From a virus: a stretch of DNA of 64,000 nucleotides. Positions 1-64,000 of this stretch are shown one piece after another. The stretch is from IMG/VR virus record IMGVR_UViG_3300042894_005670, one strand, 5' to 3'. Positions within the stretch are counted from its first letter, which is position 1; the number at the start of each line of letters is the position of its first letter. Made by a program: the position numbers and the translations under genes. The notes under the pieces were generated by a model that was not told the origin of the DNA, searched no databases, and worked only from the letters and a program-made list of their open reading frames with translations.

Positions 1-252
1 AACTTGACCCATATAGGGTTCATTAGCTGCTTCATAGTAAATATTTGTTGCCAAACATTTAATTTGATCGGTGCTAAACTGTTTTACAACAGGTGTATGC
101 TTAACTACTTCAGTTACTTCTTTGATGGTTTCAACGACTGATTCTACAGAATTATCGACTACTACCATATTAATTTTCGGTTGATACATATGAAGCGCAA
201 TCGCTAGCGGTATCAATAAGGAAATTAGTCTTATATTGCTTAATACAAGCAT
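1..252 (-). CDS. Cell-wall hydrolase (SleB/Hydrolase_2 family), 5' part; runs off the window start
   Basis: Not in ORF track. Manual translation from ATG at 252 gives MLVLSNIRLISLLIPLAIAL...QIKCLATNIYYEAANEPYMGQV: hydrophobic N-terminus plus the C-LA-NIY-EA-E--GQ SleB motif; AAAGGAG upstream. Confidence 0.8.
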   Translation of the reverse strand, partial: MLVLSNIRLISLLIPLAIALHMYQPKINMVVVDNSVESVVETIKEVTEVVKHTPVVKQFSTDQIKCLATNIYYEAANEPYMGQV

Positions 253-313
253 TTATATACTCCTTTCTTATTAAACCTAGAAATCTAGGATTAATCTGTA
301 AATCAAGATTGGA

Positions 314-2710
314 TTAAAATATCCAACACTCGCAATTACAAATTGTAACATCATCAATAGCTTCCGTTGGTGTAAAGCTTGATGATGGGGAACTAACTAA
401 CGGCTGTGGAACCGTAAAGATACTCTCCAAGTTTGGTAACACACCTGCAACTTGTGGATAGCCTCCACGTTGTGGCGAAGGTGGATCTTGTACGACTAAA
501 TCGACAGGATCACTGAGGTTACGGCCTGGGTTATCGATGTTAAGGTTGGTGACTGCGGCACCTACGGTTTGAAGTCCTCCTGTTTGGTTGTTAATTGGGT
601 CTCCAACTTGGGTCATCGTGGGTCTAAGCACAGGTGCTATGCCACTTGGCGGTAATACACCATTAACATATATTTGTGGTGGTTGAGCTGCATTATATCC
701 ACTACCAATATTTGTAATGGCTATGCTTGTTATAGCACCATTAGTGACAATTGCAGTTGCACTAGCTGTTGGAGTAACTAGGCTATCACTAACATCATTA
801 TCAAGCACACCACCTATTAACGCTACTCGATTTGCATTACGAGCTTCACGTAATAATCCTACTATACTTTGTCCTGTTAAATTATCTGTATCAGCAATTG
901 CTTCTATTGATCTTGCAATTTCTTTATATTCTGTTTCCACTGCCCATGTTTCTAATCGACGTATAAAGTCATATATGTCAGTGCGATTACTATCTTCACT
1001 GACTAACGTAGGAACTGTTATAGCAAATACTATGGCACGTTGTTCTATCGTTAATTGTGAACCTAGCTGATTCCACCAAAAATTTAATTGAGCAGCAACG
1101 GCTGCATTAGCTGCTACAATAGAAGCAATCTCTGCATTAGCAGCATTAATATAACCTTGTAAAACACTGTTGTCAAGATACCCAGGATCGCTTGGTGTTA
1201 ACTGTGTCCAATTCCACATATTTAAATAAGCAGTCGCTAAGGTAGGTGTGGCTAATTGATTTATTAAGTTTACTATATTACCATAAATTGCGTTATAATA
1301 GTCACCACTCATTGCACCAATAAAATCAACCATACAATAAGTATTACTATTACCACTACCTAATGCAACTAATGCTAACGCTTGATTAGCTGCATCCCTT
1401 GACCCAGGCACCCCCTCATCATTATTAATCAATGGCAAATCCTTATTAGTTACTTCTAATTGAGTAACAACTTGTGCAAATTTTTGAAAGGGCATTTGCC
1501 TAATTTTTTTAATTTGTTGCATCGAATAACTAAAAGCAGCAGCAGGTATAGCAATGTCTAAGGGTAAAGAATTACCTAAGTATTCACCATAGTTTGGTAT
1601 GCGATTATTAACACCACCATTAACATATATAAAATCATAAATTTTTACTGATATAGTATCAATACTATAACGTGGCACAGTAATAGTATCATATGAGTTA
1701 GGAAACATTTTCTTTATATTAATTAAATCAGCTAATGTTTCTAAATTTACTGTTTGACAATTGGTAATAGTTTTGATTTCGTCTAAATCTACACCTTTAA
1801 TTAATAATAAAGCATCATATATTTTTTTACGTTGTTGATCAGTAGCAGGTGTTTTACTAATTAAAATACTATTAAGTTCATCTGTTGTTAAACCTTGTGC
1901 TAACAGTGCTAGTTTTAATGAATCAGTTAATGCATTTGCTGCTTGTAGTTGCAATAAAAACTTATCTGTCTGTCCAAAAAACTCAATATCAGCTAAATTA
2001 ATTGTATTACCTAAAGCAATTAAGTCATTACCAAAATACTTAAATGCCAAACTTAAACCTGAAATATCAGCAGTGGTCAAATCATTCATGTTACTATAAG
2101 CATTATCTAAAAACCCTTTAGTGTTTTTAAAACTTGCAATAATTTGATTTGTCTGATCACGCCAATTTTTATACTGACCAATACTTCTTATTAATCTTAA
2201 ATAATGATTGCCACTTGATAAGTTCCAAAATTCATAATAAGCTTGTCTAGCGAATAATGCTATAAAACCTTGACTAAAATAAGAATCACCACTACTTGTA
2301 TTACGCTGTGCAGTATTATATACAGTATCTGTCCATCCTGTAATATATGACCATGTTGGTTCGGCTGAGTAGTTGCCTGGGTAGCCTAGGGGTGGGTAAG
2401 GATCACTTGCCCCCGCATAAGTTTGTTGAAAAGTAGTTGGTCTACTATTACCTAATGCAGCACATACACCACTACCTATGGCAATGGCATTACGATAGGT
2501 TGCATTGTTTGCTAAACTATAAATCAATGGTAATGCACGTGTTAAATTATATAACACAGTATTAGTAGTGACAGATCCCGCAGTATAGGTGGATGGTGTC
2601 CATGTACCTTGGTATGCTTGTGCTGTGGGATTAATACGAAAACCTTCACTTCGCATCAATCCACTCAAAGCATTTAGTTGTAGCGGAGTAAATTTACCTG
2701 ATAAACTCAT
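314..2710 (-). CDS. Large hypothetical protein, probably virion/baseplate-associated
   Basis: 798-aa ORF coupled downstream of the PAAR gene; A/T/N/S-rich; C-terminal CNCEC. Confidence 0.5.
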   Translation of the reverse strand: MSLSGKFTPLQLNALSGLMRSEGFRINPTAQAYQGTWTPSTYTAGSVTTNTVLYNLTRALPLIYSLANNATYRNAIAIGSGVCAALGNSRPTTFQQTYAGASDPYPPLGYPGNYSAEPTWSYITGWTDTVYNTAQRNTSSGDSYFSQGFIALFARQAYYEFWNLSSGNHYLRLIRSIGQYKNWRDQTNQIIASFKNTKGFLDNAYSNMNDLTTADISGLSLAFKYFGNDLIALGNTINLADIEFFGQTDKFLLQLQAANALTDSLKLALLAQGLTTDELNSILISKTPATDQQRKKIYDALLLIKGVDLDEIKTITNCQTVNLETLADLINIKKMFPNSYDTITVPRYSIDTISVKIYDFIYVNGGVNNRIPNYGEYLGNSLPLDIAIPAAAFSYSMQQIKKIRQMPFQKFAQVVTQLEVTNKDLPLINNDEGVPGSRDAANQALALVALGSGNSNTYCMVDFIGAMSGDYYNAIYGNIVNLINQLATPTLATAYLNMWNWTQLTPSDPGYLDNSVLQGYINAANAEIASIVAANAAVAAQLNFWWNQLGSQLTIEQRAIVFAITVPTLVSEDSNRTDIYDFIRRLETWAVETEYKEIARSIEAIADTDNLTGQSIVGLLREARNANRVALIGGVLDNDVSDSLVTPTASATAIVTNGAITSIAITNIGSGYNAAQPPQIYVNGVLPPSGIAPVLRPTMTQVGDPINNQTGGLQTVGAAVTNLNIDNPGRNLSDPVDLVVQDPPSPQRGGYPQVAGVLPNLESIFTVPQPLVSSPSSSFTPTEAIDDVTICNCECWIF

Positions 2711-2976
2711 GGGACAAATACATTATCGCTACCTTGCACTATGCTATGACCACAACTGTTACCACTACCTACTTTAAGTACAGGTGACCCTTCACAAATT
2801 ACAGTGGGCGAAGCAGAAGTAGTGACTGCATTAATATGCTTACCTTTCCTTTTGTGTGGCGTAATTGAACTTACGTGTAATCCAACAGGTTTACCATTAC
2901 AGTAAACATTGGAAGCACCACGTATAATTGCACCACCTTCTTGATTGGTATCACCTTTTCTGCTTAAACTTGGCAT
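2707..2976 (-). CDS. PAAR-type spike tip protein
   Basis: 89 aa with RKGD, NVYCNGKPV, H..H, CGH and GSDNVFV pattern of PAAR/gp5.4 proteins. Confidence 0.85.
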   Translation of the reverse strand: MPSLSRKGDTNQEGGAIIRGASNVYCNGKPVGLHVSSITPHKRKGKHINAVTTSASPTVICEGSPVLKVGSGNSCGHSIVQGSDNVFVP

Positions 2977-2981
2977 CGATA

Positions 2982-3287
2982 CTATCCTAAAATAACTTTT
3001 CTCTGTGTTGGGGTAGCAATACCTGTTGTTGCTTCGATATATTTTACCCTAATATTTTCATCTGTAACACCATAAATTGCTACATTATCTATATTTATGA
3101 CTAAATTTTTGTCATGATCTGCGGTGAATAAGCTTGGCACAAGACCCATGCCTTGGGGTCCTGGGGCTACGCTTACAGGTTGTGTCACACTAACACGATC
3201 AACCCCAACTTCTACAACCTTAGCAACTAACTCCTCACCACTATTCATTTTAAAACTATATACTTCATTAATTTCTATGTATTTCAC
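2982..3287 (-). CDS. Conserved phage protein, possibly Sm-like fold
   Basis: KMNSGEELVAKV start and YIEATTGI end are typical of small T4-like phage Sm-like proteins. Confidence 0.5.
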   Translation of the reverse strand: MKYIEINEVYSFKMNSGEELVAKVVEVGVDRVSVTQPVSVAPGPQGMGLVPSLFTADHDKNLVINIDNVAIYGVTDENIRVKYIEATTGIATPTQRKVILG

Positions 3288-3505
3288 GTTAACCTCTTTT
3301 TAAGATCATCATATCCACCAACATATTCCTCATCAATAAAAATCTGAGGAACAGTACGAGCATTAGGTACTACTTCTAATAACTCCTCTTTTGTATAACC
3401 ATCACCTATTTTTCTTTCTTCAAACTCAATGCCATGTTGCTTTAATAGTTGTTTTGCCTGATCACAAAATGTACAATGATATTTGCTCCATATAATAGCT
3501 TTCAT
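3284..3505 (-). CDS. Glutaredoxin
   Basis: CTFC active site, TVPQIF and GGYDDL motifs; follows nrdB. Confidence 0.95.
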   Translation of the reverse strand: MKAIIWSKYHCTFCDQAKQLLKQHGIEFEERKIGDGYTKEELLEVVPNARTVPQIFIDEEYVGGYDDLKKRLT

Positions 3506-3531
3506 TTTTTATCCTTTATTGGTATATAGTA

Positions 3532-4638
3532 TTAAAGTTGTGGTAGTAATTCTTTTTCTACCGTATCACTCATTACCCCAATAACATAGCTTGTACTTTC
3601 AGTTTCCTGTAGCGCAGCTTGCTTTTTATTCACGTTCAAATGTTTATTGAACCATGGAATGGGATTACTCTTAGGATGAGTACCACTATACTTTAATCCA
3701 ATATCACGTAGTTTAAGATATGCAGTGTAATCTACAAAATCTTTTAGAATTTCTGCATTCAAACCAATGACAGGACCTTTCTTGAACAAATAGTCTGCCC
3801 ATAGTTTTTCTTCACGTATAACATCTTCATACAAAGTGTATACTTCTTGTTCACACTCAATTTTGGCTTGTGCAAAACGTGGATCGTCTTTAACTACCTG
3901 ATTTATAATCCATGCTGTCCACTCAGTATGCAGTAATTCATCTTGTAAAATTAAACTAATAATGTTGCCATTACCAATAAAGATTTTATTTTCTACCATA
4001 GCTAAGCTTGTAGCAAAAGACACCATAAAACGAAATGCTTCTAAAGCATAACTTGCATTAAGTGCTAACCAAATTGCTTTGATATGCGTTGATTCAAGGA
4101 AAGGAATATAAGGAGGCTCAGAAGTTTCTTTCAAACAATTTAGTTTATGTAACTCATCATAATATTTACCTACACTAGATGCCATATCAATGATTTCTTG
4201 TGTATCATGGATTGTATTGAATACTTCTTTTGGCACACCGTAAATGTTACGTATAATATGACTATAACTTTTACTATGAATGTTGGTTTCAAAGAATGAC
4301 CAATTGTTTACTAATGCTTCTAGTTCAGGCAAACTTACTACAGGCGTAAACACTTGTGATGGTGCACGACCTTGTATACTATCTAACGCAGTTTGTCGTA
4401 ACAAATTACTAGTAAAGATATGCTTGATAGCCTCACTTGCATCTTTCATATCCATCTTATCTTTGGTTAGTGTTACTTCTTCAGGTACCCAAAAGAATCC
4501 ACGTGCAGTTTCTTCGAATTTTGCAATTCTTGGATACTTGACTTCTTCAAAACGTTGAACGGTAATTTCGCCATCCAAAAACATTTTTCTACTTAAATAA
4601 TCAGTTTTTTTTGTTAAATCATATTGTTGTTTGCTCAT
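3532..4638 (-). CDS. nrdB: Ribonucleotide reductase class Ia beta subunit
   Basis: FFWVPEEV, ETNIHSKSY, EAFRF and DELLH diiron motifs, C-terminal QETE..SY; start taken at MSKQQY. Confidence 0.95.
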   Translation of the reverse strand: MSKQQYDLTKKTDYLSRKMFLDGEITVQRFEEVKYPRIAKFEETARGFFWVPEEVTLTKDKMDMKDASEAIKHIFTSNLLRQTALDSIQGRAPSQVFTPVVSLPELEALVNNWSFFETNIHSKSYSHIIRNIYGVPKEVFNTIHDTQEIIDMASSVGKYYDELHKLNCLKETSEPPYIPFLESTHIKAIWLALNASYALEAFRFMVSFATSLAMVENKIFIGNGNIISLILQDELLHTEWTAWIINQVVKDDPRFAQAKIECEQEVYTLYEDVIREEKLWADYLFKKGPVIGLNAEILKDFVDYTAYLKLRDIGLKYSGTHPKSNPIPWFNKHLNVNKKQAALQETESTSYVIGVMSDTVEKELLPQL

Positions 4639-5294
4639 TTTTCTACCCATTGTTTAATTCTATTATGTACACCACTTGCTAAAACAATTTTACATATGTG
4701 TTCTAATCGCTCAATATGCTCAAATGCTCTCCAAGGTGTACTATCTACTGCGACTACTCCATGTCCTTTTATACCTACAATATCATACTTAATAAAACCA
4801 CGTTCGTCTAATCCTAGTGCCGCATGACAAGCATCGCCTAGCTCTTTACTAATTGGTGGAACATCACCAACATTAGGCGCAACTTTAGTATAACGACTTA
4901 ACTCAGGAAAATCTTTGACTAAATTTTGTAAAGAAATACCTGCATGCATAGCTGCAATAGTATAGGTAGGATGCACATGAACTACTACACGAATATCATC
5001 AAGGTGTTGCCCTAGTTCTTTTTGCAACCCAAAATGTAATGGTAACTCACCACTTGGTTGTAGGTTACCACTTATATCATCTTGCTCTATGATTTCATGA
5101 TGATAGTCATTTTGTGTTTTTACAATACGAATTTTTTTGAACATATCATATTGCATTTTTTGTTTACGTACACCGCTAGGTGTAATATAAAAATGATTAC
5201 GGTCATGGTATCTGATGCTTATATTACCATCTCTACTTGTAATCCAATTTCTATGATATGCTTCAACTAAAATATCACAACAAGTTTCCAACAT
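4635..5294 (-). CDS. Class II aldolase/adducin-family protein
   Basis: DGNIS, ITPSG, PSGELPLH, VVHVHP and GHGVV zinc-binding motifs. Confidence 0.9.
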   Translation of the reverse strand: MLETCCDILVEAYHRNWITSRDGNISIRYHDRNHFYITPSGVRKQKMQYDMFKKIRIVKTQNDYHHEIIEQDDISGNLQPSGELPLHFGLQKELGQHLDDIRVVVHVHPTYTIAAMHAGISLQNLVKDFPELSRYTKVAPNVGDVPPISKELGDACHAALGLDERGFIKYDIVGIKGHGVVAVDSTPWRAFEHIERLEHICKIVLASGVHNRIKQWVEK

Positions 5295-7618
5295 TATAAC
5301 TTACACCCTTCACAATCTTCCTCAGCAAATTCTTCCTCAATAGGTGGCATAAATGTTATAATGTTATCATCTTTCAACGCAGCTTTTGCGCCCATCTTAT
5401 TGATAAGTGAATAATAATATGTTTTCAATCCCCAATGTACACCAAGCATTAAATTTTTCGCAACGACTGTAGCAGGTACTTTACCCCCACTATAATGTGC
5501 AGGATTGTAAAAGGTATTTGTACTGATACTTTGATCGACATATGCAGCAAGAACAGCAGCAGTTTTTAGATAATCTACGCAATCAGTTTGTTCCCACATA
5601 AGTTGATAACGACTTTTTAATCTACGATATTCAGGAACAACTTGTACAAATGACCCCGCTTTACTTTCTTTTACACTGATTAACTCCATAGGCATCTCAA
5701 TACCATTTGTGCTGTTAAGAACTACACTGCTGCTTTCTACAGGAGCAATTGCCATCAATGTAGCGTTGCGTATGCCATGTTTTTTGATCTTGGCACGAAG
5801 TGGCTCCCAATCAATTGATGGTGTAAAATCGGTCAATTCATTTACACCTTGTGCTCGACGCTCCCAAGGAAATACGCCACGACCATAATAAGTATATTGA
5901 CTGCGAGCGCATGCACCACGTTCTTGTGCTAATTCAACACTCATTTCAGTTAAGTAAAATGCTTGATGTTCCATCCAGCGTTTTACTTCAGCAAGTGCTT
6001 CAGATGTACCATAACGATAATTTCTCCTAGCATGCCAATATGCAAGATTAGTGATACCCACACCAAGTGGTTCAAAATCATCATTGGCTAGTTTACTTTG
6101 TATACTAAGAAAGTCTTGGTAACCAAGTAAATTACTTAAGCTACGTACTAGTACACGACATGCTTTACGCATTTCTTGTGGTGTTCTAAATGACCCCCAA
6201 TTAATACTACCTAATGTACATAATGCGATTCTTCCATTAGCATCTTCAATTCTTTGGAATGGGCGAGTTGGTAATAATATTTCTTGGCAAAGATTACTTT
6301 GGTATATAGGATCTGTTTTAGTATCAAATGATGACTGTGCAATAACGTTATCAATATTTACAAGGTATATTCGCCCTGTATCAGTACGTTCTTTTAAAAT
6401 ACCATTTTTAAATATTTCATCCGCTGATAATACTTTTTTCTTTTTAGTTTTATCATGTTCATACTTGACATACAACTTTTCAAATTCTTCAGTATTACGA
6501 TAAAACGCTTGGTACAAATCAGGTACTTCATGTGGATCAAATAAGGTAATGTTTCCACCTTCACGATATCTGCGCCAAAAGAATTTACTTACCACAACGC
6601 TATAGTCCATTTGACGAACACGTGTTTCTTCCGTACCTTGGTTATTTTTTAGTACAATAAAATCTTCAAATTGTGCATGCCAAATAGGTAATGTAACGGT
6701 ACAACTTGCGTTACGAATACCACCTTGACTACAACTACGTAAATCACTAAACCATTTTTTAAGAAATGGTACTAACCCTGTGTGTTTAATTTCCCCATTG
6801 CGAATAGGTGCACCCAATGGACGAATTCTACCGATTTCTAATCCAATACCTGCACGTTTACTCGCATATTTTGCCATCATTTCTCCTGCAGCGAATATGC
6901 TATCAAGGGTATCATCACTACTGATAAGAACGCAAGAACTGAACTGTTTAGTAGTAGTGCCAAGCCCAGCAAGCACAGGGGTGGCAAGAGTGAAATGACC
7001 ATCTGAAGCGCACTCATAATAATCCTTGACATATTTTAATCTTGTTTCTTTTGGTTCATTGTGGAAAGCTGTAGCTGCCGCAATAGCATATCTTATTTGT
7101 GGAGTTTCATATAATGTATTGGTGGCACGATTTTGTACCAAATATTTTTCGCAAAGTTGTTCAATTGCGCTGTAGGTATATTTTTGATCTTTATCATGAT
7201 CGATAAACAATTCAATAGTATCCCATTCTTGCTCAGTATACCAACTAAGTAAATCCGCCGTATACATACCTAATTCTACATTACGTTTGACAATATCATA
7301 TAAACGATCAGGCTCATACTTGCCATAAACTTCTTTACGTAGCATTGAAACACGTTGGCGACCTGCTACGTATTGGTAATTGACATTATTAATTTCAGGA
7401 TTTTCTGATTCATCAATTAAATCAACCATAGCTTTTAGTAGTAATCCATCAATTGTTTTGGTGGACATACCATCTGTGAATTGTATTTGTGCCCTGATTT
7501 CTATCATACTTGGGCTAACATTATCTATACCCCTACATCCATTTTGTACTTGACGCTGAATTTTGGAAATATCTAGAGGAACACGAGACCCATCTCGCTT
7601 TATAACGTTGATTGTCAT
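5294..7618 (-). CDS. nrdA: Ribonucleotide reductase class Ia alpha subunit
   Basis: N-terminal ATP cone (VIKRDG), FSSCVL, QSNLCQEI, C-terminal CEGCKL. Confidence 0.97.
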   Translation of the reverse strand: MTINVIKRDGSRVPLDISKIQRQVQNGCRGIDNVSPSMIEIRAQIQFTDGMSTKTIDGLLLKAMVDLIDESENPEINNVNYQYVAGRQRVSMLRKEVYGKYEPDRLYDIVKRNVELGMYTADLLSWYTEQEWDTIELFIDHDKDQKYTYSAIEQLCEKYLVQNRATNTLYETPQIRYAIAAATAFHNEPKETRLKYVKDYYECASDGHFTLATPVLAGLGTTTKQFSSCVLISSDDTLDSIFAAGEMMAKYASKRAGIGLEIGRIRPLGAPIRNGEIKHTGLVPFLKKWFSDLRSCSQGGIRNASCTVTLPIWHAQFEDFIVLKNNQGTEETRVRQMDYSVVVSKFFWRRYREGGNITLFDPHEVPDLYQAFYRNTEEFEKLYVKYEHDKTKKKKVLSADEIFKNGILKERTDTGRIYLVNIDNVIAQSSFDTKTDPIYQSNLCQEILLPTRPFQRIEDANGRIALCTLGSINWGSFRTPQEMRKACRVLVRSLSNLLGYQDFLSIQSKLANDDFEPLGVGITNLAYWHARRNYRYGTSEALAEVKRWMEHQAFYLTEMSVELAQERGACARSQYTYYGRGVFPWERRAQGVNELTDFTPSIDWEPLRAKIKKHGIRNATLMAIAPVESSSVVLNSTNGIEMPMELISVKESKAGSFVQVVPEYRRLKSRYQLMWEQTDCVDYLKTAAVLAAYVDQSISTNTFYNPAHYSGGKVPATVVAKNLMLGVHWGLKTYYYSLINKMGAKAALKDDNIITFMPPIEEEFAEEDCEGCKL

Positions 7619-7629
7619 TTTTTAATACC

Positions 7630-8067
7630 TTATGTAATTTTGTGTTTTATGAGTTCTAAATCGAAAGTTTTCTTGACCGTAAAGTCGGCAGATTTGATAT
7701 TTAGAACCATGTTAGGCCAATAATTAAGTACATATTTTGCACCGTCAACTAAGACTAAAGGACAGTCTTCGCCTTGGTTATCAGTAGCCATAACAAGTTT
7801 ATTATTTTTAATTCCACACATTTCCACAGTATATAAAATACCTAGTGCACGTGTCAATAAACAATATGTATTTTCAGATAATAAAGTCCATGGATCAGGC
7901 CAATTGTACATATCCGTAGGATGTAAATGTCTGCTAACTAGTGGAGCATATTGCCACCATCTATCTATGTTTAAGCATTGTTCAATTAATAGTAGACTTT
8001 TGGCTTCAACCCGTAGCTGTTTCCAAGATCTTAATCGTTGTTCATACGAACATTGAAAAATATTCAT
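7630..8067 (-). CDS. Hypothetical phage protein
   Basis: 145-aa ORF in operon; WPDPW motif. Confidence 0.6.
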   Translation of the reverse strand: MNIFQCSYEQRLRSWKQLRVEAKSLLLIEQCLNIDRWWQYAPLVSRHLHPTDMYNWPDPWTLLSENTYCLLTRALGILYTVEMCGIKNNKLVMATDNQGEDCPLVLVDGAKYVLNYWPNMVLNIKSADFTVKKTFDLELIKHKIT

Positions 8068-8070
8068 GTA

Positions 8071-10830
8071 TTATGAGGTTGTTTGTCTTTTACCAATAAC
8101 GAAAAATGTGCTTGCTGCAGTACTAAACACGTTGAATGTATATACATCATATCCATTTGCAACAGGCGTAGGAGCACCTGATACCCAAGAAATGTTTGCG
8201 TTGGAACCATCAATTTGAATAACATTTGCTACAGAAATTGCAGTATTTGGGTTTTTAACGACTGCACTTAATTCCATGGTAGTACCTATTGGCATTACAT
8301 TAGACAAATTAGTAATATTAATTGTAAAGTTTGCGTTACCACCTGATTGAAATAGATAATTAGTTGATGATGCAGCATTGAAAATTAAAGTACCAATTGG
8401 AGCAAGTAAGAATATATTTGCATGTTCAACCGCTGAAGTTGTCACCGTACGATCAAATATACCAAAATCTGATGACAAATTAGGACTAGTAATATTGCCA
8501 ATATTCGCATAATTAGCAGAAATCACATTAGCTGATATGTTTGATACATTAGATAAATTGTTTACCGTTAATGTACCACCAATAGCTAAGTTAGTTAATG
8601 TACCTACGCTTGTAATATTGGGTTGGGCATTGCTATTTGCGCTTAAGGTTGCAGTGAGGAAACTGCCTACAGTTAAATTACTGCTAATTAAACCATTACC
8701 TGTGCTTAAAAAACTACCGTTACTATAAAAGCTAGTTGTACCTGTGTTACCAACAACTAAATTACTTAACTGTCCAATAGCAGTAACATTAGGTTGATTA
8801 GCAGTAATTAATTGACCACTTAAACCATTACTAGCTATAACGACATTAGCAGTTAAATTAGCACCAATATTAGCGTTAGTGTTTACCGTAAGTGATACTA
8901 AGTTACCAATGCTTGTAATATTTGGTTGTGATGCAGTGACTAAAGGTCCAACAATAGCGTTAGCATTAACTACATTAGAAAATACGTTTGTTGCATTTAC
9001 TGTATTGTTTACAGTTAAATCTACATTAGTGGCTATACCTAAATTACCAACTTGTAAAACATTGGCTGTACCACCTACACTAAAAAATATTGTACCATTT
9101 ATTGCAGGAATGCTTATATTGCTATTGCCATTTGCATAAAGACCAACAATGTTAGGTGCACTGAGATTACCTGAAAAGTTACCTGTACCTGCTACGTTAA
9201 CACCTGTGCCTGTAATATTAGCAACCGTATTACCTGCTGATATAAAAGCAATATTACTATTTGATGTTAATTGTATCCTGCTATTACCATTACTTAAATT
9301 ACCAATAAAATTAGCTGCCGTAATGTTTTGTGTAACAGTAACAGAATTTGCTATAGCTGTTGTTGCAGTAAATCCATCTGATGAAATGACTATAATGTCA
9401 GGTTGACCATTACTAGTAAACGTTATTGTAGAATTAGGTTGAATAACAATATTGCTATTACCATTAACCACACTAGAAGTATTAAAATTACCTGATATAG
9501 TATGTGCAACAATGTTTCCACTAAAGTTTGCATTGACACCATTTAAATTACCACCAATTGTCAAATTGGCAGCAATATTAGCTGTATTTGAAGTTATAGT
9601 ATCATTAGTAATTGTGGTAAGATTAGCATTTCCTGCAGTAATACGAGTAACAGTGACGTTACCATTTGATATAGCAACGTTGCCAAATGTTACATTGCCA
9701 TTGGCAGTTAACGCACCACTTAGAGATAAACTATTGCCACTTACGTTACCATTGACCGATAAATTTGCATTACTAATAGCTAAATCATTTGCGTTAGCAG
9801 TAAGTACAGCATCACCCAAAAATATAGATGAGTTACTTAAATAAATGTCTTTCCAACGATTAGTATTATTACCTAAATTATAGGTAACATTGGCGTTAGG
9901 GATTAAGTTTGATACGACATTCGTTACAGCAATTGTATTAACAGTAGTACTATTGGCTATGGTTAAATTACTAGCAGTAACATTTCTTGTGGCAACAACA
10001 TTACCTTCACTGATAAACACATTAACAGTAGCGTTTCCAACATTAGCGTTTGAGCTAAAATTAGCATTTGCTGCTGATACAAAACCTTGTGCAGTAAGAT
10101 TTCCTGTTAGGGCAATGCCTGTTGAATTTGCCCATACATTATAATTTCCTACGATTAAATTACCCGCTGTATTTGATCCTGAACCATCATTGACTTCAAG
10201 TGTTGTAGCTGCACGTAATACTAGATTAGCTACAATAGTATTAGATACAATGTTTGCGTTGACATTAGCTTGATCTACGGTAATTCTTGTGGCAAATATT
10301 TGCCCGTTGGATATATTGGCATTACCTGAAAAGTAAGCATTTGTAATATTTGCATTACCCATAGTTGCGGTATCAGTAACGCTTAAATTAGATGTAACAG
10401 TGCTTCCTGTCACAACTAATGCTGAATTTGAACTATAAAAATTTAAATTTGCGCTAGCATTTAAGGCACCTGCATTATTATATTGTATTTGATTTGTTGA
10501 GCCTGCTACTGTGCCTGCTACTGCGTTAGGTACAGCACTCCATGTTAATACACCGTTACCATTGGTTTGCAAAAAGTAACCATTATTACCCCCACCAAGT
10601 GAAAAGTTTGCCACATTGGATATGGTAACATTGCCACTTAAATCAATAGGGCTATATTTTGTAAGAATTTCTGTATTATTTGGATCAGGATCGCCTACAC
10701 GATTTGCGTCATTGCCAATAAATAGTCTGCGTTCATCGTCTGCCCAACCAAATTCGCCTGGGCTAAGTTGAGGTAAATCAGAGACATTACCCGTTCTTAC
10801 CTGTATTTTGCTTATTTGAATGATTGCCAT
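8071..10830 (-). CDS. Tail-fibre/adhesin-like virion protein with Mtd-N-like N-terminal domain
   Basis: N-terminus IQISKIQVRTG..LPQLSPGEFGWA.D.RRLFIGN; about 800 aa N/T/S/G/V/I-rich with QPNITSxG and NGNSNI repeats. Confidence 0.75.
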   Translation of the reverse strand: MAIIQISKIQVRTGNVSDLPQLSPGEFGWADDERRLFIGNDANRVGDPDPNNTEILTKYSPIDLSGNVTISNVANFSLGGGNNGYFLQTNGNGVLTWSAVPNAVAGTVAGSTNQIQYNNAGALNASANLNFYSSNSALVVTGSTVTSNLSVTDTATMGNANITNAYFSGNANISNGQIFATRITVDQANVNANIVSNTIVANLVLRAATTLEVNDGSGSNTAGNLIVGNYNVWANSTGIALTGNLTAQGFVSAANANFSSNANVGNATVNVFISEGNVVATRNVTASNLTIANSTTVNTIAVTNVVSNLIPNANVTYNLGNNTNRWKDIYLSNSSIFLGDAVLTANANDLAISNANLSVNGNVSGNSLSLSGALTANGNVTFGNVAISNGNVTVTRITAGNANLTTITNDTITSNTANIAANLTIGGNLNGVNANFSGNIVAHTISGNFNTSSVVNGNSNIVIQPNSTITFTSNGQPDIIVISSDGFTATTAIANSVTVTQNITAANFIGNLSNGNSRIQLTSNSNIAFISAGNTVANITGTGVNVAGTGNFSGNLSAPNIVGLYANGNSNISIPAINGTIFFSVGGTANVLQVGNLGIATNVDLTVNNTVNATNVFSNVVNANAIVGPLVTASQPNITSIGNLVSLTVNTNANIGANLTANVVIASNGLSGQLITANQPNVTAIGQLSNLVVGNTGTTSFYSNGSFLSTGNGLISSNLTVGSFLTATLSANSNAQPNITSVGTLTNLAIGGTLTVNNLSNVSNISANVISANYANIGNITSPNLSSDFGIFDRTVTTSAVEHANIFLLAPIGTLIFNAASSTNYLFQSGGNANFTINITNLSNVMPIGTTMELSAVVKNPNTAISVANVIQIDGSNANISWVSGAPTPVANGYDVYTFNVFSTAASTFFVIGKRQTTS

Positions 10831-10862
10831 AGTATATCTTTTATAGTGATATACTTATTTAT

Positions 10863-11573
10863 TCAAATTATCTGTCTTGCTTGTACTAATGAAAAGTATT
10901 GTTCTAAACGATCCCACATTAAACGATTAAATCGCTTCCACTCATCACCCTCTAAAATAAATTCTTGGTAAATTGGTAGAACTGTTTTTTCAGGTTTCAC
11001 ACACATCATAATAACACCTTGTTTAATATCAGTGCCATGTACTTCATTATGTGCATTAGCATAAAACACTAGCTGTAGGAAATAACCATCAATCCATTCA
11101 CGTTTTTTAGGTTTATTCGATTGCTTAAAGTCAATAATACTAGGAATATTTTTATGTACACCAATACAGTCTGTGGTTCCTGCATATAATTCAGGATAAT
11201 AAAGTGGTACTTCTACACCCCAAAATTCTTGACAATTTTTTAAACCTTTTTGGATAACTTCATCAGCCATATGCCAACTATCATGGTGCATAAAATTAGT
11301 TGACTTAGATGGTTGCACACCATCTTTTATGTATCGCTCCAAATACGTGTGCATTTTTGTACCACGATTTGCTGCTTCCGTAGAAATTTGATTTGCTTTG
11401 GCTTCACCAACACGTTTTTTCCACTCAAATAAAGCCTTTTTTTCTTCTTCAGGTTTAGTAGCGTCTAATATGGTTGTAACCGATGGAAGTTTGCCATTTG
11501 GCGTTTCATAGTGACGCTTACCTGATACGTTTACACGGTTAATTGTAGTATATTTAAATTTTGGATTGTACAT
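10863..11573 (-). CDS. PD-(D/E)XK exonuclease (T4-like phage exonuclease)
   Basis: LPSVTTIL, RGTKMH, AGTTDC, IIDFKQS and YFLQL motifs. Confidence 0.85.
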   Translation of the reverse strand: MYNPKFKYTTINRVNVSGKRHYETPNGKLPSVTTILDATKPEEEKKALFEWKKRVGEAKANQISTEAANRGTKMHTYLERYIKDGVQPSKSTNFMHHDSWHMADEVIQKGLKNCQEFWGVEVPLYYPELYAGTTDCIGVHKNIPSIIDFKQSNKPKKREWIDGYFLQLVFYANAHNEVHGTDIKQGVIMMCVKPEKTVLPIYQEFILEGDEWKRFNRLMWDRLEQYFSLVQARQII

Positions 11574-11625
11574 TTGTGATACATTTTATAGTAGTTTACA
11601 ACTATTAGCAAATATTTTGGATAAA

Positions 11626-11946
11626 TTAAACTGAAAAACTTTCACCGCAACCGCAGCGACTTTTCTCTATTGGATTGATAAACTCAAATCCTTCGTTTAA
11701 TCCTTTTTTCTGATAGTCAACTTGTAAATCATTTAGGTATACATGGTGTTCAGGTTTTGTATAAACATGTATACCATAAGATTCATGTACAGTTAATCCT
11801 ACTTGAATATTATCAACATATTCTAGTGTATAGGCTAAACCACTGCAGCCTGTGGTTTTAACACCTATTTGTATGCCAATACCACGTCCACGATTGGCTA
11901 ATAATGTTTTTATTTTATTTGCTGCTACTTCTGTTAACGTTATCAT
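11626..11946 (-). CDS. iscA: Fe-S cluster assembly A-type carrier
   Basis: GVKTTGCSGLAY and CGCGESF motifs. Confidence 0.95.
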   Translation of the reverse strand: MITLTEVAANKIKTLLANRGRGIGIQIGVKTTGCSGLAYTLEYVDNIQVGLTVHESYGIHVYTKPEHHVYLNDLQVDYQKKGLNEGFEFINPIEKSRCGCGESFSV

Positions 11947-11948
11947 TC

Positions 11949-12296
11949 TTACATTGATTTTGTTGCTTGAATAGCTTTATCCTTGACAATTTTTGCGCTA
12001 TCGTCCGTAGGGCTTGTTTTATCACTGCTATCAGTACCTTTAAAAGTAACTCCTTTATCAAAATCCGAAATAATATTTTTAATAGGATCATCTTGGATAA
12101 TATCGTAAAGGTCATCTTTACTTAAAGTTATACCATCTTTTTTTAAAATGTTTAATACAGAATCTACTGTATACGGCTTTTTAGCACCACTATCTTCATA
12201 ACGTGCACGTAGTTGGCTTAACAAAGATGTTATTTCCACCCTTAGTGGATCATCATCTTTGTTAATATCTTCTACAAAAAACTCTCTAAATCGCAC
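11949..12296 (-). CDS. Hypothetical protein, putative head-associated
   Basis: N-terminus MRFREFFVE resembles the T4 capsid-targeting sequence. Confidence 0.5.
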   Translation of the reverse strand: MRFREFFVEDINKDDDPLRVEITSLLSQLRARYEDSGAKKPYTVDSVLNILKKDGITLSKDDLYDIIQDDPIKNIISDFDKGVTFKGTDSSDKTSPTDDSAKIVKDKAIQATKSM

Positions 12297-12298
12297 GA

Positions 12299-13006
12299 TT
12301 AACGCAACTCTCTACCTGCTGCGCCAATTTCTTCTTCGCCTTCATCAGGCTCGGGTAATTCAGGCATAGCTTCAGCGTCTGCACCTAACTCTGCGGCAGG
12401 TGCTGCCATATCAGGTTGGTCACTTACAGGAGCTACTGCACCACCTGCATCAAATCCTGCGGATGCTGCACGACCTAATAATACGTCTTGTGCACCTACA
12501 ATTGATGCTTTAGCTTGTGCTATGGCATCTTGTAATTGTGATAAGGCATCACTTGCACTTTGACTAAATTGATCTGCACCTTGTGCGCTTTGCTCAGTTT
12601 GGCGCATTTGTTCTTCAATAGCAGCTAGATCTTTGACACGCATGTCACTAACACGCTCAACCATTTTTTGCAATTCTTGAATCATGTTTTCTGCTGCCAT
12701 AACATTTGCTGCTGATGTAACAGTTTCATCTTCGACAACAATAGTTGGACGTACATTTAAATCAGTAAAATGATTAGAAAGCATCTGCTCCATCATTAAT
12801 AATTTCAAATATGAATTATTTTTATGACTTTCATGGATTTTACTTGTGGTACGTGCATCTTTTAATAATGTACGCACTTTATCAAGCATACTTTTTGTTG
12901 TACGGAAATCTAGCTTATTCAAATCATAGTTTAAACCATAGTGCTCTTTTAAAGCACGACTTGCAATTTTACTAGCTTTACTTTCGTTTAGTTCTGTTAA
13001 TCTCAT
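12299..13006 (-). CDS. Hypothetical protein, possibly prohead core/scaffold-like
   Basis: Start MRLTELNE after AAGGA; helical and acidic with A/E/P-rich tail. Confidence 0.5.
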   Translation of the reverse strand: MRLTELNESKASKIASRALKEHYGLNYDLNKLDFRTTKSMLDKVRTLLKDARTTSKIHESHKNNSYLKLLMMEQMLSNHFTDLNVRPTIVVEDETVTSAANVMAAENMIQELQKMVERVSDMRVKDLAAIEEQMRQTEQSAQGADQFSQSASDALSQLQDAIAQAKASIVGAQDVLLGRAASAGFDAGGAVAPVSDQPDMAAPAAELGADAEAMPELPEPDEGEEEIGAAGRELR

Positions 13007-13457
13007 TTTCAAATCCTTTTTGTTGACATAGTTTAGCAACTTTAATGTATTTATCCAATTCATTATTAAAAGTTAATTGCTTATGAGTAATCATTTGAAC
13101 TTTTGCTGTTTGAATTAGATATTGTTCAATAGTTCCTTTTTTACTAAGTTTTTCATGAACTTTCTTTTCAAAATCAAGACCACAAAGTAAATTATCAATT
13201 TCATGTAGCTTAGTTGCCTCATGCATCATGAACTTATTGTCTAATATAGCCCATGCTATAGCATGTTTTAGTTTAAAAAATTGAAATTCACGTTCATCAC
13301 CACGTCTTAAGACGTTAATATAGTTATTTTTCTTAAAAATAAAATATTGGTTATACAATACATAGCCATCATTTGTATCTACTATAATTCGTTTAAGTAT
13401 TTTTGGTAATACAACTTCAGCAATTTCTTGCAATTTATCATAGGGTATTTTTCTCAT
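12978..13457 (-). CDS. Hypothetical protein
   Basis: 159-aa ORF tiling the operon. Confidence 0.6.
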   Translation of the reverse strand: MRKIPYDKLQEIAEVVLPKILKRIIVDTNDGYVLYNQYFIFKKNNYINVLRRGDEREFQFFKLKHAIAWAILDNKFMMHEATKLHEIDNLLCGLDFEKKVHEKLSKKGTIEQYLIQTAKVQMITHKQLTFNNELDKYIKVAKLCQQKGFENEINRTKRK

Positions 13458-13881
13458 CGATTACTTCAAAATGAATATTTTTAAAATCATTATTAATATT
13501 TAACAAACCTGATAATCCATTCCACTCTTCTAAACCAATAATCATGGGCACATGATCGCAATCTTCATATAACCCACCAAGTTCATCCTCACCAAGTTGG
13601 AAAACACTATGCTGTTGTACTACAAAAGTAAATGACCACATAGGTATAAAATCTTTTGATTTGTATTTTTTACCAAAGGGCTGAGATAACCTTTGGCTAT
13701 CTTTAATAGGCATACTAATGTCTTCAGGTTGTGCTCTTATACCAATACATTGTAAAATTGTTTCGTAATTTGATTGCTGACTACCTTTAAAGTCATCGTC
13801 ATCTTTACGATCTAATTTATTTCGTCTAAAATTTACATCTGTTTTAGTTATGTCGTATAATGTTGTACAGCGTATCTTCAT
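13438..13881 (-). CDS. Hypothetical protein
   Basis: Start at MKIRCTTL, downstream of the terminator and a TAAATA box. Confidence 0.6.
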   Translation of the reverse strand: MKIRCTTLYDITKTDVNFRRNKLDRKDDDDFKGSQQSNYETILQCIGIRAQPEDISMPIKDSQRLSQPFGKKYKSKDFIPMWSFTFVVQQHSVFQLGEDELGGLYEDCDHVPMIIGLEEWNGLSGLLNINNDFKNIHFEVIDEKNTL

Positions 13882-13900
13882 GACTTTATTTAACGACAAT

Positions 13901-13927
13901 AAAAAAGCCCCGAAAAAATCGGGGCTT
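13901..13927 (-). terminator. Rho-independent terminator
   Basis: AAGCCCCGA/TCGGGGCTT stem followed by a T-tract on the minus strand. Confidence 0.85.
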
Positions 13928-13957
13928 AGTGTGCACAATATATTATATTGTTATATA

Positions 13958-14356
13958 TTACGCAAATGTTGCGCCTGTTGCTACAGAAATATTTGCTGTG
14001 AATGAACTATTTGCTGCTTGAATGCCATTTGTGATAGCTGTATCAAGTGTAGATGTTGTCCATGCACCAACAGGATACACAGCGATTGCTAATGTATCAT
14101 CAGTTGCGTTGTTGTACTGATATAAATGAATGGTAGCTAATTGCTCAATTGACTGAAATACTGCTGTTGCATAATCAGCAATTTGTGAACCATTACCTGT
14201 TACTGTAAACATCTGTAAATCAGGACCTTGTGGTTGTACTGCTACACCACTTGTCATTGCATTGATGTTACCACTATTTGTGTATGCGTTACCTGTACCT
14301 TGATCGTATACGGCTACGGGTTGAAAATCACCATTAACTCTTGTAAAACCTGCCAT
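13958..14356 (-). CDS. Small putative structural protein (possible head decoration)
   Basis: A/T/G/S-rich 132 aa; own ATAAATA box, strong AAGGAG and own terminator. Confidence 0.5.
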   Translation of the reverse strand: MAGFTRVNGDFQPVAVYDQGTGNAYTNSGNINAMTSGVAVQPQGPDLQMFTVTGNGSQIADYATAVFQSIEQLATIHLYQYNNATDDTLAIAVYPVGAWTTSTLDTAITNGIQAANSSFTANISVATGATFA

Positions 14357-14441
14357 TTTTTTTCTCCTTAATGTTTTGAACCAAAGGTTCTAATTTTATT
14401 TATCTTATTTGTAAAAAAATAGCTTGTTACCTAAAAACTAC

Positions 14442-15404
14442 CTACTTTTTGGCTTGTGCTTGAAAATTAGCAACACTTGAACGTATATCTTTTACTATTT
14501 CATTATAATCACTTGGATATTTACGTTTCATATAAGTTAAAACGTTTAACATTAGGTTGTTTAACTCATCTGCATTATAATAGTTGCTATTCATGGCACT
14601 GACAACACGATCTAAATGAGTTGATCCTACTGAACTTTGCCCTACACCACTTGAAATACTACCTCTTGATCTACCCATGGCTTTCTGTTTATAGATATAA
14701 TCAAGTAATTTTGCAGCATTTTTATACGCCATGTCACTTTTACCACTTGCAAATTCTTGATCTATTGTGGTAGCTATTTGTTTTAATTCAGGAACCTCAT
14801 TTAAATTAAATTGTATAACTTGATCAATGTAGTTAGTGAAGGAGCCTGGGTCAACGACAGTTTGTTCATATAAAGCTGATTCTAATAAGGTATACAAATC
14901 ATCAAATCTACTTTCTGTCATACCTTGTGCTTGTCTTTTACGAATAATATCAGCAGTTGATGAGGTGTAGTTGCCTTGGGGAGGGCGACCTGGGCGCATG
15001 CTAGCTTGTGCTGCCTGTGCTGCTGCTTTACGTCGATCAGCGTAGCCTGGTAGCTCGGTTGGTGCAGCCTGTAGGTTTGGTGTAGGTAACTGTGTACCTG
15101 TGGGAACTGTTCTTTGTTGTACCGTTGTTTGCTGTGCTTGGCGTTGTTGTACTTTTGGCGTTGGCTGAACAGCAGGTTGTGATGCAGGTTGTGATGATGG
15201 TTCATCTTGTTTTTGTGCTGTCATATAATTTGGATCAGCTTGACGAACTTTAGCTGCCCATGCAGGATAACCTTTTAGTGCAGCACTAATCTTAGACTGT
15301 ATAACTTTTGCATCTAACTGCGAGGTTTTTGGATCTCGATACGCCATTTGCTGACGTATCGGATTAAAAATAGCTTCTAATCCATCTTCAATCAGTTTAC
15401 TCAT
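14442..15404 (-). CDS. Hypothetical protein with Q/P/A-rich linker
   Basis: 320-aa ORF. Confidence 0.6.
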   Translation of the reverse strand: MSKLIEDGLEAIFNPIRQQMAYRDPKTSQLDAKVIQSKISAALKGYPAWAAKVRQADPNYMTAQKQDEPSSQPASQPAVQPTPKVQQRQAQQTTVQQRTVPTGTQLPTPNLQAAPTELPGYADRRKAAAQAAQASMRPGRPPQGNYTSSTADIIRKRQAQGMTESRFDDLYTLLESALYEQTVVDPGSFTNYIDQVIQFNLNEVPELKQIATTIDQEFASGKSDMAYKNAAKLLDYIYKQKAMGRSRGSISSGVGQSSVGSTHLDRVVSAMNSNYYNADELNNLMLNVLTYMKRKYPSDYNEIVKDIRSSVANFQAQAKK

Positions 15405-15645
15405 CAGCAGAATTCTTTCTAAAACTTTTTGAGAATTTTTCGCTATCTCTACTTTTTATAGCAACTAACAGCTTTCGTTCTAAAACTTCAGCCTGTTCAG
15501 GCGTAAAATTACGCTGTATAACCTCTAAAAGGTGTATAGCACTTGTTATAATACTATTGGCACGACTTTCGATTATATACTTAGTATCACGATTTTTTGC
15601 CAATGATTCTAATTCTTCTAATAGGCTACGAGTCTTTTTTTCCAT
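15397..15645 (-). CDS. Conserved hypothetical phage protein
   Basis: 82 aa, KTRSLLEEL start; ATAAATA box upstream. Confidence 0.65.
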   Translation of the reverse strand: MEKKTRSLLEELESLAKNRDTKYIIESRANSIITSAIHLLEVIQRNFTPEQAEVLERKLLVAIKSRDSEKFSKSFRKNSADE

Positions 15646-15678
15646 GATATAGTATTTATCAGAATTATGACAGTTGTA

Positions 15679-17076
15679 TTAACTTCCTTTCTTAAACTGT
15701 GCTAACATTTGTTTTACTTTATTACTTTGAACATCAGCTACTACTTTACTTTCTTCAGGTTCTTCTTCTACTCGATTAATAACCTGACTATTAGTTTTAA
15801 TCTTACTTAGTATTGATGATCCTGTATGTACTTCATGTGTGGTTCCATCCTCGCCATCATCAAAGATTTTCAACGTTTCTTTATTAAATGACAAATCAAT
15901 CTTAGTACCTACTCCTGAACTACTACGAGTTTTCATCAATTGTAATTGATATTTTCCTTTCTCACGCATGTTTCTACTAGTAAAAATACCAAAGACATTG
16001 TCAGCAGTGTTAATTTTACTAATTCCACCACTGATATGACTATGATCAAATTCACTTTCTTCTACCGCACTACGATTTAATTGTGAAGCAGTTACAAATA
16101 ATGCATTTAACTCTTTTGCTAAATTACGTAATTCTTCACTAACGTATTTGTCTTTGACAAATAAATCACTTGGGCTTACTTTAGCAGATACAGGCATCAT
16201 AAGATCTAGGTAGTCAACACAAATAAAGTCTAGTTTAGTGTCAGTTTGAACTTGTAATTCTTTACAATAAGCTCGCAAATCATTGACGGTGCTTTGGGCT
16301 GGCATGTATTTGACACGTAATTGCCCTGCTTTCTTTTGAATCATTTTTACTTTTAATTCAACATCATCAATTTGTTTCCATACATCATTAGTAGGAATGT
16401 CAGTCATCATACCATCCATCCGCCAAGAACATAGTTCTTCACTTAGTTCTAAGGTTACATACACACCATTTAATCCCATAGCAGACCATGTTACTGCTAA
16501 ATTTTGCATGAATAATGACTTACCTGATCCACTACCACCCAAAAACAGTTGTAATTCACCACGATTAAACCCACCATATAATTTACGATCAAGAACAGGC
16601 CATCCTGTGGTTACTTGCCCATTTTTTGCCTTAATAGCCATCAATCTGCCACGTGGGTCATCATAATAATCAATGCCCATATCTTTTGTTAAGCTAATCT
16701 GTACCGCATCTTTAACAAGTTTTTCAACAGGATCATAGTTTCCTTTTTCAAGTAATTCTGCACTTTTTAAAATAGCACGTTCTAATTCTTGTTTACGTGT
16801 AAATTTTTCAAATTCATCTAAAAACCATTCTATATCATGATCACGCAAATCATGTATTTTATCTAATTCGATATTTGTAGTTACACGAATTGTTTCCGCA
16901 TCAGGTATACCATTGTACTTTTGTGAATACTCTTGTAAAAATTTTACAGCAGGACGCAACCTTTTAGTAAAATTGTCAGCGTTTAAAATGTTCTGAACAC
17001 GTGTGAATAAATGATGTTCAGTTAACATCATATTTAAAAACAATGTTTGTACTTCGTCGGTATACTCTATTTTCAC
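15679..17076 (-). CDS. Replicative DNA helicase (DnaB/T4 gp41-like)
   Basis: GGSGSGKS Walker A, TLELSE, VDYLDL, TASQLNR and MKTR motifs. Confidence 0.93.
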   Translation of the reverse strand: MKIEYTDEVQTLFLNMMLTEHHLFTRVQNILNADNFTKRLRPAVKFLQEYSQKYNGIPDAETIRVTTNIELDKIHDLRDHDIEWFLDEFEKFTRKQELERAILKSAELLEKGNYDPVEKLVKDAVQISLTKDMGIDYYDDPRGRLMAIKAKNGQVTTGWPVLDRKLYGGFNRGELQLFLGGSGSGKSLFMQNLAVTWSAMGLNGVYVTLELSEELCSWRMDGMMTDIPTNDVWKQIDDVELKVKMIQKKAGQLRVKYMPAQSTVNDLRAYCKELQVQTDTKLDFICVDYLDLMMPVSAKVSPSDLFVKDKYVSEELRNLAKELNALFVTASQLNRSAVEESEFDHSHISGGISKINTADNVFGIFTSRNMREKGKYQLQLMKTRSSSGVGTKIDLSFNKETLKIFDDGEDGTTHEVHTGSSILSKIKTNSQVINRVEEEPEESKVVADVQSNKVKQMLAQFKKGS

Positions 17077-18056
17077 AATACTTTATCTTTATAAATTTTA
17101 ATCTTTGCTTTACTGATTGTTGCGTGTTGAATAATACTTAGTAATGTAGCTAATTTACCATACTTTAAAACCGCATCATTAACATCCTTAATTGTACTAT
17201 CCCATGTTGGAGGTATGCTTACACTATACCCATAGTCTAATGCTCGCTCAATACCTTTAAATCCCGCAAGATCACGATCAGGTACGTAAATAATTCTACG
17301 CTTTAACTTAGATATTAACCAAGATTGTTTTTCACTGACTTCATTGGACATGATAGCACAACCACCAATAGCCAATGCGTCAAACTGTCCTTCAACCAAT
17401 ATACAAATTTCCCAACTTGGATCCTGCCTATCTAAATTAAAAACATAACCTGATTGTTGCTCGGATATGTACTTAGGTTTTATATCATCGTAATATCTAC
17501 TTGTATATCCCACAGTCCTACCATTTAAAAAATATGGGATAATTATACGATGGGCATCACGACCTTCACCCTTAGGTGTCACCATGAACTGATAATCATC
17601 ATACATAAACCCACGTGCAGCTAAAATATTAACAAATCGTATGTGCTGTGGATTATTTGGGTTTATAATTTCAGCATCTTTTGGCAATGCTATATCTTTA
17701 AAAATTAACTCATGCTGTACTTTAGTTTTGACTAACAATGACGTATCACGCAATCGCAATGCTTCCATTGATAATGCTGCTACCTCATCATCAGACATTC
17801 CCATCCATGATAATAATTTTCTAAAGTGGTCACTTAATAATTTTCCCGTTGAATAACCACATTTGAAATTACAATTGAAACAGGAATAATTGATTTTATC
17901 ATCACCTGTTACTATTAGTCCACCACGCATACGAGTATCTACACGATGCCCACGATGATGACAACATACAGCATTGGCAGATATCCATCCACCACCCGTA
18001 CGTTTATGCTTGCGGTTACACCAAAAATGTAGTGTTTTATCAATAATAGTATTCAT
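17073..18056 (-). CDS. DNA primase (T4 gp61-like, TOPRIM)
   Basis: N-terminal Zn-binding Cys/His region (CCHH..CFNC), VEGQFDA, PDRD and KDVND. Confidence 0.9.
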   Translation of the reverse strand: MNTIIDKTLHFWCNRKHKRTGGGWISANAVCCHHRGHRVDTRMRGGLIVTGDDKINYSCFNCNFKCGYSTGKLLSDHFRKLLSWMGMSDDEVAALSMEALRLRDTSLLVKTKVQHELIFKDIALPKDAEIINPNNPQHIRFVNILAARGFMYDDYQFMVTPKGEGRDAHRIIIPYFLNGRTVGYTSRYYDDIKPKYISEQQSGYVFNLDRQDPSWEICILVEGQFDALAIGGCAIMSNEVSEKQSWLISKLKRRIIYVPDRDLAGFKGIERALDYGYSVSIPPTWDSTIKDVNDAVLKYGKLATLLSIIQHATISKAKIKIYKDKVL

Positions 18057-18108
18057 GTGCCACCATAGTATAGCACAACGATTGCATCTTCATCAAATAT
18101 TAGATAAT

Positions 18109-18990
18109 TTATCTAGCGTATATAGCAACAACATCACCTTTTAAGTACTGTTGATTTGTTTCAGGAGGACCACTACCATAATTCTGTATAGCTAAACGTA
18201 CATAAGGATGATAGCCTGTTATGGTAGTGCCCACGGTCAATGTTTCGCCTGTAGGGTATGGTAAAGCATTTGCGTTACCATAAACAACCACATTACCAAT
18301 ATTGTAAGCACGACTAAAATCAGCGATGTTGCTACCTTCAATAGTTATATTACCACAAAATTCTTCTATTCTATATTGAATAGTCAAATATTGTGCATCT
18401 TCATTTTTAATTTCACTGCTGTAGTACATCTTGGGTTGAGGTTGGGTACTATTACCACCTTGCATAGCATTGCCTTGTGTAGGTCTTGGATGTGTTGGTA
18501 TGGTTACATCAAGTGCAGGAATTACCCTAGGGAAAATACTATCAACAACAATTAAGTTACCTCTAGCTGATCCGCTTGCATTGACAAAAACAGCCATACC
18601 TGCAGTTTGAGGATTTACTTCAGGTACATCACTTATTTCAACGGAATAGTAACAATATTGAGGTTGAATTAAATCTACTTCAGAGGCAGTTAATTCTAAA
18701 TTAAAAATCCCTGTAATAGGTAAGTTAGCAGTTAATGCTTTAGTAAGAATTAGTTCAGTGCCGTTATTATTGATAACACGGAAATATAAATATTTTCCAA
18801 CTAAATTTACAGGTTTTTGATCTTGATTAATAAACGCAAATTCTAGTAAATTATCAACACCACGATTTAACATTAAGTCTTTAGCGTACACGATACTATA
18901 TCTCCTTGTAGCAATATTTCCTGCGGCACTTAATAAAACCACATATTGTCTTTGATTATATAAATACATTTGCGTTTGGTATGCAGCCAC
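18109..18990 (-). CDS. Hypothetical protein, probably structural
   Basis: 293 aa from GTG; RGVDN..F.FINQDQKPV motif; ATAAATA box upstream. Confidence 0.55.
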   Translation of the reverse strand: MAAYQTQMYLYNQRQYVVLLSAAGNIATRRYSIVYAKDLMLNRGVDNLLEFAFINQDQKPVNLVGKYLYFRVINNNGTELILTKALTANLPITGIFNLELTASEVDLIQPQYCYYSVEISDVPEVNPQTAGMAVFVNASGSARGNLIVVDSIFPRVIPALDVTIPTHPRPTQGNAMQGGNSTQPQPKMYYSSEIKNEDAQYLTIQYRIEEFCGNITIEGSNIADFSRAYNIGNVVVYGNANALPYPTGETLTVGTTITGYHPYVRLAIQNYGSGPPETNQQYLKGDVVAIYAR

Positions 18991-19014
18991 GTGAATATCC
19001 TTTATTTTGTATTT

Positions 19015-19389
19015 ATGTCATCAGAATTTTTAAAAAAGTTGAGTTCAAATCATCCGTTTATAACCGTATGCTCCTATGCAGGTCAAGAGTATATTGGTGT
19101 TGTGCAAAACCGTGATGATGATGTTACAACATTCTATGATTATGGTGCTATCATTGAACACGAATTAAAACAATTATTTTTAGAATTAGGTGATGTATGG
19201 TGGTGGGAAAGTAATCGTCTTATACCTATCAACATCTTTTTAAAAGATGAATGGCATGTATTTAAACAATATCTTAGAACATTTAATAATAAATCTCTAG
19301 TGATTATTCACGGACCAACCACCTCGATTAGTGAACTAAGCAAAAGACGTGTTAAGCGTAAAAGCATTACGTTGGTCAAGCGCATGTAA
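19015..19389 (+). CDS. Conserved hypothetical phage protein
   Basis: One of only three credible plus-strand genes; WWWESNRLIPINIFL; TATAAATA at 18959-18966. Confidence 0.75.
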   Translation: MSSEFLKKLSSNHPFITVCSYAGQEYIGVVQNRDDDVTTFYDYGAIIEHELKQLFLELGDVWWWESNRLIPINIFLKDEWHVFKQYLRTFNNKSLVIIHGPTTSISELSKRRVKRKSITLVKRM

Positions 19390-19962
19390 TCCTAATTCTT
19401 CAATCAAGTTCATATGTACAACCACCAAGTGTGCATAACTTATTGAATGACTTTTCTTAAACGAATACCCATCATGATCAGTTTTGTCCCATACAGTTTG
19501 ATTAACTTCACTCCATGTCTTACCAATCAAATGCCTTTTAGCAGGACGAATTACAGCTAAAAACATTGCCATACGTGGTATGGTATTGATAGGTTCAGGC
19601 ATTTTTCTCATCGTATCATAATGTTCACCAATATGAATCAATGACTGAAAGAATTCTTTATCATATAATTTTGACCAATTAGGCTCGGCCATTAATTTGA
19701 TAAGATGATTTTCGTCCCGAACATGCTTGTATACCCAAACATTTAAAAAATCTAGCTTGATATAGTTTCTATCTTCGGCTTGTTTATATTCAAGTGCCGC
19801 CCAATCATGTATAGGGTCATAAGGAATGTTAGTCACGTATACGCCTGTAGGATGTTTTTTTACGCCATCCGTAGTTTTCATGTGAGCAGCAACGTATTTG
19901 ATATGCTGTAAAATATCATTGCGGTCAGCAAAGTCAATATCAATGTCACTATTGAAAGTCAT
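19336..19962 (-). CDS. Minimal DNA polymerase III alpha (DnaE/family C)-like protein
   Basis: SDIDIDF, KHPTGVY, IKLDFL, AVIRPA and YSFKKSHSISY match DnaE motifs PDIDxDF, HAAGVV, KFDFL, ALYRPG and YGFNKSHAxxY. Confidence 0.85.
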   Translation of the reverse strand: MTFNSDIDIDFADRNDILQHIKYVAAHMKTTDGVKKHPTGVYVTNIPYDPIHDWAALEYKQAEDRNYIKLDFLNVWVYKHVRDENHLIKLMAEPNWSKLYDKEFFQSLIHIGEHYDTMRKMPEPINTIPRMAMFLAVIRPAKRHLIGKTWSEVNQTVWDKTDHDGYSFKKSHSISYAHLVVVHMNLIEELGLHALDQRNAFTLNTSFA

Positions 19963-20678
19963 AAATCCATTTGCTCAATAATTCGCTTAATTGATTCGAC
20001 TGTATCTTTTTCACGATACAATTTTATACCCCATACGTCAGGATTAATATAATCAAAAATTAATTTGATTTGATCTTGGTTAAGATTTTCAATAAATGCT
20101 CTACCATGTGTAGAGTTGTACAAAAACCATGGACTAATTTGCCCATTAATTACTGAATAACATAGTTTATTATGATTTAAAAATTTAAAGGCATCACGTA
20201 CTTGTATATTTTGTTCATGACATAATATTTTTAACGATTCAATACTACGTTTAACAGCATCATACGCATCTTCTAATTTTAAATAGTCGATAAGAAACTT
20301 GGTATAGTATACATCACTATTCCAACTATCAATGATAACCTTGTGTGATACAAGATAATCAATGTAACGAGCAATGTTAATAACTTTATTAGCTAGGCAG
20401 TAACTAGCAAACTTAATAAATGCGCTATAAAATGGACTATAGATAAAATCTATGTACTCAAGTTTTGATTTAGTAGGATGATTTTTTTGGTGATACATTT
20501 TAAAAGCACCGTGTGCAAAACGATTGACTTGGTTATCACGTTCATTCCATCGACGTTTTGATTCACACAAATGTGTTAATAATGTACTCTCACGTATAAA
20601 TGATCGTTTACAAAACTCACATTGATTAGTAATTTCCGTTTTCTTTTTCGTAGTCATTAATATCTTGTTCATTGACAA
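19959..20678 (-). CDS. Zinc-finger-containing hypothetical protein
   Basis: CEFC-x12-HLC C2H2-like finger at the N-terminus. Confidence 0.6.
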   Translation of the reverse strand: MSMNKILMTTKKKTEITNQCEFCKRSFIRESTLLTHLCESKRRWNERDNQVNRFAHGAFKMYHQKNHPTKSKLEYIDFIYSPFYSAFIKFASYCLANKVINIARYIDYLVSHKVIIDSWNSDVYYTKFLIDYLKLEDAYDAVKRSIESLKILCHEQNIQVRDAFKFLNHNKLCYSVINGQISPWFLYNSTHGRAFIENLNQDQIKLIFDYINPDVWGIKLYREKDTVESIKRIIEQMDL

Positions 20679-21201
20679 TTGTACTCAAATATTCTATATC
20701 ACAAAGTTTCATACTAGGAAATAATTTAGCTAAACGATACCTTAGGTTTTGTAATTGCACAAACTCTACGCTAGTTTCATTAATAACTTTATCGTTAGCA
20801 TTGCTAATTTTCTTAAAATACTCTGCTACTTCTTTTTTTGTAGCCGCAACTTTTAACTCACCAATTTTGTGATTTAAATGTGGTATCCATTGATGAAATT
20901 GCACTCCTGAATTTGGGCTAGCTACACACAGCATATACCAAATTAATTTAGGATGACGTTGAATATATTCATTAAAGAAGTGTTTATTAACAAACTCATT
21001 AGCTGCAATGACGTAATATTTTGATAACTCACCTTGTTTTTTAATTGAACTCATCCAATGCAGCATCATAAATGGAACAAATTTCTTTTGTTGTTCTTCG
21101 GTAAGTCGATCATAATAATCATAATCCTTACGATCTAATGCTTCAAGCGCACCAAATAAATCAAAGTCAACGTTTTGTAATTTAAGATCAGATTGTTTCA
21201 T
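20626..21201 (-). CDS. Clamp-loader small subunit (T4 gp62-like)
   Basis: F.PFMM.HWMS, ANEFVN, HPKL.W and HQWIP pattern. Confidence 0.65.
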   Translation of the reverse strand: MKQSDLKLQNVDFDLFGALEALDRKDYDYYDRLTEEQQKKFVPFMMLHWMSSIKKQGELSKYYVIAANEFVNKHFFNEYIQRHPKLIWYMLCVASPNSGVQFHQWIPHLNHKIGELKVAATKKEVAEYFKKISNANDKVINETSVEFVQLQNLRYRLAKLFPSMKLCDIEYLSTIVNEQDINDYEKENGNY

Positions 21202-21439
21202 TACTGTCCAATGACAATATTAGTAAACTGAGTTCTTCATCGTTACTAACTTGATAATAGTGTGTAGTTAAATAAAAATCATCTTCTAATTTGTAGACAG
21301 GGATAATTTGTTTGCCTGTTTTACTTTTATACCATTCTCTAGCATTTGGAAAAGTTAAAAATAAATTTTGATCATTGATGCAAGCTATCTCAAAATCTTT
21401 TTTAATTTGATGAAATTCATGTCTTGGTATTTCAAACAT
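21188..21439 (-). CDS. Hypothetical protein
   Basis: Start at MFEIPRH overlapping the upstream stop. Confidence 0.5.
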   Translation of the reverse strand: MFEIPRHEFHQIKKDFEIACINDQNLFLTFPNAREWYKSKTGKQIIPVYKLEDDFYLTTHYYQVSNDEELSLLILSLDSNETI

Positions 21440-21635
21440 CTTTACATAAATCTTTAAACATCTTTTTTCGACCATCAACTGTAAGTATATGATCAAATAT
21501 TTCAGTAGTACGTTGTAGCATTGCACATGCTAGCATGAGTTGATCATTATGATTCTCAGTCATAGCAAGGGCTGTATCAATAATAACCATCATATTACTC
21601 ATTTTCATTTCAGTAGGATCAATTAATTTACTCAT
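21432..21635 (-). CDS. Hypothetical protein
   Basis: 67-aa coupled ORF. Confidence 0.55.
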   Translation of the reverse strand: MSKLIDPTEMKMSNMMVIIDTALAMTENHNDQLMLACAMLQRTTEIFDHILTVDGRKKMFKDLCKDV

Positions 21636-22135
21636 TAGAACACCTGTTTATAATCTACAATTTCACAATTACGACTGATTTCTTTGACAAAATAGATACA
21701 ACGTGGTTTTTCATTGTTATCTATAGGTACACAAAGAAACTGTCCGTTTTTTAGCCTAGGGGCATACCATGTTACATCATGATATATGTCAATGATTTCA
21801 ATGTCAAGAAAAGTTGGTCTAAAACCACTTAATGGATTAAATTGAAACGCTTTAAATCCACGATCATTAATACTAGTAAGTGGCACAGTTTCTAGGTCAC
21901 CAAATTCAGGTTCGCCTATCAGTATTTGCCAATCTAGAGGCATCTTGATAATTTCATCTTGGATACGTAATACTAGCGCAGGACTGTTAAATGATTCTAA
22001 AAATATAAGTGGTATAAAAAAGTAATCAACTGCATTGGGATTACTATTATCTAATATAGCAAATCGTAAGTCATCAATTTCTTCAGGTAGATTCTCTAAA
22101 TTAAATTTTGTATCATCCAATAATAATATGTTCAT
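21635..22135 (-). CDS. Conserved hypothetical phage protein
   Basis: 166 aa coupled to UvsW; PLIFLESF motif. Confidence 0.65.
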   Translation of the reverse strand: MNILLLDDTKFNLENLPEEIDDLRFAILDNSNPNAVDYFFIPLIFLESFNSPALVLRIQDEIIKMPLDWQILIGEPEFGDLETVPLTSINDRGFKAFQFNPLSGFRPTFLDIEIIDIYHDVTWYAPRLKNGQFLCVPIDNNEKPRCIYFVKEISRNCEIVDYKQVF

Positions 22136-23589
22136 TTATAGTTCAACTTTTCCATTGTAAATGGATAATTCGCTTCTTTGTAAAATGACTTTCTCTGTGT
22201 CAAGTGACGTTTTGAAAATTTACAACTTGAAGTAATATCCCAAATTTGCACAAAGTCCTTATCCTCAGCTTTACGCAAACCACGTCCTATACTCTGTATA
22301 ACACGTACAAAACTCTTCCCAGGCTCAATAAACACCAAATTAAAAATCCTTGGTATATTAATACCCACTGCTGCTACACCATACGTTGCAATAATTATCT
22401 TTTCATCCTGTATAGCAACATCTTCATATTCTTCTTTACGCTTTTTATTACTTGTATTACCACTGACAAATACTGCGTTAGATAATCGTTTGGCTAATTC
22501 TTTTCCTGCAGTAATACGATCAACCAAGACTAGAGTATTACCACTTTCCACAATATTGTCAATAAGTTTAGCTATCATGTTTAAACGATCTTCTTGCTCT
22601 AGCAAATATTTTAATTCACTTTGGTAGGTTTTAAATTCAGCAAAATCTTGTAACTGCACGACATTGACATGACATGTTGCAAGAACGCCACGATCTTGCA
22701 AATCTGTTGCTGCTAACCTATTGATGACAGGACCGATACACGTAAACAATGCCTCTGACGCAAACTTTTCTTTTGGTATCGTACCTGTTAAACCCCATCG
22801 TATACATATTTTTGATAACGACCCACTTAACATTGCCTTTAAAATATCTGCTTTAGCCATGTGGCATTCATCAATCACTAACGCCACAACATCTTGTATG
22901 AACTCTTCTATGGTGATATCACCAACACCATCTTGAGTGTTTTTAATAATATTGTTCAAGCTTTGCCATGTAACAATAGTATGTTTATGTCCAAGCTCTT
23001 TTCTATCACCAAAGTATACACCAACATCTAAACTTAAATTTTTATAATCGTCTTCTGTTTGTGTAACTAATGATTTATTAGGAACGATAACAATGGTTCT
23101 ACCATATGGTTCGCAACGATTACTCAATGTTGCTGTGATAAGTGTTTTACCTGCGCCTGTAGCAACTTCCTGTACACATTGTGGATTGGATAAAAACTGA
23201 TTGGTAATGTCAATTTGATAATCACGTAAAATAACAGGCTCACCTGCCTTAGGATGACCTGTAGGCCATGTTGCACTTGAAAAAGTATGCTCATCAACCT
23301 TTTCAAAAGTAAACGATTGCCCATAATCACGTATATCGTCTAATTCAATGTCATAACCATTTTGCTCAAGATAGGGAACAATTTGATCTAATAAATTGAT
23401 GTAAGTAGCACCACCCAAAGTAAAGTATGATGTTTTACCATTCCATCGACCAAGCTTAACCATAGGCATAAACCTAGCCCCAGGTATCTCATACTCAAAT
23501 TGTTTCACTAGGTATTTTCGGTCATCAAGATGAAGTCCTTCTATTTTTGCATTGACTTCATCTTTTACAATAATTTTTGCAGTAGGCAT
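22132..23589 (-). CDS. uvsW: SF2 DNA helicase (UvsW-like)
   Basis: LRDYQ, ATGAGKT, DECH, GLTGT and QSIGRGLR. Confidence 0.9.
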   Translation of the reverse strand: MPTAKIIVKDEVNAKIEGLHLDDRKYLVKQFEYEIPGARFMPMVKLGRWNGKTSYFTLGGATYINLLDQIVPYLEQNGYDIELDDIRDYGQSFTFEKVDEHTFSSATWPTGHPKAGEPVILRDYQIDITNQFLSNPQCVQEVATGAGKTLITATLSNRCEPYGRTIVIVPNKSLVTQTEDDYKNLSLDVGVYFGDRKELGHKHTIVTWQSLNNIIKNTQDGVGDITIEEFIQDVVALVIDECHMAKADILKAMLSGSLSKICIRWGLTGTIPKEKFASEALFTCIGPVINRLAATDLQDRGVLATCHVNVVQLQDFAEFKTYQSELKYLLEQEDRLNMIAKLIDNIVESGNTLVLVDRITAGKELAKRLSNAVFVSGNTSNKKRKEEYEDVAIQDEKIIIATYGVAAVGINIPRIFNLVFIEPGKSFVRVIQSIGRGLRKAEDKDFVQIWDITSSCKFSKRHLTQRKSFYKEANYPFTMEKLNYK

Positions 23590-23598
23590 GGGTCTATA

Positions 23599-23637
23599 TA
23601 TTTATAAGTAGTATACCAATATTTTAAATACTGTCAA
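23599..23637 (-). promoter_or_regulatory. Tandem sigma70-type and T4-late-type promoters for uvsW
   Basis: TTGACA-N16-TATACT followed by TATAAATA on the minus strand. Confidence 0.75.
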
Positions 23638-23638
23638 T

Positions 23639-23670
23639 AAAAAAGGAGTAATTGGTTACCCAATTACCCC
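23639..23670 (-). terminator. Rho-independent terminator
   Basis: GGGGTAATTGG-GTAA-CCAATTACTCC-TTTTTT. Confidence 0.85.
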
Positions 23671-23690
23671 AAGTTACTACAGGAGATAAC

Positions 23691-24764
23691 TTAACGATCC
23701 TTGTACATTAGTGTACGTTCAACAACTTGCTTCCAACGATCACCCTTACGTACCATATAATCAGCTACATATACAAAGGTACGTAAACTAAAACTTTTAA
23801 ATCTAGTAGCATTAGTTTCAACATAGTCAAACAATTGATTAACTTGTTCAGTGGTTAAGTCAAAGTTAGCAAAGAACCCACCATCATCTTGCAAATCTTC
23901 ATGCAACTGCTTTGCACGTAGCACAATGTGTCTAGCTGAGGAACACTGTACTTCAATGGATTTCCAACGTGTTTCCATAGCTTGTAAGTGGTTCTTTAAA
24001 TTTGAGTCACGCATCTTATTTAAATCAAGGTTAGTGATAAAAATTAAACTACCCTTGAACACAAAACTCTCAGGAATATCTTCCCTACGTAATTGAGCAC
24101 TGTTTGAACGAATGTTAATTCGACGTTCACCCGTAGTGGCTAGTGCTGCTTTCAACAAGTTTAGCATCTCAGGGTTAAAAAAGATTGCATCACAGTCATC
24201 AAACACCGTGATATAATTTGCATCACTACCTTCGTACAAGATTTTATACAAATGCACAGGTGAATCACCTAATGAACCACGTATGATTTGAAACTTATCA
24301 CGTGAACCACCGACATTAGTAAATGTTGCGTAACGGTCAAGCACTGATTCTACGATATATGTTTTACCGCTACCACCTCCACCACAAATAAACAATCCAC
24401 CTTTTTCCTCACCACGTAGCATATCTTCAATATGCTCCTCAAGGTTTTCAAAATCTTCTCTAAACCACTGCTTGATTTGTTCATCAGTAGGTTCAGGCTT
24501 AGTTACAACAGGTTCGTCTGCTGTAAATTTTACAGGTGCTTTTTTAGGCACTGTAACAGTATTATTATCAGTTATTTCACAATTAGTTACCACAATAGTA
24601 GGTTTCTCCGAAATTTTTCCGCTTGGTTTCACCAACAAGCGATCTTTGTTTAGTACAACATATTCGTTAGGACGGGTACCTGGTTGGTGAATTTGAAACT
24701 TAGTACCGCTAGGAATAGGCTTATCAAAATACTGACCTTCAAACACAGTAATAAACTTGGGCAT
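23691..24764 (-). CDS. P-loop (AAA-like) ATPase
   Basis: GGGGSGKT, VFDDCD, NLLKAAL and IFITN motifs. Confidence 0.85.
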   Translation of the reverse strand: MPKFITVFEGQYFDKPIPSGTKFQIHQPGTRPNEYVVLNKDRLLVKPSGKISEKPTIVVTNCEITDNNTVTVPKKAPVKFTADEPVVTKPEPTDEQIKQWFREDFENLEEHIEDMLRGEEKGGLFICGGGGSGKTYIVESVLDRYATFTNVGGSRDKFQIIRGSLGDSPVHLYKILYEGSDANYITVFDDCDAIFFNPEMLNLLKAALATTGERRINIRSNSAQLRREDIPESFVFKGSLIFITNLDLNKMRDSNLKNHLQAMETRWKSIEVQCSSARHIVLRAKQLHEDLQDDGGFFANFDLTTEQVNQLFDYVETNATRFKSFSLRTFVYVADYMVRKGDRWKQVVERTLMYKDR

Positions 24765-24797
24765 CTTTAGCTCCGTTGTTTGTCAATCGATTTGAGT

Positions 24798-24826
24798 AGT
24801 ATAGCAGGGTGTTGAAACTTTGTCAA
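24798..24826 (-). promoter_or_regulatory. Sigma70-type early promoter
   Basis: TTGACA-N17-TATACT with near-extended -10. Confidence 0.85.
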
Positions 24827-25159
24827 CTAACGAATACTGTAAGGGTCAAGAAACACTCGTCCATCGTTAGTAACATACAAATACTCTACATTAGGAACAT
24901 TACCTATAGGGCGATAATAAGCGATTTCACCATCATGTCCATCTTCATCATAAAGTACATCGTAGCAATCAACTTGCTTAAAACGTACTTCTTTACCTGT
25001 ATGATGACTAGTTACAAAAAACTGTTGCGGGAATCTACCACCAAAATACGTATTAGATAAACTTAAAACTTTATTTGTTTTATCAAAGTCACAATATTGA
25101 AGGGGTATACGTTGAAGTTCCATACTTGCGTCCTTTGTTAAGATATAAGTATGATACAT
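24827..25159 (-). CDS. Hypothetical protein
   Basis: ORF track; start uncertain. Confidence 0.55.
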   Translation of the reverse strand: MYHTYILTKDASMELQRIPLQYCDFDKTNKVLSLSNTYFGGRFPQQFFVTSHHTGKEVRFKQVDCYDVLYDEDGHDGEIAYYRPIGNVPNVEYLYVTNDGRVFLDPYSIR

Positions 25160-25441
25160 CTAAATAAACACTTTTGTCAATACTTTCTTTTTCTGTGGTT
25201 TTAATGATACACTAAAATGTGTTGCTTGTTCTTTAGTCACAACTTTTTCGGCAAGATACTGATATTTTACTTTAACTTCAGCTTCTTTAAAAATCTGTCG
25301 CACCGTGTCTAATTTATCCACTGACACACGATAAAAACCATGTTGTAATAGATAATCAGCTAATTCTTTATCACCTGACAAACCAACTGCTTGCCATAAC
25401 GTAAAATTGTTTTTAATAGTTGATGCCTCAATATGTGCCAT
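25160..25441 (-). CDS. Hypothetical protein
   Basis: 93 aa with AGGAG upstream. Confidence 0.6.
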   Translation of the reverse strand: MAHIEASTIKNNFTLWQAVGLSGDKELADYLLQHGFYRVSVDKLDTVRQIFKEAEVKVKYQYLAEKVVTKEQATHFSVSLKPQKKKVLTKVFI

Positions 25442-25442
25442 T

Positions 25443-26099
25443 TTATGCTCCTGCCTTAGGTTTTAATAGTGAAAGTTCTTGATCCATGCTACGGTTGTGC
25501 TCGTTGCGTGGTCCTGTCCACACATTAGTCTTAGCTTCACCTGTTACACGATTAGCCCATAGTTCACAAAATGCGCTATGTGGGCTAGTATCGTACGTTT
25601 TACCGTTTTCATGACAGGTAAAAGTTCCATCTGCATTGACAGTAAAACTTACCCTAATAGGATTACAATTAGTATCATTTTTAGATTGGCTAAAGGTTTG
25701 TCCTGCTAATTCTGCCACACGATCACGTGATTTATTACTAGCAATAAATTTTACAGCAGCAGGTTCAAGCTCAGTTTGGTTAACATTTTGTTCACTTGCT
25801 CCGTATACTTCCATAAATTTTGATACACGCTCAACTAACATACCATCAGTATCTTCAAACCATTCACCTTGCATTCGTTCAGGCAATATAGCATGTAACA
25901 TTTTTTCAACTCTGCTCATACTATCCACTTGCCAATACTTAATCATGGTATAACCAATGGTAAACTTAGTACTGTTTAGTGCATTTTCTCTGCTTGGTAC
26001 GTTAATACTTTTGCCAACTTTTTTTTCAGTAAGTGAACTGATATCCTTACCGCTATAGTGATAATAGCCACCAACGTAAATATAACCTGAATCAGTCAT
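25443..26099 (-). CDS. GIY-YIG-like (T5orf172/MUG113) domain protein
   Basis: GYIYV, KVGKS, RE..LN, EKMLH and GEWF; start at MTDSG after GGAG. Confidence 0.75.
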   Translation of the reverse strand: MTDSGYIYVGGYYHYSGKDISSLTEKKVGKSINVPSRENALNSTKFTIGYTMIKYWQVDSMSRVEKMLHAILPERMQGEWFEDTDGMLVERVSKFMEVYGASEQNVNQTELEPAAVKFIASNKSRDRVAELAGQTFSQSKNDTNCNPIRVSFTVNADGTFTCHENGKTYDTSPHSAFCELWANRVTGEAKTNVWTGPRNEHNRSMDQELSLLKPKAGA

Positions 26100-26146
26100 A
26101 TGGGTAATCTCCATGTAAATTTTCGCTATTGTAGCAAAAAGATAAT

Positions 26147-26172
26147 AAAAAAGCACAGACTAGCTGTGCTTT
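26147..26172 (-). terminator. Rho-independent terminator
   Basis: AAAGCACAG-CTAGT-CTGTGCTTTTTT. Confidence 0.8.
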
Positions 26173-26194
26173 AATAGATTGAAATTATCCTAAA

Positions 26195-26473
26195 TTACTT
26201 TGTTTTGGTCATGCTTTGTGAAGCGTGGTTTACAAAGTTGTACATGGTTTCTGCAGTTTTAAGAACTTGCTCGATACCTGGAAACTGTGGCATACCAAGG
26301 GTTGTTGTAACAACACCTTTATCATCACGTTGTACGCTCATTTCCCAACCGTGAAATTTACTATGGTATTCCTCGCTGATAAGGTCTTTAGCCATTTTGA
26401 GGATTTCTGTACGGATTTCATAACCGTTTTTGTTGAATTTAACTTCAGTTTTTGGTAAATCAAAATTTGACAT
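26195..26473 (-). CDS. Conserved small phage protein
   Basis: KNGYEIRTEILKMAKD and AETMYNFV motifs; strong SD. Confidence 0.7.
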   Translation of the reverse strand: MSNFDLPKTEVKFNKNGYEIRTEILKMAKDLISEEYHSKFHGWEMSVQRDDKGVVTTTLGMPQFPGIEQVLKTAETMYNFVNHASQSMTKTK

Positions 26474-26502
26474 AATTTTCTCCTTGTGTGTGTATGTCTA
26501 TG

Positions 26503-26793
26503 TTAGGCTTTTTGTTCTGCACGATTTTGTGCAGTCCAGGCATCCCAACCTGCCTTATACCAATCAATACTAAACGGATTCATTATTTTTTCAATTTTTG
26601 TATGTAAAAACTCTCTATTACAAGTAGTGATAATATTTGTAGTAGTTTCTAGTGCAGTATTTAAAAATTTACTTTGAGCCTCAATGTAAATTAACATATT
26701 ATTTTTGAGGTCAGTGTGCTTGACATATTTTTCAACAAATTGCTTTTTAGCATTTTGTACACTGTCAATAAAAAGTGAAGGTTGATTAATCAT
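26503..26793 (-). CDS. Phasin-like amphipathic helical protein
   Basis: FIDSVQNAKKQFVE..YIEAQSKF..A helical pattern; cluster context; family call tentative. Confidence 0.45.
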   Translation of the reverse strand: MINQPSLFIDSVQNAKKQFVEKYVKHTDLKNNMLIYIEAQSKFLNTALETTTNIITTCNREFLHTKIEKIMNPFSIDWYKAGWDAWTAQNRAEQKA

Positions 26794-26876
26794 ATTGCAT
26801 TCCTTTCTGTGTATGTGTCTAAATTGAATACACCTAATGTGTACTCATATGTATTTATACAATAAAAGTTATTGTA

Positions 26877-27005
26877 TTACAATTTTTTAGGATGATGTGG
26901 GGTTAAGAAATCCCATTCTTCGCCAAGTACATATTGATGATTTAACTTTTCATCAATATAAGCAACAAGTGCTAACGAACCAAGTATAAAATAAGCTAAC
27001 ATCAT
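26877..27005 (-). CDS. Small membrane peptide (42 aa)
   Basis: Not in track: MMLAYFILGSLALVAYIDEKLNHQYVLGEEWDFLTPHHPKKL. Confidence 0.5.
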   Translation of the reverse strand: MMLAYFILGSLALVAYIDEKLNHQYVLGEEWDFLTPHHPKKL

Positions 27006-27006
27006 A

Positions 27007-27114
27007 TTACTTACCCATTAATTTTACTGCACTTTGCCATTTACCCCTACGTGTTAAATGACTAGCCAATAACCCTTCACACCAAACTTGGTACATTATT
27101 CTTAAAAAAGTCAT
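27007..27114 (-). CDS. Small basic amphipathic peptide (35 aa)
   Basis: Not in track: MTFLRIMYQVWCEGLLASHLTRRGKWQSAVKLMGK; ATGA coupling with GGAG. Confidence 0.55.
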   Translation of the reverse strand: MTFLRIMYQVWCEGLLASHLTRRGKWQSAVKLMGK

Positions 27115-27221
27115 TGCCATTCTCCACGATGTAAATGAAAGTATCTGCGAGCACGTGCTTTTCCACTTGCTTCTAACGCTTTAAATATTTTATAACCTAT
27201 ACTTGTTAAAAAACTAAACAT
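27111..27221 (-). CDS. Small basic amphipathic peptide (36 aa)
   Basis: Not in track: MFSFLTSIGYKIFKALEASGKARARRYFHLHRGEWQ; AAGGA SD. Confidence 0.55.
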   Translation of the reverse strand: MFSFLTSIGYKIFKALEASGKARARRYFHLHRGEWQ

Positions 27222-27225
27222 TTTG

Positions 27226-27396
27226 TTATTCCTTATGAGAACTATATTCAAACTCTTTGATGTAATTGTCAAGAGTAGCAGCATCTGTAATGCTTTTTGT
27301 GCTTAGGTAACGCTCCAAACGAGTTTGGTAACCATCTTTTGGAAACATTTCTGCTAAACGCTCAAGGATATTGAGCATAAACTGTGTAATAAACAT
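27226..27396 (-). CDS. DUF3563-like small protein (56 aa)
   Basis: Not in track: ...YQTRLERYLSTKSITDAATLDNYIKEFEY resembles the E.YL.S.D..DLE pattern; GGAG SD. Confidence 0.55.
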   Translation of the reverse strand: MFITQFMLNILERLAEMFPKDGYQTRLERYLSTKSITDAATLDNYIKEFEYSSHKE

Positions 27397-27427
27397 TTTC
27401 AATCTCCATGTGTATGTGTATCTATTT

Positions 27428-27452
27428 TATTTATATGCTGCAGTGCGTCAAA
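27428..27452 (-). promoter_or_regulatory. Late-type promoter TATAAATA adjacent to a PhaR-like TGC box
   Basis: Plus strand TATTTATA-TGCTGCAGTGCGTCAA. Confidence 0.45.
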
Positions 27453-27462
27453 GACTTGGGAT

Positions 27463-27485
27463 AAAAAAGGCACCGAAGTGCCTTT
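27463..27485 (-). terminator. Rho-independent terminator with cUUCGg loop
   Basis: AAAGGCAC-TTCG-GTGCCTTTTTT. Confidence 0.9.
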
Positions 27486-27702
27486 ATACTGTTTGATATA
27501 CTTCATCAAACTTATTCAACGCTAACTGTCTAGCTAACCATAACCTAAATTTAATTCTTGGTGATAATTCATTATTTTCTGTAACTATTTTAATTCTAGT
27601 AAGATTACGTCCTACACTATCATCAAATACAAAAATTTCATAATCTTCATCAAAGTCACTTTTAGGCGTAAGCGGTACGTCTTTTCGACGTGCTAGAATT
27701 AT
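27484..27702 (-). CDS. Start-less 72-codon frame; putative -1 frameshift extension of the upstream peptide
   Basis: IILARRKDVPLTPK...LSPRIKFRLWLARQLALNKFDEVYQTV; no ATG/GTG, only a TTG near its end; begins at A_AAA_AAA and ends at the terminator. Confidence 0.55.
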   Translation of the reverse strand: MILARRKDVPLTPKSDFDEDYEIFVFDDSVGRNLTRIKIVTENNELSPRIKFRLWLARQLALNKFDEVYQTV

Positions 27703-27836
27703 TTTTTTGCGTCTTTTTTATCGTCTTTCTTAGCTTCTGCTTTAGGAGCGTCTTTCTTTTCTTCTTTCTTTGCATCTGCTGCAAATGCGCTTACTGCAAA
27801 AAGTGCAGCAAATAAGGTTGCGAATAATTGTTTCAT
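27699..27836 (-). CDS. Secreted K/D/E/A-rich peptide (45 aa) with Sec signal
   Basis: Not in track: MKQLFATLFAALFAVSAFA|ADAKKEEKKDAPKAEAKKDDKKDAKK. Confidence 0.75.
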   Translation of the reverse strand: MKQLFATLFAALFAVSAFAADAKKEEKKDAPKAEAKKDDKKDAKK

Positions 27837-27849
27837 GATATTTCTTTAT

Positions 27850-27913
27850 AAAAAAATGCTCTCTAATCCTTACGGACTAAGTTAATATTTCGCAGAGCAA
27901 CTTAATATTAACT
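27850..27913 (-). ncRNA. Candidate structured leader RNA (pseudoknot plus U-tract)
   Basis: 10-bp P1, 6-bp pseudoknot P2 and GUAA-capped P3, followed by U7. Confidence 0.5.
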
Positions 27914-27927
27914 ATACTATTACTATT

Positions 27928-27954
27928 AACGCATGAGTAAACAAAAGGTTTACA
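27928..27954 (-). promoter_or_regulatory. ECF-sigma-type promoter
   Basis: TGTAAAC-N16-CGTT. Confidence 0.5.
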
Positions 27955-27970
27955 CAATAATTATTTATTT

Positions 27971-28135
27971 TTATCCACCACGACCACTTCTACGTACTAC
28001 AGTGGCATTACCAAATCCTTTACTTGGTTTGGTTGATGGTGGTTTAAACCCACCTTTTTGTGGAAATGGTTGTTTAGCCTTAGCTTCGTTAGCCATATTA
28101 ATAAATGGGTTTTTTGATTTTTTAGTCTCAGTCAT
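27971..28135 (-). CDS. Small basic K/G/P-rich protein (54 aa)
   Basis: Not in track: MTETKKSKNPFINMANEAKAK...GFGNATVVRRSGRGG; AAGGAG SD. Confidence 0.7.
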   Translation of the reverse strand: MTETKKSKNPFINMANEAKAKQPFPQKGGFKPPSTKPSKGFGNATVVRRSGRGG

Positions 28136-28547
28136 TGTTCTCTCCTTTAACAGATTTTAAGTATTCAGCAACACTACCATATAATAACATCATCGTACCA
28201 ATACGCTCATCATAAAATTTCACTTGAATATGGAATCTTTTAAGTAAAGTACCACTTAAAAATTCTATATAATATGGGCTTAAAATATACTTGTCTAAGT
28301 CAAGTAATGTTTTAGCATCTACCGCAGTGCGATAAGTTTTTATTCTATTATCTAAGTCCCACATTTTCACTGTAGTGCTGCTTATGTTAGCTTCGTTAAA
28401 GCACTTTTCACCATAATCAGACAGTCGCCACCCACCTTGAATACGTTGATCCATATACAATTTAATTGGGTGATATTGTTTTAAATTCGTGTCAATTAAT
28501 TGCAGAATTTTTTCTGCTACAGCTTCTCTATCAGTAGCTAGTGTCAT
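28128..28547 (-). CDS. Conserved hypothetical protein
   Basis: GWRLSDYG and LDLDK...PYY motifs. Confidence 0.65.
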   Translation of the reverse strand: MTLATDREAVAEKILQLIDTNLKQYHPIKLYMDQRIQGGWRLSDYGEKCFNEANISSTTVKMWDLDNRIKTYRTAVDAKTLLDLDKYILSPYYIEFLSGTLLKRFHIQVKFYDERIGTMMLLYGSVAEYLKSVKGENND

Positions 28548-28837
28548 TCGTCAGGATAAACTTTAGTTCCCTGATTCATAAACACCACTGAAAATTTAGT
28601 AGTCATAAATTGTTTATTTAATTTTCTGCAAAGATTTCTTGCATGGCCTGGGTTACTAAAGCTTGTTTTTTTGTATTTTGGCACAGCATTACTATCGTAA
28701 TGGTGGCTATTTTTTAAATTGATTGGTTGACCATCAAAGAAAATTGCCCAAATACCTGCTGCTTCTAATACTTGGTCAACTTTGTATGTTTTTTTGTCAA
28801 CCATTTCAACAAGAACTTTTGGTTGAGATCTAGACAT
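28544..28837 (-). CDS. Conserved hypothetical phage protein
   Basis: KYKKTSFSNPGHA.NL.RKLN motif. Confidence 0.7.
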   Translation of the reverse strand: MSRSQPKVLVEMVDKKTYKVDQVLEAAGIWAIFFDGQPINLKNSHHYDSNAVPKYKKTSFSNPGHARNLCRKLNKQFMTTKFSVVFMNQGTKVYPDE

Positions 28838-29028
28838 TAAAATTTACCCCCTGAAACTTGAACTTCAATAATTTCAAGACTATTATTTTTTTGTTCAAGT
28901 TTGTCTACAAGGAGTTTTGCTATTTCATCACGCAACAATTTTGCTTCACTTACAGGCATGATAAAATCACGTTTGCTAGTTGAATCAATAGAACTTACCT
29001 TGTCAATAAATCTTTTTATATTAACCAT
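28837..29028 (-). CDS. Hypothetical protein
   Basis: 63 aa, C-terminal GGKF; ATAAATA box upstream. Confidence 0.6.
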   Translation of the reverse strand: MVNIKRFIDKVSSIDSTSKRDFIMPVSEAKLLRDEIAKLLVDKLEQKNNSLEIIEVQVSGGKF

Positions 29029-29036
29029 ACTAGTAT

Positions 29037-29483
29037 TTATGCCTTTTTTGCCTCATCTTCAGTTAAAAAAGGTCCACTATACTCGTAGCGTTGTATAAAA
29101 ATATACTTTGGACAAAAAACTGTTTGCCAAACATCGTTCATTTTAATTTTAAAATATCCCGCAGCATGGTAACATTTACTCTTTTTTGATGTTGTATAAA
29201 CGTGTAACTTTCGTTTAACATCATACATATCATTGTATGTTTTTCCCTCAGTAGGCCATTTCGCAAAAGAAATATTATTATGGTGTTGTTTACGCTGTGG
29301 ACGTTCAAACTCAATTAATTTTGTTTTTTCAATAGATTTAAAATCATCAAAATGTGTGATTGAACCATCAATTTTTCTGAAATCAAAACCTGTACCACTT
29401 GCTTCTACATTACCGATTTTAGTAGTACCGTCTGTAACAACCCAAAACTGATTTTTAATAATTGGTTTAGCTTTTAGTATCAT
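29037..29483 (-). CDS. Conserved hypothetical phage protein
   Basis: SKCYHAAGY, FCPK and GPF motifs. Confidence 0.65.
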   Translation of the reverse strand: MILKAKPIIKNQFWVVTDGTTKIGNVEASGTGFDFRKIDGSITHFDDFKSIEKTKLIEFERPQRKQHHNNISFAKWPTEGKTYNDMYDVKRKLHVYTTSKKSKCYHAAGYFKIKMNDVWQTVFCPKYIFIQRYEYSGPFLTEDEAKKA

Positions 29484-29546
29484 GAGTAGAATGTACCTTA
29501 ACCTATATATTTGGTCAAGTTATTTAGATAAAGTATAAATTATTCG

Positions 29547-29741
29547 TTAATTTTGTTCTAGATATTTACGTGCTTCTGCACTGATCTGTATCTTAACTGC
29601 AGGTTCAACAATAGGAACATGTACAGGATTATTAACATCTCGGTAGCTTTTATTGAAACGAACTGCACCAATACTGTTAACCATAATATCTTGACTAATT
29701 GAATAATAAGGGTTGATTGATGTAATTGGATGTATTTTCAT
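29547..29741 (-). CDS. Hypothetical protein
   Basis: 64-aa ORF with TATAAATA just upstream. Confidence 0.45.
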   Translation of the reverse strand: MKIHPITSINPYYSISQDIMVNSIGAVRFNKSYRDVNNPVHVPIVEPAVKIQISAEARKYLEQN

Positions 29742-29749
29742 CCATCTAT

Positions 29750-30346
29750 TTATAACACTTTTATATTCAACTCATATAAACCAAAACCTATTTTGCCCTC
29801 TACAAAAGAATTAAATGATAAACTAATTCGTTGCTTATCACCGTTTACAGGATCTACCCCATGCACAGTGCTTGATGGAAAAATATATAATGTCCCATTT
29901 TTTGCAGGTACAGGTGTAGCTAGCGAATTATGTACATCATTGGTCTTTGAAGGTAAATTTAATGTTCTATAAGTTGAATCATAAAAAACAATTTTATCAT
30001 CTTCATTGGTATCAAAATAAAATACTGCACTTAGATAGGAATTAGGATGAGCATGAACATGATGTGATTGCCCACGTTCAGTAAGATTCAACCACGATTG
30101 AGTAATTTTACATTTTAAATCGTTATATGGTCTGATAACATTGTTAACATATTCATCTAAAGAATTCTGACAAAAACTTTTAATTCGTGATAAAGGTTTT
30201 TCAGATAATATATAAGTATTTTCTGATTGTAAATTAGCTATATTTGGTAAGAATTTGCACTTTTTAATATATGCAATTTCTTTAGTCAATGATTCTGTAT
30301 ATTCAAAATGACCTACTACAACGGGAAATAAATGTAGTACATTCAT
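29750..30346 (-). CDS. Putative 2OG-Fe(II) oxygenase
   Basis: SWLN, HHVHAHPNS.LSAVFY, IFPS..HGV and RISLSFN. Confidence 0.85.
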   Translation of the reverse strand: MNVLHLFPVVVGHFEYTESLTKEIAYIKKCKFLPNIANLQSENTYILSEKPLSRIKSFCQNSLDEYVNNVIRPYNDLKCKITQSWLNLTERGQSHHVHAHPNSYLSAVFYFDTNEDDKIVFYDSTYRTLNLPSKTNDVHNSLATPVPAKNGTLYIFPSSTVHGVDPVNGDKQRISLSFNSFVEGKIGFGLYELNIKVL

Positions 30347-30585
30347 GCTAATTCACCAAAATTAGTTATATAGCGTTGTCGTAATTCATCAGTTACATTA
30401 GTACAATTTGTTTCTATTAACTTAAGAAAAACATCATTAATTGGCATACCTATAAAGTTTTTGTTAGCAATAACAGGTAAAATCTCATTATTTTCAAGTT
30501 TCATGTGTCCTATAACATAGGCTACACCATAACAATCATCTACATCATATTTAACAAAATCACCAAGTTTAAACATTTTCTTCAT
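30343..30585 (-). CDS. Hypothetical protein
   Basis: 80-aa coupled ORF. Confidence 0.5.
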   Translation of the reverse strand: MKKMFKLGDFVKYDVDDCYGVAYVIGHMKLENNEILPVIANKNFIGMPINDVFLKLIETNCTNVTDELRQRYITNFGELA

Positions 30586-31018
30586 CCTTTGCTATACGTG
30601 CGTTTTTTAAATCAAACCAAGCTAATACTTCTTTTGATTCTAAATCTCTAACTAAATTTATAATATGTAAGGTTAATTTATGTTTTTGATAGTCATAAGC
30701 AGGTTGGTTGTTTATTGCTTCATCCCAATCACGTGTATTAAATGCACCACAATAGTAAAGTTTTTCAAACATTTGCTGTAAACATGTTTTCATTTGTGGA
30801 GTGCAATATACACCTGATGATATTTCCATAGCTAAACACAAAGCTTGTGCATGTGTCATCACTAAACCATTCCAATAAACAATATACTCATCATATTTTG
30901 GAAGATATACTAAAACAGGTTTAGCATCAAGTATACTCCAACTATGTTCAGGTCTATTCATATTCTTCCATTGAAGTAAATTTCCAAGCACTGATATCAT
31001 TCTGTACAATATTTTCAA
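30569..31018 (-). CDS. Hypothetical protein
   Basis: ORF track; true start probably at MNRPEH. Confidence 0.5.
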   Translation of the reverse strand: MKILYRMISVLGNLLQWKNMNRPEHSWSILDAKPVLVYLPKYDEYIVYWNGLVMTHAQALCLAMEISSGVYCTPQMKTCLQQMFEKLYYCGAFNTRDWDEAINNQPAYDYQKHKLTLHIINLVRDLESKEVLAWFDLKNARIAKDEENV

Positions 31019-31577
31019 TCAACCCATCAACAGGGCGATACCCATAGGTACAATATTTTACTAAACGTTTTGCAGCTTGTGGTTGTAGCGGATAATTCAT
31101 ACGTAAAACTTTATTACGAATATCGCTTGCTGTATGTTCACCGATAACCCAATTTGTGCCATCTGTGCCTATTTGACACACACTAATATCAAAACTATTA
31201 ACTACATCCTGTAAACTATCATAAAAACGTTTAGTGATAATTTGTACAGTCCAATACCGTCTAATCTTTGATTTGGAAACATAAGCGTAAGTTAAAGCAT
31301 TTTCTGTATGATATTTTTCTTGTACAGTAGCCTGAGCATGTAATCTTTGTTTTAACTCTTTTACTTGATTACTATCAACACAAAAAATATCAATATCAGC
31401 TTGATCTATGGGTTTATGTTGATACCATTGTAAACATGACCCACCCGCAATAAAAGGACCTTGTGGTGTGGGACATATTACCCTAACAGGTTCTTGATCA
31501 TCTGCATGAACTAAAGGATAATCCTTCTTAGGTTCTTCAGGTTTACCAAATAAATCATCAAAAGAAAAGCGACTCAT
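30954..31577 (-). CDS. Nucleotidyltransferase-fold protein (CCA/poly(A) polymerase head-like)
   Basis: FIAGG..DIDIF, VQII, FDISVC and RLVKY..YGY. Confidence 0.75.
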   Translation of the reverse strand: MSRFSFDDLFGKPEEPKKDYPLVHADDQEPVRVICPTPQGPFIAGGSCLQWYQHKPIDQADIDIFCVDSNQVKELKQRLHAQATVQEKYHTENALTYAYVSKSKIRRYWTVQIITKRFYDSLQDVVNSFDISVCQIGTDGTNWVIGEHTASDIRNKVLRMNYPLQPQAAKRLVKYCTYGYRPVDGLIENIVQNDISAWKFTSMEEYE

Positions 31578-31792
31578 ACAATTTTTTTATCTTGGAGCAA
31601 AGTTTCAAAAGTGCCAAACAATTGTTCAAATTTTACAGCATAAATTGTTTCCAACCCTAGCAAATAGTTTGAAATTTGATCTTTAGTAAAGTTATCATTT
31701 TCAAGAACTTGCTCGTTTAACAATTTAATTTCATCAGTAATACCCCAACAACCTAAAATTTGTTGCTCTAAGTCAAAACGATCTGCCATCAT
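31574..31792 (-). CDS. Hypothetical protein
   Basis: DRFDLEQQIL.CW motif. Confidence 0.6.
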   Translation of the reverse strand: MMADRFDLEQQILGCWGITDEIKLLNEQVLENDNFTKDQISNYLLGLETIYAVKFEQLFGTFETLLQDKKIV

Positions 31793-32063
31793 ATTCTCCT
31801 ATACCAAAACGTTGTTGTATAACTTGTTTTACTGCAATAAGTGCTGCGTTCCAACTTGGTGTATCGTAGGGGTCACCATCAGTGCCAACTCCACTATAAC
31901 CACGCAAATCATCGCATACATTGAAACATTCTGCAAGCACTAATTCAGTTAAATTCATTAAATCTGCTAATGCAGGTTCACTATGTACACCATATTTTGG
32001 GCTAGCATATTCTGTACGCAAAACGTTAGCCTGTCTAGCAATTTCAATAATTTTACTGTTCAT
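31773..32063 (-). CDS. MNERIKELA-family small protein, copy 5 (diverged)
   Basis: MNSKIIEIARQA..LTELVLAEC..IQQRFGIGE. Confidence 0.7.
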   Translation of the reverse strand: MNSKIIEIARQANVLRTEYASPKYGVHSEPALADLMNLTELVLAECFNVCDDLRGYSGVGTDGDPYDTPSWNAALIAVKQVIQQRFGIGEYDGRSF

Positions 32064-32305
32064 TAATTTACGCTCATGTTCCTACTACAATTTTTACCAC
32101 AATTTTCTGTCCAATTAGTTGATCCTTGGCAATTAGTAAAATAACGATAATTTCCACCATCAACAAATCTATATACAGTGCATCCATCATGAGTAAACAA
32201 TTTGTCCACTTTAAAGTCTACACCTGCTGCAGTAGTTGACTCAGGTTGTTTTGCACTACAAGAAATTAAAGTAAGCATTGCCAAAAATATAAGAAGGTAC
32301 CTCAT
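32063..32305 (-). CDS. Small lipoprotein
   Basis: Lipobox LISC; VDKLFTHDGCTVYRF.D. Confidence 0.7.
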   Translation of the reverse strand: MRYLLIFLAMLTLISCSAKQPESTTAAGVDFKVDKLFTHDGCTVYRFVDGGNYRYFTNCQGSTNWTENCGKNCSRNMSVN

Positions 32306-32541
32306 TTTTCAATCCCAAAGTGTTTTAATATAATACGTTCACATCTTTTATATAATGCTTGATCCACTTTATATTCAATATCGCTTTCATAAAGGTTGGG
32401 TTCTAATGATAGTAAGCATTCTTGTATAATGAGATCAGCAAACTTTTCTATAGCCTTGTGATCATAGTCATCCATACTATCCCAACAACCTTGTGCTGTC
32501 AGTCCTGCACGATACATTAGATCCTCAAGGCGACTATTCAT
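32302..32541 (-). CDS. MNERIKELA-family small protein, copy 4
   Basis: EKFADLIIQEC..ILKHFGIEK. Confidence 0.7.
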   Translation of the reverse strand: MNSRLEDLMYRAGLTAQGCWDSMDDYDHKAIEKFADLIIQECLLSLEPNLYESDIEYKVDQALYKRCERIILKHFGIEK

Positions 32542-32762
32542 TCTTCAACTCCGAAATGTTCTCTAATTTCTTCGTAAATATCTAATGCCTCGTGATCGGC
32601 TGCAACATTGGCACATTCCTTCACAATCAACTCGGCGAACTTTTCTGTCCATTCATGAAGGAAAGTAAAATCTACCTCTCCACCATCATCAACAAAACTA
32701 CCAAATTTTTCTTTGGTGTCATCCCAAGCCTGTTCAGCAAGTTCTTTAATTCGTTCGTTCAT
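32538..32762 (-). CDS. MNERIKELA-family small protein, copy 3
   Basis: MNERIKELAEQA..EKFAELIVKEC..IREHFGVEE. Confidence 0.75.
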   Translation of the reverse strand: MNERIKELAEQAWDDTKEKFGSFVDDGGEVDFTFLHEWTEKFAELIVKECANVAADHEALDIYEEIREHFGVEE

Positions 32763-32772
32763 TCTTCTAATC

Positions 32773-32856
32773 CTAATTCTTTTGCCAGCCCCAAACAAAA
32801 CCAGTGACAAAACCTATCACATAACAGGCCAGCAATGCCAAACCAATCTCGTTCAT
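32773..32856 (-). CDS. Small membrane peptide (27 aa)
   Basis: Not in track: MNEIGLALLACYVIGFVTGFVWGWQKN. Confidence 0.5.
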   Translation of the reverse strand: MNEIGLALLACYVIGFVTGFVWGWQKN

Positions 32857-33017
32857 TCTTTAACTCCTTGAACCATTTCATCCAATTCTTTTGCCAAGTC
32901 ATTCATACGATAGCGACCTTCTATCTTGGAACCGATGTAGCGATTATCATAGTAATCACCGTTTTGGCGTTCACGCTCGTCTAAATACTCTTCTAACACT
33001 TCAGTAAACTTTCTCAT
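32853..33017 (-). CDS. Small hypothetical protein (54 aa)
   Basis: Not in track: MRKFTEVLEEYLDERERQ...LDEMVQGVKE; ATGA-coupled on both sides. Confidence 0.6.
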   Translation of the reverse strand: MRKFTEVLEEYLDERERQNGDYYDNRYIGSKIEGRYRMNDLAKELDEMVQGVKE

Positions 33018-33262
33018 TCTTCAACTCCGAAATGTTCTTTTAGACCTTGAATATTATCATAACACTTTTCAGCACAAATTTCAAAATTTGATTGAAAAAC
33101 AGGATCTTCTTCTGATTCAGAAAGACCAAACAATCTTTCTGCTTCATTGTCGAGATATTGGCAACATTCTCTGACAATCAACTCGGCGAACTTTTCCGGG
33201 ATAATAAACCCATGCTCTGGATCATAACATTGTTCAGCAAGTTCTTTAATTCTCTTGTTCAT
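33014..33262 (-). CDS. MNERIKELA-family small protein, copy 2
   Basis: MNKRIKELAEQC..EKFAELIVREC..LKEHFGVEE. Confidence 0.75.
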   Translation of the reverse strand: MNKRIKELAEQCYDPEHGFIIPEKFAELIVRECCQYLDNEAERLFGLSESEEDPVFQSNFEICAEKCYDNIQGLKEHFGVEE

Positions 33263-33357
33263 TATACTTTCCTATTAAGGACAAACCCTTTAAAGTAGAT
33301 AAAAAAAGCTTTAGCTACATGCTTCATTTGACGTAAATAATATTGACGGTATGACAT
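33262..33357 (-). CDS. Small peptide (31 aa)
   Basis: Not in track: MSYRQYYLRQMKHVAKAFFIYFKGFVLNRKV; TAATG coupling at both ends. Confidence 0.5.
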   Translation of the reverse strand: MSYRQYYLRQMKHVAKAFFIYFKGFVLNRKV

Positions 33358-33551
33358 TATTCCATTCCAAAATGTTCTTTAATGGCTCGTGCAGTGGCAC
33401 TATCACCATTAAACACTGCAAGTTTAATACATTCAAAAAGAATTAAATTAGCAAATTGCTCTAGATCGGGTTGTGCAAATGGAATCTCAAAGCCTAACCT
33501 GTCATACTTTCTTGTCGCCTGTTCAGCTAATAACTTAATTTGTTCATTCAT
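33357..33551 (-). CDS. MNERIKELA-family small protein, copy 1
   Basis: MNEQIKLLAEQA..EQFANLILFEC..IKEHFGME. Confidence 0.75.
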   Translation of the reverse strand: MNEQIKLLAEQATRKYDRLGFEIPFAQPDLEQFANLILFECIKLAVFNGDSATARAIKEHFGME

Positions 33552-33631
33552 TGAATTATTCCTGTCAAGAACATAATTACAGTAGCAACAAAAATTAAGA
33601 TCATACCAATACCAACTATAACATCAGGCAT
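33548..33631 (-). CDS. Small membrane peptide (27 aa)
   Basis: Not in track: MPDVIVGIGMILIFVATVIMFLTGIIQ. Confidence 0.45.
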   Translation of the reverse strand: MPDVIVGIGMILIFVATVIMFLTGIIQ

Positions 33632-33653
33632 AAGCGATTCATTCTTAAGAATA

Positions 33654-33860
33654 TTACTTAACATCTTTCGCAATTTGGGCAAGTTGTTTTAAATCATCAT
33701 ATGTAGTTTGACAATCATACAAAAACCACAGGATATCTGTCAACGGTTTTTTTTGATCAATCATATCCTGTAGCATATCTACTGTTCGTACATGCTGTCC
33801 AAACATTGTTCCACCTGAGTACATTTTACATGCTCCAATAAAGTTCACTTGAAGGATCAC
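33654..33860 (-). CDS. Hypothetical protein
   Basis: ORF track; true start probably downstream. Confidence 0.45.
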   Translation of the reverse strand: MILQVNFIGACKMYSGGTMFGQHVRTVDMLQDMIDQKKPLTDILWFLYDCQTTYDDLKQLAQIAKDVK

Positions 33861-34152
33861 AACAACGTGGCGTATCTGCAGGAATCACAACTTTTTCACC
33901 TGTCATGTAGTTTTTAACAGTCTTCATTTCTTCAGTGGGTATTTCAACTTTTTCTACCTTCATCATCTTAAGGTAAGAATCGGAAGCACACATCATAATA
34001 GTGTTGGACTTCCCCATAATTTCAATAATTATCCAAGGGGTCATTGCACCATCACCTGCAGGGGCAAGGAAGATTTTTTTGATAGTACCGAGAAGGTTAC
34101 CTGCTGCAGAAACCCAAGTAATTGTGTCAGCTACGTTCAAGTTCATTTCCAT
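33826..34152 (-). CDS. Hypothetical early protein
   Basis: Start after AAGGAG and promoter; C-terminal VKNYMTG..TPRCCDPSSELYWSM. Confidence 0.65.
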   Translation of the reverse strand: MEMNLNVADTITWVSAAGNLLGTIKKIFLAPAGDGAMTPWIIIEIMGKSNTIMMCASDSYLKMMKVEKVEIPTEEMKTVKNYMTGEKVVIPADTPRCCDPSSELYWSM

Positions 34153-34176
34153 CTCCTTGTTAATCACCATACATGT

Positions 34177-34205
34177 AGTATATGAAAAAACAGAATTAGT
34201 GTCAA
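34177..34205 (-). promoter_or_regulatory. Sigma70-type early promoter for the microgene array
   Basis: TTGACA-N17-TATACT. Confidence 0.85.
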
Positions 34206-34405
34206 GCGTTTTTTGTACTGTTGGTTTTTTGCGAATTCTCAAAGCATGGAACACAGTATGCTCCATAGGCAGGACCACGATTTGCGCTTACTGCTGTCTT
34301 ACATACACTACACATGATAAAAGCGTGTGTAACAATTTGTCCTTTTTCAGCGGGGTAAATAGGACTACCATCACTGTAATATCCTAATGGCTTTTTATTA
34401 TTCAT
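34202..34405 (-). CDS. Small Cys-rich (zinc-ribbon-like) protein
   Basis: MNNKKP start; CSVC and CVPC. Confidence 0.5.
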   Translation of the reverse strand: MNNKKPLGYYSDGSPIYPAEKGQIVTHAFIMCSVCKTAVSANRGPAYGAYCVPCFENSQKTNSTKNA

Positions 34406-35445
34406 GCTGCTTCCGTAACAAGTTTTAAATTTCCAACATATGCCCCACGCAACCATTCAACATAAAAATTAGCTGATTCAGAAATTTTAATTAACTGATA
34501 CTTACCACAAAATCTCATAAACTCAGTGCCAACTTGTCCAACAGGTTGCTTATTTACAGCAGTTTTTATCACATTATCTAACTCATTAATAATTTCTTGT
34601 GGTTGCATCGTTAAATCGATAAGCACACGGTTACGCTCATAATCATCTTTTACTTTATGTTCAACGCCGTTATGATCAACCCAACGTTGTTGCATGACAT
34701 TGTTCCAATTAAATCCTTTTTTATCTCTATCAGCATATGCTTCAATTAAACCAATGGTTTTTTTAGTAGATTTTTTACGTACACCTGGGTATGCGCTAAA
34801 GATGTTATCAGTACTATCACCACGCATACATTTTTCAAACAATATAAATTGTGGGTCACCAACTTGCTTATGTTCTTTAGTTTTATTATCTACAACGGGT
34901 TTACCATGTTCATCATAATAGCCTTTTATAGTGATTAATTGATTAGCAATGCTATTATAACGTTGTACATTATGTGCTAATAGTTGATCAAAATCGGTGT
35001 CACTGCTGATTATGATATGTTCATTATTTGGATGTAATTGAATAAAACGTGCAATTACATCATCAGCTTCTGCTACATCACATCTAATAACAGATACATT
35101 AGTTTTTTCTCGTAAGTACTTTATAAAATCGTTATAAGTTTGATTAAACAATTCATCAAGTTGTACTTCGCTAGTAGTTTTAGCAGCATCTTTGACTAAA
35201 CGATTACGCTTGTATGGTTCATAAAATTGTTTACGCCAACTACGACCTTCAAGGGCAAAGATAACATGCACAGGTATATTAGCACCAAACTTGCGAACCA
35301 TAGTGTTAGCACTTTGTAATGTAAGATGTAATGCCATACCAATACGTTCATCATCACTGTCACTACGACTAGCTATATATTTAGATTTGAAAAATAGATT
35401 AGCGGTATCAATAATGATGTACTTAACTGACTTCAGATCTTCCAT
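34402..35445 (-). CDS. rnh: 5'-3' exonuclease / T4 RNase H-like
   Basis: IIDTAN, SWRK..Y.YK.NR, EADDVI, SSDTDF.QL and GDSTDNI. Confidence 0.92.
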   Translation of the reverse strand: MEDLKSVKYIIIDTANLFFKSKYIASRSDSDDERIGMALHLTLQSANTMVRKFGANIPVHVIFALEGRSWRKQFYEPYKRNRLVKDAAKTTSEVQLDELFNQTYNDFIKYLREKTNVSVIRCDVAEADDVIARFIQLHPNNEHIIISSDTDFDQLLAHNVQRYNSIANQLITIKGYYDEHGKPVVDNKTKEHKQVGDPQFILFEKCMRGDSTDNIFSAYPGVRKKSTKKTIGLIEAYADRDKKGFNWNNVMQQRWVDHNGVEHKVKDDYERNRVLIDLTMQPQEIINELDNVIKTAVNKQPVGQVGTEFMRFCGKYQLIKISESANFYVEWLRGAYVGNLKLVTEAA

Positions 35446-35848
35446 TTCCTATGTCCTTAGATTTAACGATACGTAAATCGTTTTCACGGTTGTAGGGATC
35501 AGCATTTTGTTGTTCATAAACTTCTAGTGCAATATTACGACAAACTGTTTGAAACCAACGATCTACAATATCTGCTTCAGAATCATCAGGTTTAATTTTA
35601 TAACCTGCTTTGATTAAGTTTATCACAAATTTATCATTAAAGTCAAGCTCAAAACTACCTGCATTAATATTGCTAGGATCAAGGTCTACTCTTACAATAG
35701 CTACATAGGGTTCATTATTTTTGTTGGCTAACTCCTTAGGTGTTAGTTCAGGTTTTTTTGGTTCTTTAGCAACCTTTTTTGGAATCTCAGGTGGATCAGG
35801 TGGTAGTGGAATTGGTTTATTCCACAATGCTTTTATTTTATCAAACAT
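35423..35848 (-). CDS. Conserved hypothetical phage protein
   Basis: EPYV, GSFELDFN and IVDRWF motifs. Confidence 0.65.
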   Translation of the reverse strand: MFDKIKALWNKPIPLPPDPPEIPKKVAKEPKKPELTPKELANKNNEPYVAIVRVDLDPSNINAGSFELDFNDKFVINLIKAGYKIKPDDSEADIVDRWFQTVCRNIALEVYEQQNADPYNRENDLRIVKSKDIGNGRSEVS

Positions 35849-36887
35849 AACTATCCTCAACAATCAATGTATTACTTTTGTTGTATGCTTCAAATAAACG
35901 CATACTAGCAAGATTTTTTGCTTTACTTTCGCACATAATATCACCCCATACCCAATGTGACATTGCCCATTGGTTTACTGCATTATTCCAAAAGAAGTCA
36001 CTATGTGCTCGTAATTCTTGTTTCTTATGACCACTTTCATTGAGCATAGTATAGTTAGGTAAGGTGTTTGCATCGTGTTTTACAAGTACATCCTCACGAC
36101 TGACAGAATAATGGATGACAGGGCGCACACCCCTCCAACTATGAATAACCCTATCGATGCGTTCATCATCCAAGGCGATATACTCTCCTGTTTTACACCA
36201 ATGGTGATGAATGTCGAGCACAATAGGAACAACATCACTAAGTTGAAGGCAATCATCGAGTCCATAAGTTATTTCTTCATTTTCAATGGTAATACAATTT
36301 CTTGCTTCTGTAGAGAGTCTTGCAAGTGCATGGCGAAAACCTGCGGCACCTTGTTTACCCGCAAGGTGGATGTTGATTTTAAAGTCTTGGAAGTGTTTGC
36401 CATACCCCATGTAACGTGCCATATCTGCATGATACTCAAACTCCTTTATTGAATTCTCAACAATGTTCTCGTTATCACTAGCAAGAACACAAAACTGACC
36501 AGGATGAAAAGACAAACGTACACCGTTTTCTCTAGCACTATCACCAATAGTTGCAAAATGCCTCTCAAGATATCGAACAACATCAGGTTGTTGATAAAAG
36601 TAGCTCCATGATGATTCTGTATATACAGGCAAGATATCACTACTAAGGCGAACCATCCTAAGTTCTTCACGTAACCCTCCAACACGTTTGACTAATAATC
36701 GTGTTGCTTCAAGATTACCTTTCATTAAATCCCAAAGTTTATCTTCGGCAACACTGCGTACTTGTTTATTTAACCAAGTTCGTGTGGTAGTACCTGTATT
36801 GTATTTCTTGCAATCGTCGGTGGGTTTAATACCATTAACCTGATCAGCATTGTCAATCCATTTACAGGCAAATCCTAGTTTACGCAT
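35841..36887 (-). CDS. uvsE: UV-damage endonuclease
   Basis: GFAC, RLSSD, RLSFHPGQF, IENEE, LDIHHH and AHSD. Confidence 0.93.
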   Translation of the reverse strand: MRKLGFACKWIDNADQVNGIKPTDDCKKYNTGTTTRTWLNKQVRSVAEDKLWDLMKGNLEATRLLVKRVGGLREELRMVRLSSDILPVYTESSWSYFYQQPDVVRYLERHFATIGDSARENGVRLSFHPGQFCVLASDNENIVENSIKEFEYHADMARYMGYGKHFQDFKINIHLAGKQGAAGFRHALARLSTEARNCITIENEEITYGLDDCLQLSDVVPIVLDIHHHWCKTGEYIALDDERIDRVIHSWRGVRPVIHYSVSREDVLVKHDANTLPNYTMLNESGHKKQELRAHSDFFWNNAVNQWAMSHWVWGDIMCESKAKNLASMRLFEAYNKSNTLIVEDSYV

Positions 36888-36889
36888 GA

Positions 36890-37102
36890 TTAAGCACTTT
36901 CAATAAGTTGTGCGGCAAGTTCATTAAGTTGTTTACTTGGTATAAACAGTTCAAAAGTACTAGTCATTATACACACTTTTTTCTCTACATCATACATTTC
37001 ACGGGTAAAAGTTACTGCTCGCATATCATACGGTGATGTACAAGGTTCAACTTTCATATACAATTTAAAATCAGGGCGGTCAACAAGATATTTCATCATC
37101 AT
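36890..37102 (-). CDS. Hypothetical protein
   Basis: 70-aa ORF with GGAG. Confidence 0.5.
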   Translation of the reverse strand: MMMKYLVDRPDFKLYMKVEPCTSPYDMRAVTFTREMYDVEKKVCIMTSTFELFIPSKQLNELAAQLIESA

Positions 37103-37158
37103 TCTCCAAAGAATTTAGATTATAACAAACAACTAAATTGAATACAAGTGTGGTAAAA

Positions 37159-37638
37159 TTACCACTTCTCACTTTTATTAACACGTTGCATTTCAGCTTC
37201 CATCACCCGCTTGCGTAATGAACTTGAACTAAAACTGTGATCACGACCATTGTATATTAGTTCAATACCACGATCAACGCATATTTGTTTACCTGTAAAA
37301 TCTTTATCTTTGTACTCTATACCAAGAATACGCATATCAATAGGTAAGACAAGAAACAAATCTTCTAAATCTTTTTCAGTATTATAAATTACAATTTCAT
37401 CAACAAAACGGGTTGCGCTTAATTGTATTTGGCGTTCTACAATACTTTGAACAGGTTGGTTTTTAGTTGGTCTATCTAAACTTGCATCATTTTGTAATGC
37501 CGCTATTAAATAATCACAATGTTGTTTGGCTTCGCTTAACATTGCAATATGCCCTGCGTGTAGTAAATCAAATTGACTACAAGTGATTCCTATTTTTAAA
37601 TCACTATTTTTTAATTCTTTAATACGATTGAATATCAT
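37159..37638 (-). CDS. Cytidylyltransferase (TagD-like)
   Basis: FDLLHAGH (HxGH) and RDHSFSSSSLR. Confidence 0.9.
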   Translation of the reverse strand: MIFNRIKELKNSDLKIGITCSQFDLLHAGHIAMLSEAKQHCDYLIAALQNDASLDRPTKNQPVQSIVERQIQLSATRFVDEIVIYNTEKDLEDLFLVLPIDMRILGIEYKDKDFTGKQICVDRGIELIYNGRDHSFSSSSLRKRVMEAEMQRVNKSEKW

Positions 37639-37674
37639 AAAAAACCCCTATCTGTTATTTAGATAGGGGTTTTT
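37639..37674. terminator. Bidirectional-type terminator hairpin
   Basis: AAAAACCCCTATCT-GTTATTT-AGATAGGGGTTTTT perfect inverted repeat. Confidence 0.8.
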
Positions 37675-37680
37675 GTGAAT

Positions 37681-37908
37681 TTAAAAATCTGACTCCATTT
37701 TTTTCAAATCTTCTTCCCACATGTTTTTGCAATTTTTGCCTTTTAAAAACTTTTGGTATTGTTGAAATGCATAACTACGCATATTAGTAAGGTCACGCTC
37801 GTCATAACGATACCCATAATCTTTACAAAATTCTAAATAATTCTCAAGTTGTTCAAAAATTGGTTCGTTAGTACCAAATACGCTACGACTTTTACTTACT
37901 TTACTCAT
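37681..37908 (-). CDS. Hypothetical protein
   Basis: IFEQLE.Y..FC..YGY.YDE.DL motif. Confidence 0.6.
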   Translation of the reverse strand: MSKVSKSRSVFGTNEPIFEQLENYLEFCKDYGYRYDERDLTNMRSYAFQQYQKFLKGKNCKNMWEEDLKKMESDF

Positions 37909-37921
37909 GCTTATAATTTCC

Positions 37922-38299
37922 TTAAATTTTAACTACTAAGTTAGGTTTATGATTACGATAATGTGTGGTTATTGCTGAACCACTGCTTTCTGTTGTAGTA
38001 ATTTTAATATCACTGTCAACAAAATAGGTTGCTAATCTGAGGAAAAGTTCATCTGAAATTTTTTGACAATACTCCAAATCATAATCAGATTTAGGTTTTC
38101 CTATGTCAGCTTCATCAACATCATTAATTATTTTATTAATGAAGTCAATATTAAAACTATTATCTTTAACTTCTACGACAATGTTTGTTCTAAAAAAGTT
38201 TTTAATTCTAGACTTTTTTCTAATGTATATCAAACGTTCCGACATAACACGTTCGTTACGTTCTTTTAAAGCAAAATTACGTTGTGCGGTATAATCCAT
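37922..38299 (-). CDS. Hypothetical protein, possibly degenerate T-fold/QueD-like
   Basis: C-terminal C..ISDEL...L..Y....I.I..E pattern; no His cluster. Confidence 0.35.
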   Translation of the reverse strand: MDYTAQRNFALKERNERVMSERLIYIRKKSRIKNFFRTNIVVEVKDNSFNIDFINKIINDVDEADIGKPKSDYDLEYCQKISDELFLRLATYFVDSDIKITTTESSGSAITTHYRNHKPNLVVKI

Positions 38300-38517
38300 T
38301 ATCTATCATCGCCCCATAGTTCAGTTTCACGTCCACTAGTAGCTTCAAATTGAAGTTTGTTAAATCTTGCAATTTCATCTTTAATTTGTAGCTTGCGCTT
38401 TTTTAAGTTTGTTACTTGCTCAGGAATATAATGCTTTTGTTTTTCAATGTCAAGTATTTGATTATCTAAAGCTCGGTGCATTTCTTCTAAATGTTTGATA
38501 CGCTCACGATATGGCAT
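38299..38517 (-). CDS. DUF465/YdcH-like coiled-coil protein
   Basis: H..LD.QI and LKKRKLQIKDEI. Confidence 0.75.
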   Translation of the reverse strand: MPYRERIKHLEEMHRALDNQILDIEKQKHYIPEQVTNLKKRKLQIKDEIARFNKLQFEATSGRETELWGDDR

Positions 38518-38519
38518 GA

Positions 38520-38861
38520 TTACCCTCCTTTATGATCCTTTACTAAGGTTAATATTAGTTCCATTTTTTCTTTAATTTCAGCAACAGCAGGATATTCTTG
38601 AGCTAATTTGTCAAGTTCATTTTCTTTTTTCATTTTTTCTATTGCCCAATTTAACACTGTTTGTGTTTGATTGTCAAATTCTATAGTTGGATTTTGCCAA
38701 TTTAGTTGTCTCCAAGTCATACCATCATTTATTTCTAAACAATTCATGTTTGGGTTCCAACGAACATGCCCTGCTCCTGACGCTCCAGGACTTATATACG
38801 GATCAGCATAATAGGTTTGGTTAATAGTTAAACCTTTTCCTACGTTAATATTTTTAATCAT
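38520..38861 (-). CDS. Hypothetical protein
   Basis: 113-aa coupled ORF. Confidence 0.6.
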   Translation of the reverse strand: MIKNINVGKGLTINQTYYADPYISPGASGAGHVRWNPNMNCLEINDGMTWRQLNWQNPTIEFDNQTQTVLNWAIEKMKKENELDKLAQEYPAVAEIKEKMELILTLVKDHKGG

Positions 38862-39577
38862 GATGTTTGTGCAGGTAACATATATTCATAATCTGCTAAA
38901 CCACTATCCACCGTGATTTTCATAGCAGGGGAATCACTTATGTGTATGACTTTGTCGCCTGGGAGGTCCATGATGCTAATAAACTGCTTGACAGGCCATG
39001 CCCATGATTTAGTAATCTTACCGCTAACCATTGGCTCAAATACAAAATTTCCACTATGGGTGGTTACATTGCCCATGTATACTTTTAAATCTTTACCATC
39101 TTGTTTTAATATAAAAGTTGATTCATCATTGTTAGCTTGTAACTGTTTTTTAAGACGTTGTATACTAGTTACTTTAGGTTCGAATTGTATGTTCCATGTA
39201 GCACCTGCAAATTTGACAGGTTTAATTTTTTCTTCAACTAATACCTTTGACATTAAACGATAATCATTGACAAAATCGCCACTTGATGTTTCAAAGTGTA
39301 TTGTAGTAGGTAAATCATTTGTTTTAACCATATTAATTGAAGATGTTTCATCATATTCTTCAAACCTTAGAATGGTTCTTAACTTCATTAAGTTGGGCAT
39401 ACCAAATATACCCTCAAAATCAGGATGTGGTGTTTTAAACACACCCTTTAGTATGACAGTACGATCTTCTGCAATAGCATTGATCACTGTTTCATCATCC
39501 GTACCTGATACCTTGATAAGATCAATAAAACCAAGTGCACAGGTATGTTGAATTAAATCTAATAAGTTGTCACGCAT
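38858..39577 (-). CDS. Sliding clamp (T4 gp45-like)
   Basis: 239 aa immediately downstream of PolB; clamp-like size and C-terminal YEYMLPA. Confidence 0.7.
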   Translation of the reverse strand: MRDNLLDLIQHTCALGFIDLIKVSGTDDETVINAIAEDRTVILKGVFKTPHPDFEGIFGMPNLMKLRTILRFEEYDETSSINMVKTNDLPTTIHFETSSGDFVNDYRLMSKVLVEEKIKPVKFAGATWNIQFEPKVTSIQRLKKQLQANNDESTFILKQDGKDLKVYMGNVTTHSGNFVFEPMVSGKITKSWAWPVKQFISIMDLPGDKVIHISDSPAMKITVDSGLADYEYMLPAQTS

Positions 39578-39640
39578 TTAAAATCCTTTAAGTTTTGTAA
39601 TTATAATCATTCACTTTTATTAATCAATAATTTTAGACAA

Positions 39641-42361
39641 CTATTCAAAAGTAAATAGTGAGTCAAATTTATTGTTTATGTTTGTATTTTTTTCTAAATC
39701 CCATCCTAATACACCAAGTAGATTGTCAATCTTTTTATCTACTAATGTATATTCCATTTCACGATCATCAAATGGTAATTCAACAAACCATTGTGGTAAT
39801 CGTAACTCATCAGTAGGGTACGCAATACTTGTAAAATTTAACGGGTTGTTTTTTAACTTACAAACAATAATTTTAGAACCATTGGTAATCTTTGTACTGT
39901 AATTATCATGGTTTAGTTGTCGAAGAAAATTCCAATTAAGCGAGGCACGAACGTGGCCTGGCATGTTGACTTTACCATCTTTACTACGGTTTAATTTTTC
40001 TTCATACAACGCTAACTTATTAACTGCTTTAGGACTACCTTTATTCCAACTTGGCATTTCACGTAGTTTATGTTTGAAAGTTATAATCTTTTTAATAATG
40101 TCATCACGTGAAGATCCTCCTAGAACATCTTCTAGTATACTGAATAAAAACTCTTGTACAAATTTTGGTGTGTCAGCACGTTTTAGATCAAGACCCATTG
40201 CCTTAATCTTACCTAACTTACCATCATTGTCTAAACGTTTACCTTCTTTGTCATAAATGTTAACTGCATATCTTTTCTTAGTAATAAACAATCCACGATC
40301 AGCAACTAATTCACGTCCTGCTTTAATAATAGAACCACTTGATTTAGGACAATGAAAGGTATCATACATAAATTGTGGAAAACTTTGATTGACTGTATTG
40401 CCTAACTCATCATATATAGCAATTGCATTTTCTTTAGTCCACGTCTTTTTTAGTTCAGCATCTTGTGACCATATAGGCCATCCACTGAAATAACATGAGT
40501 CAGTGTCACCATAAACAATAGCATCACCTGTATGATCATATTCGCCTGTAATTAATTCATTTAAATACGCACTCATATGTTTTACAATTTGTCTACCTGT
40601 TAATGTAGTACTTTGTCCAATACGTTTATCGTAAAATCGACAATGTTGATTCAATAGCGCACCATAGGCAGAGTTAAGTAAAATCTTACGTACAAGTTGT
40701 CGTTTATCATAAAACTCAGCTTCTTCGGGGGTTTTTGCTTCTTTAAGTTGTTTTTGAATTTGTTTACGTTCGTTATACCACCTCGTCAACAACCCAGGTA
40801 TCACCCCCTCTACTTCATTAGTAAAAATAGTACCATTGGCACTAAGTATCCATGGTTTACCACTGTTAAAAATTAGTTCGTGTATTTCCGCAGCACTTGC
40901 TACATCACTGCCACCACTTTCCCAATCAATAGTAATCATAGTATGACGTTCTTTATTCATCACCGCCGTATATTCTAAACTACCAAACAATCCTTCCCAT
41001 AGGATAGGACCATCCTCGCCTTCTACCTCAGTATCTTCAGATGCATTGCGATTTTTTTTCTTTTCTCGTGCTAGTTTTTGGCTTTTATCATATAAGTATT
41101 GATCAGTTAAAGTTTGTTTTAGTTGTCCAACTATTGTTTCAGGTGCCATGTTTAGTGCACGAATCGTCGATGGATATAGCGAGTTTAAATCAACTGCTGC
41201 TATCCATTCATGTATACCTTTTTTAGGATAAGCAACATATGCACCCGCAGCTTTACTTTCATCATCAGTATCACGTGTAGGTTTGTCAGGTATGATTAAC
41301 CCACGTGAATGTGCTTCGTTAATCACAGCTTGTTCAATCATAGCTACACTGCCCATCACGGTAGGTAATAATACGGTATTTTGATGTGCAATGCTATTGG
41401 CTAAGTCTAAAAATTTTAGTTTGTTATGAATCTTAAAAAGAAGCATCGTATCTTGACGGTTATACTCTAAGAATGTTTTCCAATCATTATTGTATAGTTG
41501 ATCAAGTGTACCTTCGTAAGGTGTTTTCTTTTCACCTACTTCCATTTCACCAATATAATCAAGTTTATAACTATGACGTTGTTCGTAATTATATTTTTTA
41601 TATAACTCAAGGTAATCCATGTGTATACGACCAACTAAATCATAAGTAACTTGTTTTTGATCAAATTGAACAAACTCACGTTGTTTTGGTGGTTGGTTGA
41701 GTAAACAAAAACGGTAAGTATCTTCTTTCGATAATACTCTTGTTACACGATTAACCATATATGGTATATCATAGCCACCACTATTCCATCCTGTTAACAC
41801 ATCAGCATCTTCAATCAGTGTAAAAAATGTATCAAACATTTCTGCTTCATCTGCAAAAACAAAGGTATTTTCAAATGATGATGTAATTTCTATTATTTCA
41901 TCTTGTGATAATCCTTTTGGTGGCACACATAGTGTAATCAGTGTATTGCACCAATCAAGATACATTGAAATAGAATTGACTGCATTAAACGGATCACTTG
42001 GTGGTGCGAATCCATATTCAGGGTCAAAGTTTACCTCAATGTCAAAAAAACATGTATGTAATTTTGGTGGTGGAGCATCTAAATAATTATCTGCCAAACA
42101 TCGAAAGACAGGATTGATATCACTTTCATAAGTTTTTTTCTTAGATAATACACGCAATTCTTTTTGAAATTCAGAGCGTTTTGATGTGACGAATTTAGTA
42201 AGTGATTCACCATCTACACCACGATATTTTCCTTTTGGGTCAGGATAATAAAAAATATATTTGGCTTTGTATTCTTGGTAAACACGCTTACCTTTATCAT
42301 CACGTTCTACAATGTAAATGATATCTTTGTCACGATCTAACAACGCATCAACATAACTCAT
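39641..42361 (-). CDS. Family B DNA polymerase (T4 gp43-like)
   Basis: Exo FFDIE and GWNS..YD; polymerase DLNSLYPS, KILLNSAYG, YGDTDS and KKRY; C-terminal SLFTF clamp-binding tail. Confidence 0.97.
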   Translation of the reverse strand: MSYVDALLDRDKDIIYIVERDDKGKRVYQEYKAKYIFYYPDPKGKYRGVDGESLTKFVTSKRSEFQKELRVLSKKKTYESDINPVFRCLADNYLDAPPPKLHTCFFDIEVNFDPEYGFAPPSDPFNAVNSISMYLDWCNTLITLCVPPKGLSQDEIIEITSSFENTFVFADEAEMFDTFFTLIEDADVLTGWNSGGYDIPYMVNRVTRVLSKEDTYRFCLLNQPPKQREFVQFDQKQVTYDLVGRIHMDYLELYKKYNYEQRHSYKLDYIGEMEVGEKKTPYEGTLDQLYNNDWKTFLEYNRQDTMLLFKIHNKLKFLDLANSIAHQNTVLLPTVMGSVAMIEQAVINEAHSRGLIIPDKPTRDTDDESKAAGAYVAYPKKGIHEWIAAVDLNSLYPSTIRALNMAPETIVGQLKQTLTDQYLYDKSQKLAREKKKNRNASEDTEVEGEDGPILWEGLFGSLEYTAVMNKERHTMITIDWESGGSDVASAAEIHELIFNSGKPWILSANGTIFTNEVEGVIPGLLTRWYNERKQIQKQLKEAKTPEEAEFYDKRQLVRKILLNSAYGALLNQHCRFYDKRIGQSTTLTGRQIVKHMSAYLNELITGEYDHTGDAIVYGDTDSCYFSGWPIWSQDAELKKTWTKENAIAIYDELGNTVNQSFPQFMYDTFHCPKSSGSIIKAGRELVADRGLFITKKRYAVNIYDKEGKRLDNDGKLGKIKAMGLDLKRADTPKFVQEFLFSILEDVLGGSSRDDIIKKIITFKHKLREMPSWNKGSPKAVNKLALYEEKLNRSKDGKVNMPGHVRASLNWNFLRQLNHDNYSTKITNGSKIIVCKLKNNPLNFTSIAYPTDELRLPQWFVELPFDDREMEYTLVDKKIDNLLGVLGWDLEKNTNINNKFDSLFTFE

Positions 42362-42364
42362 AAA

Positions 42365-42997
42365 TTACGTATTATAAAAGAAATTGCCTGATATACTAAT
42401 TCTTGATCCATTTGAGCTATAAAATGGATGGACCGAGTGCCCTAGCACAGAGGGAAAGATTAAACATTTATATATCATAGTTTTGTCAATTTTAATAAAA
42501 TAAGATCCTATACCGCCTATTGGGTCAGGATAAATGAAAGAAAAAGTGCCACCCAAATTATATCTAGAATCTTTGCCTGGGTTTAATTGCTGTTCTTTTT
42601 CATAATCATACGGTATTTCCAAGTATAAAACAAATGATACTAATCCTGAATGATTGTGAGGAGGATTTACTTCATATTTTTTTTGAAAATTAACCCAAGC
42701 ATTATTTAAAGTTAAAGTATGATTATGCATGTTAACTGTATAATAATCATAAAGGTTAATATGTTCAATATAGCTTATTACGTATGGAGTTAACAATTGC
42801 TCCAAATATTTTAAGCTATTTTTGATTCTTAATTCAGATTTAATTTGTCCAATTAAAATACTATTTGCTTCTTGATATCGATTTGGATTTTTTTTCATGT
42901 CATTTACTTCTGCAATAATGGGAAGTAAATCATCTTTAGAAAATTCTACCTCATAAAAACCAAATGAATACAATGGTTGAAATTTGGTTGGGTTCAT
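42365..42997 (-). CDS. Putative 2OG-Fe(II) oxygenase
   Basis: WVNFQ, NPPHNHSG.VSFV.Y, IFPS.L.HSV.P and RISISGN. Confidence 0.85.
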   Translation of the reverse strand: MNPTKFQPLYSFGFYEVEFSKDDLLPIIAEVNDMKKNPNRYQEANSILIGQIKSELRIKNSLKYLEQLLTPYVISYIEHINLYDYYTVNMHNHTLTLNNAWVNFQKKYEVNPPHNHSGLVSFVLYLEIPYDYEKEQQLNPGKDSRYNLGGTFSFIYPDPIGGIGSYFIKIDKTMIYKCLIFPSVLGHSVHPFYSSNGSRISISGNFFYNT

Positions 42998-43255
42998 TTA
43001 CATTGTTTTTCCAACAGTTATTAAAATGTTTTCAAGTAACTCATGATCTTGACGTGCTTTACCCAACTCTGCTTTATGGGCAATACGAATTGCTTTTTTT
43101 AACACTGCTGCTTTAATATTCATTTCCTCAGCAATTGCTTTAACAGTATCATTTAATCCACTTTGTAAGGTATCAACCTCATGTAATACTTGACAACCCT
43201 CCGTAATTAAATGCGTTAGTTTTGCTTTTTGCTCGGAAGAAAAGGTAACACTCAT
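42998..43255 (-). CDS. dsDNA-binding protein (T4 DsbA-like)
   Basis: 85-aa helical protein; DTVKAIAEE..I...L.KAI pattern. Confidence 0.5.
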   Translation of the reverse strand: MSVTFSSEQKAKLTHLITEGCQVLHEVDTLQSGLNDTVKAIAEEMNIKAAVLKKAIRIAHKAELGKARQDHELLENILITVGKTM

Positions 43256-43327
43256 ATCAAACTCCTATAAGAAAGTACTTAGTGTACACCTTACATGCAA
43301 TAAAACAATGTTTTTTGGATAATGGGG

Positions 43328-43852
43328 TTAGAGGAAAATCTGTTTAAGTTTTGGCATGACTGAATTTAAATCAGTGTACAATAATCCTATGCCACCTGCT
43401 TGATTAAATGCATCAATTTTTTTAGGAGTATCGTCGATTAATATGGCAGGTTGGTGTCCATAATTAGCCCACTTCCATTTGTTAGGTTCAAATATAGCTT
43501 TTTGAGCAACTTCCCACCCTAAATTAGTGGCTAACCAATCTTTTTTACCAACTTCACTTGCTTTACGACTATCTTTGGGATCGACCCCACTACTACGTAA
43601 TGGTGCACTAAGGATACGCCAATCAATATTGTGATCATCTAACCACTTAATTAATTGCATTCCATCAGCTAATGGTGGCATGTTAGCGAAAAAATCTTTT
43701 ACCCCACGTGGTCCTAACCTACGCAGACTATCTACCCTACTTTCTTTGTCAGTACCATCATATTTAAGGATAGCTTGGTCAAAATCAGCTAGGACACCAT
43801 CCATATCAACAAAGACAAAAGGTTTTGGTTTACTTACTTCGAAGATTTTCAT
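43328..43852 (-). CDS. HAD-family 5'(3')-deoxyribonucleotidase-like protein
   Basis: VDMDGVLADF, ILSAP and ILIDD; start MKIFE. Confidence 0.85.
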   Translation of the reverse strand: MKIFEVSKPKPFVFVDMDGVLADFDQAILKYDGTDKESRVDSLRRLGPRGVKDFFANMPPLADGMQLIKWLDDHNIDWRILSAPLRSSGVDPKDSRKASEVGKKDWLATNLGWEVAQKAIFEPNKWKWANYGHQPAILIDDTPKKIDAFNQAGGIGLLYTDLNSVMPKLKQIFL

Positions 43853-44277
43853 ACTCTGCAATTTCCTATAACTTTTGTTATTGTTGTAAATTCACGTGCT
43901 ACACGATCATAAAACAATTCAGGAGGTCTTTCACTGTAAGTACGATAACCTAAAGCAAGTTGCCCCATGTCAACATAATAGGATAAACTAGGCCAACGTT
44001 TTCTGTTGAGCTTTAATCCATCAATAAGTATACATTCTTCTGCCAATCTTGTCAAATTAGTTTTTTTGGTTTCACCATCAGTGTTCATGGCTTCCATTAA
44101 TTTTATGGCAATAGGTTCGTTATTAATATTTGGGTTTTCCATATGTCTTGCAAACATATGTACGGTAAACGCCTCTATATCAGGATCAAGATTAACACAT
44201 GCAGCAGCTTCGGCGGCAAGAATTACCTCGTAGCTATGCTTGACATAGGTCATCCAATGTTGCATATTAATGTTCAA
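43849..44277 (-). CDS. Hypothetical protein
   Basis: 142-aa ORF; YYVDMGQ.A motif. Confidence 0.6.
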   Translation of the reverse strand: MNINMQHWMTYVKHSYEVILAAEAAACVNLDPDIEAFTVHMFARHMENPNINNEPIAIKLMEAMNTDGETKKTNLTRLAEECILIDGLKLNRKRWPSLSYYVDMGQLALGYRTYSERPPELFYDRVAREFTTITKVIGNCRV

Positions 44278-45511
44278 GCAATAAGGTTATAATAACGTCA
44301 TTACGGTTAGCACTATCGTCCCCATCCCCAGGCGCCACCACCACATTCCAATATGGCTCACCATTAGACTTTGTACCATCCTTAAATCCCATCATTTGAT
44401 CATAAGTAATAATCGTTTGTGGTTTTATACCATATTTTTGTGCTGCACGTTGTTTGAATGTTTCCCAAGCCTCTGCATTTTTCCAACGTAATTTATTATT
44501 TGCATCACGCCCCATTAAATCAGTAAACAATGCACGATCAACAATTTCACTACGCTTTACTTCTTGACCTGTCTGTTTTTTAAATAATTCTACTTTTTTG
44601 AATTCTCCTGATTTTGCTCCCATAGAAAAATTAATTCTAAAATTCTTTGGACGTTCGCTTGTTGCAACATCGCCTATTTTTGTATAGGCATAAAATTGCA
44701 CGTCAGGAAACTTTCTTGCAACATCATAGGCTAAGTTAAGATATTCAGGGCTAAAGAAATCACCCGCATCGTGCCAACGAATGATGACTTGTGTACCCTG
44801 TTTTTGAAACTTATTTCTTGCAGATTCAATCTCATTTTCTAGCATAGCTTTCCATCCATCGGGATCATTAAGTAAAAAATTTAATGATCTTGATCCTGCT
44901 TCAGATGGTGGAGCATATTGTACATAACCACCTTTCATTGCATAACATACTTGTACGCATTTTCCTGCCCCAGGGCAAGTATTTACAACCACAAATTTCA
45001 TCTTTTCTTCATCTACTGCTAAACCAACTAAAGCAGGTAAACCAATATTAAAAAATATACTGCTACTTCCATCACTATGCTGCATTTTTTCGTTTTGTTT
45101 TAACAGCTTCTTAGGACGTTGCATCACTGATGCCATCAATTTTGGCAAATCATACAATTGATTACTAGGATCTACAATAGGCACTGTGCCACTGTGAATA
45201 TATGGACGTATTAGTTTATCTTGCTTAAATCGTTTGTAAACTTCGTATTCTTCACCTGACATTTTACCAAGTTGTTTTTTACTTGGTCTACGATATTTTT
45301 TCTGTAATTCAGGGCTAAGTTTTCTACGTAAATAGTCAGTTAATTCGTCTTCAGGATAATCTCGACGTGGTGCCCCTAAGAATTTTTCAGCTTCATCTAA
45401 TTCTTCTTGATCTTGTACAAATTGTTGTAGTGACATCACCTCAACTCCCTGAGCGGCGCCTGGAAAATCGGACTTTAATGTATCTTCAAGTAATAATTCA
45501 TTAATTTTCAT
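44267..45511 (-). CDS. Gp88-like protein (Cys-cluster, radical-SAM-like)
   Basis: TCPGAGKCVQVCYA, RWHDAGDF and YAYTK. Confidence 0.75.
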   Translation of the reverse strand: MKINELLLEDTLKSDFPGAAQGVEVMSLQQFVQDQEELDEAEKFLGAPRRDYPEDELTDYLRRKLSPELQKKYRRPSKKQLGKMSGEEYEVYKRFKQDKLIRPYIHSGTVPIVDPSNQLYDLPKLMASVMQRPKKLLKQNEKMQHSDGSSSIFFNIGLPALVGLAVDEEKMKFVVVNTCPGAGKCVQVCYAMKGGYVQYAPPSEAGSRSLNFLLNDPDGWKAMLENEIESARNKFQKQGTQVIIRWHDAGDFFSPEYLNLAYDVARKFPDVQFYAYTKIGDVATSERPKNFRINFSMGAKSGEFKKVELFKKQTGQEVKRSEIVDRALFTDLMGRDANNKLRWKNAEAWETFKQRAAQKYGIKPQTIITYDQMMGFKDGTKSNGEPYWNVVVAPGDGDDSANRNDVIITLLLEH

Positions 45512-45543
45512 AGTAACAATACCTTTATAGTATTTATTTCATT

Positions 45544-46245
45544 TTATCCAAAACCAAACGTGCCATAGTGTTTAGAACGTGCATAGGCAGCTATTAAAAC
45601 TTTACCGCCAATCTTACGCCATTCATTACAAAAATGATAATCTTCAGATAGTAAATTATAATCAATACTTGTTTGAAAAAATCCGTATGTTAATCGACCT
45701 GTATATTCACCCCAATTACCTATATAAGTTGGAGTATGCGGTTTTAACTTTTCAAACACATTACGTTTGATAAGCATATATCCCGTACCTGCATGAATAG
45801 CTTCTTTCAAACGATCAGGTTCATTGTCTAATTGGGGATCCTCGCCAGGGGCTGCATTAAATATATACCAAGTACTATAAAATGGTAATTTTTCAGGTGG
45901 CTCCCCGTTTCGTACAGCATGATGTACCCATTCCCAATTAATAATTTTTGATGGATAACATCCACAAATCAAATCTACATCCTCATTAATCATACGAATT
46001 ACATCAGGTGGATTGATGATTACGTCAGCGTCTAAAAATAATAAATGAGTACAATCACTTAATAAAAAATCTGATACTAAATTATCTCTAGCACGTGTGA
46101 TTAACGATTGATCATACGTAAAATGATATTCTAATTTCCACTTTTTCTTTCTAAATTCTTCAATTAATTTAATTAATGCATCAGCAAATAACCCATGACA
46201 TTGTCCACCATACATGGGTGTTGCAAGAAAAACTTTTGGCTTCAT
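45544..46245 (-). CDS. Glycosyltransferase-like (GT-A) protein
   Basis: ATPMYGG, SLITRARD, FLDAD, GTGYMLI and LSEDYHFC. Confidence 0.8.
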   Translation of the reverse strand: MKPKVFLATPMYGGQCHGLFADALIKLIEEFRKKKWKLEYHFTYDQSLITRARDNLVSDFLLSDCTHLLFLDADVIINPPDVIRMINEDVDLICGCYPSKIINWEWVHHAVRNGEPPEKLPFYSTWYIFNAAPGEDPQLDNEPDRLKEAIHAGTGYMLIKRNVFEKLKPHTPTYIGNWGEYTGRLTYGFFQTSIDYNLLSEDYHFCNEWRKIGGKVLIAAYARSKHYGTFGFG

Positions 46246-46289
46246 CTTTACCTCATTAAAAGTAAAGATATTTAATGTGGTATTGCTGT

Positions 46290-46496
46290 TTAATTATTTT
46301 TAATTAAATCATCCAAATATGCTCTTGCCGCACGATAATGTTCAACTTCAAAATTAAATGTTTTCCATTCGCCACTAGCACATTGTGCAGTAAATGAATA
46401 ACTTCTTAATGGTTGTGCCATAGGTGGTGGTGCCATAGGTGCTTCGTTTGATCCTCCAACTAAACTCATGTTATTATTCTCCTTATGATGAGCCAA
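46290..46496 (-). CDS. Hypothetical protein
   Basis: ORF track; likely start MSLVGG after AAGGAG. Confidence 0.45.
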   Translation of the reverse strand: MAHHKENNNMSLVGGSNEAPMAPPPMAQPLRSYSFTAQCASGEWKTFNFEVEHYRAARAYLDDLIKNN

Positions 46497-48672
46497 AAAA
46501 CTTATTCATCAAAGCTTTTTGTTTTTTAGGTTTTGCCCCAAGTACAGGACTAATATTAGCCACCTTATCAGTGCCACTTAAGTATTTTGGGTTACGCTTG
46601 TCCTCTTTAGTATAACGTGGGTCTTTAGGGTCATACTCAGTACCAAATGCACTCTTAACTTGTGACGAATTGAATATGATATAAGACATATCTATATAGT
46701 CAGCTTGTTTTTGCAAATACTGATGCGCTTCTTGTTCAGCTTCTTCAGGTGTATCGCCTTCACCAATAGGTAAAGTAGGCATAACATTATCAGGTAAATA
46801 TGCTACGTATTTTGATCCTTCTTTTTTAATCGTAAAATTAATGCGCTCATCAGGTCGCAATGTTCGCTTACCTTCATTAGTATTACGATATTGTATACCA
46901 TCATATCCCGCATCAAACAATGAACGTGCTAATTCAGCATAGATTGTTGCTTTACAGTCATCCCAATCCATATCACGATCCCTACGAATTGCTTCAAGTT
47001 CGTTATATTCTTTTTGGTTAATAATCTTTTTCTTAAATAAAAAATTCATAACTTGACGTAAATGCTCTTCATCAGGACCAAATATGTCAGGCATAGTAAA
47101 AGGGTTTGTAATCTTTAAAAATACAGGAATTACACGTGCTCCACTATATTTGGCAAACTCATTAGCTGCTTCACGATTGCCAAAATGTATACCAAAATCA
47201 CGATATAAATTTTTAAACGTTGAAAAATCATTAGATGTACCATGATAAACAATCATAGGAGCACCATTACTATCAACTACTTTACTATTGCCAAACCATG
47301 CTCTTAAATTTTCCTCACGACCTTCTACTAATTCTTTTAAAAAACTCATGGACTCTTTGTTGATATTAGGATTAGTTGGGTCAAATGTACCATCATTGTA
47401 AACGGATTTGATTTGCTCAGGGCGTAATGCTATGTACCACGTTTTGGTTCTGCCTTTTATAACGAAGCCATCATTACCGTTTTCTGTAGCCTTTTTAAGA
47501 AGATTACGCACTTGGACGTATCCCTTACTAGAATTAGACATTGACACCCATTTGTCCACGGATATAGAAAGCGGATTTTTAATAGATAAGAAAACGGGGA
47601 TGATGTTGGCACCTTCTTGTTGAGCATACCCGCCAGCATCCGAGGCTGACGTTGAGAAAAAGATGCCTAGATAATCAGTTGCATTTGGCACACTGCTGCC
47701 TTTTGGCGCAGACTTGTCAAACGCTGCAAAGTTTCTGAGCGTACCGTGATACACCACTAACGGATCGCCTCTTTCATCAACCACCTTACTATTACCAAAC
47801 CACTTATTAAAATTATTTTTTCTATCATTACTATCTTCTTTAGTAATGTCAGGTTCATATTTACCAAATGTACCTACATTATATATAGACTTGATTTGAT
47901 ACTGTTCAAATGGACGATAAGTTAAAATAATCGGTGTGCCCTCAGCACCAAGTTCTAACTCTTTTCCATCACGTGGTTCATATTTTTGGGAACCTGCTTC
48001 AAAAACATCTTTTAAAATGACACCATCATATCCCATACCTTGTAGGTAACTTACAATATCTTCACTATCTGCAATAGTATATGTATCTATAACCGTATTG
48101 TCTAGTGCATCCTCAATAGAACTAATATCGTCTGCTTCACCCCATGTGTCAATTTGATCTGAAAGGTCACGAAATCCTTTTATTCTAAAACCATCATCGT
48201 CATAAGCATTGATTGAAAATCTTGCGCCTGTTTTGTATATAATTTCATCTAAATCATATATCATATAGGACACATCTCTCCAACCTAATTTTTTACGTCC
48301 ACCATCAGGTACATTTAGATCACTAGGCACCGTATTAATAAAATCTATTAATGATATTGTTTCGTTATAACGGGTAAGATCTAATGGTTTAACAATTCGT
48401 AAATACGCTGCGATTACAGTAGAACCACTACCATATTGTCTTGTGTCTAAATGTCTAGAGTATACACTAGCTGCTGCAGGGTCATTAGTAAAAGATGGTA
48501 CTGCACGACCTTGAGTTAATTTAAATTCTGTGGCAGCAGGTCGCTTACGTGTACCACGATATACAACAAGTGGGTTGCCATTACTATCAACCACTTTACT
48601 ATTACCAAACCAACTACGAAATGCTTTTGTCTCTCTAGCTTTTTGGTATTCTAATAATTGTCCAATTTTCAT
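46483..48672 (-). CDS. Protein with three tandem ADP-ribosyltransferase-like (ART-PolyVal-type) domains
   Basis: Three WFGNSKVVD..G.P..VY[RH]GT starts, each with [YF]L.I..P, G.DG and Q[IV]KS. Confidence 0.75.
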   Translation of the reverse strand: MKIGQLLEYQKARETKAFRSWFGNSKVVDSNGNPLVVYRGTRKRPAATEFKLTQGRAVPSFTNDPAAASVYSRHLDTRQYGSGSTVIAAYLRIVKPLDLTRYNETISLIDFINTVPSDLNVPDGGRKKLGWRDVSYMIYDLDEIIYKTGARFSINAYDDDGFRIKGFRDLSDQIDTWGEADDISSIEDALDNTVIDTYTIADSEDIVSYLQGMGYDGVILKDVFEAGSQKYEPRDGKELELGAEGTPIILTYRPFEQYQIKSIYNVGTFGKYEPDITKEDSNDRKNNFNKWFGNSKVVDERGDPLVVYHGTLRNFAAFDKSAPKGSSVPNATDYLGIFFSTSASDAGGYAQQEGANIIPVFLSIKNPLSISVDKWVSMSNSSKGYVQVRNLLKKATENGNDGFVIKGRTKTWYIALRPEQIKSVYNDGTFDPTNPNINKESMSFLKELVEGREENLRAWFGNSKVVDSNGAPMIVYHGTSNDFSTFKNLYRDFGIHFGNREAANEFAKYSGARVIPVFLKITNPFTMPDIFGPDEEHLRQVMNFLFKKKIINQKEYNELEAIRRDRDMDWDDCKATIYAELARSLFDAGYDGIQYRNTNEGKRTLRPDERINFTIKKEGSKYVAYLPDNVMPTLPIGEGDTPEEAEQEAHQYLQKQADYIDMSYIIFNSSQVKSAFGTEYDPKDPRYTKEDKRNPKYLSGTDKVANISPVLGAKPKKQKALMNKFFGSS

Positions 48673-49109
48673 CCACGGTCTTTTTTCAATATGCTACGAA
48701 GCATCCATGAATGTTTTGCGTGACTATCAATACGTCCTGCTATAAAATCAGCAATACCTTGCTCATCTTCTGCTTCACATTGATGGAATGTTTCTTTTAA
48801 TAATACAATAATCTTTTGATTATCTTCGTACAATTCTGCCATCATTAACTCAGCACGTGGTATTTGTTGTTGCTCATCAATAATACTTAACTCTTGATAC
48901 CTCGTCATGGATCCTGGTGCATATGAGTCTAACTGTCGAATTATTTCAGCTAGTTGATCAATACTGCCATATACTTCATTATACAAATCACCTAAAAATG
49001 CATGATATTGTGGAAAGTTTGGGCCTTCAATGTTCCAATGAAACCCTGCTGCCTTTATATAAAAAGCAAATGATGTTCCTAACACTTGCTTTAACTTATC
49101 TTTTAACAT
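48669..49109 (-). CDS. dps: Dps/ferritin-like DNA protection protein
   Basis: HWNIEG.NF.QYH, DQLAE and H.K..WML. Confidence 0.93.
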   Translation of the reverse strand: MLKDKLKQVLGTSFAFYIKAAGFHWNIEGPNFPQYHAFLGDLYNEVYGSIDQLAEIIRQLDSYAPGSMTRYQELSIIDEQQQIPRAELMMAELYEDNQKIIVLLKETFHQCEAEDEQGIADFIAGRIDSHAKHSWMLRSILKKDRG

Positions 49110-51555
49110 TCTTTTTACCTTCTAGCATATTCTTTTGTGCTTCGTGACCTTCCATATACTCTGCTACATCTTTTATTAGTTCATCAGCACGTGTAATGTG
49201 GTCGGAGACCCATCCTGGCAAGCCTTGTCCTTCACTTCTACCTTTAATTATCTTAGCAAGTGACATTGAACTTTTTACGGTAGATAATAAACTGTTTACT
49301 GCCATTGATACTTCATGGTCAGGTTCCATATGCTTAGCTTTAACTACATCACCACGCATACGCATTTTACCAGGCATCACTATGAGGTCTTGTTCACTTA
49401 AATCAGCTTCCTTCAATGTGTTAGGTATAGCACCCGTATTGTTTAAGAAAAACTGATCTGTTACACCTGCTTTAATTTTTAAATCTCGCACTTGCTCTCT
49501 ATACTCGTTAATTTCTTCCGCAATAGCACGACCTAATATTTGACCAATTTGTTCAGGTGTTGCAGGTACATCAGGTCCTGTACCACCAAATTTTGTATTT
49601 ACTAACCTAGGGAAGTAATTTCTAACAACACTAGCTAAACGATTAACTGTTTCACTCGTTAAAGCTTTGTATTGTTGTATATAATTATCATATGAAATAT
49701 TGTTAGCTAATGCTTTACCACCTGCGGCTATCGCTGCACCTGCCGCTGCAGCTTTACCTAAACTTCCTAAAAATCCTCTACGTGCAGGATCAGCTTCATT
49801 GATACTTTCTTCATCAGAAAATTTTGCATCACGTAATGCATCTTCAAAAATTTCATCTAATCCATAAATTGCACTTTCTAATTCATGCTTGGCTTCATAA
49901 ACACGGCTATTATGATAATTAAAATCATCCATGTCTAATGCATAAGCTTTTACTAAATTTTCAATTTCTACCATAATTTCATTTACGGTATTATCGTATG
50001 AAATTCCTTTAGTAATTTTTCTAGCTTGCATTAAGGCACGTTCCAAATCATCTGCACGACCTTCGTTAATGCTTTCGTTCTTAGATTTATTACCCCAATT
50101 CTTTGCACCTGCTTTACGACATTTAACTAATGCACCACTAGCATATGCACTAGGCCAAATTTTGTAACGACTTTTTACCTTATGGTAGCATGCATCTTTT
50201 TTACCTTCAGTAAATAATGCTTCACTGACCATTTCACCATTACATTGTGGGCAAATACCCTCTTTGACATAATACTCAAGACTTTCATTCTTAGTCTTGT
50301 TGCTTACCATATCAGCCGCACCTTGACGTTGTGGGTTTGGATCTTCACGGCGTTTTTTACGTACTGCTGCTGCAATAGCTTTTTTACCACCACTAGCACG
50401 TAATGATGCTGCTTTTTCTTTACTTAGGCATTTTGGTTTACCTTCACCTGCTTTACGTTCTCCACACTTACCAATACGCTCACCTTTAGTATTGTAGCGA
50501 TCCCATCCACCGCCACCTGCACCACCTTCACCGCCTTTACCAAACCATGCACGTAAATCTTCGCTTAATTGTTCAGCAATTTCACTTTCACTGAATTCTT
50601 TGCCAACTAGTTTATCACCTGTAACACCTTGAATTAGTGCCCATGCACGTTGAAATTCTTTTTCTTTAATTAATTGATTTAGGATTTGTTTTTGACGTGG
50701 ATCTGCCATTTTAAAGAATTTAACCATTTCCATTGCACCGATATTACCTTCATAACCTAGTTCCATCAATGCTTCTTCATTAGTATGAGATTGGTATTCA
50801 TCATAATCCATATACATATCGGTATCACGATCATAATACTTACCTTCTTTAGGATCGTAATAAACAATCTTACCTGATTTTAAACGAAATGGTCCTTCTA
50901 ACCCTTGGTCTGACATATCTGTATAACGTTCTTTATCAATTGGAGTTGATATTTTCCAACCTTCCGCCACACCTTGCGTCTCTGGACCATCCATCCAACT
51001 CTGCGTTAGTTTAATCATATCTAACGGAATGCGTTTTTTATCGTGAATTTCCATTGCCTTCAATCTTGCGGATTCTTGTGATGGGAACGGAATGGCATCA
51101 AACTTCTTATCTCTAAGAACTTTACCTTTAACTCTTACATACCAGTTTTCAGAGCCTTCCGCCACACCTTCTTTCCTAATACCAAGTGTACTCGCAGGAT
51201 TACCTCCACCAAACATACTAGCAAATGCATCACTTGCTTGTTGTTTAGTATCTGCTTTTTGTTGTTTTTTTACTGATTTTTTACTCGTAACCTTTTTAAG
51301 CATTGTTTTAAACTTATCACCATCCGTTGTTGGATTAGTAGCTTCTGCCACCGTCTTTTTCTTTTTGCTACCTGCCCAATTACCCCACTCTGAAGCACTG
51401 CGCTCTACACTATTCATGTATTTTTTACCACTATCTGCAGTCTCATCCGTTTTTTCACGTTTTACTGTTTCTTTGAATAATGGTGTGGCAACAGTAGCAA
51501 CTGAACCTGCTGTCATTTCATTAATTTTATCTAAGGTTTTACGAATATCTGACAT
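49096..51555 (-). CDS. Modular 819-aa protein; putative processed internal-head polyprotein
   Basis: About 10 unrelated short modules separated by VAE/INE/LSE/LKE-type linkers; ATAAATA box upstream. Confidence 0.6.
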   Translation of the reverse strand: MSDIRKTLDKINEMTAGSVATVATPLFKETVKREKTDETADSGKKYMNSVERSASEWGNWAGSKKKKTVAEATNPTTDGDKFKTMLKKVTSKKSVKKQQKADTKQQASDAFASMFGGGNPASTLGIRKEGVAEGSENWYVRVKGKVLRDKKFDAIPFPSQESARLKAMEIHDKKRIPLDMIKLTQSWMDGPETQGVAEGWKISTPIDKERYTDMSDQGLEGPFRLKSGKIVYYDPKEGKYYDRDTDMYMDYDEYQSHTNEEALMELGYEGNIGAMEMVKFFKMADPRQKQILNQLIKEKEFQRAWALIQGVTGDKLVGKEFSESEIAEQLSEDLRAWFGKGGEGGAGGGGWDRYNTKGERIGKCGERKAGEGKPKCLSKEKAASLRASGGKKAIAAAVRKKRREDPNPQRQGAADMVSNKTKNESLEYYVKEGICPQCNGEMVSEALFTEGKKDACYHKVKSRYKIWPSAYASGALVKCRKAGAKNWGNKSKNESINEGRADDLERALMQARKITKGISYDNTVNEIMVEIENLVKAYALDMDDFNYHNSRVYEAKHELESAIYGLDEIFEDALRDAKFSDEESINEADPARRGFLGSLGKAAAAGAAIAAGGKALANNISYDNYIQQYKALTSETVNRLASVVRNYFPRLVNTKFGGTGPDVPATPEQIGQILGRAIAEEINEYREQVRDLKIKAGVTDQFFLNNTGAIPNTLKEADLSEQDLIVMPGKMRMRGDVVKAKHMEPDHEVSMAVNSLLSTVKSSMSLAKIIKGRSEGQGLPGWVSDHITRADELIKDVAEYMEGHEAQKNMLEGKKNVKR
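50960..51170. repeat. 16-bp direct repeat CCTTCCGCCACACCTT (50960-50975 and 51155-51170) bounding a 65-codon module
   Basis: Exact repeat; both copies encode GVAEG. Confidence 0.9.
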
Positions 51556-51599
51556 GATGGAATTCCATAATATCTAGTATTTATTCGCTATGAATTAAT

Positions 51600-53009
51600 T
51601 TAGAACTTACCTGATGGCTTTGCTATGGGTGGTATACCACTACGTTTAATCTTACCTAAACCTAATTTTATAGCATTTTGTCTAATACTATCAGGTTTAA
51701 TATCAACCGTTAATGCTGTTTTAAATCTTGGATCGTTTTTTTCTGCTTCACTAGGGATATATCCTGAAGCCTCATTAACATTAAATGTAGGATCAACTTT
51801 CTGACGTTTCATTCCTTTGGGTTGGTTAGGGTCAAGAGGATCAATATCCGTAGTAGATAAACCTGTTGCTTCTAAATCATCAATATATTTGTGTTCAGTA
51901 TCTTCATCACCAAATGTTAATATGGTGCTAGGTGGTCCTTTACCAAAATCATGCTTACCTAAACCCTTAAGATTACTAATATGTTGTCCTAACTTATACC
52001 AATCATACACATCACTTACATCTACTCTAACCGTACCTTTTGGCATAGTGGGTTTAAACTCAGGACCAGGTGGGTTTCCGTTAGGGTCATAATCATCACG
52101 TAATTTACTATAATGTTTTCTATTTTTAGCCAAGTTTTTGTATGCCATTTCAGTAGCTAAACTACGCACACTAGTATTTGCCATTTCAAACTTTATACCA
52201 CGCTTTAATTCACTTATGATATCATTTCTACTACAACCATGCATCTTTGCTAATTCACTAATAGTATATACAGGTTGTTCAACATTTTTACCAACCTTTT
52301 GCTCCATACTCATCTTTTCACTATGTATTTCATTATAAGTATCACGCAGACGATGCAATAAACCACTAGTACGGAACGCTTTAAATGCTATATTTTCAGG
52401 AGAAAATTCACCTTGTGCATCTAAACCTGCTTTTCGATATTTTCTAATTGTATCTAGTAAGTCTTCAATCTTGTCTATATCTCTAGCTTGTAGTGCTAAT
52501 TCAGCTACTTGTGCTAATTTTTCAAACTTTAATTGACTTGCTGGTTCGTTGATATCAGCAACACGTTTGGTAGGAAATTTTATCCAACGATCTTTTAGTA
52601 CACTGTACTCACCACGACTAACAACAGGATCAGCCGTATCTTGTACGTATAATTCTACTTCATAACCGCCTATAGTAATATCATGTTGCAAATTCCATAT
52701 GATTTTTTTACTATGAAATAACTCACTATAAATTTCATCATTTTTTAATTTCTTAATATCAACTAAAATATGTAAGTCAATATCACTATGTGGCGTATAG
52801 GTATATGAAGCATTGCTACCACTTAGTGTAATATCTTTAACATCTATATTACTTACACCAAGATGCTCCATAAAATCATCTGCAATTTCTAATAACCGAT
52901 CACGCACAGCAGGAATCATGTGTTCATCCCTAAAAATAGCAGGGTTTAACTGATCATGAAACTGTATAGCGTTTGATAATTTAAATTGTTCTAATTCTTT
53001 TAAATTCAT
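51600..53009 (-). CDS. Pol-beta-superfamily nucleotidyltransferase with appended C-terminal modules
   Basis: LSGSNA...SDIDLH and VELYVQD; start MNLKELE. Confidence 0.75.
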   Translation of the reverse strand: MNLKELEQFKLSNAIQFHDQLNPAIFRDEHMIPAVRDRLLEIADDFMEHLGVSNIDVKDITLSGSNASYTYTPHSDIDLHILVDIKKLKNDEIYSELFHSKKIIWNLQHDITIGGYEVELYVQDTADPVVSRGEYSVLKDRWIKFPTKRVADINEPASQLKFEKLAQVAELALQARDIDKIEDLLDTIRKYRKAGLDAQGEFSPENIAFKAFRTSGLLHRLRDTYNEIHSEKMSMEQKVGKNVEQPVYTISELAKMHGCSRNDIISELKRGIKFEMANTSVRSLATEMAYKNLAKNRKHYSKLRDDYDPNGNPPGPEFKPTMPKGTVRVDVSDVYDWYKLGQHISNLKGLGKHDFGKGPPSTILTFGDEDTEHKYIDDLEATGLSTTDIDPLDPNQPKGMKRQKVDPTFNVNEASGYIPSEAEKNDPRFKTALTVDIKPDSIRQNAIKLGLGKIKRSGIPPIAKPSGKF

Positions 53010-53022
53010 AGTTGTATTTAGC

Positions 53023-53056
53023 AAAAAAACCGTGATAGAATTTCTCCTATCACGGT
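53023..53056 (-). terminator. Rho-independent terminator
   Basis: ACCGTGATAG/CTATCACGGT stem followed by T7. Confidence 0.85.
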
Positions 53057-53077
53057 AAGAAGCACAACAAACTAAAT

Positions 53078-54067
53078 TTACTTCTTCTCAGAAGTTTCTT
53101 CGGGTTTTTCTAACGCTGCGTGTGTATCTAAAGCAGGGTTAACCGTAGTGGGTTTATAAGGAACAGTTTTAACTGTATCATCTATTACGGTAAGCTTACC
53201 ATTTTGTTCCATGACATTGACAAAGGCAGGTCCGATATTATTGTACAAGTACTCTTGATTTTCCATACAGAATACATAACTTCCACTGTGACGTAATAAT
53301 ACACGTTTATCAACCCAAATACGTCCACCTAAGTCACGCCAATTTTCACACATTGTCCAATCTTCACTATAGTAACGATTTTGACGCACTGCTGTATCAA
53401 AAAATGTCGCCAAGTGTTGATCATAAATTGGGTCTAAACCAATGTCATTCTTATAAGGTTTAACGGCAGGATGTGATTTCATTTTTTCAAATACATGACG
53501 TTTTGTTAGTAAGAAACCTGTACCTGCTTTTGATACTTCTTGTAGTCCATCAGGACCTTCTTCCGCACCTTCAAATCCATTGACAACCCATTTGATAGGC
53601 ATTGTTTTCATTGGGTACAACCCACCAATAACGTCTTTATCACGATTAAGTAATACCAACAAATGCCATGGTTCCCAACCAATATCAGCATCTACAAAGA
53701 ATAAATGTGTTGAATCTTTTTGATGAAGAAATTTTGCAGTTAATGTATTACGTGCACGACTAATCAATGATTCATTAACCATGGTTTCTAATGTCCAATC
53801 AATCCCTAACTGACGTGCAGTGTTAGCGAATTTGATAAAAGACATAAATGTTGATTCAGTTAACATGCCACCATAACATGGCATTGCAATATGTGCTTTT
53901 GTTGTTCTTAAATAATCAACATTTACTTGTACTTGCCCTTGTTGCGGGGCGGCAGCTTTTTTTGCTTCTTCTTCGGAAACAGTACCCCCAATGCTTGCTG
54001 ATTGGCTTGCTTTATCAGCTAATTCTTGGACTGCATCTACGGGAATTTTGGCTTGTTCTGTTGTCAT
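53078..54067 (-). CDS. Glycosyltransferase-like (GT-A) protein, paralog of 45544-46245
   Basis: MPCYGG, SLISRARN, FVDAD, GTGFLL and YSEDW.MC. Confidence 0.8.
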   Translation of the reverse strand: MTTEQAKIPVDAVQELADKASQSASIGGTVSEEEAKKAAAPQQGQVQVNVDYLRTTKAHIAMPCYGGMLTESTFMSFIKFANTARQLGIDWTLETMVNESLISRARNTLTAKFLHQKDSTHLFFVDADIGWEPWHLLVLLNRDKDVIGGLYPMKTMPIKWVVNGFEGAEEGPDGLQEVSKAGTGFLLTKRHVFEKMKSHPAVKPYKNDIGLDPIYDQHLATFFDTAVRQNRYYSEDWTMCENWRDLGGRIWVDKRVLLRHSGSYVFCMENQEYLYNNIGPAFVNVMEQNGKLTVIDDTVKTVPYKPTTVNPALDTHAALEKPEETSEKK

Positions 54068-54119
54068 ACGTATCCTCTAAAATAGATAACGATATTTACA
54101 CAAAACAACAACGATGAAA

Positions 54120-54299
54120 TTATTTTTCTTCTAGATAGTCTGCGTTAATGTTTTTGACTGATTCAACTATTTTTTCTTTTTTGTATTGAATCAAACCTTC
54201 ACGTACTAAACGCAAAAAACGTACTTTCTGCTCAGGTGTGGCAGTTTTTAAGTAAGGTTTTGTCTCAGCGATTAGTCTAAATAAAGCTTCTTTTTTCAT
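54120..54299 (-). CDS. Small hypothetical protein (59 aa)
   Basis: Not in track: MKKEALFRLIAETKPYL...NADYLEEK. Confidence 0.55.
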   Translation of the reverse strand: MKKEALFRLIAETKPYLKTATPEQKVRFLRLVREGLIQYKKEKIVESVKNINADYLEEK

Positions 54300-54300
54300 A

Positions 54301-54639
54301 TTAGTAAGTAATAGAAATATTTATGATTCCACTTGTAAAACTAGTTGCTTTACCACGCATCCATATCCAATTACCTGTAATACTTTGTGGGGCAACATTT
54401 GAAAAATCAATAGTCAATAAATCTACCCAATCTTTTTCTGCGCTTGGAGCAGGTACTAGTGAGCCTTGAATATTAACGTTTCCCGTAACCGCCCCTGTAT
54501 TACTATAGTTTACTGTGGTAACATGTGTAGGACGTATTAAATACGAAACACCTTGTACTTTATTGCCTGTCCAAGTTCCTGCAATATTAGCACCATTTAC
54601 TGCATTGGCTAAAACTTCTGTAGTAGAAACCAATGCCAT
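54301..54639 (-). CDS. Small beta-rich putative structural protein
   Basis: IQGSL...P...DW and GNWIWMR motifs. Confidence 0.6.
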   Translation of the reverse strand: MALVSTTEVLANAVNGANIAGTWTGNKVQGVSYLIRPTHVTTVNYSNTGAVTGNVNIQGSLVPAPSAEKDWVDLLTIDFSNVAPQSITGNWIWMRGKATSFTSGIINISITY

Positions 54640-54806
54640 TATGCACGTTCCACTTCGACAATAACAGCATCGCCAACTAGTTCTTGAACTACTTGCTCTA
54701 AAGTTTGTTCAATTTCTACGTTAGCAATGCTAGGATGATCTGATTCAGAATCTTTAGTTAACTTACTTAACTTTATAACAATGACTTCTTCGTAAACTTT
54801 TGCCAT
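54639..54806 (-). CDS. Small conserved protein (55 aa)
   Basis: Not in track: MAKVYEEVIVIKLSKLTKD...LEQVVQELVGDAVIVEVERA; AGGAGG SD and ATAAATA box. Confidence 0.7.
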   Translation of the reverse strand: MAKVYEEVIVIKLSKLTKDSESDHPSIANVEIEQTLEQVVQELVGDAVIVEVERA

Positions 54807-54826
54807 AAAAGCCTCCTGTTATATAT

Positions 54827-55510
54827 TTATGCTACTTCAGGAGGTTTTTGTATTGAGTATTCCTTTTTAATACATTCATGAAAAGTCATATAAAACAATG
54901 ATTGCATATGCTCATCGTCATAATCAAAAAATAAATCTCCACCAATCCATCGACCATTTTTATTATTTGCATCCCAATGCATATAAAAATTAAAATTAGG
55001 AGATGGGAAAAAATGTTTTTTATACTTTGTAAAAAAATCACGTAATTCAATTAATTCGGTATGAGAATACACCCTTGACTTTAAATAGATACGAAAATTA
55101 TGCTTTGGGTTTTTATGATATATAATTTCTTTAGGTCTTGAAAAATTTACAAGTACTTCTTCAACAGTGTTAGGTTGACCTAAAATTTTAGCTAAATCTT
55201 CTATAATATCATAGCGTGTTGAATATACAGTAATACTATTAACATGTTTTAATGTTTTAATATAATCATCATTTGCTGATTTCCATATAAGAAATTTCTT
55301 AATTTCAATTAAGTTTTTAACATAAGCTTCACGAAGATTAGAACGAAGTAATTCGCTTTGTATTATTTCTAAATCATAATTTCTATGGATACCAATTTGC
55401 TTAAGGTCAAAACAAACTTTATATTTGTACTTGTCATACCATAACCAATGTTGATTTACATTAGGTTGCAGTGTTGTATAGCTAAATCCTGATAATACCA
55501 TCTGTTCCAA
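54827..55510 (-). CDS. Hypothetical protein
   Basis: 227-aa ORF. Confidence 0.55.
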   Translation of the reverse strand: MEQMVLSGFSYTTLQPNVNQHWLWYDKYKYKVCFDLKQIGIHRNYDLEIIQSELLRSNLREAYVKNLIEIKKFLIWKSANDDYIKTLKHVNSITVYSTRYDIIEDLAKILGQPNTVEEVLVNFSRPKEIIYHKNPKHNFRIYLKSRVYSHTELIELRDFFTKYKKHFFPSPNFNFYMHWDANNKNGRWIGGDLFFDYDDEHMQSLFYMTFHECIKKEYSIQKPPEVA

Positions 55511-57758
55511 TTACCTCATCCTTATCAATTGTTTTTTCTGCTGTAAAATTAATTTCATCTCCGTTTAGTATAACGTGAACATTAGAATCTTTTAATTTTT
55601 CAAATAAAATCTTTTTACTTAACGGTACTCTGATAAGTTCATCAATCTTACGAGCAAGTGGACGTGCACCCATTTTATCGTCATAACCAACTTTAGCTAA
55701 GTGCTCAACTGCTTGCTCACTAATCGTTAAATTAATCTTGTGCTGTTTAAGTAATTGTGCTTTTAACTCATTAACAAATTTAATAACAATTTTCTTAATG
55801 GCTAACATGTCTAACTTACTAAACTTACATACTAAATCAATACGATTACGCAGTTCAGGTTTGAAAAACTCTTTAAATGCTCGGTCATCTTCACCTACTT
55901 TTTGTGTTGACCCAAAACCAATGTTTGATTTTTCACTATCTCTAGCACCTAAATTACTAGTCATAATAATGATTGTGTTTTTAGCATCTACCGTTTTACC
56001 ATTAGTGCTAGATATTCTACCCTCATCCAATAATTGTAAGAATAAGTTATACACATCAGGGTGTGCTTTTTCAACCTCATCAAACAATAATATAGCGTAT
56101 GGGTTTTTACTTAGATCATTGATAATTTTTCCACCACCAAGATTACCTTCACCATAGCCGACATAGCCTGGGGGCGCACCAATCAAAGCAGCTACGCTAT
56201 GTTTTTCTTGATATTCACTCATATCATAACGTAGCAATGGCATGCTTAAATGTTCGCTTAATAATCGAGCAGTTTCAGTCTTACCGCTGCCTGTTGGTCC
56301 TAAGAATAAGAAACTTGCCATAGGTTTCTTTTCATTAGAAATACCCGCAAAGCTAACATATATTCTATCTAAAATTTTCTCTAATGTAGCATCTTGCCCA
56401 TAGAGTTTTTGTTTAATATTTTGATCTAAGTTAGTCATTTTTTCTGATGAATCATTAGTAAGTTTGTCCGCAGAAACGTTACACATTCTAGTGACTTGTT
56501 CTTTAATACTATTTTCATCAATAATTGCACCAACATTGTTTGCAGCACGTTGTTTAGCACATGCTGCATCGAGTAAATCAATGGACTTATCAGGATTTTT
56601 TCTATCATGAATATATCTTGCGCTCATAGTGACTGCCTCAGTAATAGCATTAGGCATAATTTTTACACCATGAAATGACTCAAGACGTTCACTTAATCCT
56701 GTCAAAATGTCAATAGTAGTTGCATTTGTTGGCTCATCAATAGAAACACGGTAAAATCGACGCATTAAAGCACGATCTTTTTCAAATGATTCGTAGTATT
56801 CTTCCCACGTGGTACTAGCAATTACCTTCAAGTTACCTTTTGTAATTGCAGGTTTAATCATATTGGCAAAGTCTACACTGCCACCACTACCATTTCCACT
56901 ACCACGCATAGTGTGTGCTTCATCTATGAATAAGATAGCTTTAGGTTTGGTTGCTAATGCTTCTAAAACGTGTTTAACTTTTTCCTCAAAATCACCACGA
57001 TACTTACTACCTGCAAGTAGTGATCCAATTTCTAATGAATATACTTCATGGTCAAACAAAAATGGTGGTACATTTTTGTCAAGAATTTTTTGTGCTAAAC
57101 CTTCAGCAAGGACGGTTTTTCCAACGCCTGGGTCGCCAACAAGTAATACATTAGATTTGAAACGTTTAGCTAATACATTGACAATATCATTAACTTCACT
57201 TTCACGCCCAATCAATGGCTCAATTTTATTACGTTTGGCTAACTCAGTTAAACTAATCGTAAACTCATCTAATACTTCATTAGCTTGTTGCTCAGTCATT
57301 TTTCCACTCTTACTACTTTTGTGTGCTTTATTCCAATAAGCAATAAATTCATTCCGTGTTACGCCCCATTTCAATAAGAAATAATGTGCATGGCTGTTAG
57401 TTTCCTGTAAAATTGAAATATATATGTCTATTAGTTCAATTTGTCTGCGTCCTGTGAATAATACTTGTGTTACTGCACGATTAAAAACACGCTCAAGTGA
57501 ATGAGTTTTCTTTGGTGCTACAGGAGTACCATCTTCATTTGGAGACACTTTTAAATTATTGACTGAATCTAAATATTCATCAACTTCTTGAATAAGTTGT
57601 ACTGTATCGACACCAAATTCATCTAGATGTTCCCTAAATGATTCAAAGGTAATCAAACTTAACAAAGCATGTTCTAATGTTACATAACCATGATATCTGC
57701 TTTTTGCAATCTCAATGGCATGCTCAATTAATTTTTCAATTTCAGGGTTGTTTATCAT
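55482..57758 (-). CDS. clpA: Clp/Hsp100 ATPase (ClpA-like)
   Basis: Clp-N domain, two Walker A motifs (GDPGVGKT, GPTGSGKT), KYRGDFE, GAPPGYVG and IGF loop. Confidence 0.92.
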   Translation of the reverse strand: MINNPEIEKLIEHAIEIAKSRYHGYVTLEHALLSLITFESFREHLDEFGVDTVQLIQEVDEYLDSVNNLKVSPNEDGTPVAPKKTHSLERVFNRAVTQVLFTGRRQIELIDIYISILQETNSHAHYFLLKWGVTRNEFIAYWNKAHKSSKSGKMTEQQANEVLDEFTISLTELAKRNKIEPLIGRESEVNDIVNVLAKRFKSNVLLVGDPGVGKTVLAEGLAQKILDKNVPPFLFDHEVYSLEIGSLLAGSKYRGDFEEKVKHVLEALATKPKAILFIDEAHTMRGSGNGSGGSVDFANMIKPAITKGNLKVIASTTWEEYYESFEKDRALMRRFYRVSIDEPTNATTIDILTGLSERLESFHGVKIMPNAITEAVTMSARYIHDRKNPDKSIDLLDAACAKQRAANNVGAIIDENSIKEQVTRMCNVSADKLTNDSSEKMTNLDQNIKQKLYGQDATLEKILDRIYVSFAGISNEKKPMASFLFLGPTGSGKTETARLLSEHLSMPLLRYDMSEYQEKHSVAALIGAPPGYVGYGEGNLGGGKIINDLSKNPYAILLFDEVEKAHPDVYNLFLQLLDEGRISSTNGKTVDAKNTIIIMTSNLGARDSEKSNIGFGSTQKVGEDDRAFKEFFKPELRNRIDLVCKFSKLDMLAIKKIVIKFVNELKAQLLKQHKINLTISEQAVEHLAKVGYDDKMGARPLARKIDELIRVPLSKKILFEKLKDSNVHVILNGDEINFTAEKTIDKDEVIGTDGIIRI

Positions 57759-58188
57759 ATTGTTTTTCCAATTTTCTATCCATCATAGTAATACCATCTA
57801 AATGATCCACTTCATGTTGTATAACACGTGCTTCTAACCCACTAAATGTTTCAACAAACATGTTACCATTTGCGTCATTGTAAGATAGCACAATAGTTTC
57901 AGGTCTGTCAAGTTCCACTGATTCATTAGGATAGCTTAAACATCCTTCAAGATAAGGTGTACTACCTTGTGCATCTTGAATCATAGGATTAAAAAAAGCT
58001 TTTTCATTATTATCTACTGCCATAACAAAAACCCTACTGCGTAATCCAACTTGATTAGCAGCAAGTCCAATACCACCACTTTCATGCATAAATTTTAACA
58101 ACTGCTTAGCTAATAATTCGTTTTGTATGGGGTATTTGAAATCAACAGGTTTAGTTTTTTGATATAATGTTCTTTTAGTTAGCTTCAT
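57742..58188 (-). CDS. def: Peptide deformylase
   Basis: [15 protein letters not shown] and QHEVDHLDG. Confidence 0.95.
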
Positions 58189-58979
58189 TTCGTATTTAAT
58201 ACACGTTCTTGCTCTAAAACTCTGATTAAATTGTCACTTATTTCTTCAGGCATAATGGGTCTAAGTATAACATACTGATCACCCAATCCAAAATTATTGG
58301 ATAAACCATGACCACCTAACCTTAATGTTGCATTAGGTTTAGCTCTTGGTTGTATGCTGATTTCTAGTTCTTTACCATATATCGTTGGTACGATAATTAA
58401 CGAACCTATGACTAAGTCAAAAATACTTATATCATAATTAAAATATAAATCTAACCCACGCCTTTCAAACAAAGGATGCCTATGTTGTCTATAAGTAACT
58501 TGAAGTGGTCCATCAGGCATTAACCCTTCATACTTAACAACACCACCATCGTCAATACCTTTTGGTATTTTCACTTCAAATAATTTCATACCTTGTGGTG
58601 TATTAATTTGCAAATTATGTTTATCACCTGTGGCTATTTGTTCTAAAGTGACAAATACTGTAGCGGTATATACTCGCTGCTGCGGTGGTGCATGTGGATG
58701 CCTAAAGAATTGCCCAAAAATATCATGGATATTTTGTCCGAAATGAAACTCAAAACCACCTTGTTGTGGATTAAACCCATTAAATTGTGGTTGAGGATTG
58801 TCATAAACAGCACGTTTTTGTGGGTCACTTAACGTGTCGTATGCTGCTTGTATAGTTTGAAAACGTGCAGTATCACCACCTCTGTCAGGATGGTGTTGAC
58901 TTGCTAACTTACGATATGCTTTTTTAATTTCATCAGGAGTAGCATTTTTTGCTACTCCTAACGTCTGATAATGATTCAT
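58185..58979 (-). CDS. DnaJ-class co-chaperone (CbpA-like, no Zn finger)
   Basis: J domain with HPD, G/F linker and DnaJ C-terminal domain. Confidence 0.92.
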
Positions 58980-58993
58980 CAGATTATTTAATT

Positions 58994-59494
58994 CTATGCT
59001 TTTCCTGCAATTTTTTCTTGGCTACGTCCATATGCAGTTAAACCTAATACAGCACCCATAGCAATATGGTATAAACCTGCACCTTGTAAGGTAATTGGCA
59101 TCCATTGACTATTAACTTGTCCATGGCTTAATGCTTGTAATACACTCCATAACACAGGAAATGCTACAAAATCAGCAAAACATGTGAGCATGTAAATAAC
59201 ACTCATCATGGGTCGCCAACGTTTATTAATCCAATCACCAAACTTATCATCGGTTTTGATCAATACGTCAGCAGGTCCGCTTTGCATTGCGCCGCCTGGG
59301 TTTTTAAGGATTTCTGCTTGATTTGCCTGTGGTGGTGCGCCCCATTGCATTGCTGCTTTTAAATCATGTGGATCATGCCATCCATCTGTCTTTATTTTAG
59401 GATCTTTAACTAAACGTTCATGTGCTTCATCATTCAGTGCAAAACCTCGCTCATCATCTGATCGCTGTGCTAATGTTATTGTTGTTATAGCCAT
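58994..59494 (-). CDS. Putative holin (3TM/GTA-type)
   Basis: WRP motif, hydrophobic helices and [11 protein letters not shown]. Confidence 0.7.
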
Positions 59495-59503
59495 AAGCTT
59501 TCC

Positions 59504-60046
59504 TTAAATTATACCTGCTTGACGTTGCATTTGTACAATATCAGCATCTTGTGTTTTATTTGTATTAGTTTCTAATCCTGCAATTGATCGCCACTCATTT
59601 AATTCATCTTGATGCTCTTGTTTATATTCATTTGGTTTTAGTGCTAAATTATTTTCTAAAAATTCTTTTGATGCATCACCTGATTCGCCATTTAGCTTAA
59701 TTGTCCACTGATCTAAAGTTAAACCTGTTAAAGTTTGTAAATCACTTAACAATTCTATAATATGTTTTGGTGCAAGTTTATTTCGCTCTAATTCAACAAA
59801 AACAATGTACTTACCTTGAGATACTTCACTTGGGCTACGATCAGCATCTAAAACCCAATTGTATCCACGTTCAAACCATTCAACCAAATCATCTCCTGCA
59901 TACTCATCTTTTACCGTAAAGTTTAAAGTAATAACATCACTATCTTCGCCTACAGTGGACTTGTATTGATCCACCCCTAACAATGGCAACATTAAATGTT
60001 CCATATCAAGATAACTCAAACTTTCATTGATTTTTTCTTTTGTCAT
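59504..60046 (-). CDS. Conserved hypothetical phage protein
   Basis: D.YKS..G.D, ERGY.WVLDAD and VFVELER. Confidence 0.65.
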   Translation of the reverse strand: MTKEKINESLSYLDMEHLMLPLLGVDQYKSTVGEDSDVITLNFTVKDEYAGDDLVEWFERGYNWVLDADRSPSEVSQGKYIVFVELERNKLAPKHIIELLSDLQTLTGLTLDQWTIKLNGESGDASKEFLENNLALKPNEYKQEHQDELNEWRSIAGLETNTNKTQDADIVQMQRQAGII

Positions 60047-60663
60047 AGTGCAGGTTGTCCACTAGGTGGAGGTGGAGGCGGTGGTGGGGCTAAGCCACCG
60101 CCCCCAAATGGTGTAGGTTCTGCCATAGCATTATCACCATTGGTTTTTAATTCTTTTTTATCATAATCTTTTTGATATGCATCTTCTAAATCTTCAAGGT
60201 CAATAGCTTGTTCAGCGATATCTACACTACCTTCACGTATATCATTCATTAATGATTTTGGTATAGTAATATTCACTAACCATACTGATTTTTTAGTTTT
60301 CTTAGGGTAATGAGTGCCTGGTTTGTAGTCCATAGGCTCTTTAATTTCAACAGGTACTTCAACAGTTGTTTTTTTAAATTTAACCTTACATCCTAGGGTA
60401 ATCAAACGTTTGCCACCACGTGGATCAGGCATTAACGAGTTAGGCCACATGAAGGTGCATGAAACAAGATATTTGCTTATAACAGGACCATCAACCAATT
60501 CACCCATTTTCCAATTCTTGTATGCATACACATCTGCTTCATCTACTACACGTTCAAAATCTAAAAGTGTAGCCATAGTACCATCACTTGTCATGATACC
60601 TTTTACGTTATTTACAATGTCAACCCACTCTAGTGAATCTAAGAATGTATCTTTCTTAGGCAT
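60043..60663 (-). CDS. Conserved hypothetical phage protein with Pro-rich tail
   Basis: DFERVVDE, NW..GELV.GP and MPDPRGG; start MPKKD. Confidence 0.65.
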   Translation of the reverse strand: MPKKDTFLDSLEWVDIVNNVKGIMTSDGTMATLLDFERVVDEADVYAYKNWKMGELVDGPVISKYLVSCTFMWPNSLMPDPRGGKRLITLGCKVKFKKTTVEVPVEIKEPMDYKPGTHYPKKTKKSVWLVNITIPKSLMNDIREGSVDIAEQAIDLEDLEDAYQKDYDKKELKTNGDNAMAEPTPFGGGGLAPPPPPPPPSGQPAL

Positions 60664-60840
60664 AATCCTCTTCCATGTAATTATATTTATCTTTAATATC
60701 GTTAAGTGAGTTAAACAAAATTTACAACACAGTTTATTATTTATATTATTCATGTGCAAAAAACACACCTAGTAATATAAATTATAATCTATTTAAATAC
60801 AGTTGAGCGCAATGCTCGATACACATAAGGAGTGATAACT

Positions 60841-61617
60841 TTGAGTCGTAGAAAAAACTCGGCAATCCGAAAAGAGCAAGAAAAATATACTAAACAAATG
60901 ACTAAAAACGATACACAGACACACTACAGAAAACATGAAAATACGATAGAATTTAATCCACAACGACAAAGACGTGCAATAAATCTCATACCAAAGAGCA
61001 TTAATCAAGAAAATTATATACTAGCACTTTGTGATGATAGTATCAACGTTGTAGTTGGTGCAGGTCCTGCAGGTACAGGAAAAACTTATCTTGCCACACT
61101 TGCTGCTATACAAGCATTACGCAGTAAACAATGTGAACGAATAATTTTAACACGCCCTGCGATTACAGTGGATGATGAAAAACACGGGTTTTTACCTGGC
61201 GATCTTAACCAAAAAATGGAACCTTGGACAAGACCATTGCTAGATGTGTTTCGTGAATTCTATCATGTTAAAGAAATTGAACACATGTTAGCTGAACAAA
61301 TCATAGAAATATCACCCTTAGCATTTATGCGTGGTAGAACATTTAAAAATGCGTACGTGATATTAGATGAAGCACAAAATGCCACACCAAGTCAATTTAA
61401 AATGTTGTTAACACGTATTGGTGATAATAGCAAAATAGTTTTGGTTGGGGATACTGATCAAGCAGATAGAAAACGTTCAGATAATGGGTTATTGGATTTA
61501 CAACATAGATTAAGTATGTATCCAATTCCAAGCTTAATTGTATGTAAGTTTGACGAACGTGATATTCAAAGACACAGTATTATTGAACATGTATTGTTGG
61601 CATACAAGACATTATAA
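60841..61617 (+). CDS. phoH: PhoH-family ATPase
   Basis: GPAGTGKT, GFLPG, RGRTF, DEAQN and GD..Q; TTG start after AAGGAG. Confidence 0.95.
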   Translation: MSRRKNSAIRKEQEKYTKQMTKNDTQTHYRKHENTIEFNPQRQRRAINLIPKSINQENYILALCDDSINVVVGAGPAGTGKTYLATLAAIQALRSKQCERIILTRPAITVDDEKHGFLPGDLNQKMEPWTRPLLDVFREFYHVKEIEHMLAEQIIEISPLAFMRGRTFKNAYVILDEAQNATPSQFKMLLTRIGDNSKIVLVGDTDQADRKRSDNGLLDLQHRLSMYPIPSLIVCKFDERDIQRHSIIEHVLLAYKTL

Positions 61618-61647
61618 CTTAAAACCCGCTTAGTCGGGTTTTAAGTT
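61616..61647 (+). terminator. Terminator hairpin after phoH
   Basis: AACTTAAAACCCG-CTTAGT-CGGGTTTTAAGTT. Confidence 0.75.
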
Positions 61648-61731
61648 TGTACTTACTTAGTGATAAATAAAGATGTGGTTCACGAGCCTCGGAAACTCCA
61701 ACCACTCTAACGCTATTAAGGAGCAATCAGC

Positions 61732-62361
61732 ATGGGTATTTATACCATATACAGAGCACGAAATACAGTGACTAATTTATCCTATATAGGATTCACTTCT
61801 AATTCACTAAAACGTCGAAAAATAACTCATAAACACAAAGCATTAATAAAACAACAAAAATCTAAATTTTATAATGCTATTCGTGAATACGGATGGGATT
61901 CATTTGAATGGATTGAATTATATCAAGCTAAAGAAGATTGTCTCCCAAATAACTCACATACCTTATCCGTAATGGAAAATTATTTCATACAAGAACACGA
62001 TTCAATTAATAATGGTTACAACTCAGTAAATGGAGGAGGTTTATATCCAATTTTGATTGGTGGTCAAAATCCAATGTTTGGAAAAAAGCACAACGAACAA
62101 TCAAAAAAATTAATGAAAGAAAATCGTAAAAAAACTTTTGGAAAAAATCATCACATGTATGTAGTAAAACGAACAGAAGAATGGTTAAATAAAAACGCAA
62201 GGGGTAAAAATCACCCAATGTTTGGGAAACATCATACGAAAGAATCAATACTTGCTATAAAATCAGCAGTTACAAAATGTGAATATTGTGGTATAGAAAC
62301 AATTAATGGGAATTACAAACGTTGGCATGGTAATAATTGTAAGTTTAAACCCCAACAATGA
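61732..62361 (+). mobile_element. Free-standing GIY-YIG homing endonuclease with NUMOD3-type repeats
   Basis: TIY..YIG, R...H, YG, E..FI and GYN; repeated G..NPMFGK.H; own ATAAATA box. Confidence 0.88.
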
Positions 62362-62935
62362 TCTCATAAATTTCTTTCCAATTCTTAACACGTGGCACAA
62401 GTGGGTTATCATATCCCATATTGTGTCCGTGTTCCATAAGAAGTGGTTTTAAACCAACCTTTAATCCTGCTTGGCAGTTGGCATACTTATCTTCTATCCA
62501 AAAATATCCACTGTCTTTATATTTGACAAGTTCATCATCTTTATCTGCTCCTGTATCAAGGCAGATAATTTCCTCAAATACAGTGTTACCAAATAGCTTT
62601 TCAAGGTTCATTTTACGCAATTTTTGTGCGTTTTTATCTAAACTTAACGATGTGATAGCATGAAAAACAAATCCATGCTCCTCATGTAACTTTTTAACAT
62701 AATGTATAGCATCACGTAGCGGAGGTAAAAAACCAATGGCTGCTGATTCATTAAAAATCTTAATTAATCGTTTTCCATCTTCTTTGTCAATACCGTAACG
62801 CTTACCAATGTTATATTCAAATTGAGAACCCTCTAGTTTCTTATGTCCGTGTTCTTGCATCCAACAATCGAAAGCATATTCCCAATTACACAATACACCA
62901 TCAACATCAACCAAGATCAAATTATTATCTGTCAA
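62345..62935 (-). CDS. HAD-superfamily phosphatase/nucleotidase (T4 30.2-like)
   Basis: VDVDGVL, AITS and WIEDK. Confidence 0.85.
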   Translation of the reverse strand: MTDNNLILVDVDGVLCNWEYAFDCWMQEHGHKKLEGSQFEYNIGKRYGIDKEDGKRLIKIFNESAAIGFLPPLRDAIHYVKKLHEEHGFVFHAITSLSLDKNAQKLRKMNLEKLFGNTVFEEIICLDTGADKDDELVKYKDSGYFWIEDKYANCQAGLKVGLKPLLMEHGHNMGYDNPLVPRVKNWKEIYEIIVGV

Positions 62936-62983
62936 GATTATTCCCTCACTAAAAACTTATTATACCACAAGTTAATCAGTTTG

Positions 62984-63238
62984 TCAATTCTTTACTGCTG
63001 CTGCCGATAACTGTGTGATAAGTTCAGGGTATATTTTTTTGTAGTAATCATTTAGTAAATCAAAAGTAGTTTCAACCCTTTTACCTTCAATAATACACTT
63101 TACCACTTTTTGGTCTTTATAATCAACGATAACATTACAAGTTTCAAGGTCTTTATCACGTACCTTTTTAGAAAACCCAACTTGTTCGTCAATTTGACCA
63201 CCTGATTTACGCATATAGGTAATCAATAGGTATCTCAT
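62984..63238 (-). CDS. Conserved hypothetical protein
   Basis: MRYLLITY..K..GQIDE. Confidence 0.6.
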   Translation of the reverse strand: MRYLLITYMRKSGGQIDEQVGFSKKVRDKDLETCNVIVDYKDQKVVKCIIEGKRVETTFDLLNDYYKKIYPELITQLSAAAVKN

Positions 63239-63507
63239 ACTTTTTTCTTCTTTGTAGCTTTAGCTTTTTTAGTTGGTGCTTCAACCACAGCACCCTCGTA
63301 CCCAGGATGATACGGAGCTTCTTCAACAAGTTTGGTTCTATGGTGTTCAGCCATAGCATCATTTATGTGCGTACGTAATTGTTCCCAATCAATAATAAAA
63401 TCTACACGACCATCACCATGTATAGTACGGGTAGAATAATGCCCTACAGTAATACTTTCTAGGTCTTTTTGTGGTTCAGTTTTTTTAGTTTTAGCTTTAG
63501 TTGCCAT
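63235..63507 (-). CDS. Hypothetical protein with K-rich termini
   Basis: 90 aa; GGAG SD. Confidence 0.55.
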   Translation of the reverse strand: MATKAKTKKTEPQKDLESITVGHYSTRTIHGDGRVDFIIDWEQLRTHINDAMAEHHRTKLVEEAPYHPGYEGAVVEAPTKKAKATKKKKV

Positions 63508-63520
63508 ATTAGTTCTCCAA

Positions 63521-64000
63521 TTATGATGCTGTTAGTTCAATGAGTGTGGCTGATAAATTAATTTCAGGTATACCAACAAGCGATAGATTTGCTAAACCAT
63601 TTCTAATAATAATGATTGCGGTATCTTTTTGACTTTGTGTTTTACCCCATAAATCAAGATGGTCATATAACCATTTGTAAATCGATTCAATCCTTGATGG
63701 GTTAAAGCTTAAGAATTGTAATAATAGTTTTCTACCTTCAAGTATATTACCACTCTTAAATGCTTGTGCTACTTCTAATAAAGCAGCGTCTTGATCACTT
63801 TCATCAAGTGTTGATTTTTGTAATTCACCACTTGTGCTATTGGTTTGTAACTGATTTAAGCATTTACGTAAATCAGGATATGTTTGGTGAACATAATGTT
63901 CAAGAACATCAATAGAAAACTGTATATTTTCAGCCATTAATACAGTAGCAGCACGTGCAGTAAACTCAGTATAATCAGGTTTTGATATGTGCATTTTTAC
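63521..64000 (-). CDS. Clamp-loader large subunit (T4 gp44/RFC-like), C-terminal part; extends beyond the window
   Basis: YPDLRKCLNQLQ sensor motif and EINLSATLIEL; frame open to the window end. Confidence 0.85.
   Translation of the reverse strand, partial: VKMHISKPDYTEFTARAATVLMAENIQFSIDVLEHYVHQTYPDLRKCLNQLQTNSTSGELQKSTLDESDQDAALLEVAQAFKSGNILEGRKLLLQFLSFNPSRIESIYKWLYDHLDLWGKTQSQKDTAIIIIRNGLANLSLVGIPEINLSATLIELTAS

Follow-up and report, generated by a model that had tools for sequence, protein, structure and literature searches.

Why does a long stretch of phage DNA nearly lack the four-base word CCAG and its complement CTGG, and why do most of the remaining copies lie inside CCWGG? The stretch, called the window here, is 64,000 nt of an uncultured freshwater-type jumbo phage of ~350 kb (CheckV estimate). 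It is filled by a block of replication and metabolism genes, with 80 of 84 ORFs on the minus strand. The polymerase PolB is encoded in the window, and PolB identity was used to grade relatives. The close relatives compared are contigs G1, G2, and G6.

Word counts were compared with 300 synonymous-codon shuffles that kept every protein and the codon usage of each gene. By exact count, the window has 21 CCAG and 26 CTGG, 47 in all, and 36 of these are inside CCWGG (14 CCAGG, 22 CCTGG). The remaining 11, i.e., CCAGH/DCTGG, stand against 174.7±10.6 expected (z = −15), so the depletion is real after codon and amino acid correction. The original prediction, made by eye from the letters, had put these numbers at about 35, about 10, and well over 100, and the exact figures bear it out. 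CCGG is likewise confined to the one copy reported near 33196, at 33196 exactly, with 26.7±4.5 expected (z = −5.7). Missing from that prediction were CGCG, with 0 copies versus 29 expected (z = −6.4), and GGCC, with 16 versus 45 (z = −6.0). Eight six-base palindromes, CAGCTG, GAGCTC, GTCGAC, CTCGAG, CGATCG, GACGTC, AGCGCT, and ACGCGT, have no copy in the window, G1, G2, or G6, and TGGCCA has a single copy among the four, located in G6. Altogether, the purged words number more than 12, including about ten 6-bp palindromes. CCGG, CGCG, GGCC, and the purged 6-mers are classical restriction sites; the most strongly purged word is the non-palindromic 4-mer CCAG/CTGG. The first group of features is as follows.

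1..64000, unstranded: depletion of CCAG/CTGG, CCGG, CGCG, GGCC, and many 6-bp palindromes (counts versus shuffles)
525..63306, unstranded: the 35 Pro-Gly CCWGG sites, each with a C-skewed halo (frame 0, Pro-Gly dipeptides, halo count). First bases, first part: 525, 1182, 1404, 2376, 3160, 10757, 14845, 14989, 15046, 22319, 23480, 24679
First bases, second part: 26277, 28647, 34784, 36499, 38785, 38958, 39957, 40794, 42576, 44328, 44970, 45459
First bases, third part: 45845, 48913, 49214, 49370, 52066, 56167, 57127, 59295, 60317, 61195, 63302
26536..26540, unstranded: the one CCWGG outside a Pro-Gly pair (GCC TGG, Ala-Trp, as read on the coding strand; frame analysis)
7715..60446, unstranded: residual GGCC, 10 of 16 being in-frame TGG CCT (Trp-Pro, unavoidable)

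That is, 35 of the 36 CCWGG are Pro-Gly codon pairs in frame 0. These sites cannot be removed, because any of the four Pro codons placed before Gly yields either CCWGG or CCGG. All 35 Pro-Gly dipeptides in the window use CCW, never CCC or CCG, and the coding strand reads CCA GGN at 21 of them and CCT GGN at 14. The relatives show the same dominance, with Pro-Gly accounting for 66 of 67 CCWGG in G1, 27 of 28 in G2, and 51 of 55 in G6. In sister clades, all four Pro codons occur before Gly (549/459/263/260). Outside frame 0, CCWGG occurs once versus 9.6±2.8 expected, and none of the 300 shuffles is as low. The 10 Trp-Pro pairs of the window all use CCT, so TGGCCA never occurs there. Thus, the survival of CCWGG is a matter of coding constraint rather than of methyl protection: Pro-Gly must be written as CCA or CCT before GG, or else as CCC or CCG, which contain CCGG.

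The forced sites have an additional property. At synonymous positions from −13 to +20 around an unavoidable CCAG, C makes up 30–50% of the bases on the CCAG strand, versus a baseline of 10%. This halo is ~34 bp wide and, to the left and right of the site alike, favours C on a single strand; it falls from 52% C at the nearest positions to baseline by −16 and +23. Counted over the 10 wobble positions that flank the site, top-strand C is 130 in the window versus 46±5 in shuffles, 244 versus 85±7 in G1, 75 versus 33±4.5 in G2, and 164 versus 64±6 in G6. Among all 4- and 5-mers, only CCAG has a halo. None is seen at forced TGGCCT, at control dipeptides, or in 1.87 Mb of sister-clade sequence. The halo comprises A-to-C and T-to-C differences alike, on one strand; C is favoured and G is not, an asymmetry that, to our knowledge, has no established biochemical explanation.

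The halo also follows the site. Eight orthologous Pro-Gly sites read CCA in the window and CCT in G1 or the reverse; at six of these, the flanking wobble C/G flips, and newly gained Pro-Gly sites acquire a halo. Such shifts with site orientation, between genomes that are ~83% identical in protein, amount to a natural mutagenesis experiment. The halo suggests a flank-sensitive, asymmetric agent directed at CCAG and, from its co-evolution with site orientation, we infer that recognition by this agent extends well beyond four bases. A site with a halo, compared with a site without one, is a testable handle for finding the agent.

These observations bear on the proposal, made in the original prediction, that CCWGG is spared by Dcm-type protection, i.e., that an enzyme cutting CCAG and CCGG is blocked at CCWGG by a phage or host methylase. 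The total of CCWGG does invite this reading, since it equals the expectation from composition (36 versus 36) and does not differ significantly from the shuffles (40.7±3.2). The equality is nonetheless accidental and stems from the number of Pro-Gly pairs, which force 35 of the 36, and in the other frames, where protection should apply equally, CCWGG is depleted tenfold. Furthermore, the compensatory halo around CCWGG indicates that the sites remain a liability. The search for methyltransferases beyond the window, recommended at the outset, gave no match to the C5, N4/N6, and D12 models (PF00145, PF01555, PF02086) in the ~320 kb of fragmentary sequence, from an incomplete genome, that the clade contigs G001–G010 provide. 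Models for TGT (PF01702) and the thymidylate-synthase family (PF00303) had no match in the clade contigs either, and the 64-kb window showed no methylase motif. Dcm-type protection is thus highly improbable; the pattern of CCAG avoided except in CCWGG is no evidence for methylation and should not be read so.

The words that replaced the lost ones speak to a second, mutational proposal, in which deamination of methyl-cytosine erodes CCAG and CCGG while a Vsr-type repair rescues CCWGG. Most of the lost sites gave way to A/T swaps at the third base (CCA-G to CCT-G, xCT-GG to xCA-GG), which are not a product of deamination: the base after CCT is G 186 times, and after CCA only 25 times. The largest compensating excess, in CAGG/CCTG (411 versus 307, +104), is the expected product of these swaps and consists of A/T third-base choices rather than C-to-T changes. 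The original prediction had listed an excess of CTAG or TCAG as a check, and neither word gains enough to match the deficit. CTAG is at expectation (153 versus 147), contrary to deamination with Vsr rescue, whereas TCAG/CTGA is mildly in excess (441 versus 373, z = 3.5), a gain of 68 against a deficit of 164, which is what the proposal has in its favour. Decay of CCA-G by deamination would alter the amino acid and be purged, leaving the sites in place, yet the sites are gone. A DNA repair enzyme would not confine its rescue to the Pro-Gly frame, and the mixture of A-to-C and T-to-C differences on one strand of the halo is foreign to deamination. This mutational explanation is scarcely credible.

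A third possibility is that the phage itself uses CCAG in AT-rich flanks as a signal core, for example in packaging, replication, or transcription, so that spurious copies are purged and forced ones disguised. Flank dependence and strand asymmetry do look more like a recognition element than like the site of a 4-bp cutter. However, no intergenic or repeated element bearing CCAG was found in the 64 kb; ORFs contain all 36 CCWGG and, of the 11 remaining CCAG/CTGG, at least 10. Such a signal is very unlikely.

There remain the copies that are neither Pro-Gly nor otherwise in CCWGG, at 5975, 6966, 16299, 32785, 32801, 32829, 33217, 47633, 50982, 51142, and 52541. With the single CCGG, they make 12 exceptions, as follows.

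32727..33262, minus strand: main cluster, with CCAG/CTGG at 32785, 32801, 32829, and 33217 and the sole CCGG at 33196
50960..51170, minus strand: 195-nt in-frame module with exceptions 50982 and 51142, not conserved in the G1 orthologue
47633..47636, minus strand: GCT GGC in an ART-PolyVal protein, within a segment not conserved in G1
16299..16302, minus strand: old non-forced CCAG (CCA GCC, Pro-Ala) in a DnaB-like helicase gene, conserved in G1
6966..6969, minus strand: GCT GGG (Ala-Gly), non-forced and conserved in G1, in the large subunit of ribonucleotide reductase
52541..52544, minus strand: window-specific CCA GCA, which is CCT GCA in G1
5975..5978, minus strand: window-specific point difference, CGC TGG for CGT TGG in G1, lacking a halo

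The exceptions are clustered rather than uniform, with five of the 12 within 450 bp (P = 5e-6 under uniform placement). The cluster covers two members of a small paralogous gene array in a GC-richer segment (0.39–0.41). Its parts 32727–32867 and 33014–33196 are 97–98% identical in DNA to G6 86453–86761, which is the only DNA-level match between G6 and the window, and no orthologue of the segment was found at the corresponding place in G1. The module is bounded by an exact 16-nt direct repeat (50960–50975 and 51155–51170). In total, eight of the 12 exceptions are in mobile or variable locations, i.e., in the dispersed segment of small genes, in the repeat-bounded module, or in a protein segment that is not conserved. 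The suggestion that exceptions flag recent insertions is upheld to that extent: fresh, unpurged DNA, as in the dispersed small gene and the repeat-bounded module, retains the words. The old site at 16299 has a halo of C at third positions (GTC, TAC, GCC, AGC, ACC, GTC), and two codons upstream of the 52541 site read ATC AAC in the window versus ATT AAT in G1.

The purge has a narrow distribution. It is common to contigs G1, G2, and G6 and to loci with ~83% PolB identity; in relatives at PolB identity of 69% or less, CCAGH is in excess. The purge is restricted to the window's own clade and is best read as lineage-specific avoidance of restriction sites, so that the proposed selection by restriction or defence systems is supported. 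Close relatives also differ in the words purged: TGCGCA has no copy in the window versus 14 in G1, and AAGAGA has one versus 29. These differences suggest differences among host strains.

This last point weighs on a further alternative, namely that an unmodified phage carrying its own short-word endonuclease or endonucleases, used to shred host DNA, keeps its genome free of the words, with the halo detuning the forced sites. No modification genes were found in the ~320 kb of clade sequence, as such a phage would require. The window encodes nuclease-like proteins, one with a T5orf172 domain (25443–26156) and one with a weak PD-(D/E)XK match (10863–11573). A long, asymmetric footprint is typical of GIY-YIG or homing-type nucleases, e.g., T4 endonuclease II, and the long, degenerate, asymmetric footprint of that class would suit the halo. 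On the other hand, no nuclease of the window is tied to CCAG, a set of more than 12 purged words is better explained by many enzymes of hosts than by a single one of the phage, and the variation of the words among close relatives again points to host strains. Self-avoidance is therefore considered unlikely.

The explanation that we prefer, with a probability of roughly 0.78 for the whole, is avoidance of restriction words at the level of the clade, with forced Pro-Gly and Trp-Pro leftovers and a halo that lowers the action of an agent at CCAG. The clade would have been selected, mostly at synonymous positions, to lose the words of many restriction-type enzymes in its host range, namely CGCG, CCGG, GGCC, about ten 6-bp palindromes, and the non-palindromic CCAG/CTGG. 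Where Pro-Gly is forced, the phage always takes CCWGG, with its one CCAG, over the palindromic CCGG; where Trp-Pro is forced, TGGCC is inescapable and copies survive. The agent directed at CCAG is presumed to be asymmetric and sensitive to ~15 bp of flank per side, and the halo may reduce its action at CCAG that cannot be removed. Such properties would set it apart from an orthodox palindrome cutter; it could be a nuclease that cuts at a distance, tracks along a strand, or melts DNA locally. Literature searches turned up no enzyme that recognises CCAG or CCRG alone, and we know of none.

Some ~250 forced CCAG are expected genome-wide, so the purge alone cannot confer immunity. We tentatively suggest, at somewhat less than even odds, that the halo is counter-defence of a kind not described before, here termed site armouring, against a strand-polar CCAG nuclease that needs AT-rich flanks of ~15 bp. 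Silent positions near an undeletable CCAG would be recoded to C on the CCAG strand, and the recoding would be redone on the opposite strand whenever the Pro codon flips. If armouring is true, a restriction activity that is widespread in aquatic habitats and still uncharacterised has left its footprint in the halo, which can then serve to find it. The halo also offers a new mark by which defence pressure can be recognised in the genomes of uncultured phages.

How does this compare with known systems? The word biases of the E. coli Dcm/Vsr system involve the same words, CCAG, CTGG, CAGG, CCTG, and CCWGG. There, repair enriches CCAG-type words and depletes CTAG; the window, by contrast, is depleted of CCAG, has CTAG at a normal level, and keeps CCWGG as Pro-Gly. 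Phage T7 evades the Type III enzyme EcoP15I by holding all sites in one orientation. The likeness is that an asymmetric site that is not fully removable is handled by arrangement rather than by loss. Unlike T7, the window has no orientation bias, and the compensation is in flank composition: remaining CCAG versus CTGG number 21 versus 26 in the window and 49 versus 38, 26 versus 25, and 43 versus 40 in the other three contigs, with switches of orientation at random expectation in all four. In the slow sites of restriction enzymes, the neighbourhood alters cutting, as it seems to matter here; those effects span a few bp and are not strand-polar, whereas the halo extends over ~34 bp with C on one strand on both sides. 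A literature search that included flanking effects found no halo-like flank at leftover sites. The closest counterpart is site avoidance in virulent dsDNA phages, surveyed across ~4000 viruses, where it was found almost only at orthodox Type II sites and rarely at Type III or IIG sites (Rusinov et al. 2018, PMC6286503). The window fits this kind in that short recognition-type words, CCGG, CGCG, GGCC, and many 6-bp palindromes, are nearly all lost from it, by silent codon choice and in a lineage-specific manner, with no DNA modification detected. Against that survey, a purged non-palindromic 4-mer is atypical, and the window goes beyond textbook site avoidance in two respects: its most purged word is the non-palindromic CCAG/CTGG, and the unavoidable copies carry a strand-polar halo of 34 bp in their flanks.

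CCAG/CTGG occurs 47 times in the window, 36 times within CCWGG and 11 times elsewhere, and CCGG is found as a single copy at 33196. Expectations for these words come from 300 shuffles of synonymous codons inside genes, in which all proteins and the per-gene codon usage are preserved.

Table. Word counts in the window and expectation from codon shuffles
CCAGH/DCTGG: observed 11, expected 174.7±10.6
CCGG: observed 1, expected 26.7±4.5
CGCG: observed 0, expected 29.1±4.6
GGCC: observed 16, expected 44.7±4.8
CCWGG: observed 36, expected 40.7±3.2

The depletion is large and real. The observed counts, CCWGG apart, lie far under the shuffle expectation, so the avoidance of CCAG/CTGG outside CCWGG and of CCGG, which the original prediction had noticed by eye, survives correction for codon and amino-acid usage.

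The pattern is one of selection rather than decay. CTAG and TCAG had been named as words that might be in excess; CTAG is at expectation (153 vs 147), and TCAG/CTGA shows a mild rise (+68). The largest gain is that of CAGG/CCTG (411 vs 307), the product expected from swaps of CCA-G to CCT-G and of xCT-GG to xCA-GG. A G follows CCT 186 times but CCA just 25 times, 21 of which are forced by Gly. The losses are third-base choices of A or T that destroy the word, not C-to-T products. Methyltransferases, suggested at the outset as a target for a search in the rest of the genome, were not found: Pfam C5, N4/N6 and D12 models matched nothing in clade contigs totalling ~320 kb, nor did models of the TGT/DpdA and thymidylate-synthase families, and the window has no methylase motif. 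The data examined hold no sign of methyl protection.

The apparent sparing of CCWGG, for which Dcm-type protection or Vsr-type rescue had been proposed, is a coding constraint, and this replaces both interpretations, which the data do not support. Pro-Gly is written CCN GGN: with CCA or CCT the result is CCWGG, and with CCC or CCG it is CCCGG or CCGGG, both containing CCGG; any spelling of the pair therefore holds an avoided word. Thirty-five of the 36 CCWGG in the window lie in frame 0 and encode Pro-Gly (21 CCA GGN and 14 CCT GGN), the sole other copy being GCC TGG, and the Pro codon before Gly is CCW in 35/35 cases, though 10% of Pro codons are CCC or CCG. In the other two frames, where the word is silently removable, CCWGG is itself depleted (1 vs 9.6±2.8 expected, with 0/300 shuffles that low). 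Pro-Gly accounts for 66/67, 27/28 and 51/55 of the CCWGG in G1, G2 and G6, respectively, three contigs of close relatives; in sister clades that do not avoid the words, all four Pro codons precede Gly (549, 459, 263 and 260). The agreement of the 36 CCWGG with the 36 expected from composition is fortuitous and reflects the number of Pro-Gly pairs. The same forced-codon logic explains the residual GGCC, for which Trp-Pro is the only forced context: TGG CCT contributes 10 of the 16 copies, and all Trp-Pro pairs choose CCT, so that TGGCCA is absent from the window. As to the proteins themselves, Pro-Gly pairs are mildly reduced (35 vs 44), Gly-Pro pairs number 25 against 44 predicted from amino-acid frequencies, and 28/33 Pro-Gly pairs are conserved between the window and G1, above the average residue.

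The window has a GC content of 34.2%, with 80 of its 84 ORFs on the minus strand. Its genes include the following.

4635-5294: class II aldolase, between the two ribonucleotide reductase genes
35841-36887: UvdE UV-damage endonuclease
55482-57758, minus strand: ClpB-like two-ring AAA+ chaperone (ATPase)
58185-58979, minus strand: full-length DnaJ
Elsewhere in the window: ribonucleotide reductase large and small subunits; DnaB-like helicase; UvsW-like helicase; family B DNA polymerase; 5'-3' exonuclease; two 2OG-Fe(II) oxygenases; ART-PolyVal protein

The polymerase shares 46-50% identity with its counterparts in Phosso and Atu_ph07 (phages of ~470-490 kb). For the polymerases of enterobacterial, Erwinia, Pectobacterium and Xanthomonas jumbo phages (350-380 kb) the value is ~42-43%. 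No near-identical phage was found in the GenBank phage set, the nearest public relatives being uncultured IMG/VR contigs. One of these, G1, has a length of 137 kb and an estimated completeness of 39%; it shows synteny along the entire window, with a mean protein identity of 83%. Another, G6, overlaps G1 and carries the genome onward in the opposite direction. The window thus belongs to a jumbo phage with a genome of about 350 kb. Members of the clade occur in lake metagenomes (IMG/VR sources 3300023179, 3300046804 and 3300047121).

The purge covers many words and is specific to the clade. It is common to loci with a ~83% identical polymerase and to G1, G2 and G6, whereas in relatives with polymerase identity ≤69% CCAGH is 1.5-fold above the composition prediction. 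The 6-bp palindromes CAGCTG, GAGCTC, GTCGAC, CTCGAG, CGATCG, GACGTC, AGCGCT and ACGCGT are missing from the window and all three contigs, and TGGCCA has one copy among them, in G6. TGCGCA (0 in the window vs 14 in G1) and AAGAGA/TCTCTT (1 vs 29) are purged only in the window, a sign that the enzymes encountered may differ even among close relatives. The cultured Synechococcus phage S-PM2 (1-50000) has no CCGG, 5 GGCC and an excess of CCAG/CTGG; avoidance of CCGG and GGCC thus need not accompany avoidance of CCAG. The depletion against codon shuffles, the A/T third-base swaps and the clade-specificity support the reading, also offered at the outset, that the words are avoided because of a restriction or defence system.

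The 12 exceptions in the window, namely the 11 CCAG/CTGG outside CCWGG and the single CCGG, are clustered, with five within 450 bp (P=5e-6). Their surroundings, and those of a cluster in G2, are as follows.

31500-33600, minus strand: at least five small paralogues of 64-96 aa in an array, with shared motifs ELAEQ, FAELI..EC and HFG(V/I/M)E
50960-51170: module of 65 codons within an 819-aa ORF, with 16-nt direct repeats 195 nt apart, in frame
G2, 55.3-57.5 kb (L199:15344-17510): two delta-9 type fatty-acid desaturase genes flanking a small gene

The five clustered exceptions fall in two members of the array, at 32.5-33.3 kb, a locus with no orthologue at that place in G1. Here, 32727-32867 and 33014-33196 show 97-98% DNA identity to a distant G6 locus, the only DNA-level match of the window with G6, and homologues of the small gene are present in phages beyond the clade, including phages without CCAG avoidance. 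Copies of the small genes are dispersed: the 97-98% identical segment lies ~86.5 kb into G6, and G1 does not have the array in the form seen in the window. Two further exceptions are inside the in-frame module of 195 nt, which is flanked by the exact 16-nt direct repeat and is missing or different in G1, and one is in a part of the ART-PolyVal protein that is not conserved. In G2, 9/22 exceptions cluster in the two desaturase genes and their neighbour, as expected of recently acquired auxiliary metabolic genes; a search for a host through a desaturase gene of G2 matched metagenome proteins only. The module, the array, the non-conserved segment and the G2 desaturases indicate that exceptions tend to mark recently moved DNA. 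The proposal that they flag recent insertions is supported, though not for every exception: two are single-base differences from G1 and two are old sites kept in G1.

Around the CCAG sites that cannot be avoided, silent positions are enriched in C on the CCAG strand, an arrangement referred to here as a halo. The Gly codon that follows CCA in the window is GGC in 14/21 cases, against a 12% share of GGC among Gly codons; the one that follows CCT is GGG in 8/14, against a share of 9%; and the codon preceding CCA-GG ends in C in 13/21, vs 43/281 before other CCA codons. With every site turned so that CCAGG is on the top strand, C at silent positions from -13 to +20 is far above the 10% baseline. 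Over 121 non-redundant sites, top-strand C is 52% adjoining the site and ~28-39% at 4-11 nt; the 3' fall is uneven (39% at +14, 19% at +17, 28% at +20), and the baseline is regained by -16 and +23. Where the site reads CCT GGN, G is enriched on the coding strand instead, so that the bias tracks the site and not the direction of transcription. The halo was also scored in each contig as top-strand C at ten flanking wobble positions, against synonymous shuffles.

Table. Top-strand C in the halo and expectation from shuffles
Window: observed 130, expected 46±5
G1: observed 244, expected 85±7
G2: observed 75, expected 33±4.5
G6: observed 164, expected 64±6

In a comparison of all 4-mers and 5-mers, such a flank skew (0.21-0.27) is confined to words that contain CCAG, the next best being 0.05 for 4-mers and 0.09-0.13 for unrelated 5-mers. 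The halo is not a general trait of residual restriction sites, since forced TGGCCT, TCGA, GCGC and GATC lack it, as do control dipeptides.

Twenty-eight Pro-Gly sites are common to the window and G1, and the Pro codon differs in 8. In 6/8 of these the flanking silent bases have flipped between C-ending and G-ending codons with the protein unchanged; for example, the window has GTG GTG GTG GCG CCT GGG GAT GGG where G1 has GTT GTC GTA GTC CCA GGC GAT GGA. Newly substituted Pro-Gly pairs have the halo in their flanks, as does a conserved, non-forced CCA GCC in a helicase gene. Just upstream of a CCA GCA specific to the window stand the codons ATC AAC; G1 has ATT AAT before CCT GCA. This co-evolution of halo and site is strong evidence of DNA-level selection linked to the CCAG word. 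A translation or ribosome effect at Pro-Gly would not account for it: CCA GG and CCT GG have no halo in 1.87 Mb of sister-clade sequence, CCAG sites other than Pro-Gly do have one, and the bias switches between C-ending and G-ending with the Pro codon. Nor is the Pro codon simply matched to a fixed local composition, as the non-wobble skew is the same in both classes, and the choice of C is independent of the neighbouring base, against a dinucleotide-specific effect.

Duplex stability alone would favour G like C, and G is at or below baseline in the halo. GC-biased repair after a double-strand break and Vsr-type patch repair should each leave a two-fold symmetric trace, not one strand favoured on either flank, and polymerase error in gap repair would require C to be misincorporated opposite both A and T in the absence of the G-T error, which is commoner. 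The partner half-site of a Type I bipartite site would be confined to one flank, Type III evasion through orientation should leave an orientation bias, which is absent, and a CRISPR PAM has the wrong geometry and symmetry.

Selection at the DNA level would be exerted by an agent sensitive to ~15 bp of flank on either side of CCAG. Since the same strand is favoured on both sides, we infer that this agent is polar, differing from a two-fold symmetric Type IIP enzyme. These properties would fit an asymmetric enzyme, whether its cleavage is remote from the site, it follows a single strand or it depends on local opening of the duplex, and by recoding the surroundings of unavoidable CCAG sites the phage would lower their exposure to it.

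An enzyme with CCAG specificity was not found in the literature, nor was a flanking effect of this type; as far as the literature searched shows, the halo is undescribed, and it supplies the remaining interest of the finding. The purge itself matches what is known of virulent phages that avoid restriction sites (PMC6286503). It is odd in that the word most strongly purged is a non-palindromic 4-mer, as avoidance of such words was rare in that survey. At its core the phenomenon is a counter-defence of a known type, carried through with unusual thoroughness.

Follow-up and report, generated by a model that had tools for sequence, protein, structure and literature searches.

A minimal form of the DNA polymerase III (Pol III) alpha subunit, split between two genes, has been described from sequence in the group 2.2 jumbo phages (Iyer, Anantharaman, Krishnan, Burroughs and Aravind, 2021, Viruses 13:63, PMC7824862). 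The same authors suggested that this minimal Pol III alpha may assist the family B DNA polymerase (PolB), either in making one of the strands or in repair (PMC7824862). Bacterial Pol III alpha (DnaE1, E. coli b0184) and PolC are single chains of ~1160 residues, whereas the phage form amounts to ~370 residues on two chains, and is without the PHP and thumb domains, the segment of the fingers that contains R709 and R710, and the HhH/clamp-binding, OB and tau-binding domains. Cyanobacteria likewise encode a family C polymerase on two widely separated genes, but there the halves, DnaE-n and DnaE-c, carry intein pieces and are spliced to a full-length chain (PMC3919608). The phage halves differ in that the break lies elsewhere, inside the palm, and an intein would not fit, because the C-terminal half (hereafter C-half) has just five residues ahead of its DxD strand and the N-terminal halves (N-halves) stop just past an EFL motif. 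Single pieces of the phage enzyme have also appeared in genome reports, as a “truncated” Pol III alpha of 172 aa in phage CBB (PMC5259590) and as gp316 of Atu_ph07, annotated “Pol III alpha” (PMC6102473). Their length and annotation make these the likely N-half partners, but neither paper linked them to a C-half gene (PMC5259590, PMC6102473). The omics paper on PA5oct makes no gene-level statement on either half, and no biochemical study of a split mini-Pol III was found in the literature.

The locus considered here lies in a 64-kb window, the whole stretch of DNA that was analysed, from an uncultured giant phage (IMG/VR record IMGVR_UViG_3300042894_005670). An intact open reading frame (ORF) of 208 aa occupies positions 19336–19962 on the minus strand, and its start codon overlaps the stop of the gene upstream in the sequence ATGA, consistent with the translational coupling proposed in the initial annotation. 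That annotation saw in it a minimal, stand-alone family C (DnaE-like) polymerase. Taken as a whole, the evidence makes it very probable that the product is instead one part of the split minimal Pol III alpha known from group 2.2 (Rak2/PA5oct/Atu_ph07-like) jumbo phages, its C-terminal subunit, contributing the metal-binding palm strands and miniature fingers. It shares with the described C-subunits the phrog_11778 family, the length class (~190–215 aa) and a start at the DxD strand, and it is found in the same type of genome, with a gene order matching those of PA5oct, 121Q, Atu_ph07 and Phosso. It differs in being directly coupled to a zinc-finger gene, and its N-half is predicted to lie outside the window. 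The gene is therefore an additional member of a family already in the literature, and the stand-alone reading is wrong.

That the protein is a true, miniaturised relative of family C polymerases is clear from several comparisons. Five motifs follow one another as in DnaE, namely DIDIDF (residue 6), HPTG (37), KLDFLN (69), IRPAK (138) and KKSHS (169), with E. coli counterparts at 401, 511, 553, 638 and 757. They hold the catalytic aspartates D6, D8 and D71 (E. coli D401, D403 and D555) as well as K69, the equivalent of E. coli K553. A Pfam search with the 208-aa protein gave no match; phrog_11778, labeled “DNA polymerase,” matches it over residues 5–190 (E 9e-56). When a profile of 89 relatives was compared with the PDB, nine of nine distinct sequences matched were Pol III alpha (best E 1e-5), and the alignments were colinear with E. 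coli 538–641 and 739–769, skipping 642–738. Direct alignment to E. coli DnaE with hhalign (E 4.5e-5) placed K69 and D71 on K553 and D555. The motif order and the three aspartates reported in the initial annotation are borne out by the motif positions and hhalign.

Structural comparison, which had been proposed as a check, gave the same answer. The AlphaFold2 model of the C-half is confident (pLDDT 92.4, pTM 0.87), except for the last ~20 residues, which are unconserved and of low model confidence, and its palm and fingers fold superimposes on solved Pol III alpha structures. The top 11 Foldseek matches are all Pol III alpha, the best at E 0.011 and none under the E 0.001 cut-off, and with a second structural aligner the separation was clear. 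The matched region begins at residue 397 in E. coli, 417 in Mycobacterium tuberculosis, 459 in Taq and 967 in PolC, and ends at E. coli ~793.

The initial annotation overlooked that the front of the palm is absent as well, together with its Arg-Gly-Ser nucleotide-binding loop. To our knowledge, in every family C polymerase ~120 palm residues, including this loop, precede the DxD strand. The loop holds the incoming nucleotide by its triphosphate. The 208-aa ORF begins five residues ahead of the DxD strand and contains neither the front palm helices nor the loop (E. coli R362-G363-S364). Since the N-terminal half of the nucleotidyltransferase core is missing, the protein is not a stand-alone polymerase: the designation as a family C relative with conserved aspartates stands, but self-sufficiency does not, as the equivalent of E. 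coli ~276–393 is lacking.

The missing part is encoded in related phages by a separate ORF of ~170–180 aa, which matches PF07733 at positions ~16–97, above the curated cut-off. PF07733 detected such N-halves in PA5oct, Atu_ph07, 121Q and Phosso and in two large IMG/VR contigs with a C-half; five further large IMG/VR contigs were chosen for their N-half, and the C-half was also present in all five. Both halves occur as separate genes in 11 of 11 related phage genomes or large contigs. The remainder of the split DnaE is therefore found elsewhere as far as the palm is concerned; the PHP, thumb, HhH and OB regions are truly absent. The N-half ORFs share one end point, “...EFL[KNER]”, whose EFL motif aligns with E. 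coli ERFLN (389–393), and hhalign places N-half R137-G138-S139 on E. coli R362-G363-S364. Modelled singly, the N-half maps to E. coli 276–393 and the C-half to 397–793, so the two abut as adjoining pieces of one palm, and the break falls in a short linker behind the ERFLN helix. All structural matches of both half models are replicative polymerases. Residues 1–65 of the N-half (e.g., in P0305) form a small strand-helix unit, modelled with pLDDT 71–89, that is covered by no structural match.

A natural fused form also exists. P0198 is a single chain of 375 aa with the N-half followed by the C-half, in which “GVGRGSS...LNIKEFIK” is joined directly ahead of the “DFDID” strand. It is encoded on the plus strand of a 2.4-kb ENA metagenome contig (L040:1066-2193), where the gene occupies the usual C-half locus and is followed by the usual convergent small ORF. 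This is the only single-chain form among the 150 representatives listed, and no close relatives of it were found in IMG/VR. Together with the abutting structural ranges, the fused protein offers indirect support for the idea that the separate halves assemble.

The two genes are far apart. In seven relatives (PA5oct, 121Q and the contigs G002, G003, G004, G006 and G007) the N-half gene lies 31–43 kb downstream of the C-half gene on the same strand, and a separation of ~40 kb is unusual for subunits of one enzyme. The C-half and N-half of PA5oct are EST35_0220 and EST35_0288, and in 121Q the C-half is gene 16, with the N-half at 44.5 kb. Within the 64-kb window, no N-half was found by tblastn with the fused form and PA5oct gp288 or by hmmsearch with a seven-sequence profile (best E 0.18). 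Only 19.3 kb of the window lies downstream of the C-half gene, compared with the 31–43 kb seen in relatives, so this absence is expected. From the relatives and their synteny, the N-half gene of this phage would be expected off the left end of the window, some 12–24 kb past position 1. A search for the remainder of the genome gave a best IMG/VR match only 62% identical, and elsewhere only contigs of 1.4–2.9 kb (1394 bp in JGI metagenomes).

The surroundings of the gene are those of a replication module in a T4-related jumbo phage with PolB, UvsW, DnaB and primase genes. Upstream on the minus strand, 19959–20657 encodes a zinc-finger protein of 232 aa (phrog_11058; ATG at 20657) with an N-terminal CCHC/C2H2-like finger, and a UvsW-type helicase is found at 22132–23589 (minus strand). 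On the other side, a small convergent ORF of the plus strand (phrog_11637; 19015–19389, within an ORF of 18970–19389 whose likely start is 19015) overlaps the final 54 nt of the C-half gene; the same neighbor is present in PA5oct, Atu_ph07, 121Q and Phosso and beside the fused P0198. Further along, both on the minus strand, are a DNA primase (phrog_47; 17073–18056) and a DnaB-like replicative helicase (phrog_19; 15679–17076). The full order is UvsW, small ORFs, zinc-finger protein, C-half, convergent ORF, a structural-like protein, primase and DnaB. The order in PA5oct is alike nearly gene for gene, and those in 121Q, Atu_ph07 and Phosso are alike in outline. PolB, which the initial annotation had correctly placed in this phage, is encoded at 39641–42361 (minus strand), contains exonuclease and polymerase domains and is the main replicase. 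The window also encodes the large subunit of ribonucleotide reductase and an exonuclease.

Several other products of the window deserve mention in their own right. On the minus strand, a 474-aa protein (51600–53024) has a weak match to the Pol-beta-type nucleotidyltransferase family PF01909 (E 1.4e-4), and the window may therefore encode a second small nucleotidyltransferase. The same strand encodes a 729-aa protein with an ART-PolyVal ADP-ribosyltransferase domain (46483–48672; E 1e-58) and a 758-aa ClpB-like double AAA+ ATPase (55482–57758).

Even the assembled pair would be a much reduced enzyme. The spacing between the DxD and HxxG motifs, which in E. coli DnaE spans the thumb, is 31 residues in the C-half against 110, indicating that a hairpin turn stands in for the thumb. 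Between the RP and KSH motifs, which enclose R709 and R710, 31 residues compare with 119, and this segment of the fingers is therefore gone. The C-half is without PHP, thumb, full fingers, clamp-binding/HhH, OB and tau-binding domains, in line with the losses listed in the initial annotation, and the pair comes to ~370 residues of palm with a small remnant of the fingers. In E. coli, R709 and R710 help to bind the nucleotide. With this region and the whole thumb missing, templated DNA synthesis is not assured.

In the mechanism that we propose, the C-half would supply the cut-down helical fingers (RP and KSH), the conserved lysine and the beta-strands on which the three metal-binding aspartates sit. 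Alone it would have an incomplete active site, and the ~170-aa protein would add the front of the Pol-beta-like palm and the Arg-Gly-Ser loop. As neither half has room for an intein, the two proteins would assemble without covalent joining, to give a palm-plus-mini-fingers enzyme of ~370 residues devoid of thumb, proofreading, clamp-binding and OB domains. Such a pair would be expected to transfer nucleotides on primer-template DNA, and would most likely work alongside the PolB replisome as an auxiliary DNA polymerase that synthesises short patches non-processively, with primer extension or hand-off, gap filling and repair as candidate roles. A more specific proposal, that the two-chain enzyme is a working template-directed polymerase and that the distance between its genes controls when active enzyme forms, is speculative and, as a whole, rather unlikely. 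Were it true, this would be by far the smallest family C polymerase; assembly might, for example, occur only once both gene blocks are expressed during infection, and, to make up for the lost thumb and clamp-binding domains, the enzyme might be anchored on the primase-helicase or on the conserved zinc-finger protein.

Without the thumb and the R709/R710 segment, a non-templated or non-DNA activity is also conceivable. The two-subunit enzyme could thus be a nucleotidyltransferase and not a templated DNA polymerase, adding untemplated tails, using an RNA substrate or making a nucleotide-derived product. The core that remains is common to other transferases of the Pol-beta fold, and with a complete PolB the phage already has a polymerase. 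However, the near-invariant helices that bear the RP and KSH motifs belong to family C alone and are not shared by other Pol-beta-fold enzymes, the structural matches are to replicative polymerases throughout, and the genes are placed in replication modules, all of which makes a dedicated nucleotidyltransferase quite improbable.

It is very hard to sustain the view that the 208-aa protein suffices as a minimal polymerase, with or without help from the adjacent zinc-finger protein. In its favor are the invariant catalytic aspartates, the confident monomer model and the ATGA overlap with the stop codon of the zinc-finger gene, but the ORF contains neither the Arg-Gly-Ser loop nor the front palm helices, these are encoded by a separate gene in every relative checked, and a fused form of the two halves exists. 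The partnership with the zinc-finger protein that the initial annotation had envisaged likewise finds little support. The gene for this protein is present in the same module in all relatives checked, at 0–6 kb upstream of the C-half gene and usually with intervening genes; the tight coupling in the present phage is therefore a local arrangement. A motif in the zinc-finger protein, DYINPE, resembles DnaE FLNPER, and the protein was considered as the missing half of the palm; this was rejected, as its profile has no DnaE match, hhalign against the fused form gave a probability of 0.1 and the N-half profile an E of 4.4. A protein-cluster search with the zinc-finger protein returned only unnamed viral clusters.

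Conservation is strongest where the active site would be. Among 89 diverse C-half sequences D6, D8, K69, D71 and P140 are invariant and D10, H37, G40, R139, K142, K169 and H172 nearly so, and among N-half sequences the GRGS loop is invariant. Pairwise dN/dS values of the C-half, from pairs with unsaturated dS, are 0.13–0.22, consistent with purifying selection, and lengths are held within 187–216 aa among the matches listed, so that the checks on selection and length proposed in the initial annotation both came out in favor of a functional gene. A catalytically dead remnant, retained to bind a replisome component or for some other structural or regulatory purpose, might be suspected from the extreme loss of domains and because no activity is known for any family member, but it is scarcely credible for proteins whose catalytic residues are the most conserved positions of both halves and whose dN/dS is so low.

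Members of the split mini-Pol III family abound in environmental giant phages. Relatives of the C-half fall into at least 8000 clusters at 90% identity, nearly all of them significant matches, and into 373 representatives at 50% identity. In GenBank, 96 jumbo phages carry a C-half with 39–47% identity, among them Phosso, Atu_ph07, the PA5oct group, Rak2/121Q-like coliphages and XaC1; the closest member from a cultured phage is thus at most 47% identical to the present protein. The N-half family also comprises at least 8000 clusters at 90% identity (163–184 aa among the matches listed), and many sources label its members “DNA polymerase III alpha subunit.” One of the large contigs, IMGVR_UViG_3300033273_000374 (G001), encodes both split halves and, ~10 kb from the C-half, a PHP-less DnaE-like ORF of 566 aa on a single chain (L036:1432-3132, plus strand) with a full PF07733 match (E 1.8e-43). 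This phage would therefore have a second, different reduced family C polymerase.

The present analysis reproduces the 2021 description independently, and adds to it the abutting structural ranges of the two halves, the natural fused form, the conserved position of the N-half gene ~31–43 kb downstream, a quantitative measure of purifying selection and the observation that the zinc-finger gene is not consistently adjacent. For annotation, the protein encoded at 19336–19962 should be labeled as a split enzyme's C-terminal subunit, and neither as a complete “DNA polymerase” nor as a novel stand-alone one. The interest of the family now lies mainly in the biochemistry of the split pair. Since it strips a bacterial replicase to its catalytic core, bench work on these proteins could define the minimum of a family C polymerase, and the family also bears on the suggestion that such forms resemble ancestral polymerases (PMC7824862).

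Follow-up and report, generated by a model that had tools for sequence, protein, structure and literature searches.

Here, we provide comparative evidence that a short gene of an uncultured large phage is read in two frames. In the 64,000-nt stretch of viral DNA analyzed here (the window), programmed -1 frameshifting at positions 27702-27708 is the probable source of two exported pre-proteins of 45 and 117 aa, a reading for which no protein, ribosome-profiling or reporter data are available. The ribosomal nature of the shift, its efficiency, the cleavage of the signal peptide and export are inferred only. That a second, startless frame (ORF2) is reached from the first (ORF1) by a -1 shift at a run of seven adenines (A7) had been the core inference of a preliminary description of this DNA, and it is supported by the family-wide layout, the slip motif before the TAA, the junctions of fused homologues and purifying selection on ORF2.

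Reexamination of the locus (Table 1) found ORF1, the A7 run, the ATG- and GTG-free -1 frame, the terminator and the position of the hairpin all correctly described. ORF1 ends in GCA AAA AAA TAA, and in the -1 frame the upstream TAA is followed by five codons and then by ATA at 27702-27700, from where the frame stays open up to a TAA at 27486-27484. Besides lacking ATG and GTG, ORF2 has a single TTG, which lies 11 codons before its end. This 72-codon frame is open within a region of 32% GC in which stops crowd both remaining reading frames, and no overlapping gene was seen on the opposite strand, where the plus-strand ORFs at the locus reach at most 41 aa. The terminator adjoins ORF2, not ORF1, and is conserved in seven related loci from other contigs (L001-L007), with a UGCG loop in L001 and L002. 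As a separate observation, this terminator (27463-27485) is palindromic, with A/T runs on both sides (AAAGGCAC..GTGCCTTTTTT), and is thus bidirectional in shape; it was scored on the plus strand too.

Table 1. Features of the recoded locus, with coordinates given as positions in the window
Feature	Position	Strand	Description
ORF1	27836-27699	minus	45 codons + TAA; predicted signal peptide and Lys/Glu/Asp/Ala-rich tail (ADAKKEEKKDAPKAEAKKDDKKDAKK)
Predicted Sec signal peptide	27780..27836	minus	codons 1-19: MK, hydrophobic core, A-F-A then A-D
Slippery heptamer A_AAA_AAA, ORF1 frame	27708-27702	minus	immediately 5' of the stop
ORF1 stop TAA, then T	27701-27699	minus	3' limit of the shift window
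-1-frame TAA	27720-27718	minus	5' limit of the shift window, width 19 nt
ORF2, -1 frame, 72 codons + TAA	27702-27484	minus	conserved domain (IILARRKD ... FVFDD ... GRNLTRIKI ... LSPRIKFRLWLARQLAL)
Terminator GGCAC-UUCG-GUGCC + T6	27482-27469, T6 27468-27463	minus	2 nt past the ORF2 stop
Hairpin ACGTC-GAAAA-GACGT	27691-27677	minus	starts 10 nt 3' of the heptamer

A slippery heptamer ahead of an open -1 frame is not rare in this genome. Within the window, 32 of 453 ORFs of at least 30 aa carry an in-frame X_XXY_YYZ motif in their last 30 nt, and several of the 32 precede long open -1 frames. The pattern is frequent because neighboring genes overlap, and therefore proves nothing alone; judged from the sequences, what raises the locus above chance is the missing ORF2 start codon together with the comparative evidence. 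One such case is a 148-aa ORF at 29037-29483 on the minus strand, whose last 30 nt include an in-phase A_AAA_AAG with a 68-codon open -1 frame behind it; the gene downstream of it (29028-28837) has its own ATG, and the arrangement is most likely an ordinary overlap.

Codon-aligned comparisons of ORF2 with its relatives gave dN/dS values of 0.12-0.5, with dS up to saturation, and substitutions fell preferentially at third positions of the -1 frame. Such purifying selection indicates a translated gene that has long been kept without a start codon. None of the 25 unique members of the family with the -1 layout has an ORF2-frame ATG between the upstream stop and the conserved C-terminal motif, and in 17/25 this stretch is devoid of ATG, GTG and TTG alike; a check for homologues with an ORF2 ATG of their own likewise found none.

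Relatives of the locus were gathered by profile-guided scans, which returned 307 in viral contigs and 204 in metagenome contigs; 160 loci were fetched. The family signature is carried by 117 unique loci, comprising 25 with the -1 layout, 77 with a +1 layout and 2 in which both parts are in frame, the remainder being one +1-type locus with a broken ORF1 (L150) and others truncated at the 5' end. As the family sequences are related to one another, these member counts do not represent independent events. In a quick tree from an 86-column alignment, which was weakly resolved, frame layout was strongly clustered, and in-frame forms appeared in at least two places. ORF1 of L150 is cut by a TAA at codon 28 (about position 1500-1600 of its contig) and is intact in the close relative L146; the truncation could reflect a further break, a misassembly or decay of this copy. 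The family appears confined to uncultured material: neither blastn with the locus nor tblastn with ORF2 and with a homologue from the +1 clade gave a match among 50,697 records of cultured phages, and two scans of 185,579 cellular species genomes detected no relative. The sole cellular match, 26 residues in a Bradyrhizobium contig, was rejected as spurious.

Several relatives bear directly on the A7 run. Scanning viral contigs with ORF2 identified six loci from six different samples, all with A7-TAA and the same two frames, one subclade of which differs by 13% at the DNA level and has its ORF1 extended by an in-frame 6-nt insertion. L114, from a metagenome contig, shows A7-TAA and this layout too, with a different linker, whereas L007, whose ORF2 is 69% identical, ends ORF1 in GAA AAA AAG TAA and so places the classical A_AAA_AAG against the stop. 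Because A7-TAA recurs in independent assemblies (the window, the six viral contigs and L114), an assembly error at this run can be excluded, and no A8 was seen in any other assembly. Phase variation at A7 was considered and rejected, given that independent assemblies show no A8 or A6 allele and that most relatives have no such run.

A_AAA_AAA, A_AAA_AAG or A_AAG_AAG stands at exactly the same place, directly before the ORF1 stop, in each of the 25 unique -1 members. Their ORF1 endings are GCAAAGAAGTAAT in 18 members, GCAAAAAAATAAT in 5 (including the window) and GAAAAAAAGTAAT in 2, with A_AAG, A_AAA_AAA and A_AAA_AAG as the motifs that they contain. In one of them, L110, a -1-frame TGA abuts the heptamer, and for this reason a slip is possible there only at the heptamer itself. 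The stop context is TAAT in 25/25; in E. coli, UAAU is a strong termination context and should favor termination. The base preceding the Lys codons is A in all 25, although GCA makes up only 33% of the other Ala codons in the same ORF1s. By contrast, those relatives with the +1 layout whose ORF1 ends in (A/P)-K-K-stop have GCT or CCT before AAG AAG TAA in 45/45 cases, and in that clade nothing would be gained from slipping -1 where ORF1 ends. We regard this synonymous contrast, A in the -1 clade and T in the +1 clade, as the strongest single argument for a functional A_AAR(_AAR) motif, as far as sequence comparison can establish one. No other motifs are used as much in bacterial -1 frameshifting: A_AAG is by far the best tetramer in E. 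coli, and A_AAA_AAA and A_AAA_AAG together account for 72% of the heptamers in IS1/IS3 elements (PMC4066793). C_AAA_AAA alone gives 25-60% -1 frameshifting in E. coli (PMC1851650). Speaking against the proposed shift, slip motifs that lack a stimulator often perform poorly in this organism, where Z_ZZN tetramers without a pseudoknot barely exceed background (PMC4066793).

The same 117-aa fusion could in principle arise without any ribosomal shift, if RNA polymerase slipped and added one A at A7, generating A8 mRNAs whose product would be identical to the ribosomal one. A suitable run is present in some members, being A7 in the window, L001-L006 and L114 and A7 followed by G in L007 and L110, but productive transcriptional slippage sites usually have 9 or more A/T. 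A/T runs are nonetheless known sites of slippage, and E. coli genes contain fewer A7 runs than expected (PMC4066793). We consider polymerase slippage improbable: 18 of the 25 unique -1 members have GCAAAGAAG, with no run of more than three A's and an unchanged layout; the candidate site of the +1 clade has only 4-5 A's; and the X_XXY_YYZ phase and the adjacency to the stop are kept even where the run ends differently (A7-T in the window, A7-G in L007), features relevant to ribosomes and not to a polymerase. Since GCAAAGAAG, the commonest junction, contains no homopolymer, transcriptional slippage cannot be the general mechanism, though it could contribute at the A7 of the window.

The conserved domain is also found joined to ORF1 without any shift. 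In-frame fused homologues (the proteins P0014, P0015, P0004 and P0016 and the loci L096 and L142) share the order predicted signal peptide, linker, KK-V-(I/V)-L-A-R-R and domain. Their junction, which reads ...AKK-VVLARR... in P0014 and ...TKK-VILARR... in P0015, equals the trans-frame junction predicted for the window, where ...DAKK would be continued by IILARRKD. At the DNA level, GCA AAG AAA GTT GTG CTA GCA of L096 corresponds to the two-frame junction (GCA AAG AAG TAA TAC TAG CA) plus one base. A single fused frame is not the rule in the family, as it is limited to about 2 of the 104 unique loci with an intact 5' part and three more found in the protein search. From these homologues we infer that the ORF2 domain is normally an exported one, and that in the window it would be exportable only as a fusion to ORF1, export itself being an inference.

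An alternative is that ORF2 encodes a separate, non-exported protein, initiated at the non-canonical codons ATA (27702) or ATT (27699) or by reinitiation at the AUAA overlap (cf. AUGA). Stop-start overlaps are common in phages, every -1 member does have ATA or ATT after the stop, always in the TAAT context, and initiation at these codons is not formally excluded from sequence alone; in L007, a TTG two codons further on is used by gene callers (P0001). We nonetheless give this possibility little credence. The TTG of the L007 type is not conserved, and no Shine-Dalgarno-like sequence was found in the 20 nt upstream of ORF2, whereas the next downstream gene has GGAG. The I/V residues that such a start would specify belong to a motif in the interior of the fused homologues, all of which carry predicted signal peptides, and a start at ATA or ATT would yield the domain without one. 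In the +1 clade, conserved ORF2 homology already begins 36-75 nt before ORF1 stops, which would make reinitiation unusable there, and the choice between GCA and GCT that tracks the frame would be left unexplained. Least credible is a dead gene, in which a one-base deletion in a single-frame ancestor left a signal-peptide stub and an untranslated remnant with no bridging between them: the junction is indeed one base off that of the in-frame L096 and the protein has no known function, but ORF2 remains an open frame subject to purifying selection across 25 (-1) and 77 (+1) unique lineages with synonymous sites saturated, the slip motif is conserved at synonymous positions, and a terminator follows ORF2.

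In the larger sister clade (L022-L095, L120-L175; e.g., L049:2317-2728), the domain lies in the +1 frame of ORF1. In all 77 valid +1 members, ORF1 contains a single in-phase AAA AGY, located 36-75 nt upstream of its stop, whereas no AGY occurs in the tails of ORF1 in the -1 clade, and in L022 an ORF2-frame TAA lies immediately 5' of AAA AGY. A +1 slip of tRNA-Lys at this site would join PAK to V/A-x-L-L-R-K, paralleling the KK to V-I-L-A-R-R junction. In the interval from AAA AGY to the ORF1 stop, variability is low and follows neither frame clearly, being mixed over both ([9,2,10], [10,3,10]), while downstream of the stop it falls at ORF2 third positions ([23,9,4], [16,7,3]); the 36-75 nt stretch therefore looks dual-coded. 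On these patterns, AAA AGY is probably a conserved +1 recoding site with an unknown trigger. Starvation at a hungry codon was considered as the trigger and discarded, given that AGY makes up 51-58% of the Ser codons in flanking phage genes; as AGY is not rare in these phages, what sets off the +1 shift is unexplained.

The frameshift that we favor in the window would act on a gene product with a conserved N-terminal part. A signal pattern was read by eye from the ORF1 translation (MK, LFATLFAALFAVSAF, and A-F-A followed by A), and the same n-h-c pattern, then a K/E/A/P-rich stretch, occurs in every ORF1 of the family; the N-terminus has weak PHROG matches to lipoprotein and secreted families. 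In the -1 clade the ORF1 tail is nearly invariant, with an entropy at codon positions 1 and 2 of 0.13-0.25 compared with 0.95/0.57 in ORF2, and ADAKKEEKKDAPKAEAKK has hardly changed although ORF2 of the same clade has drifted to 40-50% identity. A side observation concerns codon choice in this tail (27699-27779): its Lys pairs are almost always AAG AAA, with AAA AAA or AAA AAG only at the terminal slip site, and third-position entropy at the Lys-pair codons is 0-0.6, a preference that, from codon usage alone, looks like avoidance of extra slippery runs.

We could not identify a conserved RNA stimulator, an element that bacterial frameshift sites often have but do not require. The hairpin that the preliminary description had placed downstream of the slip site exists, but as a stimulator it finds no support: it is not unusually stable compared with shuffled sequences (z = -0.81), it is reduced to 3 bp in L007, and RNAalifold found 0 consensus pairs across 10 sequences of the -1 clade. 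It is probably a by-product of the conserved R-R-K-D-V codons, which make up its stem. The locus had no match in Rfam, an upstream GGAG-like (Shine-Dalgarno-like) element is neither present nor conserved, and the window holds no tRNA gene that could serve as a frameshift suppressor. Of the candidate stimulators, the adjacent stop codon alone is conserved, and its position right after the motif, along with the conserved ORF1 tail, favors a stop-adjacent Lys slip. It is possible, though untested, that a polybasic nascent chain adds to the shift. Taken further, the Lys-rich linker may be a recoding hinge at which the stimulator is the polybasic nascent chain, possibly together with Sec targeting, and not mRNA structure. 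This idea is conceivable because conserved RNA stimulators are lacking and the Lys/Glu-rich peptide has varied less than the domain that follows it, yet we hold it to be speculative and rather doubtful. On this view, one clade crosses the common junction (linker, then V/I-x-L-A/L-R-R/K) by slipping -1, another apparently by shifting +1, and a few scattered lineages need no shift there. If true, such a hinge would be a phage or bacterial counterpart of nascent-chain-tuned frameshifting, and the proportion of short peptide to full protein would then depend on the state of the export machinery.

We propose the following sequence of events for programmed -1 frameshifting in the window. Ribosomes would start at the ATG at 27836 and make the signal peptide and the Lys/Glu-rich tail, reaching A_AAA_AAA with the UAA stop next in line. 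Those that remain in frame would terminate and release the 45-aa pre-peptide, of which 26 aa would remain after signal-peptidase cleavage between AFA and AD. A fraction would slip back by one base, the Lys tRNAs re-pairing on the A run, and continue with ATA ATT CTA and onward to give a 117-aa pre-protein (98 aa when mature) in which the exported linker bears the conserved C-terminal domain. The fixed ratio of the two products given in the preliminary description finds no support in the sequence. The likely stimulators would be the slippery Lys codons and the stop in the A site (a 'shifty stop'), with RNA structure seemingly uninvolved.

The setting of the locus differs from that in which conserved phage frameshifts are usually found, and here, too, the earlier claim of a context other than that of tail chaperones held up. 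The window is AT-rich (~34% GC), and the minus strand carries nearly all of its long ORFs. It encodes a 906-aa DNA polymerase whose identity to jumbo-phage polymerases, e.g., those of Sinorhizobium phage Phosso and Agrobacterium phage Atu_ph07, does not exceed 50%. Neighboring genes encode a helicase, an exonuclease, an endonuclease, a polymerase subunit and a 2OG-Fe(II) oxygenase, among many small unknown ORFs, placing the locus in a replication/early-type region of an uncultured large phage. Several further features of this neighborhood were observed. Upstream of ORF1, the minus-strand region 27850-27954 contains nested inverted repeats, has a T7 run immediately ahead of the ribosome-binding region, and is almost identical across L001-L007. 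A 96-aa ORF (26503-26793, minus), located between two small conserved genes, is missing from the otherwise syntenic L004 and, judging from that comparison, is a small-gene indel in a variable region. A 237-aa ORF (25443-26156, minus), two to three genes downstream of the locus and also present in L004, has a T5orf172/MUG113 (GIY-YIG-like) domain (Pfam E = 7e-7) and may be homing-endonuclease-like.

ORF1 could not be assigned to any PHROG or Pfam family, ORF2 and its homologues belong to no family in Pfam, NCBIfam or PHROGs, and a word-indexed protein search gave no match. An exhaustive HMMER search recovered a small family sharing the C-terminal signature (..ELSDYVKFRLWLARQLAL..); three of the matches (P0002, P0003 and P0011) were Ig-repeat proteins, which we discarded as spurious. 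Querying the ESM Atlas with the fused homologue P0014 yielded nothing more specific than generic 'secreted protein/lipoprotein' clusters, below 0.8. As modeled with AF2 (pLDDT 73), ORF2 contains two short strands (IILAR and IFVFD) and a C-terminal amphipathic helix (residues 49-70), the latter being the sole confident part of the model, and a Foldseek search of the model against the PDB found nothing below E = 5. The function is unknown; our guess of an early-expressed protein acting on the envelope or in the periplasm, for example in superinfection exclusion or envelope remodeling, rests only on the signal peptide, the amphipathic C-terminal helix and the position among replication/early-type genes.

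Among known systems, the tail assembly chaperone pair G/GT of tailed phages (G_GGA_AAG in lambda) resembles the locus in organization, as it too is a conserved phage pair whose startless second ORF is entered through a slip shortly before the first one ends, with a short and a long product and a layout kept across diverged sequences; most of its members use -1 and a minority use other frames. It is unrelated in family, location and role to the gene described here, which is predicted to be exported, lies in a replication/early-type region and has a Lys-only slip site abutting the stop. Tail chaperones make up 2397 of the 2476 annotated phage frameshifts in SEA-PHAGES (PMC10885494). IS1/IS3 transposases (orfA-orfB) are dominated by the same motifs A_AAA_AAA, A_AAA_AAG and A_AAG (PMC4066793), and their functional long product is likewise a trans-frame fusion with a zero-frame stop close by. 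In IS3 members, however, a pseudoknot or hairpin downstream is the usual case, and a Shine-Dalgarno-like element occurs upstream in some; no such element is conserved in the family studied here, and our protein is not a transposase. In E. coli dnaX (tau/gamma), a tandem tRNA-Lys slip at A_AAA_AAG similarly gives two products from one gene, but the shifted dnaX product is short, as its frame stops almost at once, whereas here it is long. The dnaX shift relies on a Shine-Dalgarno-like element upstream as well as a strong hairpin downstream, and neither was found at the locus. A bare AAA-AAA run in the Gateway attB1 site of pDEST17 (C_AAA_AAA) shifts -1 without a designed stimulator (PMC1851650), and therefore a motif of the type found in the window can work alone, even though the pDEST17 case is an accidental vector artefact and not a conserved natural gene. 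The alphavirus 6K/TF protein offers a -1 frameshift inside a translocon-targeted protein, where nascent-chain forces have been reported to tune efficiency (10.1101/790444, PMC8682741), but it belongs to a eukaryotic virus and uses a U_UUU_UUA site and an RNA stem-loop, so that the likeness bears only on the speculative nascent-chain idea. The mechanism proposed here is thus of a known kind, while the gene family and its two-directional recoding are undescribed as far as the literature that we searched shows.

Conserved programmed frameshifts in phages have so far been represented almost only by tail assembly chaperones and a few single cases. The locus described here is an entry to a second large family, with more than 100 unique members that are uncultured, mostly from freshwater and often from jumbo phages. 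For annotation this means that gene callers lose the conserved domain or give it an arbitrary GTG or TTG start, so that current annotations lack the full-length protein that is predicted to be exported. The family also constitutes a natural slip-site experiment, with three Lys motifs, synonymous codons that separate the -1 from the +1 clade perfectly, and rare in-frame revertants, and could show the reach of a stop-adjacent Lys slip without RNA structure. Finally, it flags an abundant phage protein that is predicted to be secreted, together with a conserved and likewise putatively secreted Lys/Glu-rich peptide, both of unknown function.

What the first reader, a model, noticed from the sequence alone, without database searches (positions are those of the whole stretch)
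27850..27954. Pseudoknotted leader RNA with U-tract behind an ECF-type promoter
Seen on the minus strand: TGTAAAC-N16-CGTT, then AGUUAAUAUU-(AAGU UGCUCU GCGA)-AAUAUUAACU-UAGUCC GUAA GGAUUA-G-AGAGCA-U7, ending 13 nt before the secreted-peptide ATG. P1 is a perfect 10-bp stem, and its loop UGCUCU pairs with AGAGCA beyond a GNRA hairpin. Established: AAC-N16-CGT is the ECF sigma promoter signature. Inference: an attenuator, riboswitch or small RNA under a host envelope-stress sigma factor. I do not recognise the RNA family.
Basis: partly seen in the sequence, partly recalled or inferred. Interest (0 to 1): 0.75.

Follow-up and report, generated by a model that had tools for sequence, protein, structure and literature searches.

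The report
Phage leader pseudoknot behind ECF-type promoter
This is the promoter and folded 5' leader of a small secreted-protein gene kept by a group of uncultured freshwater jumbo phages. The promoter looks like an ECF sigma-factor site, and the leader forms a clade-specific pseudoknot that is in no RNA family library and whose function is unknown.

Summary
Taken alone, the window is weak evidence: the promoter pattern occurs as often by chance, and the fold z-score is -1.9. Relatives make the case.

- **Promoter.** GT[C/A]AAC-N16/17-CGTTA precedes homologous signal-peptide genes in about 100 distinct phage contigs, while the spacer varies freely.
- **Short leaders.** Most relatives have a 50-59 nt leader with a single 5' hairpin.
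- **Long leaders.** One clade, including the window, has an 86-101 nt leader. Its five diverged lineages are consistent with a single origin on a neighbour-gene tree.
- **Two crossing helices.** Every long-leader lineage keeps P1 and a pairing between the P1 loop and a segment 20-26 nt upstream of the AUG. Each lineage uses different sequences (window: UGCUCU/AGAGCA). Shuffle tests give a combined p of about 5e-4 for each helix.
- **Optional parts.** P2 occurs in only three lineages. The U7 occurs only in the window's subclade, so an attenuator or small RNA ending there is not supported.

Rfam has no match. No phage-encoded sigma region 2 was found in a complete relative. A host ECF sigma is inferred, not shown.

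My best guess is that the leader is a 5'-terminal protective or organising fold that leaves the ribosome site free.

The parts
27948..27954 (-). -35 box TGTAAAC (family consensus TGTCAAC)
   Evidence: Conserved in relatives. 6 of 7 bases identical to L022 although the flanks are 50-56% identical.
27932..27947 (-). 16-nt promoter spacer. In the window type it completes a GTAAAC/GTTTAC palindrome.
   Evidence: The spacer is 56% identical to L022, and the palindrome is absent outside the window type. It is probably not a functional hairpin.
27927..27931 (-). -10 box CGTTA
   Evidence: Found at this spacing in about 100 distinct promoter-leader sequences picked by a motif-based scan. A few other relatives read CGTTG. 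5 of 5 identical to L022.
27904..27913 (-). P1 5' arm
   Evidence: 10 perfect pairs with 27880-27889. It sits where the short leaders carry their single 5' hairpin.
27890..27903 (-). P1 loop: L1 AAGU (27900-27903), pseudoknot strand UGCUCU (27894-27899), L2 GCGA (27890-27893)
   Evidence: AAGUU and GCGA are shared with L039, and AAGUU also with L063.
27880..27889 (-). P1 3' arm
   Evidence: The closing U-A becomes U-G in L006, L033, L034 and L038.
27864..27879 (-). P2 hairpin with a GNRA loop (27870-27873)
   Evidence: The loop GUAA becomes GCAA in L006 and L010. The second outer pair is an A-A mismatch in many close relatives. P2 is absent in L040 and L063.
27857..27862 (-). AGAGCA, 3' strand of the loop-to-downstream (pseudoknot) helix
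   Evidence: 6 Watson-Crick pairs with 27894-27899. The equivalent helix uses different sequences in L031, L039, L040 and L063.
27850..27856 (-). U7 tract
   Evidence: Present only in the window and L022 subclade. Not called a terminator. It can pair weakly with the purine-rich ribosome site in the minimum-free-energy fold.
27837..27849 (-). A/U-rich ribosome-binding stretch with a weak AAAGAAA Shine-Dalgarno
   Evidence: Relatives have AAAGGAAA or GAGG at the same distance.
27699..27836 (-). 45-aa open reading frame: Sec-type signal peptide followed by a Lys/Glu/Asp/Ala-rich tail
   Evidence: The exact peptide is indexed in 50 blocks of the collection (19 contigs read). No Pfam family.

Best explanation
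The stretch is the promoter and 95-nt 5' untranslated leader of a conserved phage gene for a small exported, charged protein.

Transcription is most likely started by an ECF-type sigma factor at GT[C/A]AAC-N16-CGTTA. That would put the RNA start a few bases after the CGTTA box.

In most related phages the mRNA then begins with one short hairpin, followed by about 15-35 nt of open A/U-rich ribosome-loading sequence. In the window's clade that hairpin (P1) has been elaborated. Its loop pairs with a 6-8 nt segment lying 20-26 nt upstream of the AUG. This gives an H-type pseudoknot, into which the window's sub-lineage has added a small hairpin (P2).

The extra ~45 nt are therefore all folded away, and the open ribosome site keeps its usual length.

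I take the fold to be a 5'-terminal protective or organising domain. It would shield the 5' end from 5'-end-dependent decay while keeping the ribosome site accessible. It may also serve as a docking site for a regulator.

The U7 is part of the A/U-rich ribosome region of this sublineage, not a terminator.

**Shown:** the anatomy, conservation of the promoter boxes, helix-level compensatory change, and a distribution consistent with a single origin.

**Inferred:** the sigma class, the transcription start, that the helices form at the same time, and the stabilising function.
For: **Promoter**
- The same two boxes at N16/17 precede the homologous gene in about 100 distinct promoter-leader sequences.
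- Between the window and L022 the boxes are 6/7 and 5/5 identical. The spacer is 56%, the upstream intergenic DNA 50% and the upstream gene 65% identical.
- The motif is unique in the 64-kb window and occurs once in a complete 359.5-kb relative. It is therefore not the phage's general promoter type.
- AAC in the -35 box and CGT in the -10 box are the ECF hallmark (PMC5758882).

**Structure**
- P1 and the loop-to-downstream helix exist in five lineages with unrelated sequences.

| Lineage | Loop strand / downstream strand |
|---|---|
| window | UGCUCU / AGAGCA |
| L031 | UUACUUCG / CGAAGUAA |
| L039 | UGUGUUC / GGACACA |
| L040 | ACGCCU / AGGCGU |
| L063 | AUGCGCU / AGCGUAU |

- Shuffle tests give p = 0.02-0.08 per lineage. 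The Fisher combined p is 5e-4 for the pseudoknot helix and 6e-4 for P1.
- The downstream strand starts 17-22 nt after P1 in all five lineages. It ends 20-26 nt before the AUG.
- In L031, L039 and L040 the long-range helix is part of the nested minimum-free-energy fold.
- All 12 long-leader rows fall on one side of a branch in the tree of the neighbouring 97-aa protein: support 92/62, 90% of bootstrap trees, 0 of 500 label shuffles as clustered.
- The 57-nt folded core is 97% identical between the window and L022. That is higher than the peptide gene (91%) and the ribosome stretch (80%).

**Function**
- Short leaders place a hairpin 7-14 nt after the C of CGT, with at least nine different stem sequences.
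- 5'-terminal stem-loops are a known mRNA-stabilising device (Emory, Bouvet and Belasco 1992, as listed in PMC3997798).
Against: - There are no transcript data.
- If the start lies 6-8 nt after CGT, the window's P1 would be preceded by about 6-9 unpaired bases. That is more than an ideal protective 5' hairpin has.
- Only five independent lineages exist, and each shuffle test alone is weak.
- Automatic alignment and consensus folding could not register the helices.
- A covariance model built from the window type did not reach the diverged lineages. The covariation rests on my own segment-by-segment table.
- With P2 fully formed, only one base links it to AGAGCA, while the partner loop sits 10 pairs away. 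P1, full P2 and the pseudoknot helix together look strained unless the outer P2 pairs open. Many relatives do carry a mismatch there.
- The high identity of the leader between the window and L022 could reflect a recent cassette exchange rather than constraint.
- The stabilising role is an inference.
Confidence: 0.5

Rival explanations
1. Transcription attenuator, or an ECF-dependent small RNA. The UGCUCU/AGAGCA helix followed by U7 acts as an intrinsic terminator. Transcripts then stop 13 nt before the gene unless something prevents the helix.
For: - In the window, a 6-bp helix abuts U7.
- A nested fold that uses this helix costs only 2 kcal/mol more than the minimum-free-energy fold.
- Some short leaders also have a hairpin directly followed by U4-6.
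Against: - The U-tract is absent after the equivalent helix in L031, L039, L040 and L063.
- The terminator scan finds nothing on this strand between 27837 and 27970.
- The helix closes a 31-nt loop and has three G-C pairs.
- P1 does not compete with it by base pairing, so there is no obvious antiterminator.
Confidence: 0.08
2. Translational switch (riboswitch, thermosensor or bistable leader). P1 and an alternative pairing of its 5' arm with the ribosome site would toggle translation, with the long-range helix fixing one state.
For: - In L039 and L063 the 5' arm region can pair with the Shine-Dalgarno/AUG region (p = 0.02 and 0.04).
- The nested minimum-free-energy folds of L031 and L039 include such pairs.
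- In L040 the P1 3' arm has two possible partners.
Against: - The window itself has no such pairing (p about 1). The combined p is only 0.053.
- The long-range helix ends 20-26 nt before the AUG and never covers the Shine-Dalgarno.
- Few loop or junction bases are conserved across lineages, unlike a ligand pocket.
- No Rfam riboswitch match.
Confidence: 0.12
3. Protein-binding translational operator, working like the T4 gene 32 leader. A 5' pseudoknot would nucleate binding of a phage or host RNA-binding protein, which then spreads over the A/U-rich ribosome site.
For: - The layout is the same: a 5' pseudoknot, then an unstructured A/U-rich stretch with UUAAA-like repeats over the ribosome site (T4 description in PMC3014915).
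- GGAUUA is sequence-conserved in the three lineages that have P2.
- The phage is T4-related.
Against: - The product is an exported peptide, so it cannot autoregulate in the cytoplasm.
- No binding protein is known.
- The open stretch is only about 20 nt.
- Most relatives manage with a simple hairpin.
Confidence: 0.15
4. No specific function. The long leader would be a neutral insertion carried along in a recombining promoter-plus-gene cassette, and its helices would be chance in A/T-rich sequence.
For: - Each helix alone has p = 0.02-0.08.
- Simple hairpins are common in shuffled A/T-rich leaders (57%).
- Similarity between the window and L022 breaks exactly at the promoter, as after recombination.
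Against: - Two helices are each kept in five lineages, at the same places, with different sequences (combined p about 5e-4 each).
- The distribution is consistent with a single origin followed by divergence.
- The folded core is more conserved than the coding sequence.
Confidence: 0.1
5. This rival concerns the promoter only. The two boxes would be read by a phage-encoded factor, such as a very diverged sigma or an activator, rather than by a host ECF sigma.
For: - The motif is conserved within a phage group, and no bacterial copy was confirmed.
- T4-type phages do reprogramme host polymerase.
Against: - No Sigma70 region 2 match in a 100%-complete 359.5-kb relative or in four partial ones.
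- There is only one copy of the motif per genome, which is unlike a phage promoter class.
- The boxes and their spacing fit the ECF pattern.
Confidence: 0.25

Closest known systems
ECF sigma-factor promoters (for example Bacillus sigma-W/X/M, alphaproteobacterial EcfG)
   Same: AAC in the -35 box, CGT in the -10 box, 16-17 nt between them, and a spacer free to vary. The downstream gene encodes an exported protein.
   Different: It sits in a jumbo phage genome, once per genome. The cognate sigma and the host are unknown. The -35 box reads GTCAAC rather than GGAAC or TGAAAC.
T4 / T2 / RB69 gene 32 mRNA leader pseudoknot (translational operator)
   Same: An H-type pseudoknot at the 5' side of a leader in a T4-related phage, followed by an unstructured A/U-rich ribosome-binding stretch.
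   Different: No sequence or Rfam relation. The helices are longer, with an inserted hairpin. The product is a secreted peptide, not an RNA-binding autoregulator. The open stretch is shorter.
5'-terminal stabilising stem-loops (ompA, papA leaders)
   Same: A hairpin close to the predicted RNA start, followed by an open ribosome site. The hairpin is kept by compensatory change, not by sequence.
   Different: Here the hairpin loop also pairs downstream. The distance from the true 5' end is unknown. No half-life data.
PeSL promoter/stem-loop cassettes of T4-like phages
   Same: A promoter plus a stem-loop in front of a small accessory gene in a variable region. The similarity break at the promoter suggests cassette exchange.
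   Different: PeSLs are sigma-70-like, repeated many times per genome, and their G/C-rich stem-loop terminates upstream transcription. This element is single-copy, ECF-like, and folds downstream of the promoter.
Small pseudoknot riboswitches (preQ1, SAM-II, fluoride, guanidine-III)
   Same: A compact H-type pseudoknot in a 5' leader near a ribosome site.
   Different: No Rfam match. The Shine-Dalgarno is not part of the pseudoknot. There is almost no conserved loop or junction sequence across lineages.

Membership tests
ECF sigma-dependent promoter | AAC in the -35 box and CGT in the -10 box, 16-17 nt apart | tested here: met
   The same arrangement occurs in relatives. The hallmark is as stated in PMC5758882.
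ECF sigma-dependent promoter | Boxes conserved while the spacer and flanks diverge | tested here: met
   boxes 6/7 and 5/5 identical, spacer 56%, upstream intergenic DNA 50%.
ECF sigma-dependent promoter | Transcription depends on a cognate ECF sigma, with a start a few bases after the -10 box | not testable with these tools
No Sigma70_r2 was found in phage relatives.
Intrinsic terminator / attenuator | A stable G/C-rich hairpin immediately followed by a U-tract | tested here: inconclusive
   This holds only if the 6-bp long-range helix closing a 31-nt loop counts as the hairpin. P2 itself is 7 nt away from U7. The scan does not call it.
Intrinsic terminator / attenuator | U-tract conserved in homologues | tested here: not met
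   Absent in L031, L039, L040 and L063.
H-type RNA pseudoknot | A hairpin loop pairs with a downstream strand (crossing helices) | tested here: met
   One search lists every pair in eight sequences from five lineages.
H-type RNA pseudoknot | Both helices supported by compensatory change | tested here: met
   Supported at the level of whole helices: Fisher p = 5e-4 and 6e-4, with a distribution consistent with a single origin. Column-wise counting was not possible.
H-type RNA pseudoknot | Both helices form at the same time | not testable with these tools
   My reasoning from loop lengths suggests strain with a full P2. This needs chemical probing.
Any Rfam family (including riboswitches) | A match at the family's gathering score | tested here: not met
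   best hits have E values of 3 to 7.4 and fall far below their cut-offs; no matches in five relatives.
T4 gene 32-type translational operator | A 5' pseudoknot followed by an unstructured A/U-rich ribosome site | tested here: met
   The layout is as described in PMC3014915. This is resemblance only.
T4 gene 32-type translational operator | The gene product (or a known protein) binds its own leader | tested here: not met
   The product has a signal peptide and a 26-aa charged tail, so it is unlikely to act in the cytoplasm.
PeSL cassette | A sigma-70-like promoter, many copies per genome, and a stem-loop that terminates upstream transcription | tested here: not met
   The candidate -10 is 19-21 nt from any -35-like hexamer (my reading). 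One copy in the window by the covariance model and by the motif. PeSL features are from PMC2839356.
5'-terminal stabilising stem-loop | A hairpin within a few bases of the RNA 5' end, conserved as structure | tested here: inconclusive
   The hairpin starts 7-14 nt after the C of CGT in short leaders and 16-18 nt in long ones. The true start is unknown.

The most novel reading that the evidence does not exclude
A group of freshwater jumbo phages wires one small exported protein to the host's envelope-stress (ECF) sigma factor. The gene would fire when the infected cell's envelope is disturbed, for example by a second phage. In the window's clade, the added pseudoknot would be a true regulatory sensor, binding a protein or ligand, that gates this response.
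Probability: 0.12. Interest if true: 0.8.

Novelty: new member of a known kind. Interest (0 to 1): 0.5.

Why it matters
Structured leaders with comparative support are rare in phage genomes outside the T4 model genes. This one comes with five diverged natural variants that already act as compensatory mutants.

The conserved ECF-type promoter occurs once per jumbo-phage genome and always sits in front of an exported small protein. It hints that these phages may read a host stress signal. This can be tested directly once a host, or a surrogate polymerase plus sigma, is available.

If the fold only stabilises the message, the finding is an ordinary but well-documented new leader RNA.

Tried and rejected
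**Searches that found nothing**
- Rfam scans of the window region and five relatives.
- DNA search of deposited phage genomes. The phage is only about 50% identical in DNA polymerase to Sinorhizobium phage Phosso.
- Repeat search in the window. The element is single-copy.

**Attempts to register the helices automatically**
- MAFFT alignments of the long leaders or of helix-bounded segments put the helices out of register.
- RNAalifold on 49 short leaders gave no consensus for the same reason.
- A covariance model built from the window type found only near-identical copies, even with filters off.
- As a result I did not run the count of structure pairs. I replaced it with a coordinate-based pair table and shuffle tests.

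**Hairpin counting**
- A simple hairpin count does not separate short leaders from shuffles (43 of 49 against 57%). The argument for that hairpin rests on its fixed position and its many different stem sequences.

**Looking for bacterial homologues and a host**
- The genome scan with the peptide confirmed nothing.
- The seemingly bacterial contig L017 carries a DnaB-like gene. Its relatives sit in assembled genomes of many unrelated phyla, so it is probably phage. I dropped the idea that the cassette was recently taken from a host.

**Other leads**
- More long-leader lineages. Two further scans of viral contigs added about 160 loci but no new type.
- Upstream small reading frames. There are 7 codons from TTG in the window, 13 in L039 (lost in L125 and L126), and 16 in L031. 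They are not conserved, so I rejected a leader peptide.

Full report
**What is in the window.** The window is A/T-rich (34% G+C), and nearly all of its larger open reading frames (45 of 49) lie on the minus strand. It encodes a T4-type DNA polymerase, a helicase and ribonucleotide reductase. The closest deposited phages are jumbo phages at about 50% polymerase identity. No deposited phage matches at the DNA level. The finding lies between a 54-aa gene (27971-28135) and a 45-aa gene (27699-27836). The 45-aa gene encodes a signal peptide plus a Lys/Glu/Asp/Ala-rich tail.

**The window alone is weak evidence.** The promoter pattern is no more frequent than chance. The minimum-free-energy fold contains P1 and P2 with z = -1.9. 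Rfam has no match. No terminator is called on this strand.

**Close relatives.** The exact peptide is indexed in many metagenome assemblies (50 blocks of the collection; 19 contigs read). Ten close relatives are 98% identical across the intergenic region. The few changes are informative:
- The closing U-A pair of P1 becomes U-G.
- The GNRA loop changes from GUAA to GCAA.
- The second outer pair of P2 is an A-A mismatch in about half of them, so the outer part of P2 is not under strong constraint.

**The promoter.** Homologues of the peptide gene in other contigs, including other phage types, carry the same two boxes at the same spacing but with unrelated spacers. I scanned metagenome and viral contigs with the conserved 97-aa neighbour gene and obtained several hundred loci.
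- About 100 distinct promoter-leader sequences carry a GT[C/A]AAC-like box, N16/17 and CGTTA in front of a 40-100 aa signal-peptide protein rich in Ala, Pro, Lys and Glu.
- A minority of relatives lack the promoter and couple the gene directly to the upstream gene.
- Between the window and L022 the boxes are 6/7 and 5/5 identical. The spacer is 56%, the upstream intergenic DNA 50% and the upstream gene 65% identical.
- The motif is unique in the window and occurs once in a complete 359.5-kb relative, there in front of another small reading frame.
- That complete relative and four partial relatives have no Sigma70 region 2 match.

AAC in the -35 box and CGT in the -10 box are the ECF hallmark (PMC5758882). 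The promoter reading is therefore well supported as a conserved two-box site of ECF type. Which sigma reads it remains an inference. I found no confirmed bacterial copy. One contig that looked bacterial is probably phage DNA binned into bacterial genomes by mistake.

**The leader.** Most relatives have a 50-59 nt leader.
- It starts with one hairpin 7-14 nt after the C of CGT. At least nine different stem sequences occur, for example GUAGA/UCUAC, CACAG/CUGUG, AGACUU/AAGUCU and AGAUAA/UUAUCU.
- The hairpin is followed by about 15-35 nt of A/U-rich sequence with AAAGGAAA before the AUG.

Long leaders of 86-101 nt occur in five lineages: the window type with L022, L031, L039/L125/L126, L040 and L063.
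- In the tree of the 97-aa neighbour protein, all 12 long-leader rows lie on one side of a branch. Support is 92/62, it holds in 90% of bootstrap trees, and 0 of 500 label shuffles are as clustered.
- The topology is ((L040, L063), (L031, (L039, (window type with L022)))). The long leader thus seems to have arisen once and then diverged.

**Both helices are kept with different sequences.** A coordinate-based table shows P1 of 10, 8, 7, 7 and 4 pairs. The L063 helix extends with internal loops. The same table shows a helix between the P1 loop and a downstream segment of 6, 8, 7, 6 and 7 pairs. Sequences differ in every lineage.
- Shuffling the loop and the downstream region gives p = 0.02-0.08 per lineage and a Fisher combined p of 5e-4.
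- The same test for P1 gives 6e-4.
- The downstream strand always starts 17-22 nt after P1 and ends 20-26 nt before the AUG.
- In L031, L039 and L040 the long-range helix is already part of the nested minimum-free-energy fold. In the window it costs 2 kcal/mol more than P1 plus P2.
- P2 exists only in the L031, L039 and window subclade, with GGAUUA conserved.
- The U-tract exists only in the window and L022 subclade.

**Consequences for the proposed mechanisms.**
- *Attenuator or small RNA ending at U7.* This does not fit a family whose other members lack the U-tract.
- *Switch in which the P1 5' arm alternately covers the ribosome site.* This is not supported for the window (p about 1). Overall it is only marginal (Fisher p = 0.053).
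- *Riboswitch pocket.* This is unlikely because almost no loop or junction base is conserved across lineages.

What is conserved is a folded 5' domain followed by an open A/U-rich ribosome site of roughly constant length. The extra 45 nt of the long leaders are all tucked into helices. That matches a 5'-terminal protective or organising structure, as known from ompA-type leaders (references listed in PMC3997798). It also resembles the T4 gene 32 operator in layout: a 5' pseudoknot, then an A/U-rich ribosome site (PMC3014915). However, the product here is exported and cannot be its own repressor.

The element is not a PeSL cassette. PeSLs are sigma-70-like, multi-copy, and carry a terminator stem-loop for upstream transcription (PMC2839356).

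**Caveats.**
- I could obtain no transcript data.
- Automatic alignment, consensus folding and a covariance model failed to register or reach the diverged lineages. The covariation is at the level of whole helices, from my own table.
- With a fully formed P2, only one base links it to AGAGCA. Simultaneous formation of all three helices would need the weak outer P2 pairs to open. This is my inference from loop lengths.
- The 97% identity of the folded core between the window and L022 may partly reflect cassette exchange, because similarity breaks at the promoter.

**Verdict.** This is a real, previously undescribed leader RNA with comparative support, sitting behind a conserved ECF-type promoter in uncultured freshwater jumbo phages. 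Its U-tract is incidental, and its function is still inferred.

Noticed in passing
window 27487-27702 (-): Directly after the peptide stop, a reading frame of about 71 codons in the -1 frame has no ATG, GTG or TTG start. It is conserved in L001, L012 and L017 and ends at a UUCG terminator hairpin (27466-27485). The window has an A_AAA_AAA heptamer at the stop. L012 and L017 keep the frame relation but read AAG AAG TAA, which is not slippery. All share the junction TAAT(A/T), so stop-start coupling on an ATT or ATA codon looks at least as likely as a programmed frameshift.
   Followed up: partly
loci L037-L374, about 0.9-1.4 kb after the 97-aa gene: A family of small signal-peptide proteins (40-100 aa) rich in Ala, Pro, Lys and Glu, often with an MKLAKKK-like core, is conserved at one syntenic slot in hundreds of freshwater jumbo-phage contigs (up to 524 kb). 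There is no Pfam match and its function is unknown.
   Followed up: partly
L025-L027, gene at 2501-2641 (L027: 696-836): A near-identical short peptide gene sits immediately downstream of gene 32 in a different, T4-like phage. Its upstream region is unrelated, with no ECF-type boxes and a CCAGGG/CCCTGG stem.
   Followed up: no
window 27936-27953 (-): The -35 box and spacer form a GTAAAC-N5-GTTTAC palindrome. Its loop varies between C and U in close relatives, and the palindrome is absent from L022 and all other lineages.
   Followed up: yes
G001:C1:343595-343622 (locus L199): In a complete 359.5-kb relative, the only copy of the promoter motif lies in front of a different small reading frame (27-45 codons), far from the 97-aa gene. 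The promoter therefore seems able to move between genes.
   Followed up: partly
loci L200-L214; names attached to P0014 and P0043: Contigs carrying genes of this phage group are labelled in public assembled genomes as Bacteroidota, Chitinophagia, Polynucleobacter, Rickettsiales and even archaea. These labels look like binning errors and should not be used to infer the host.
   Followed up: partly
window 27955-28135 against L022 2199-2381: Similarity between the window and L022 drops from 91-97% (leader and peptide gene) to 50-65% exactly at the promoter. The neighbouring 139-aa gene is only 69% identical even to the closest relative, L001. This region is a mosaic, probably shaped by recombination at the promoter.
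   Followed up: partly
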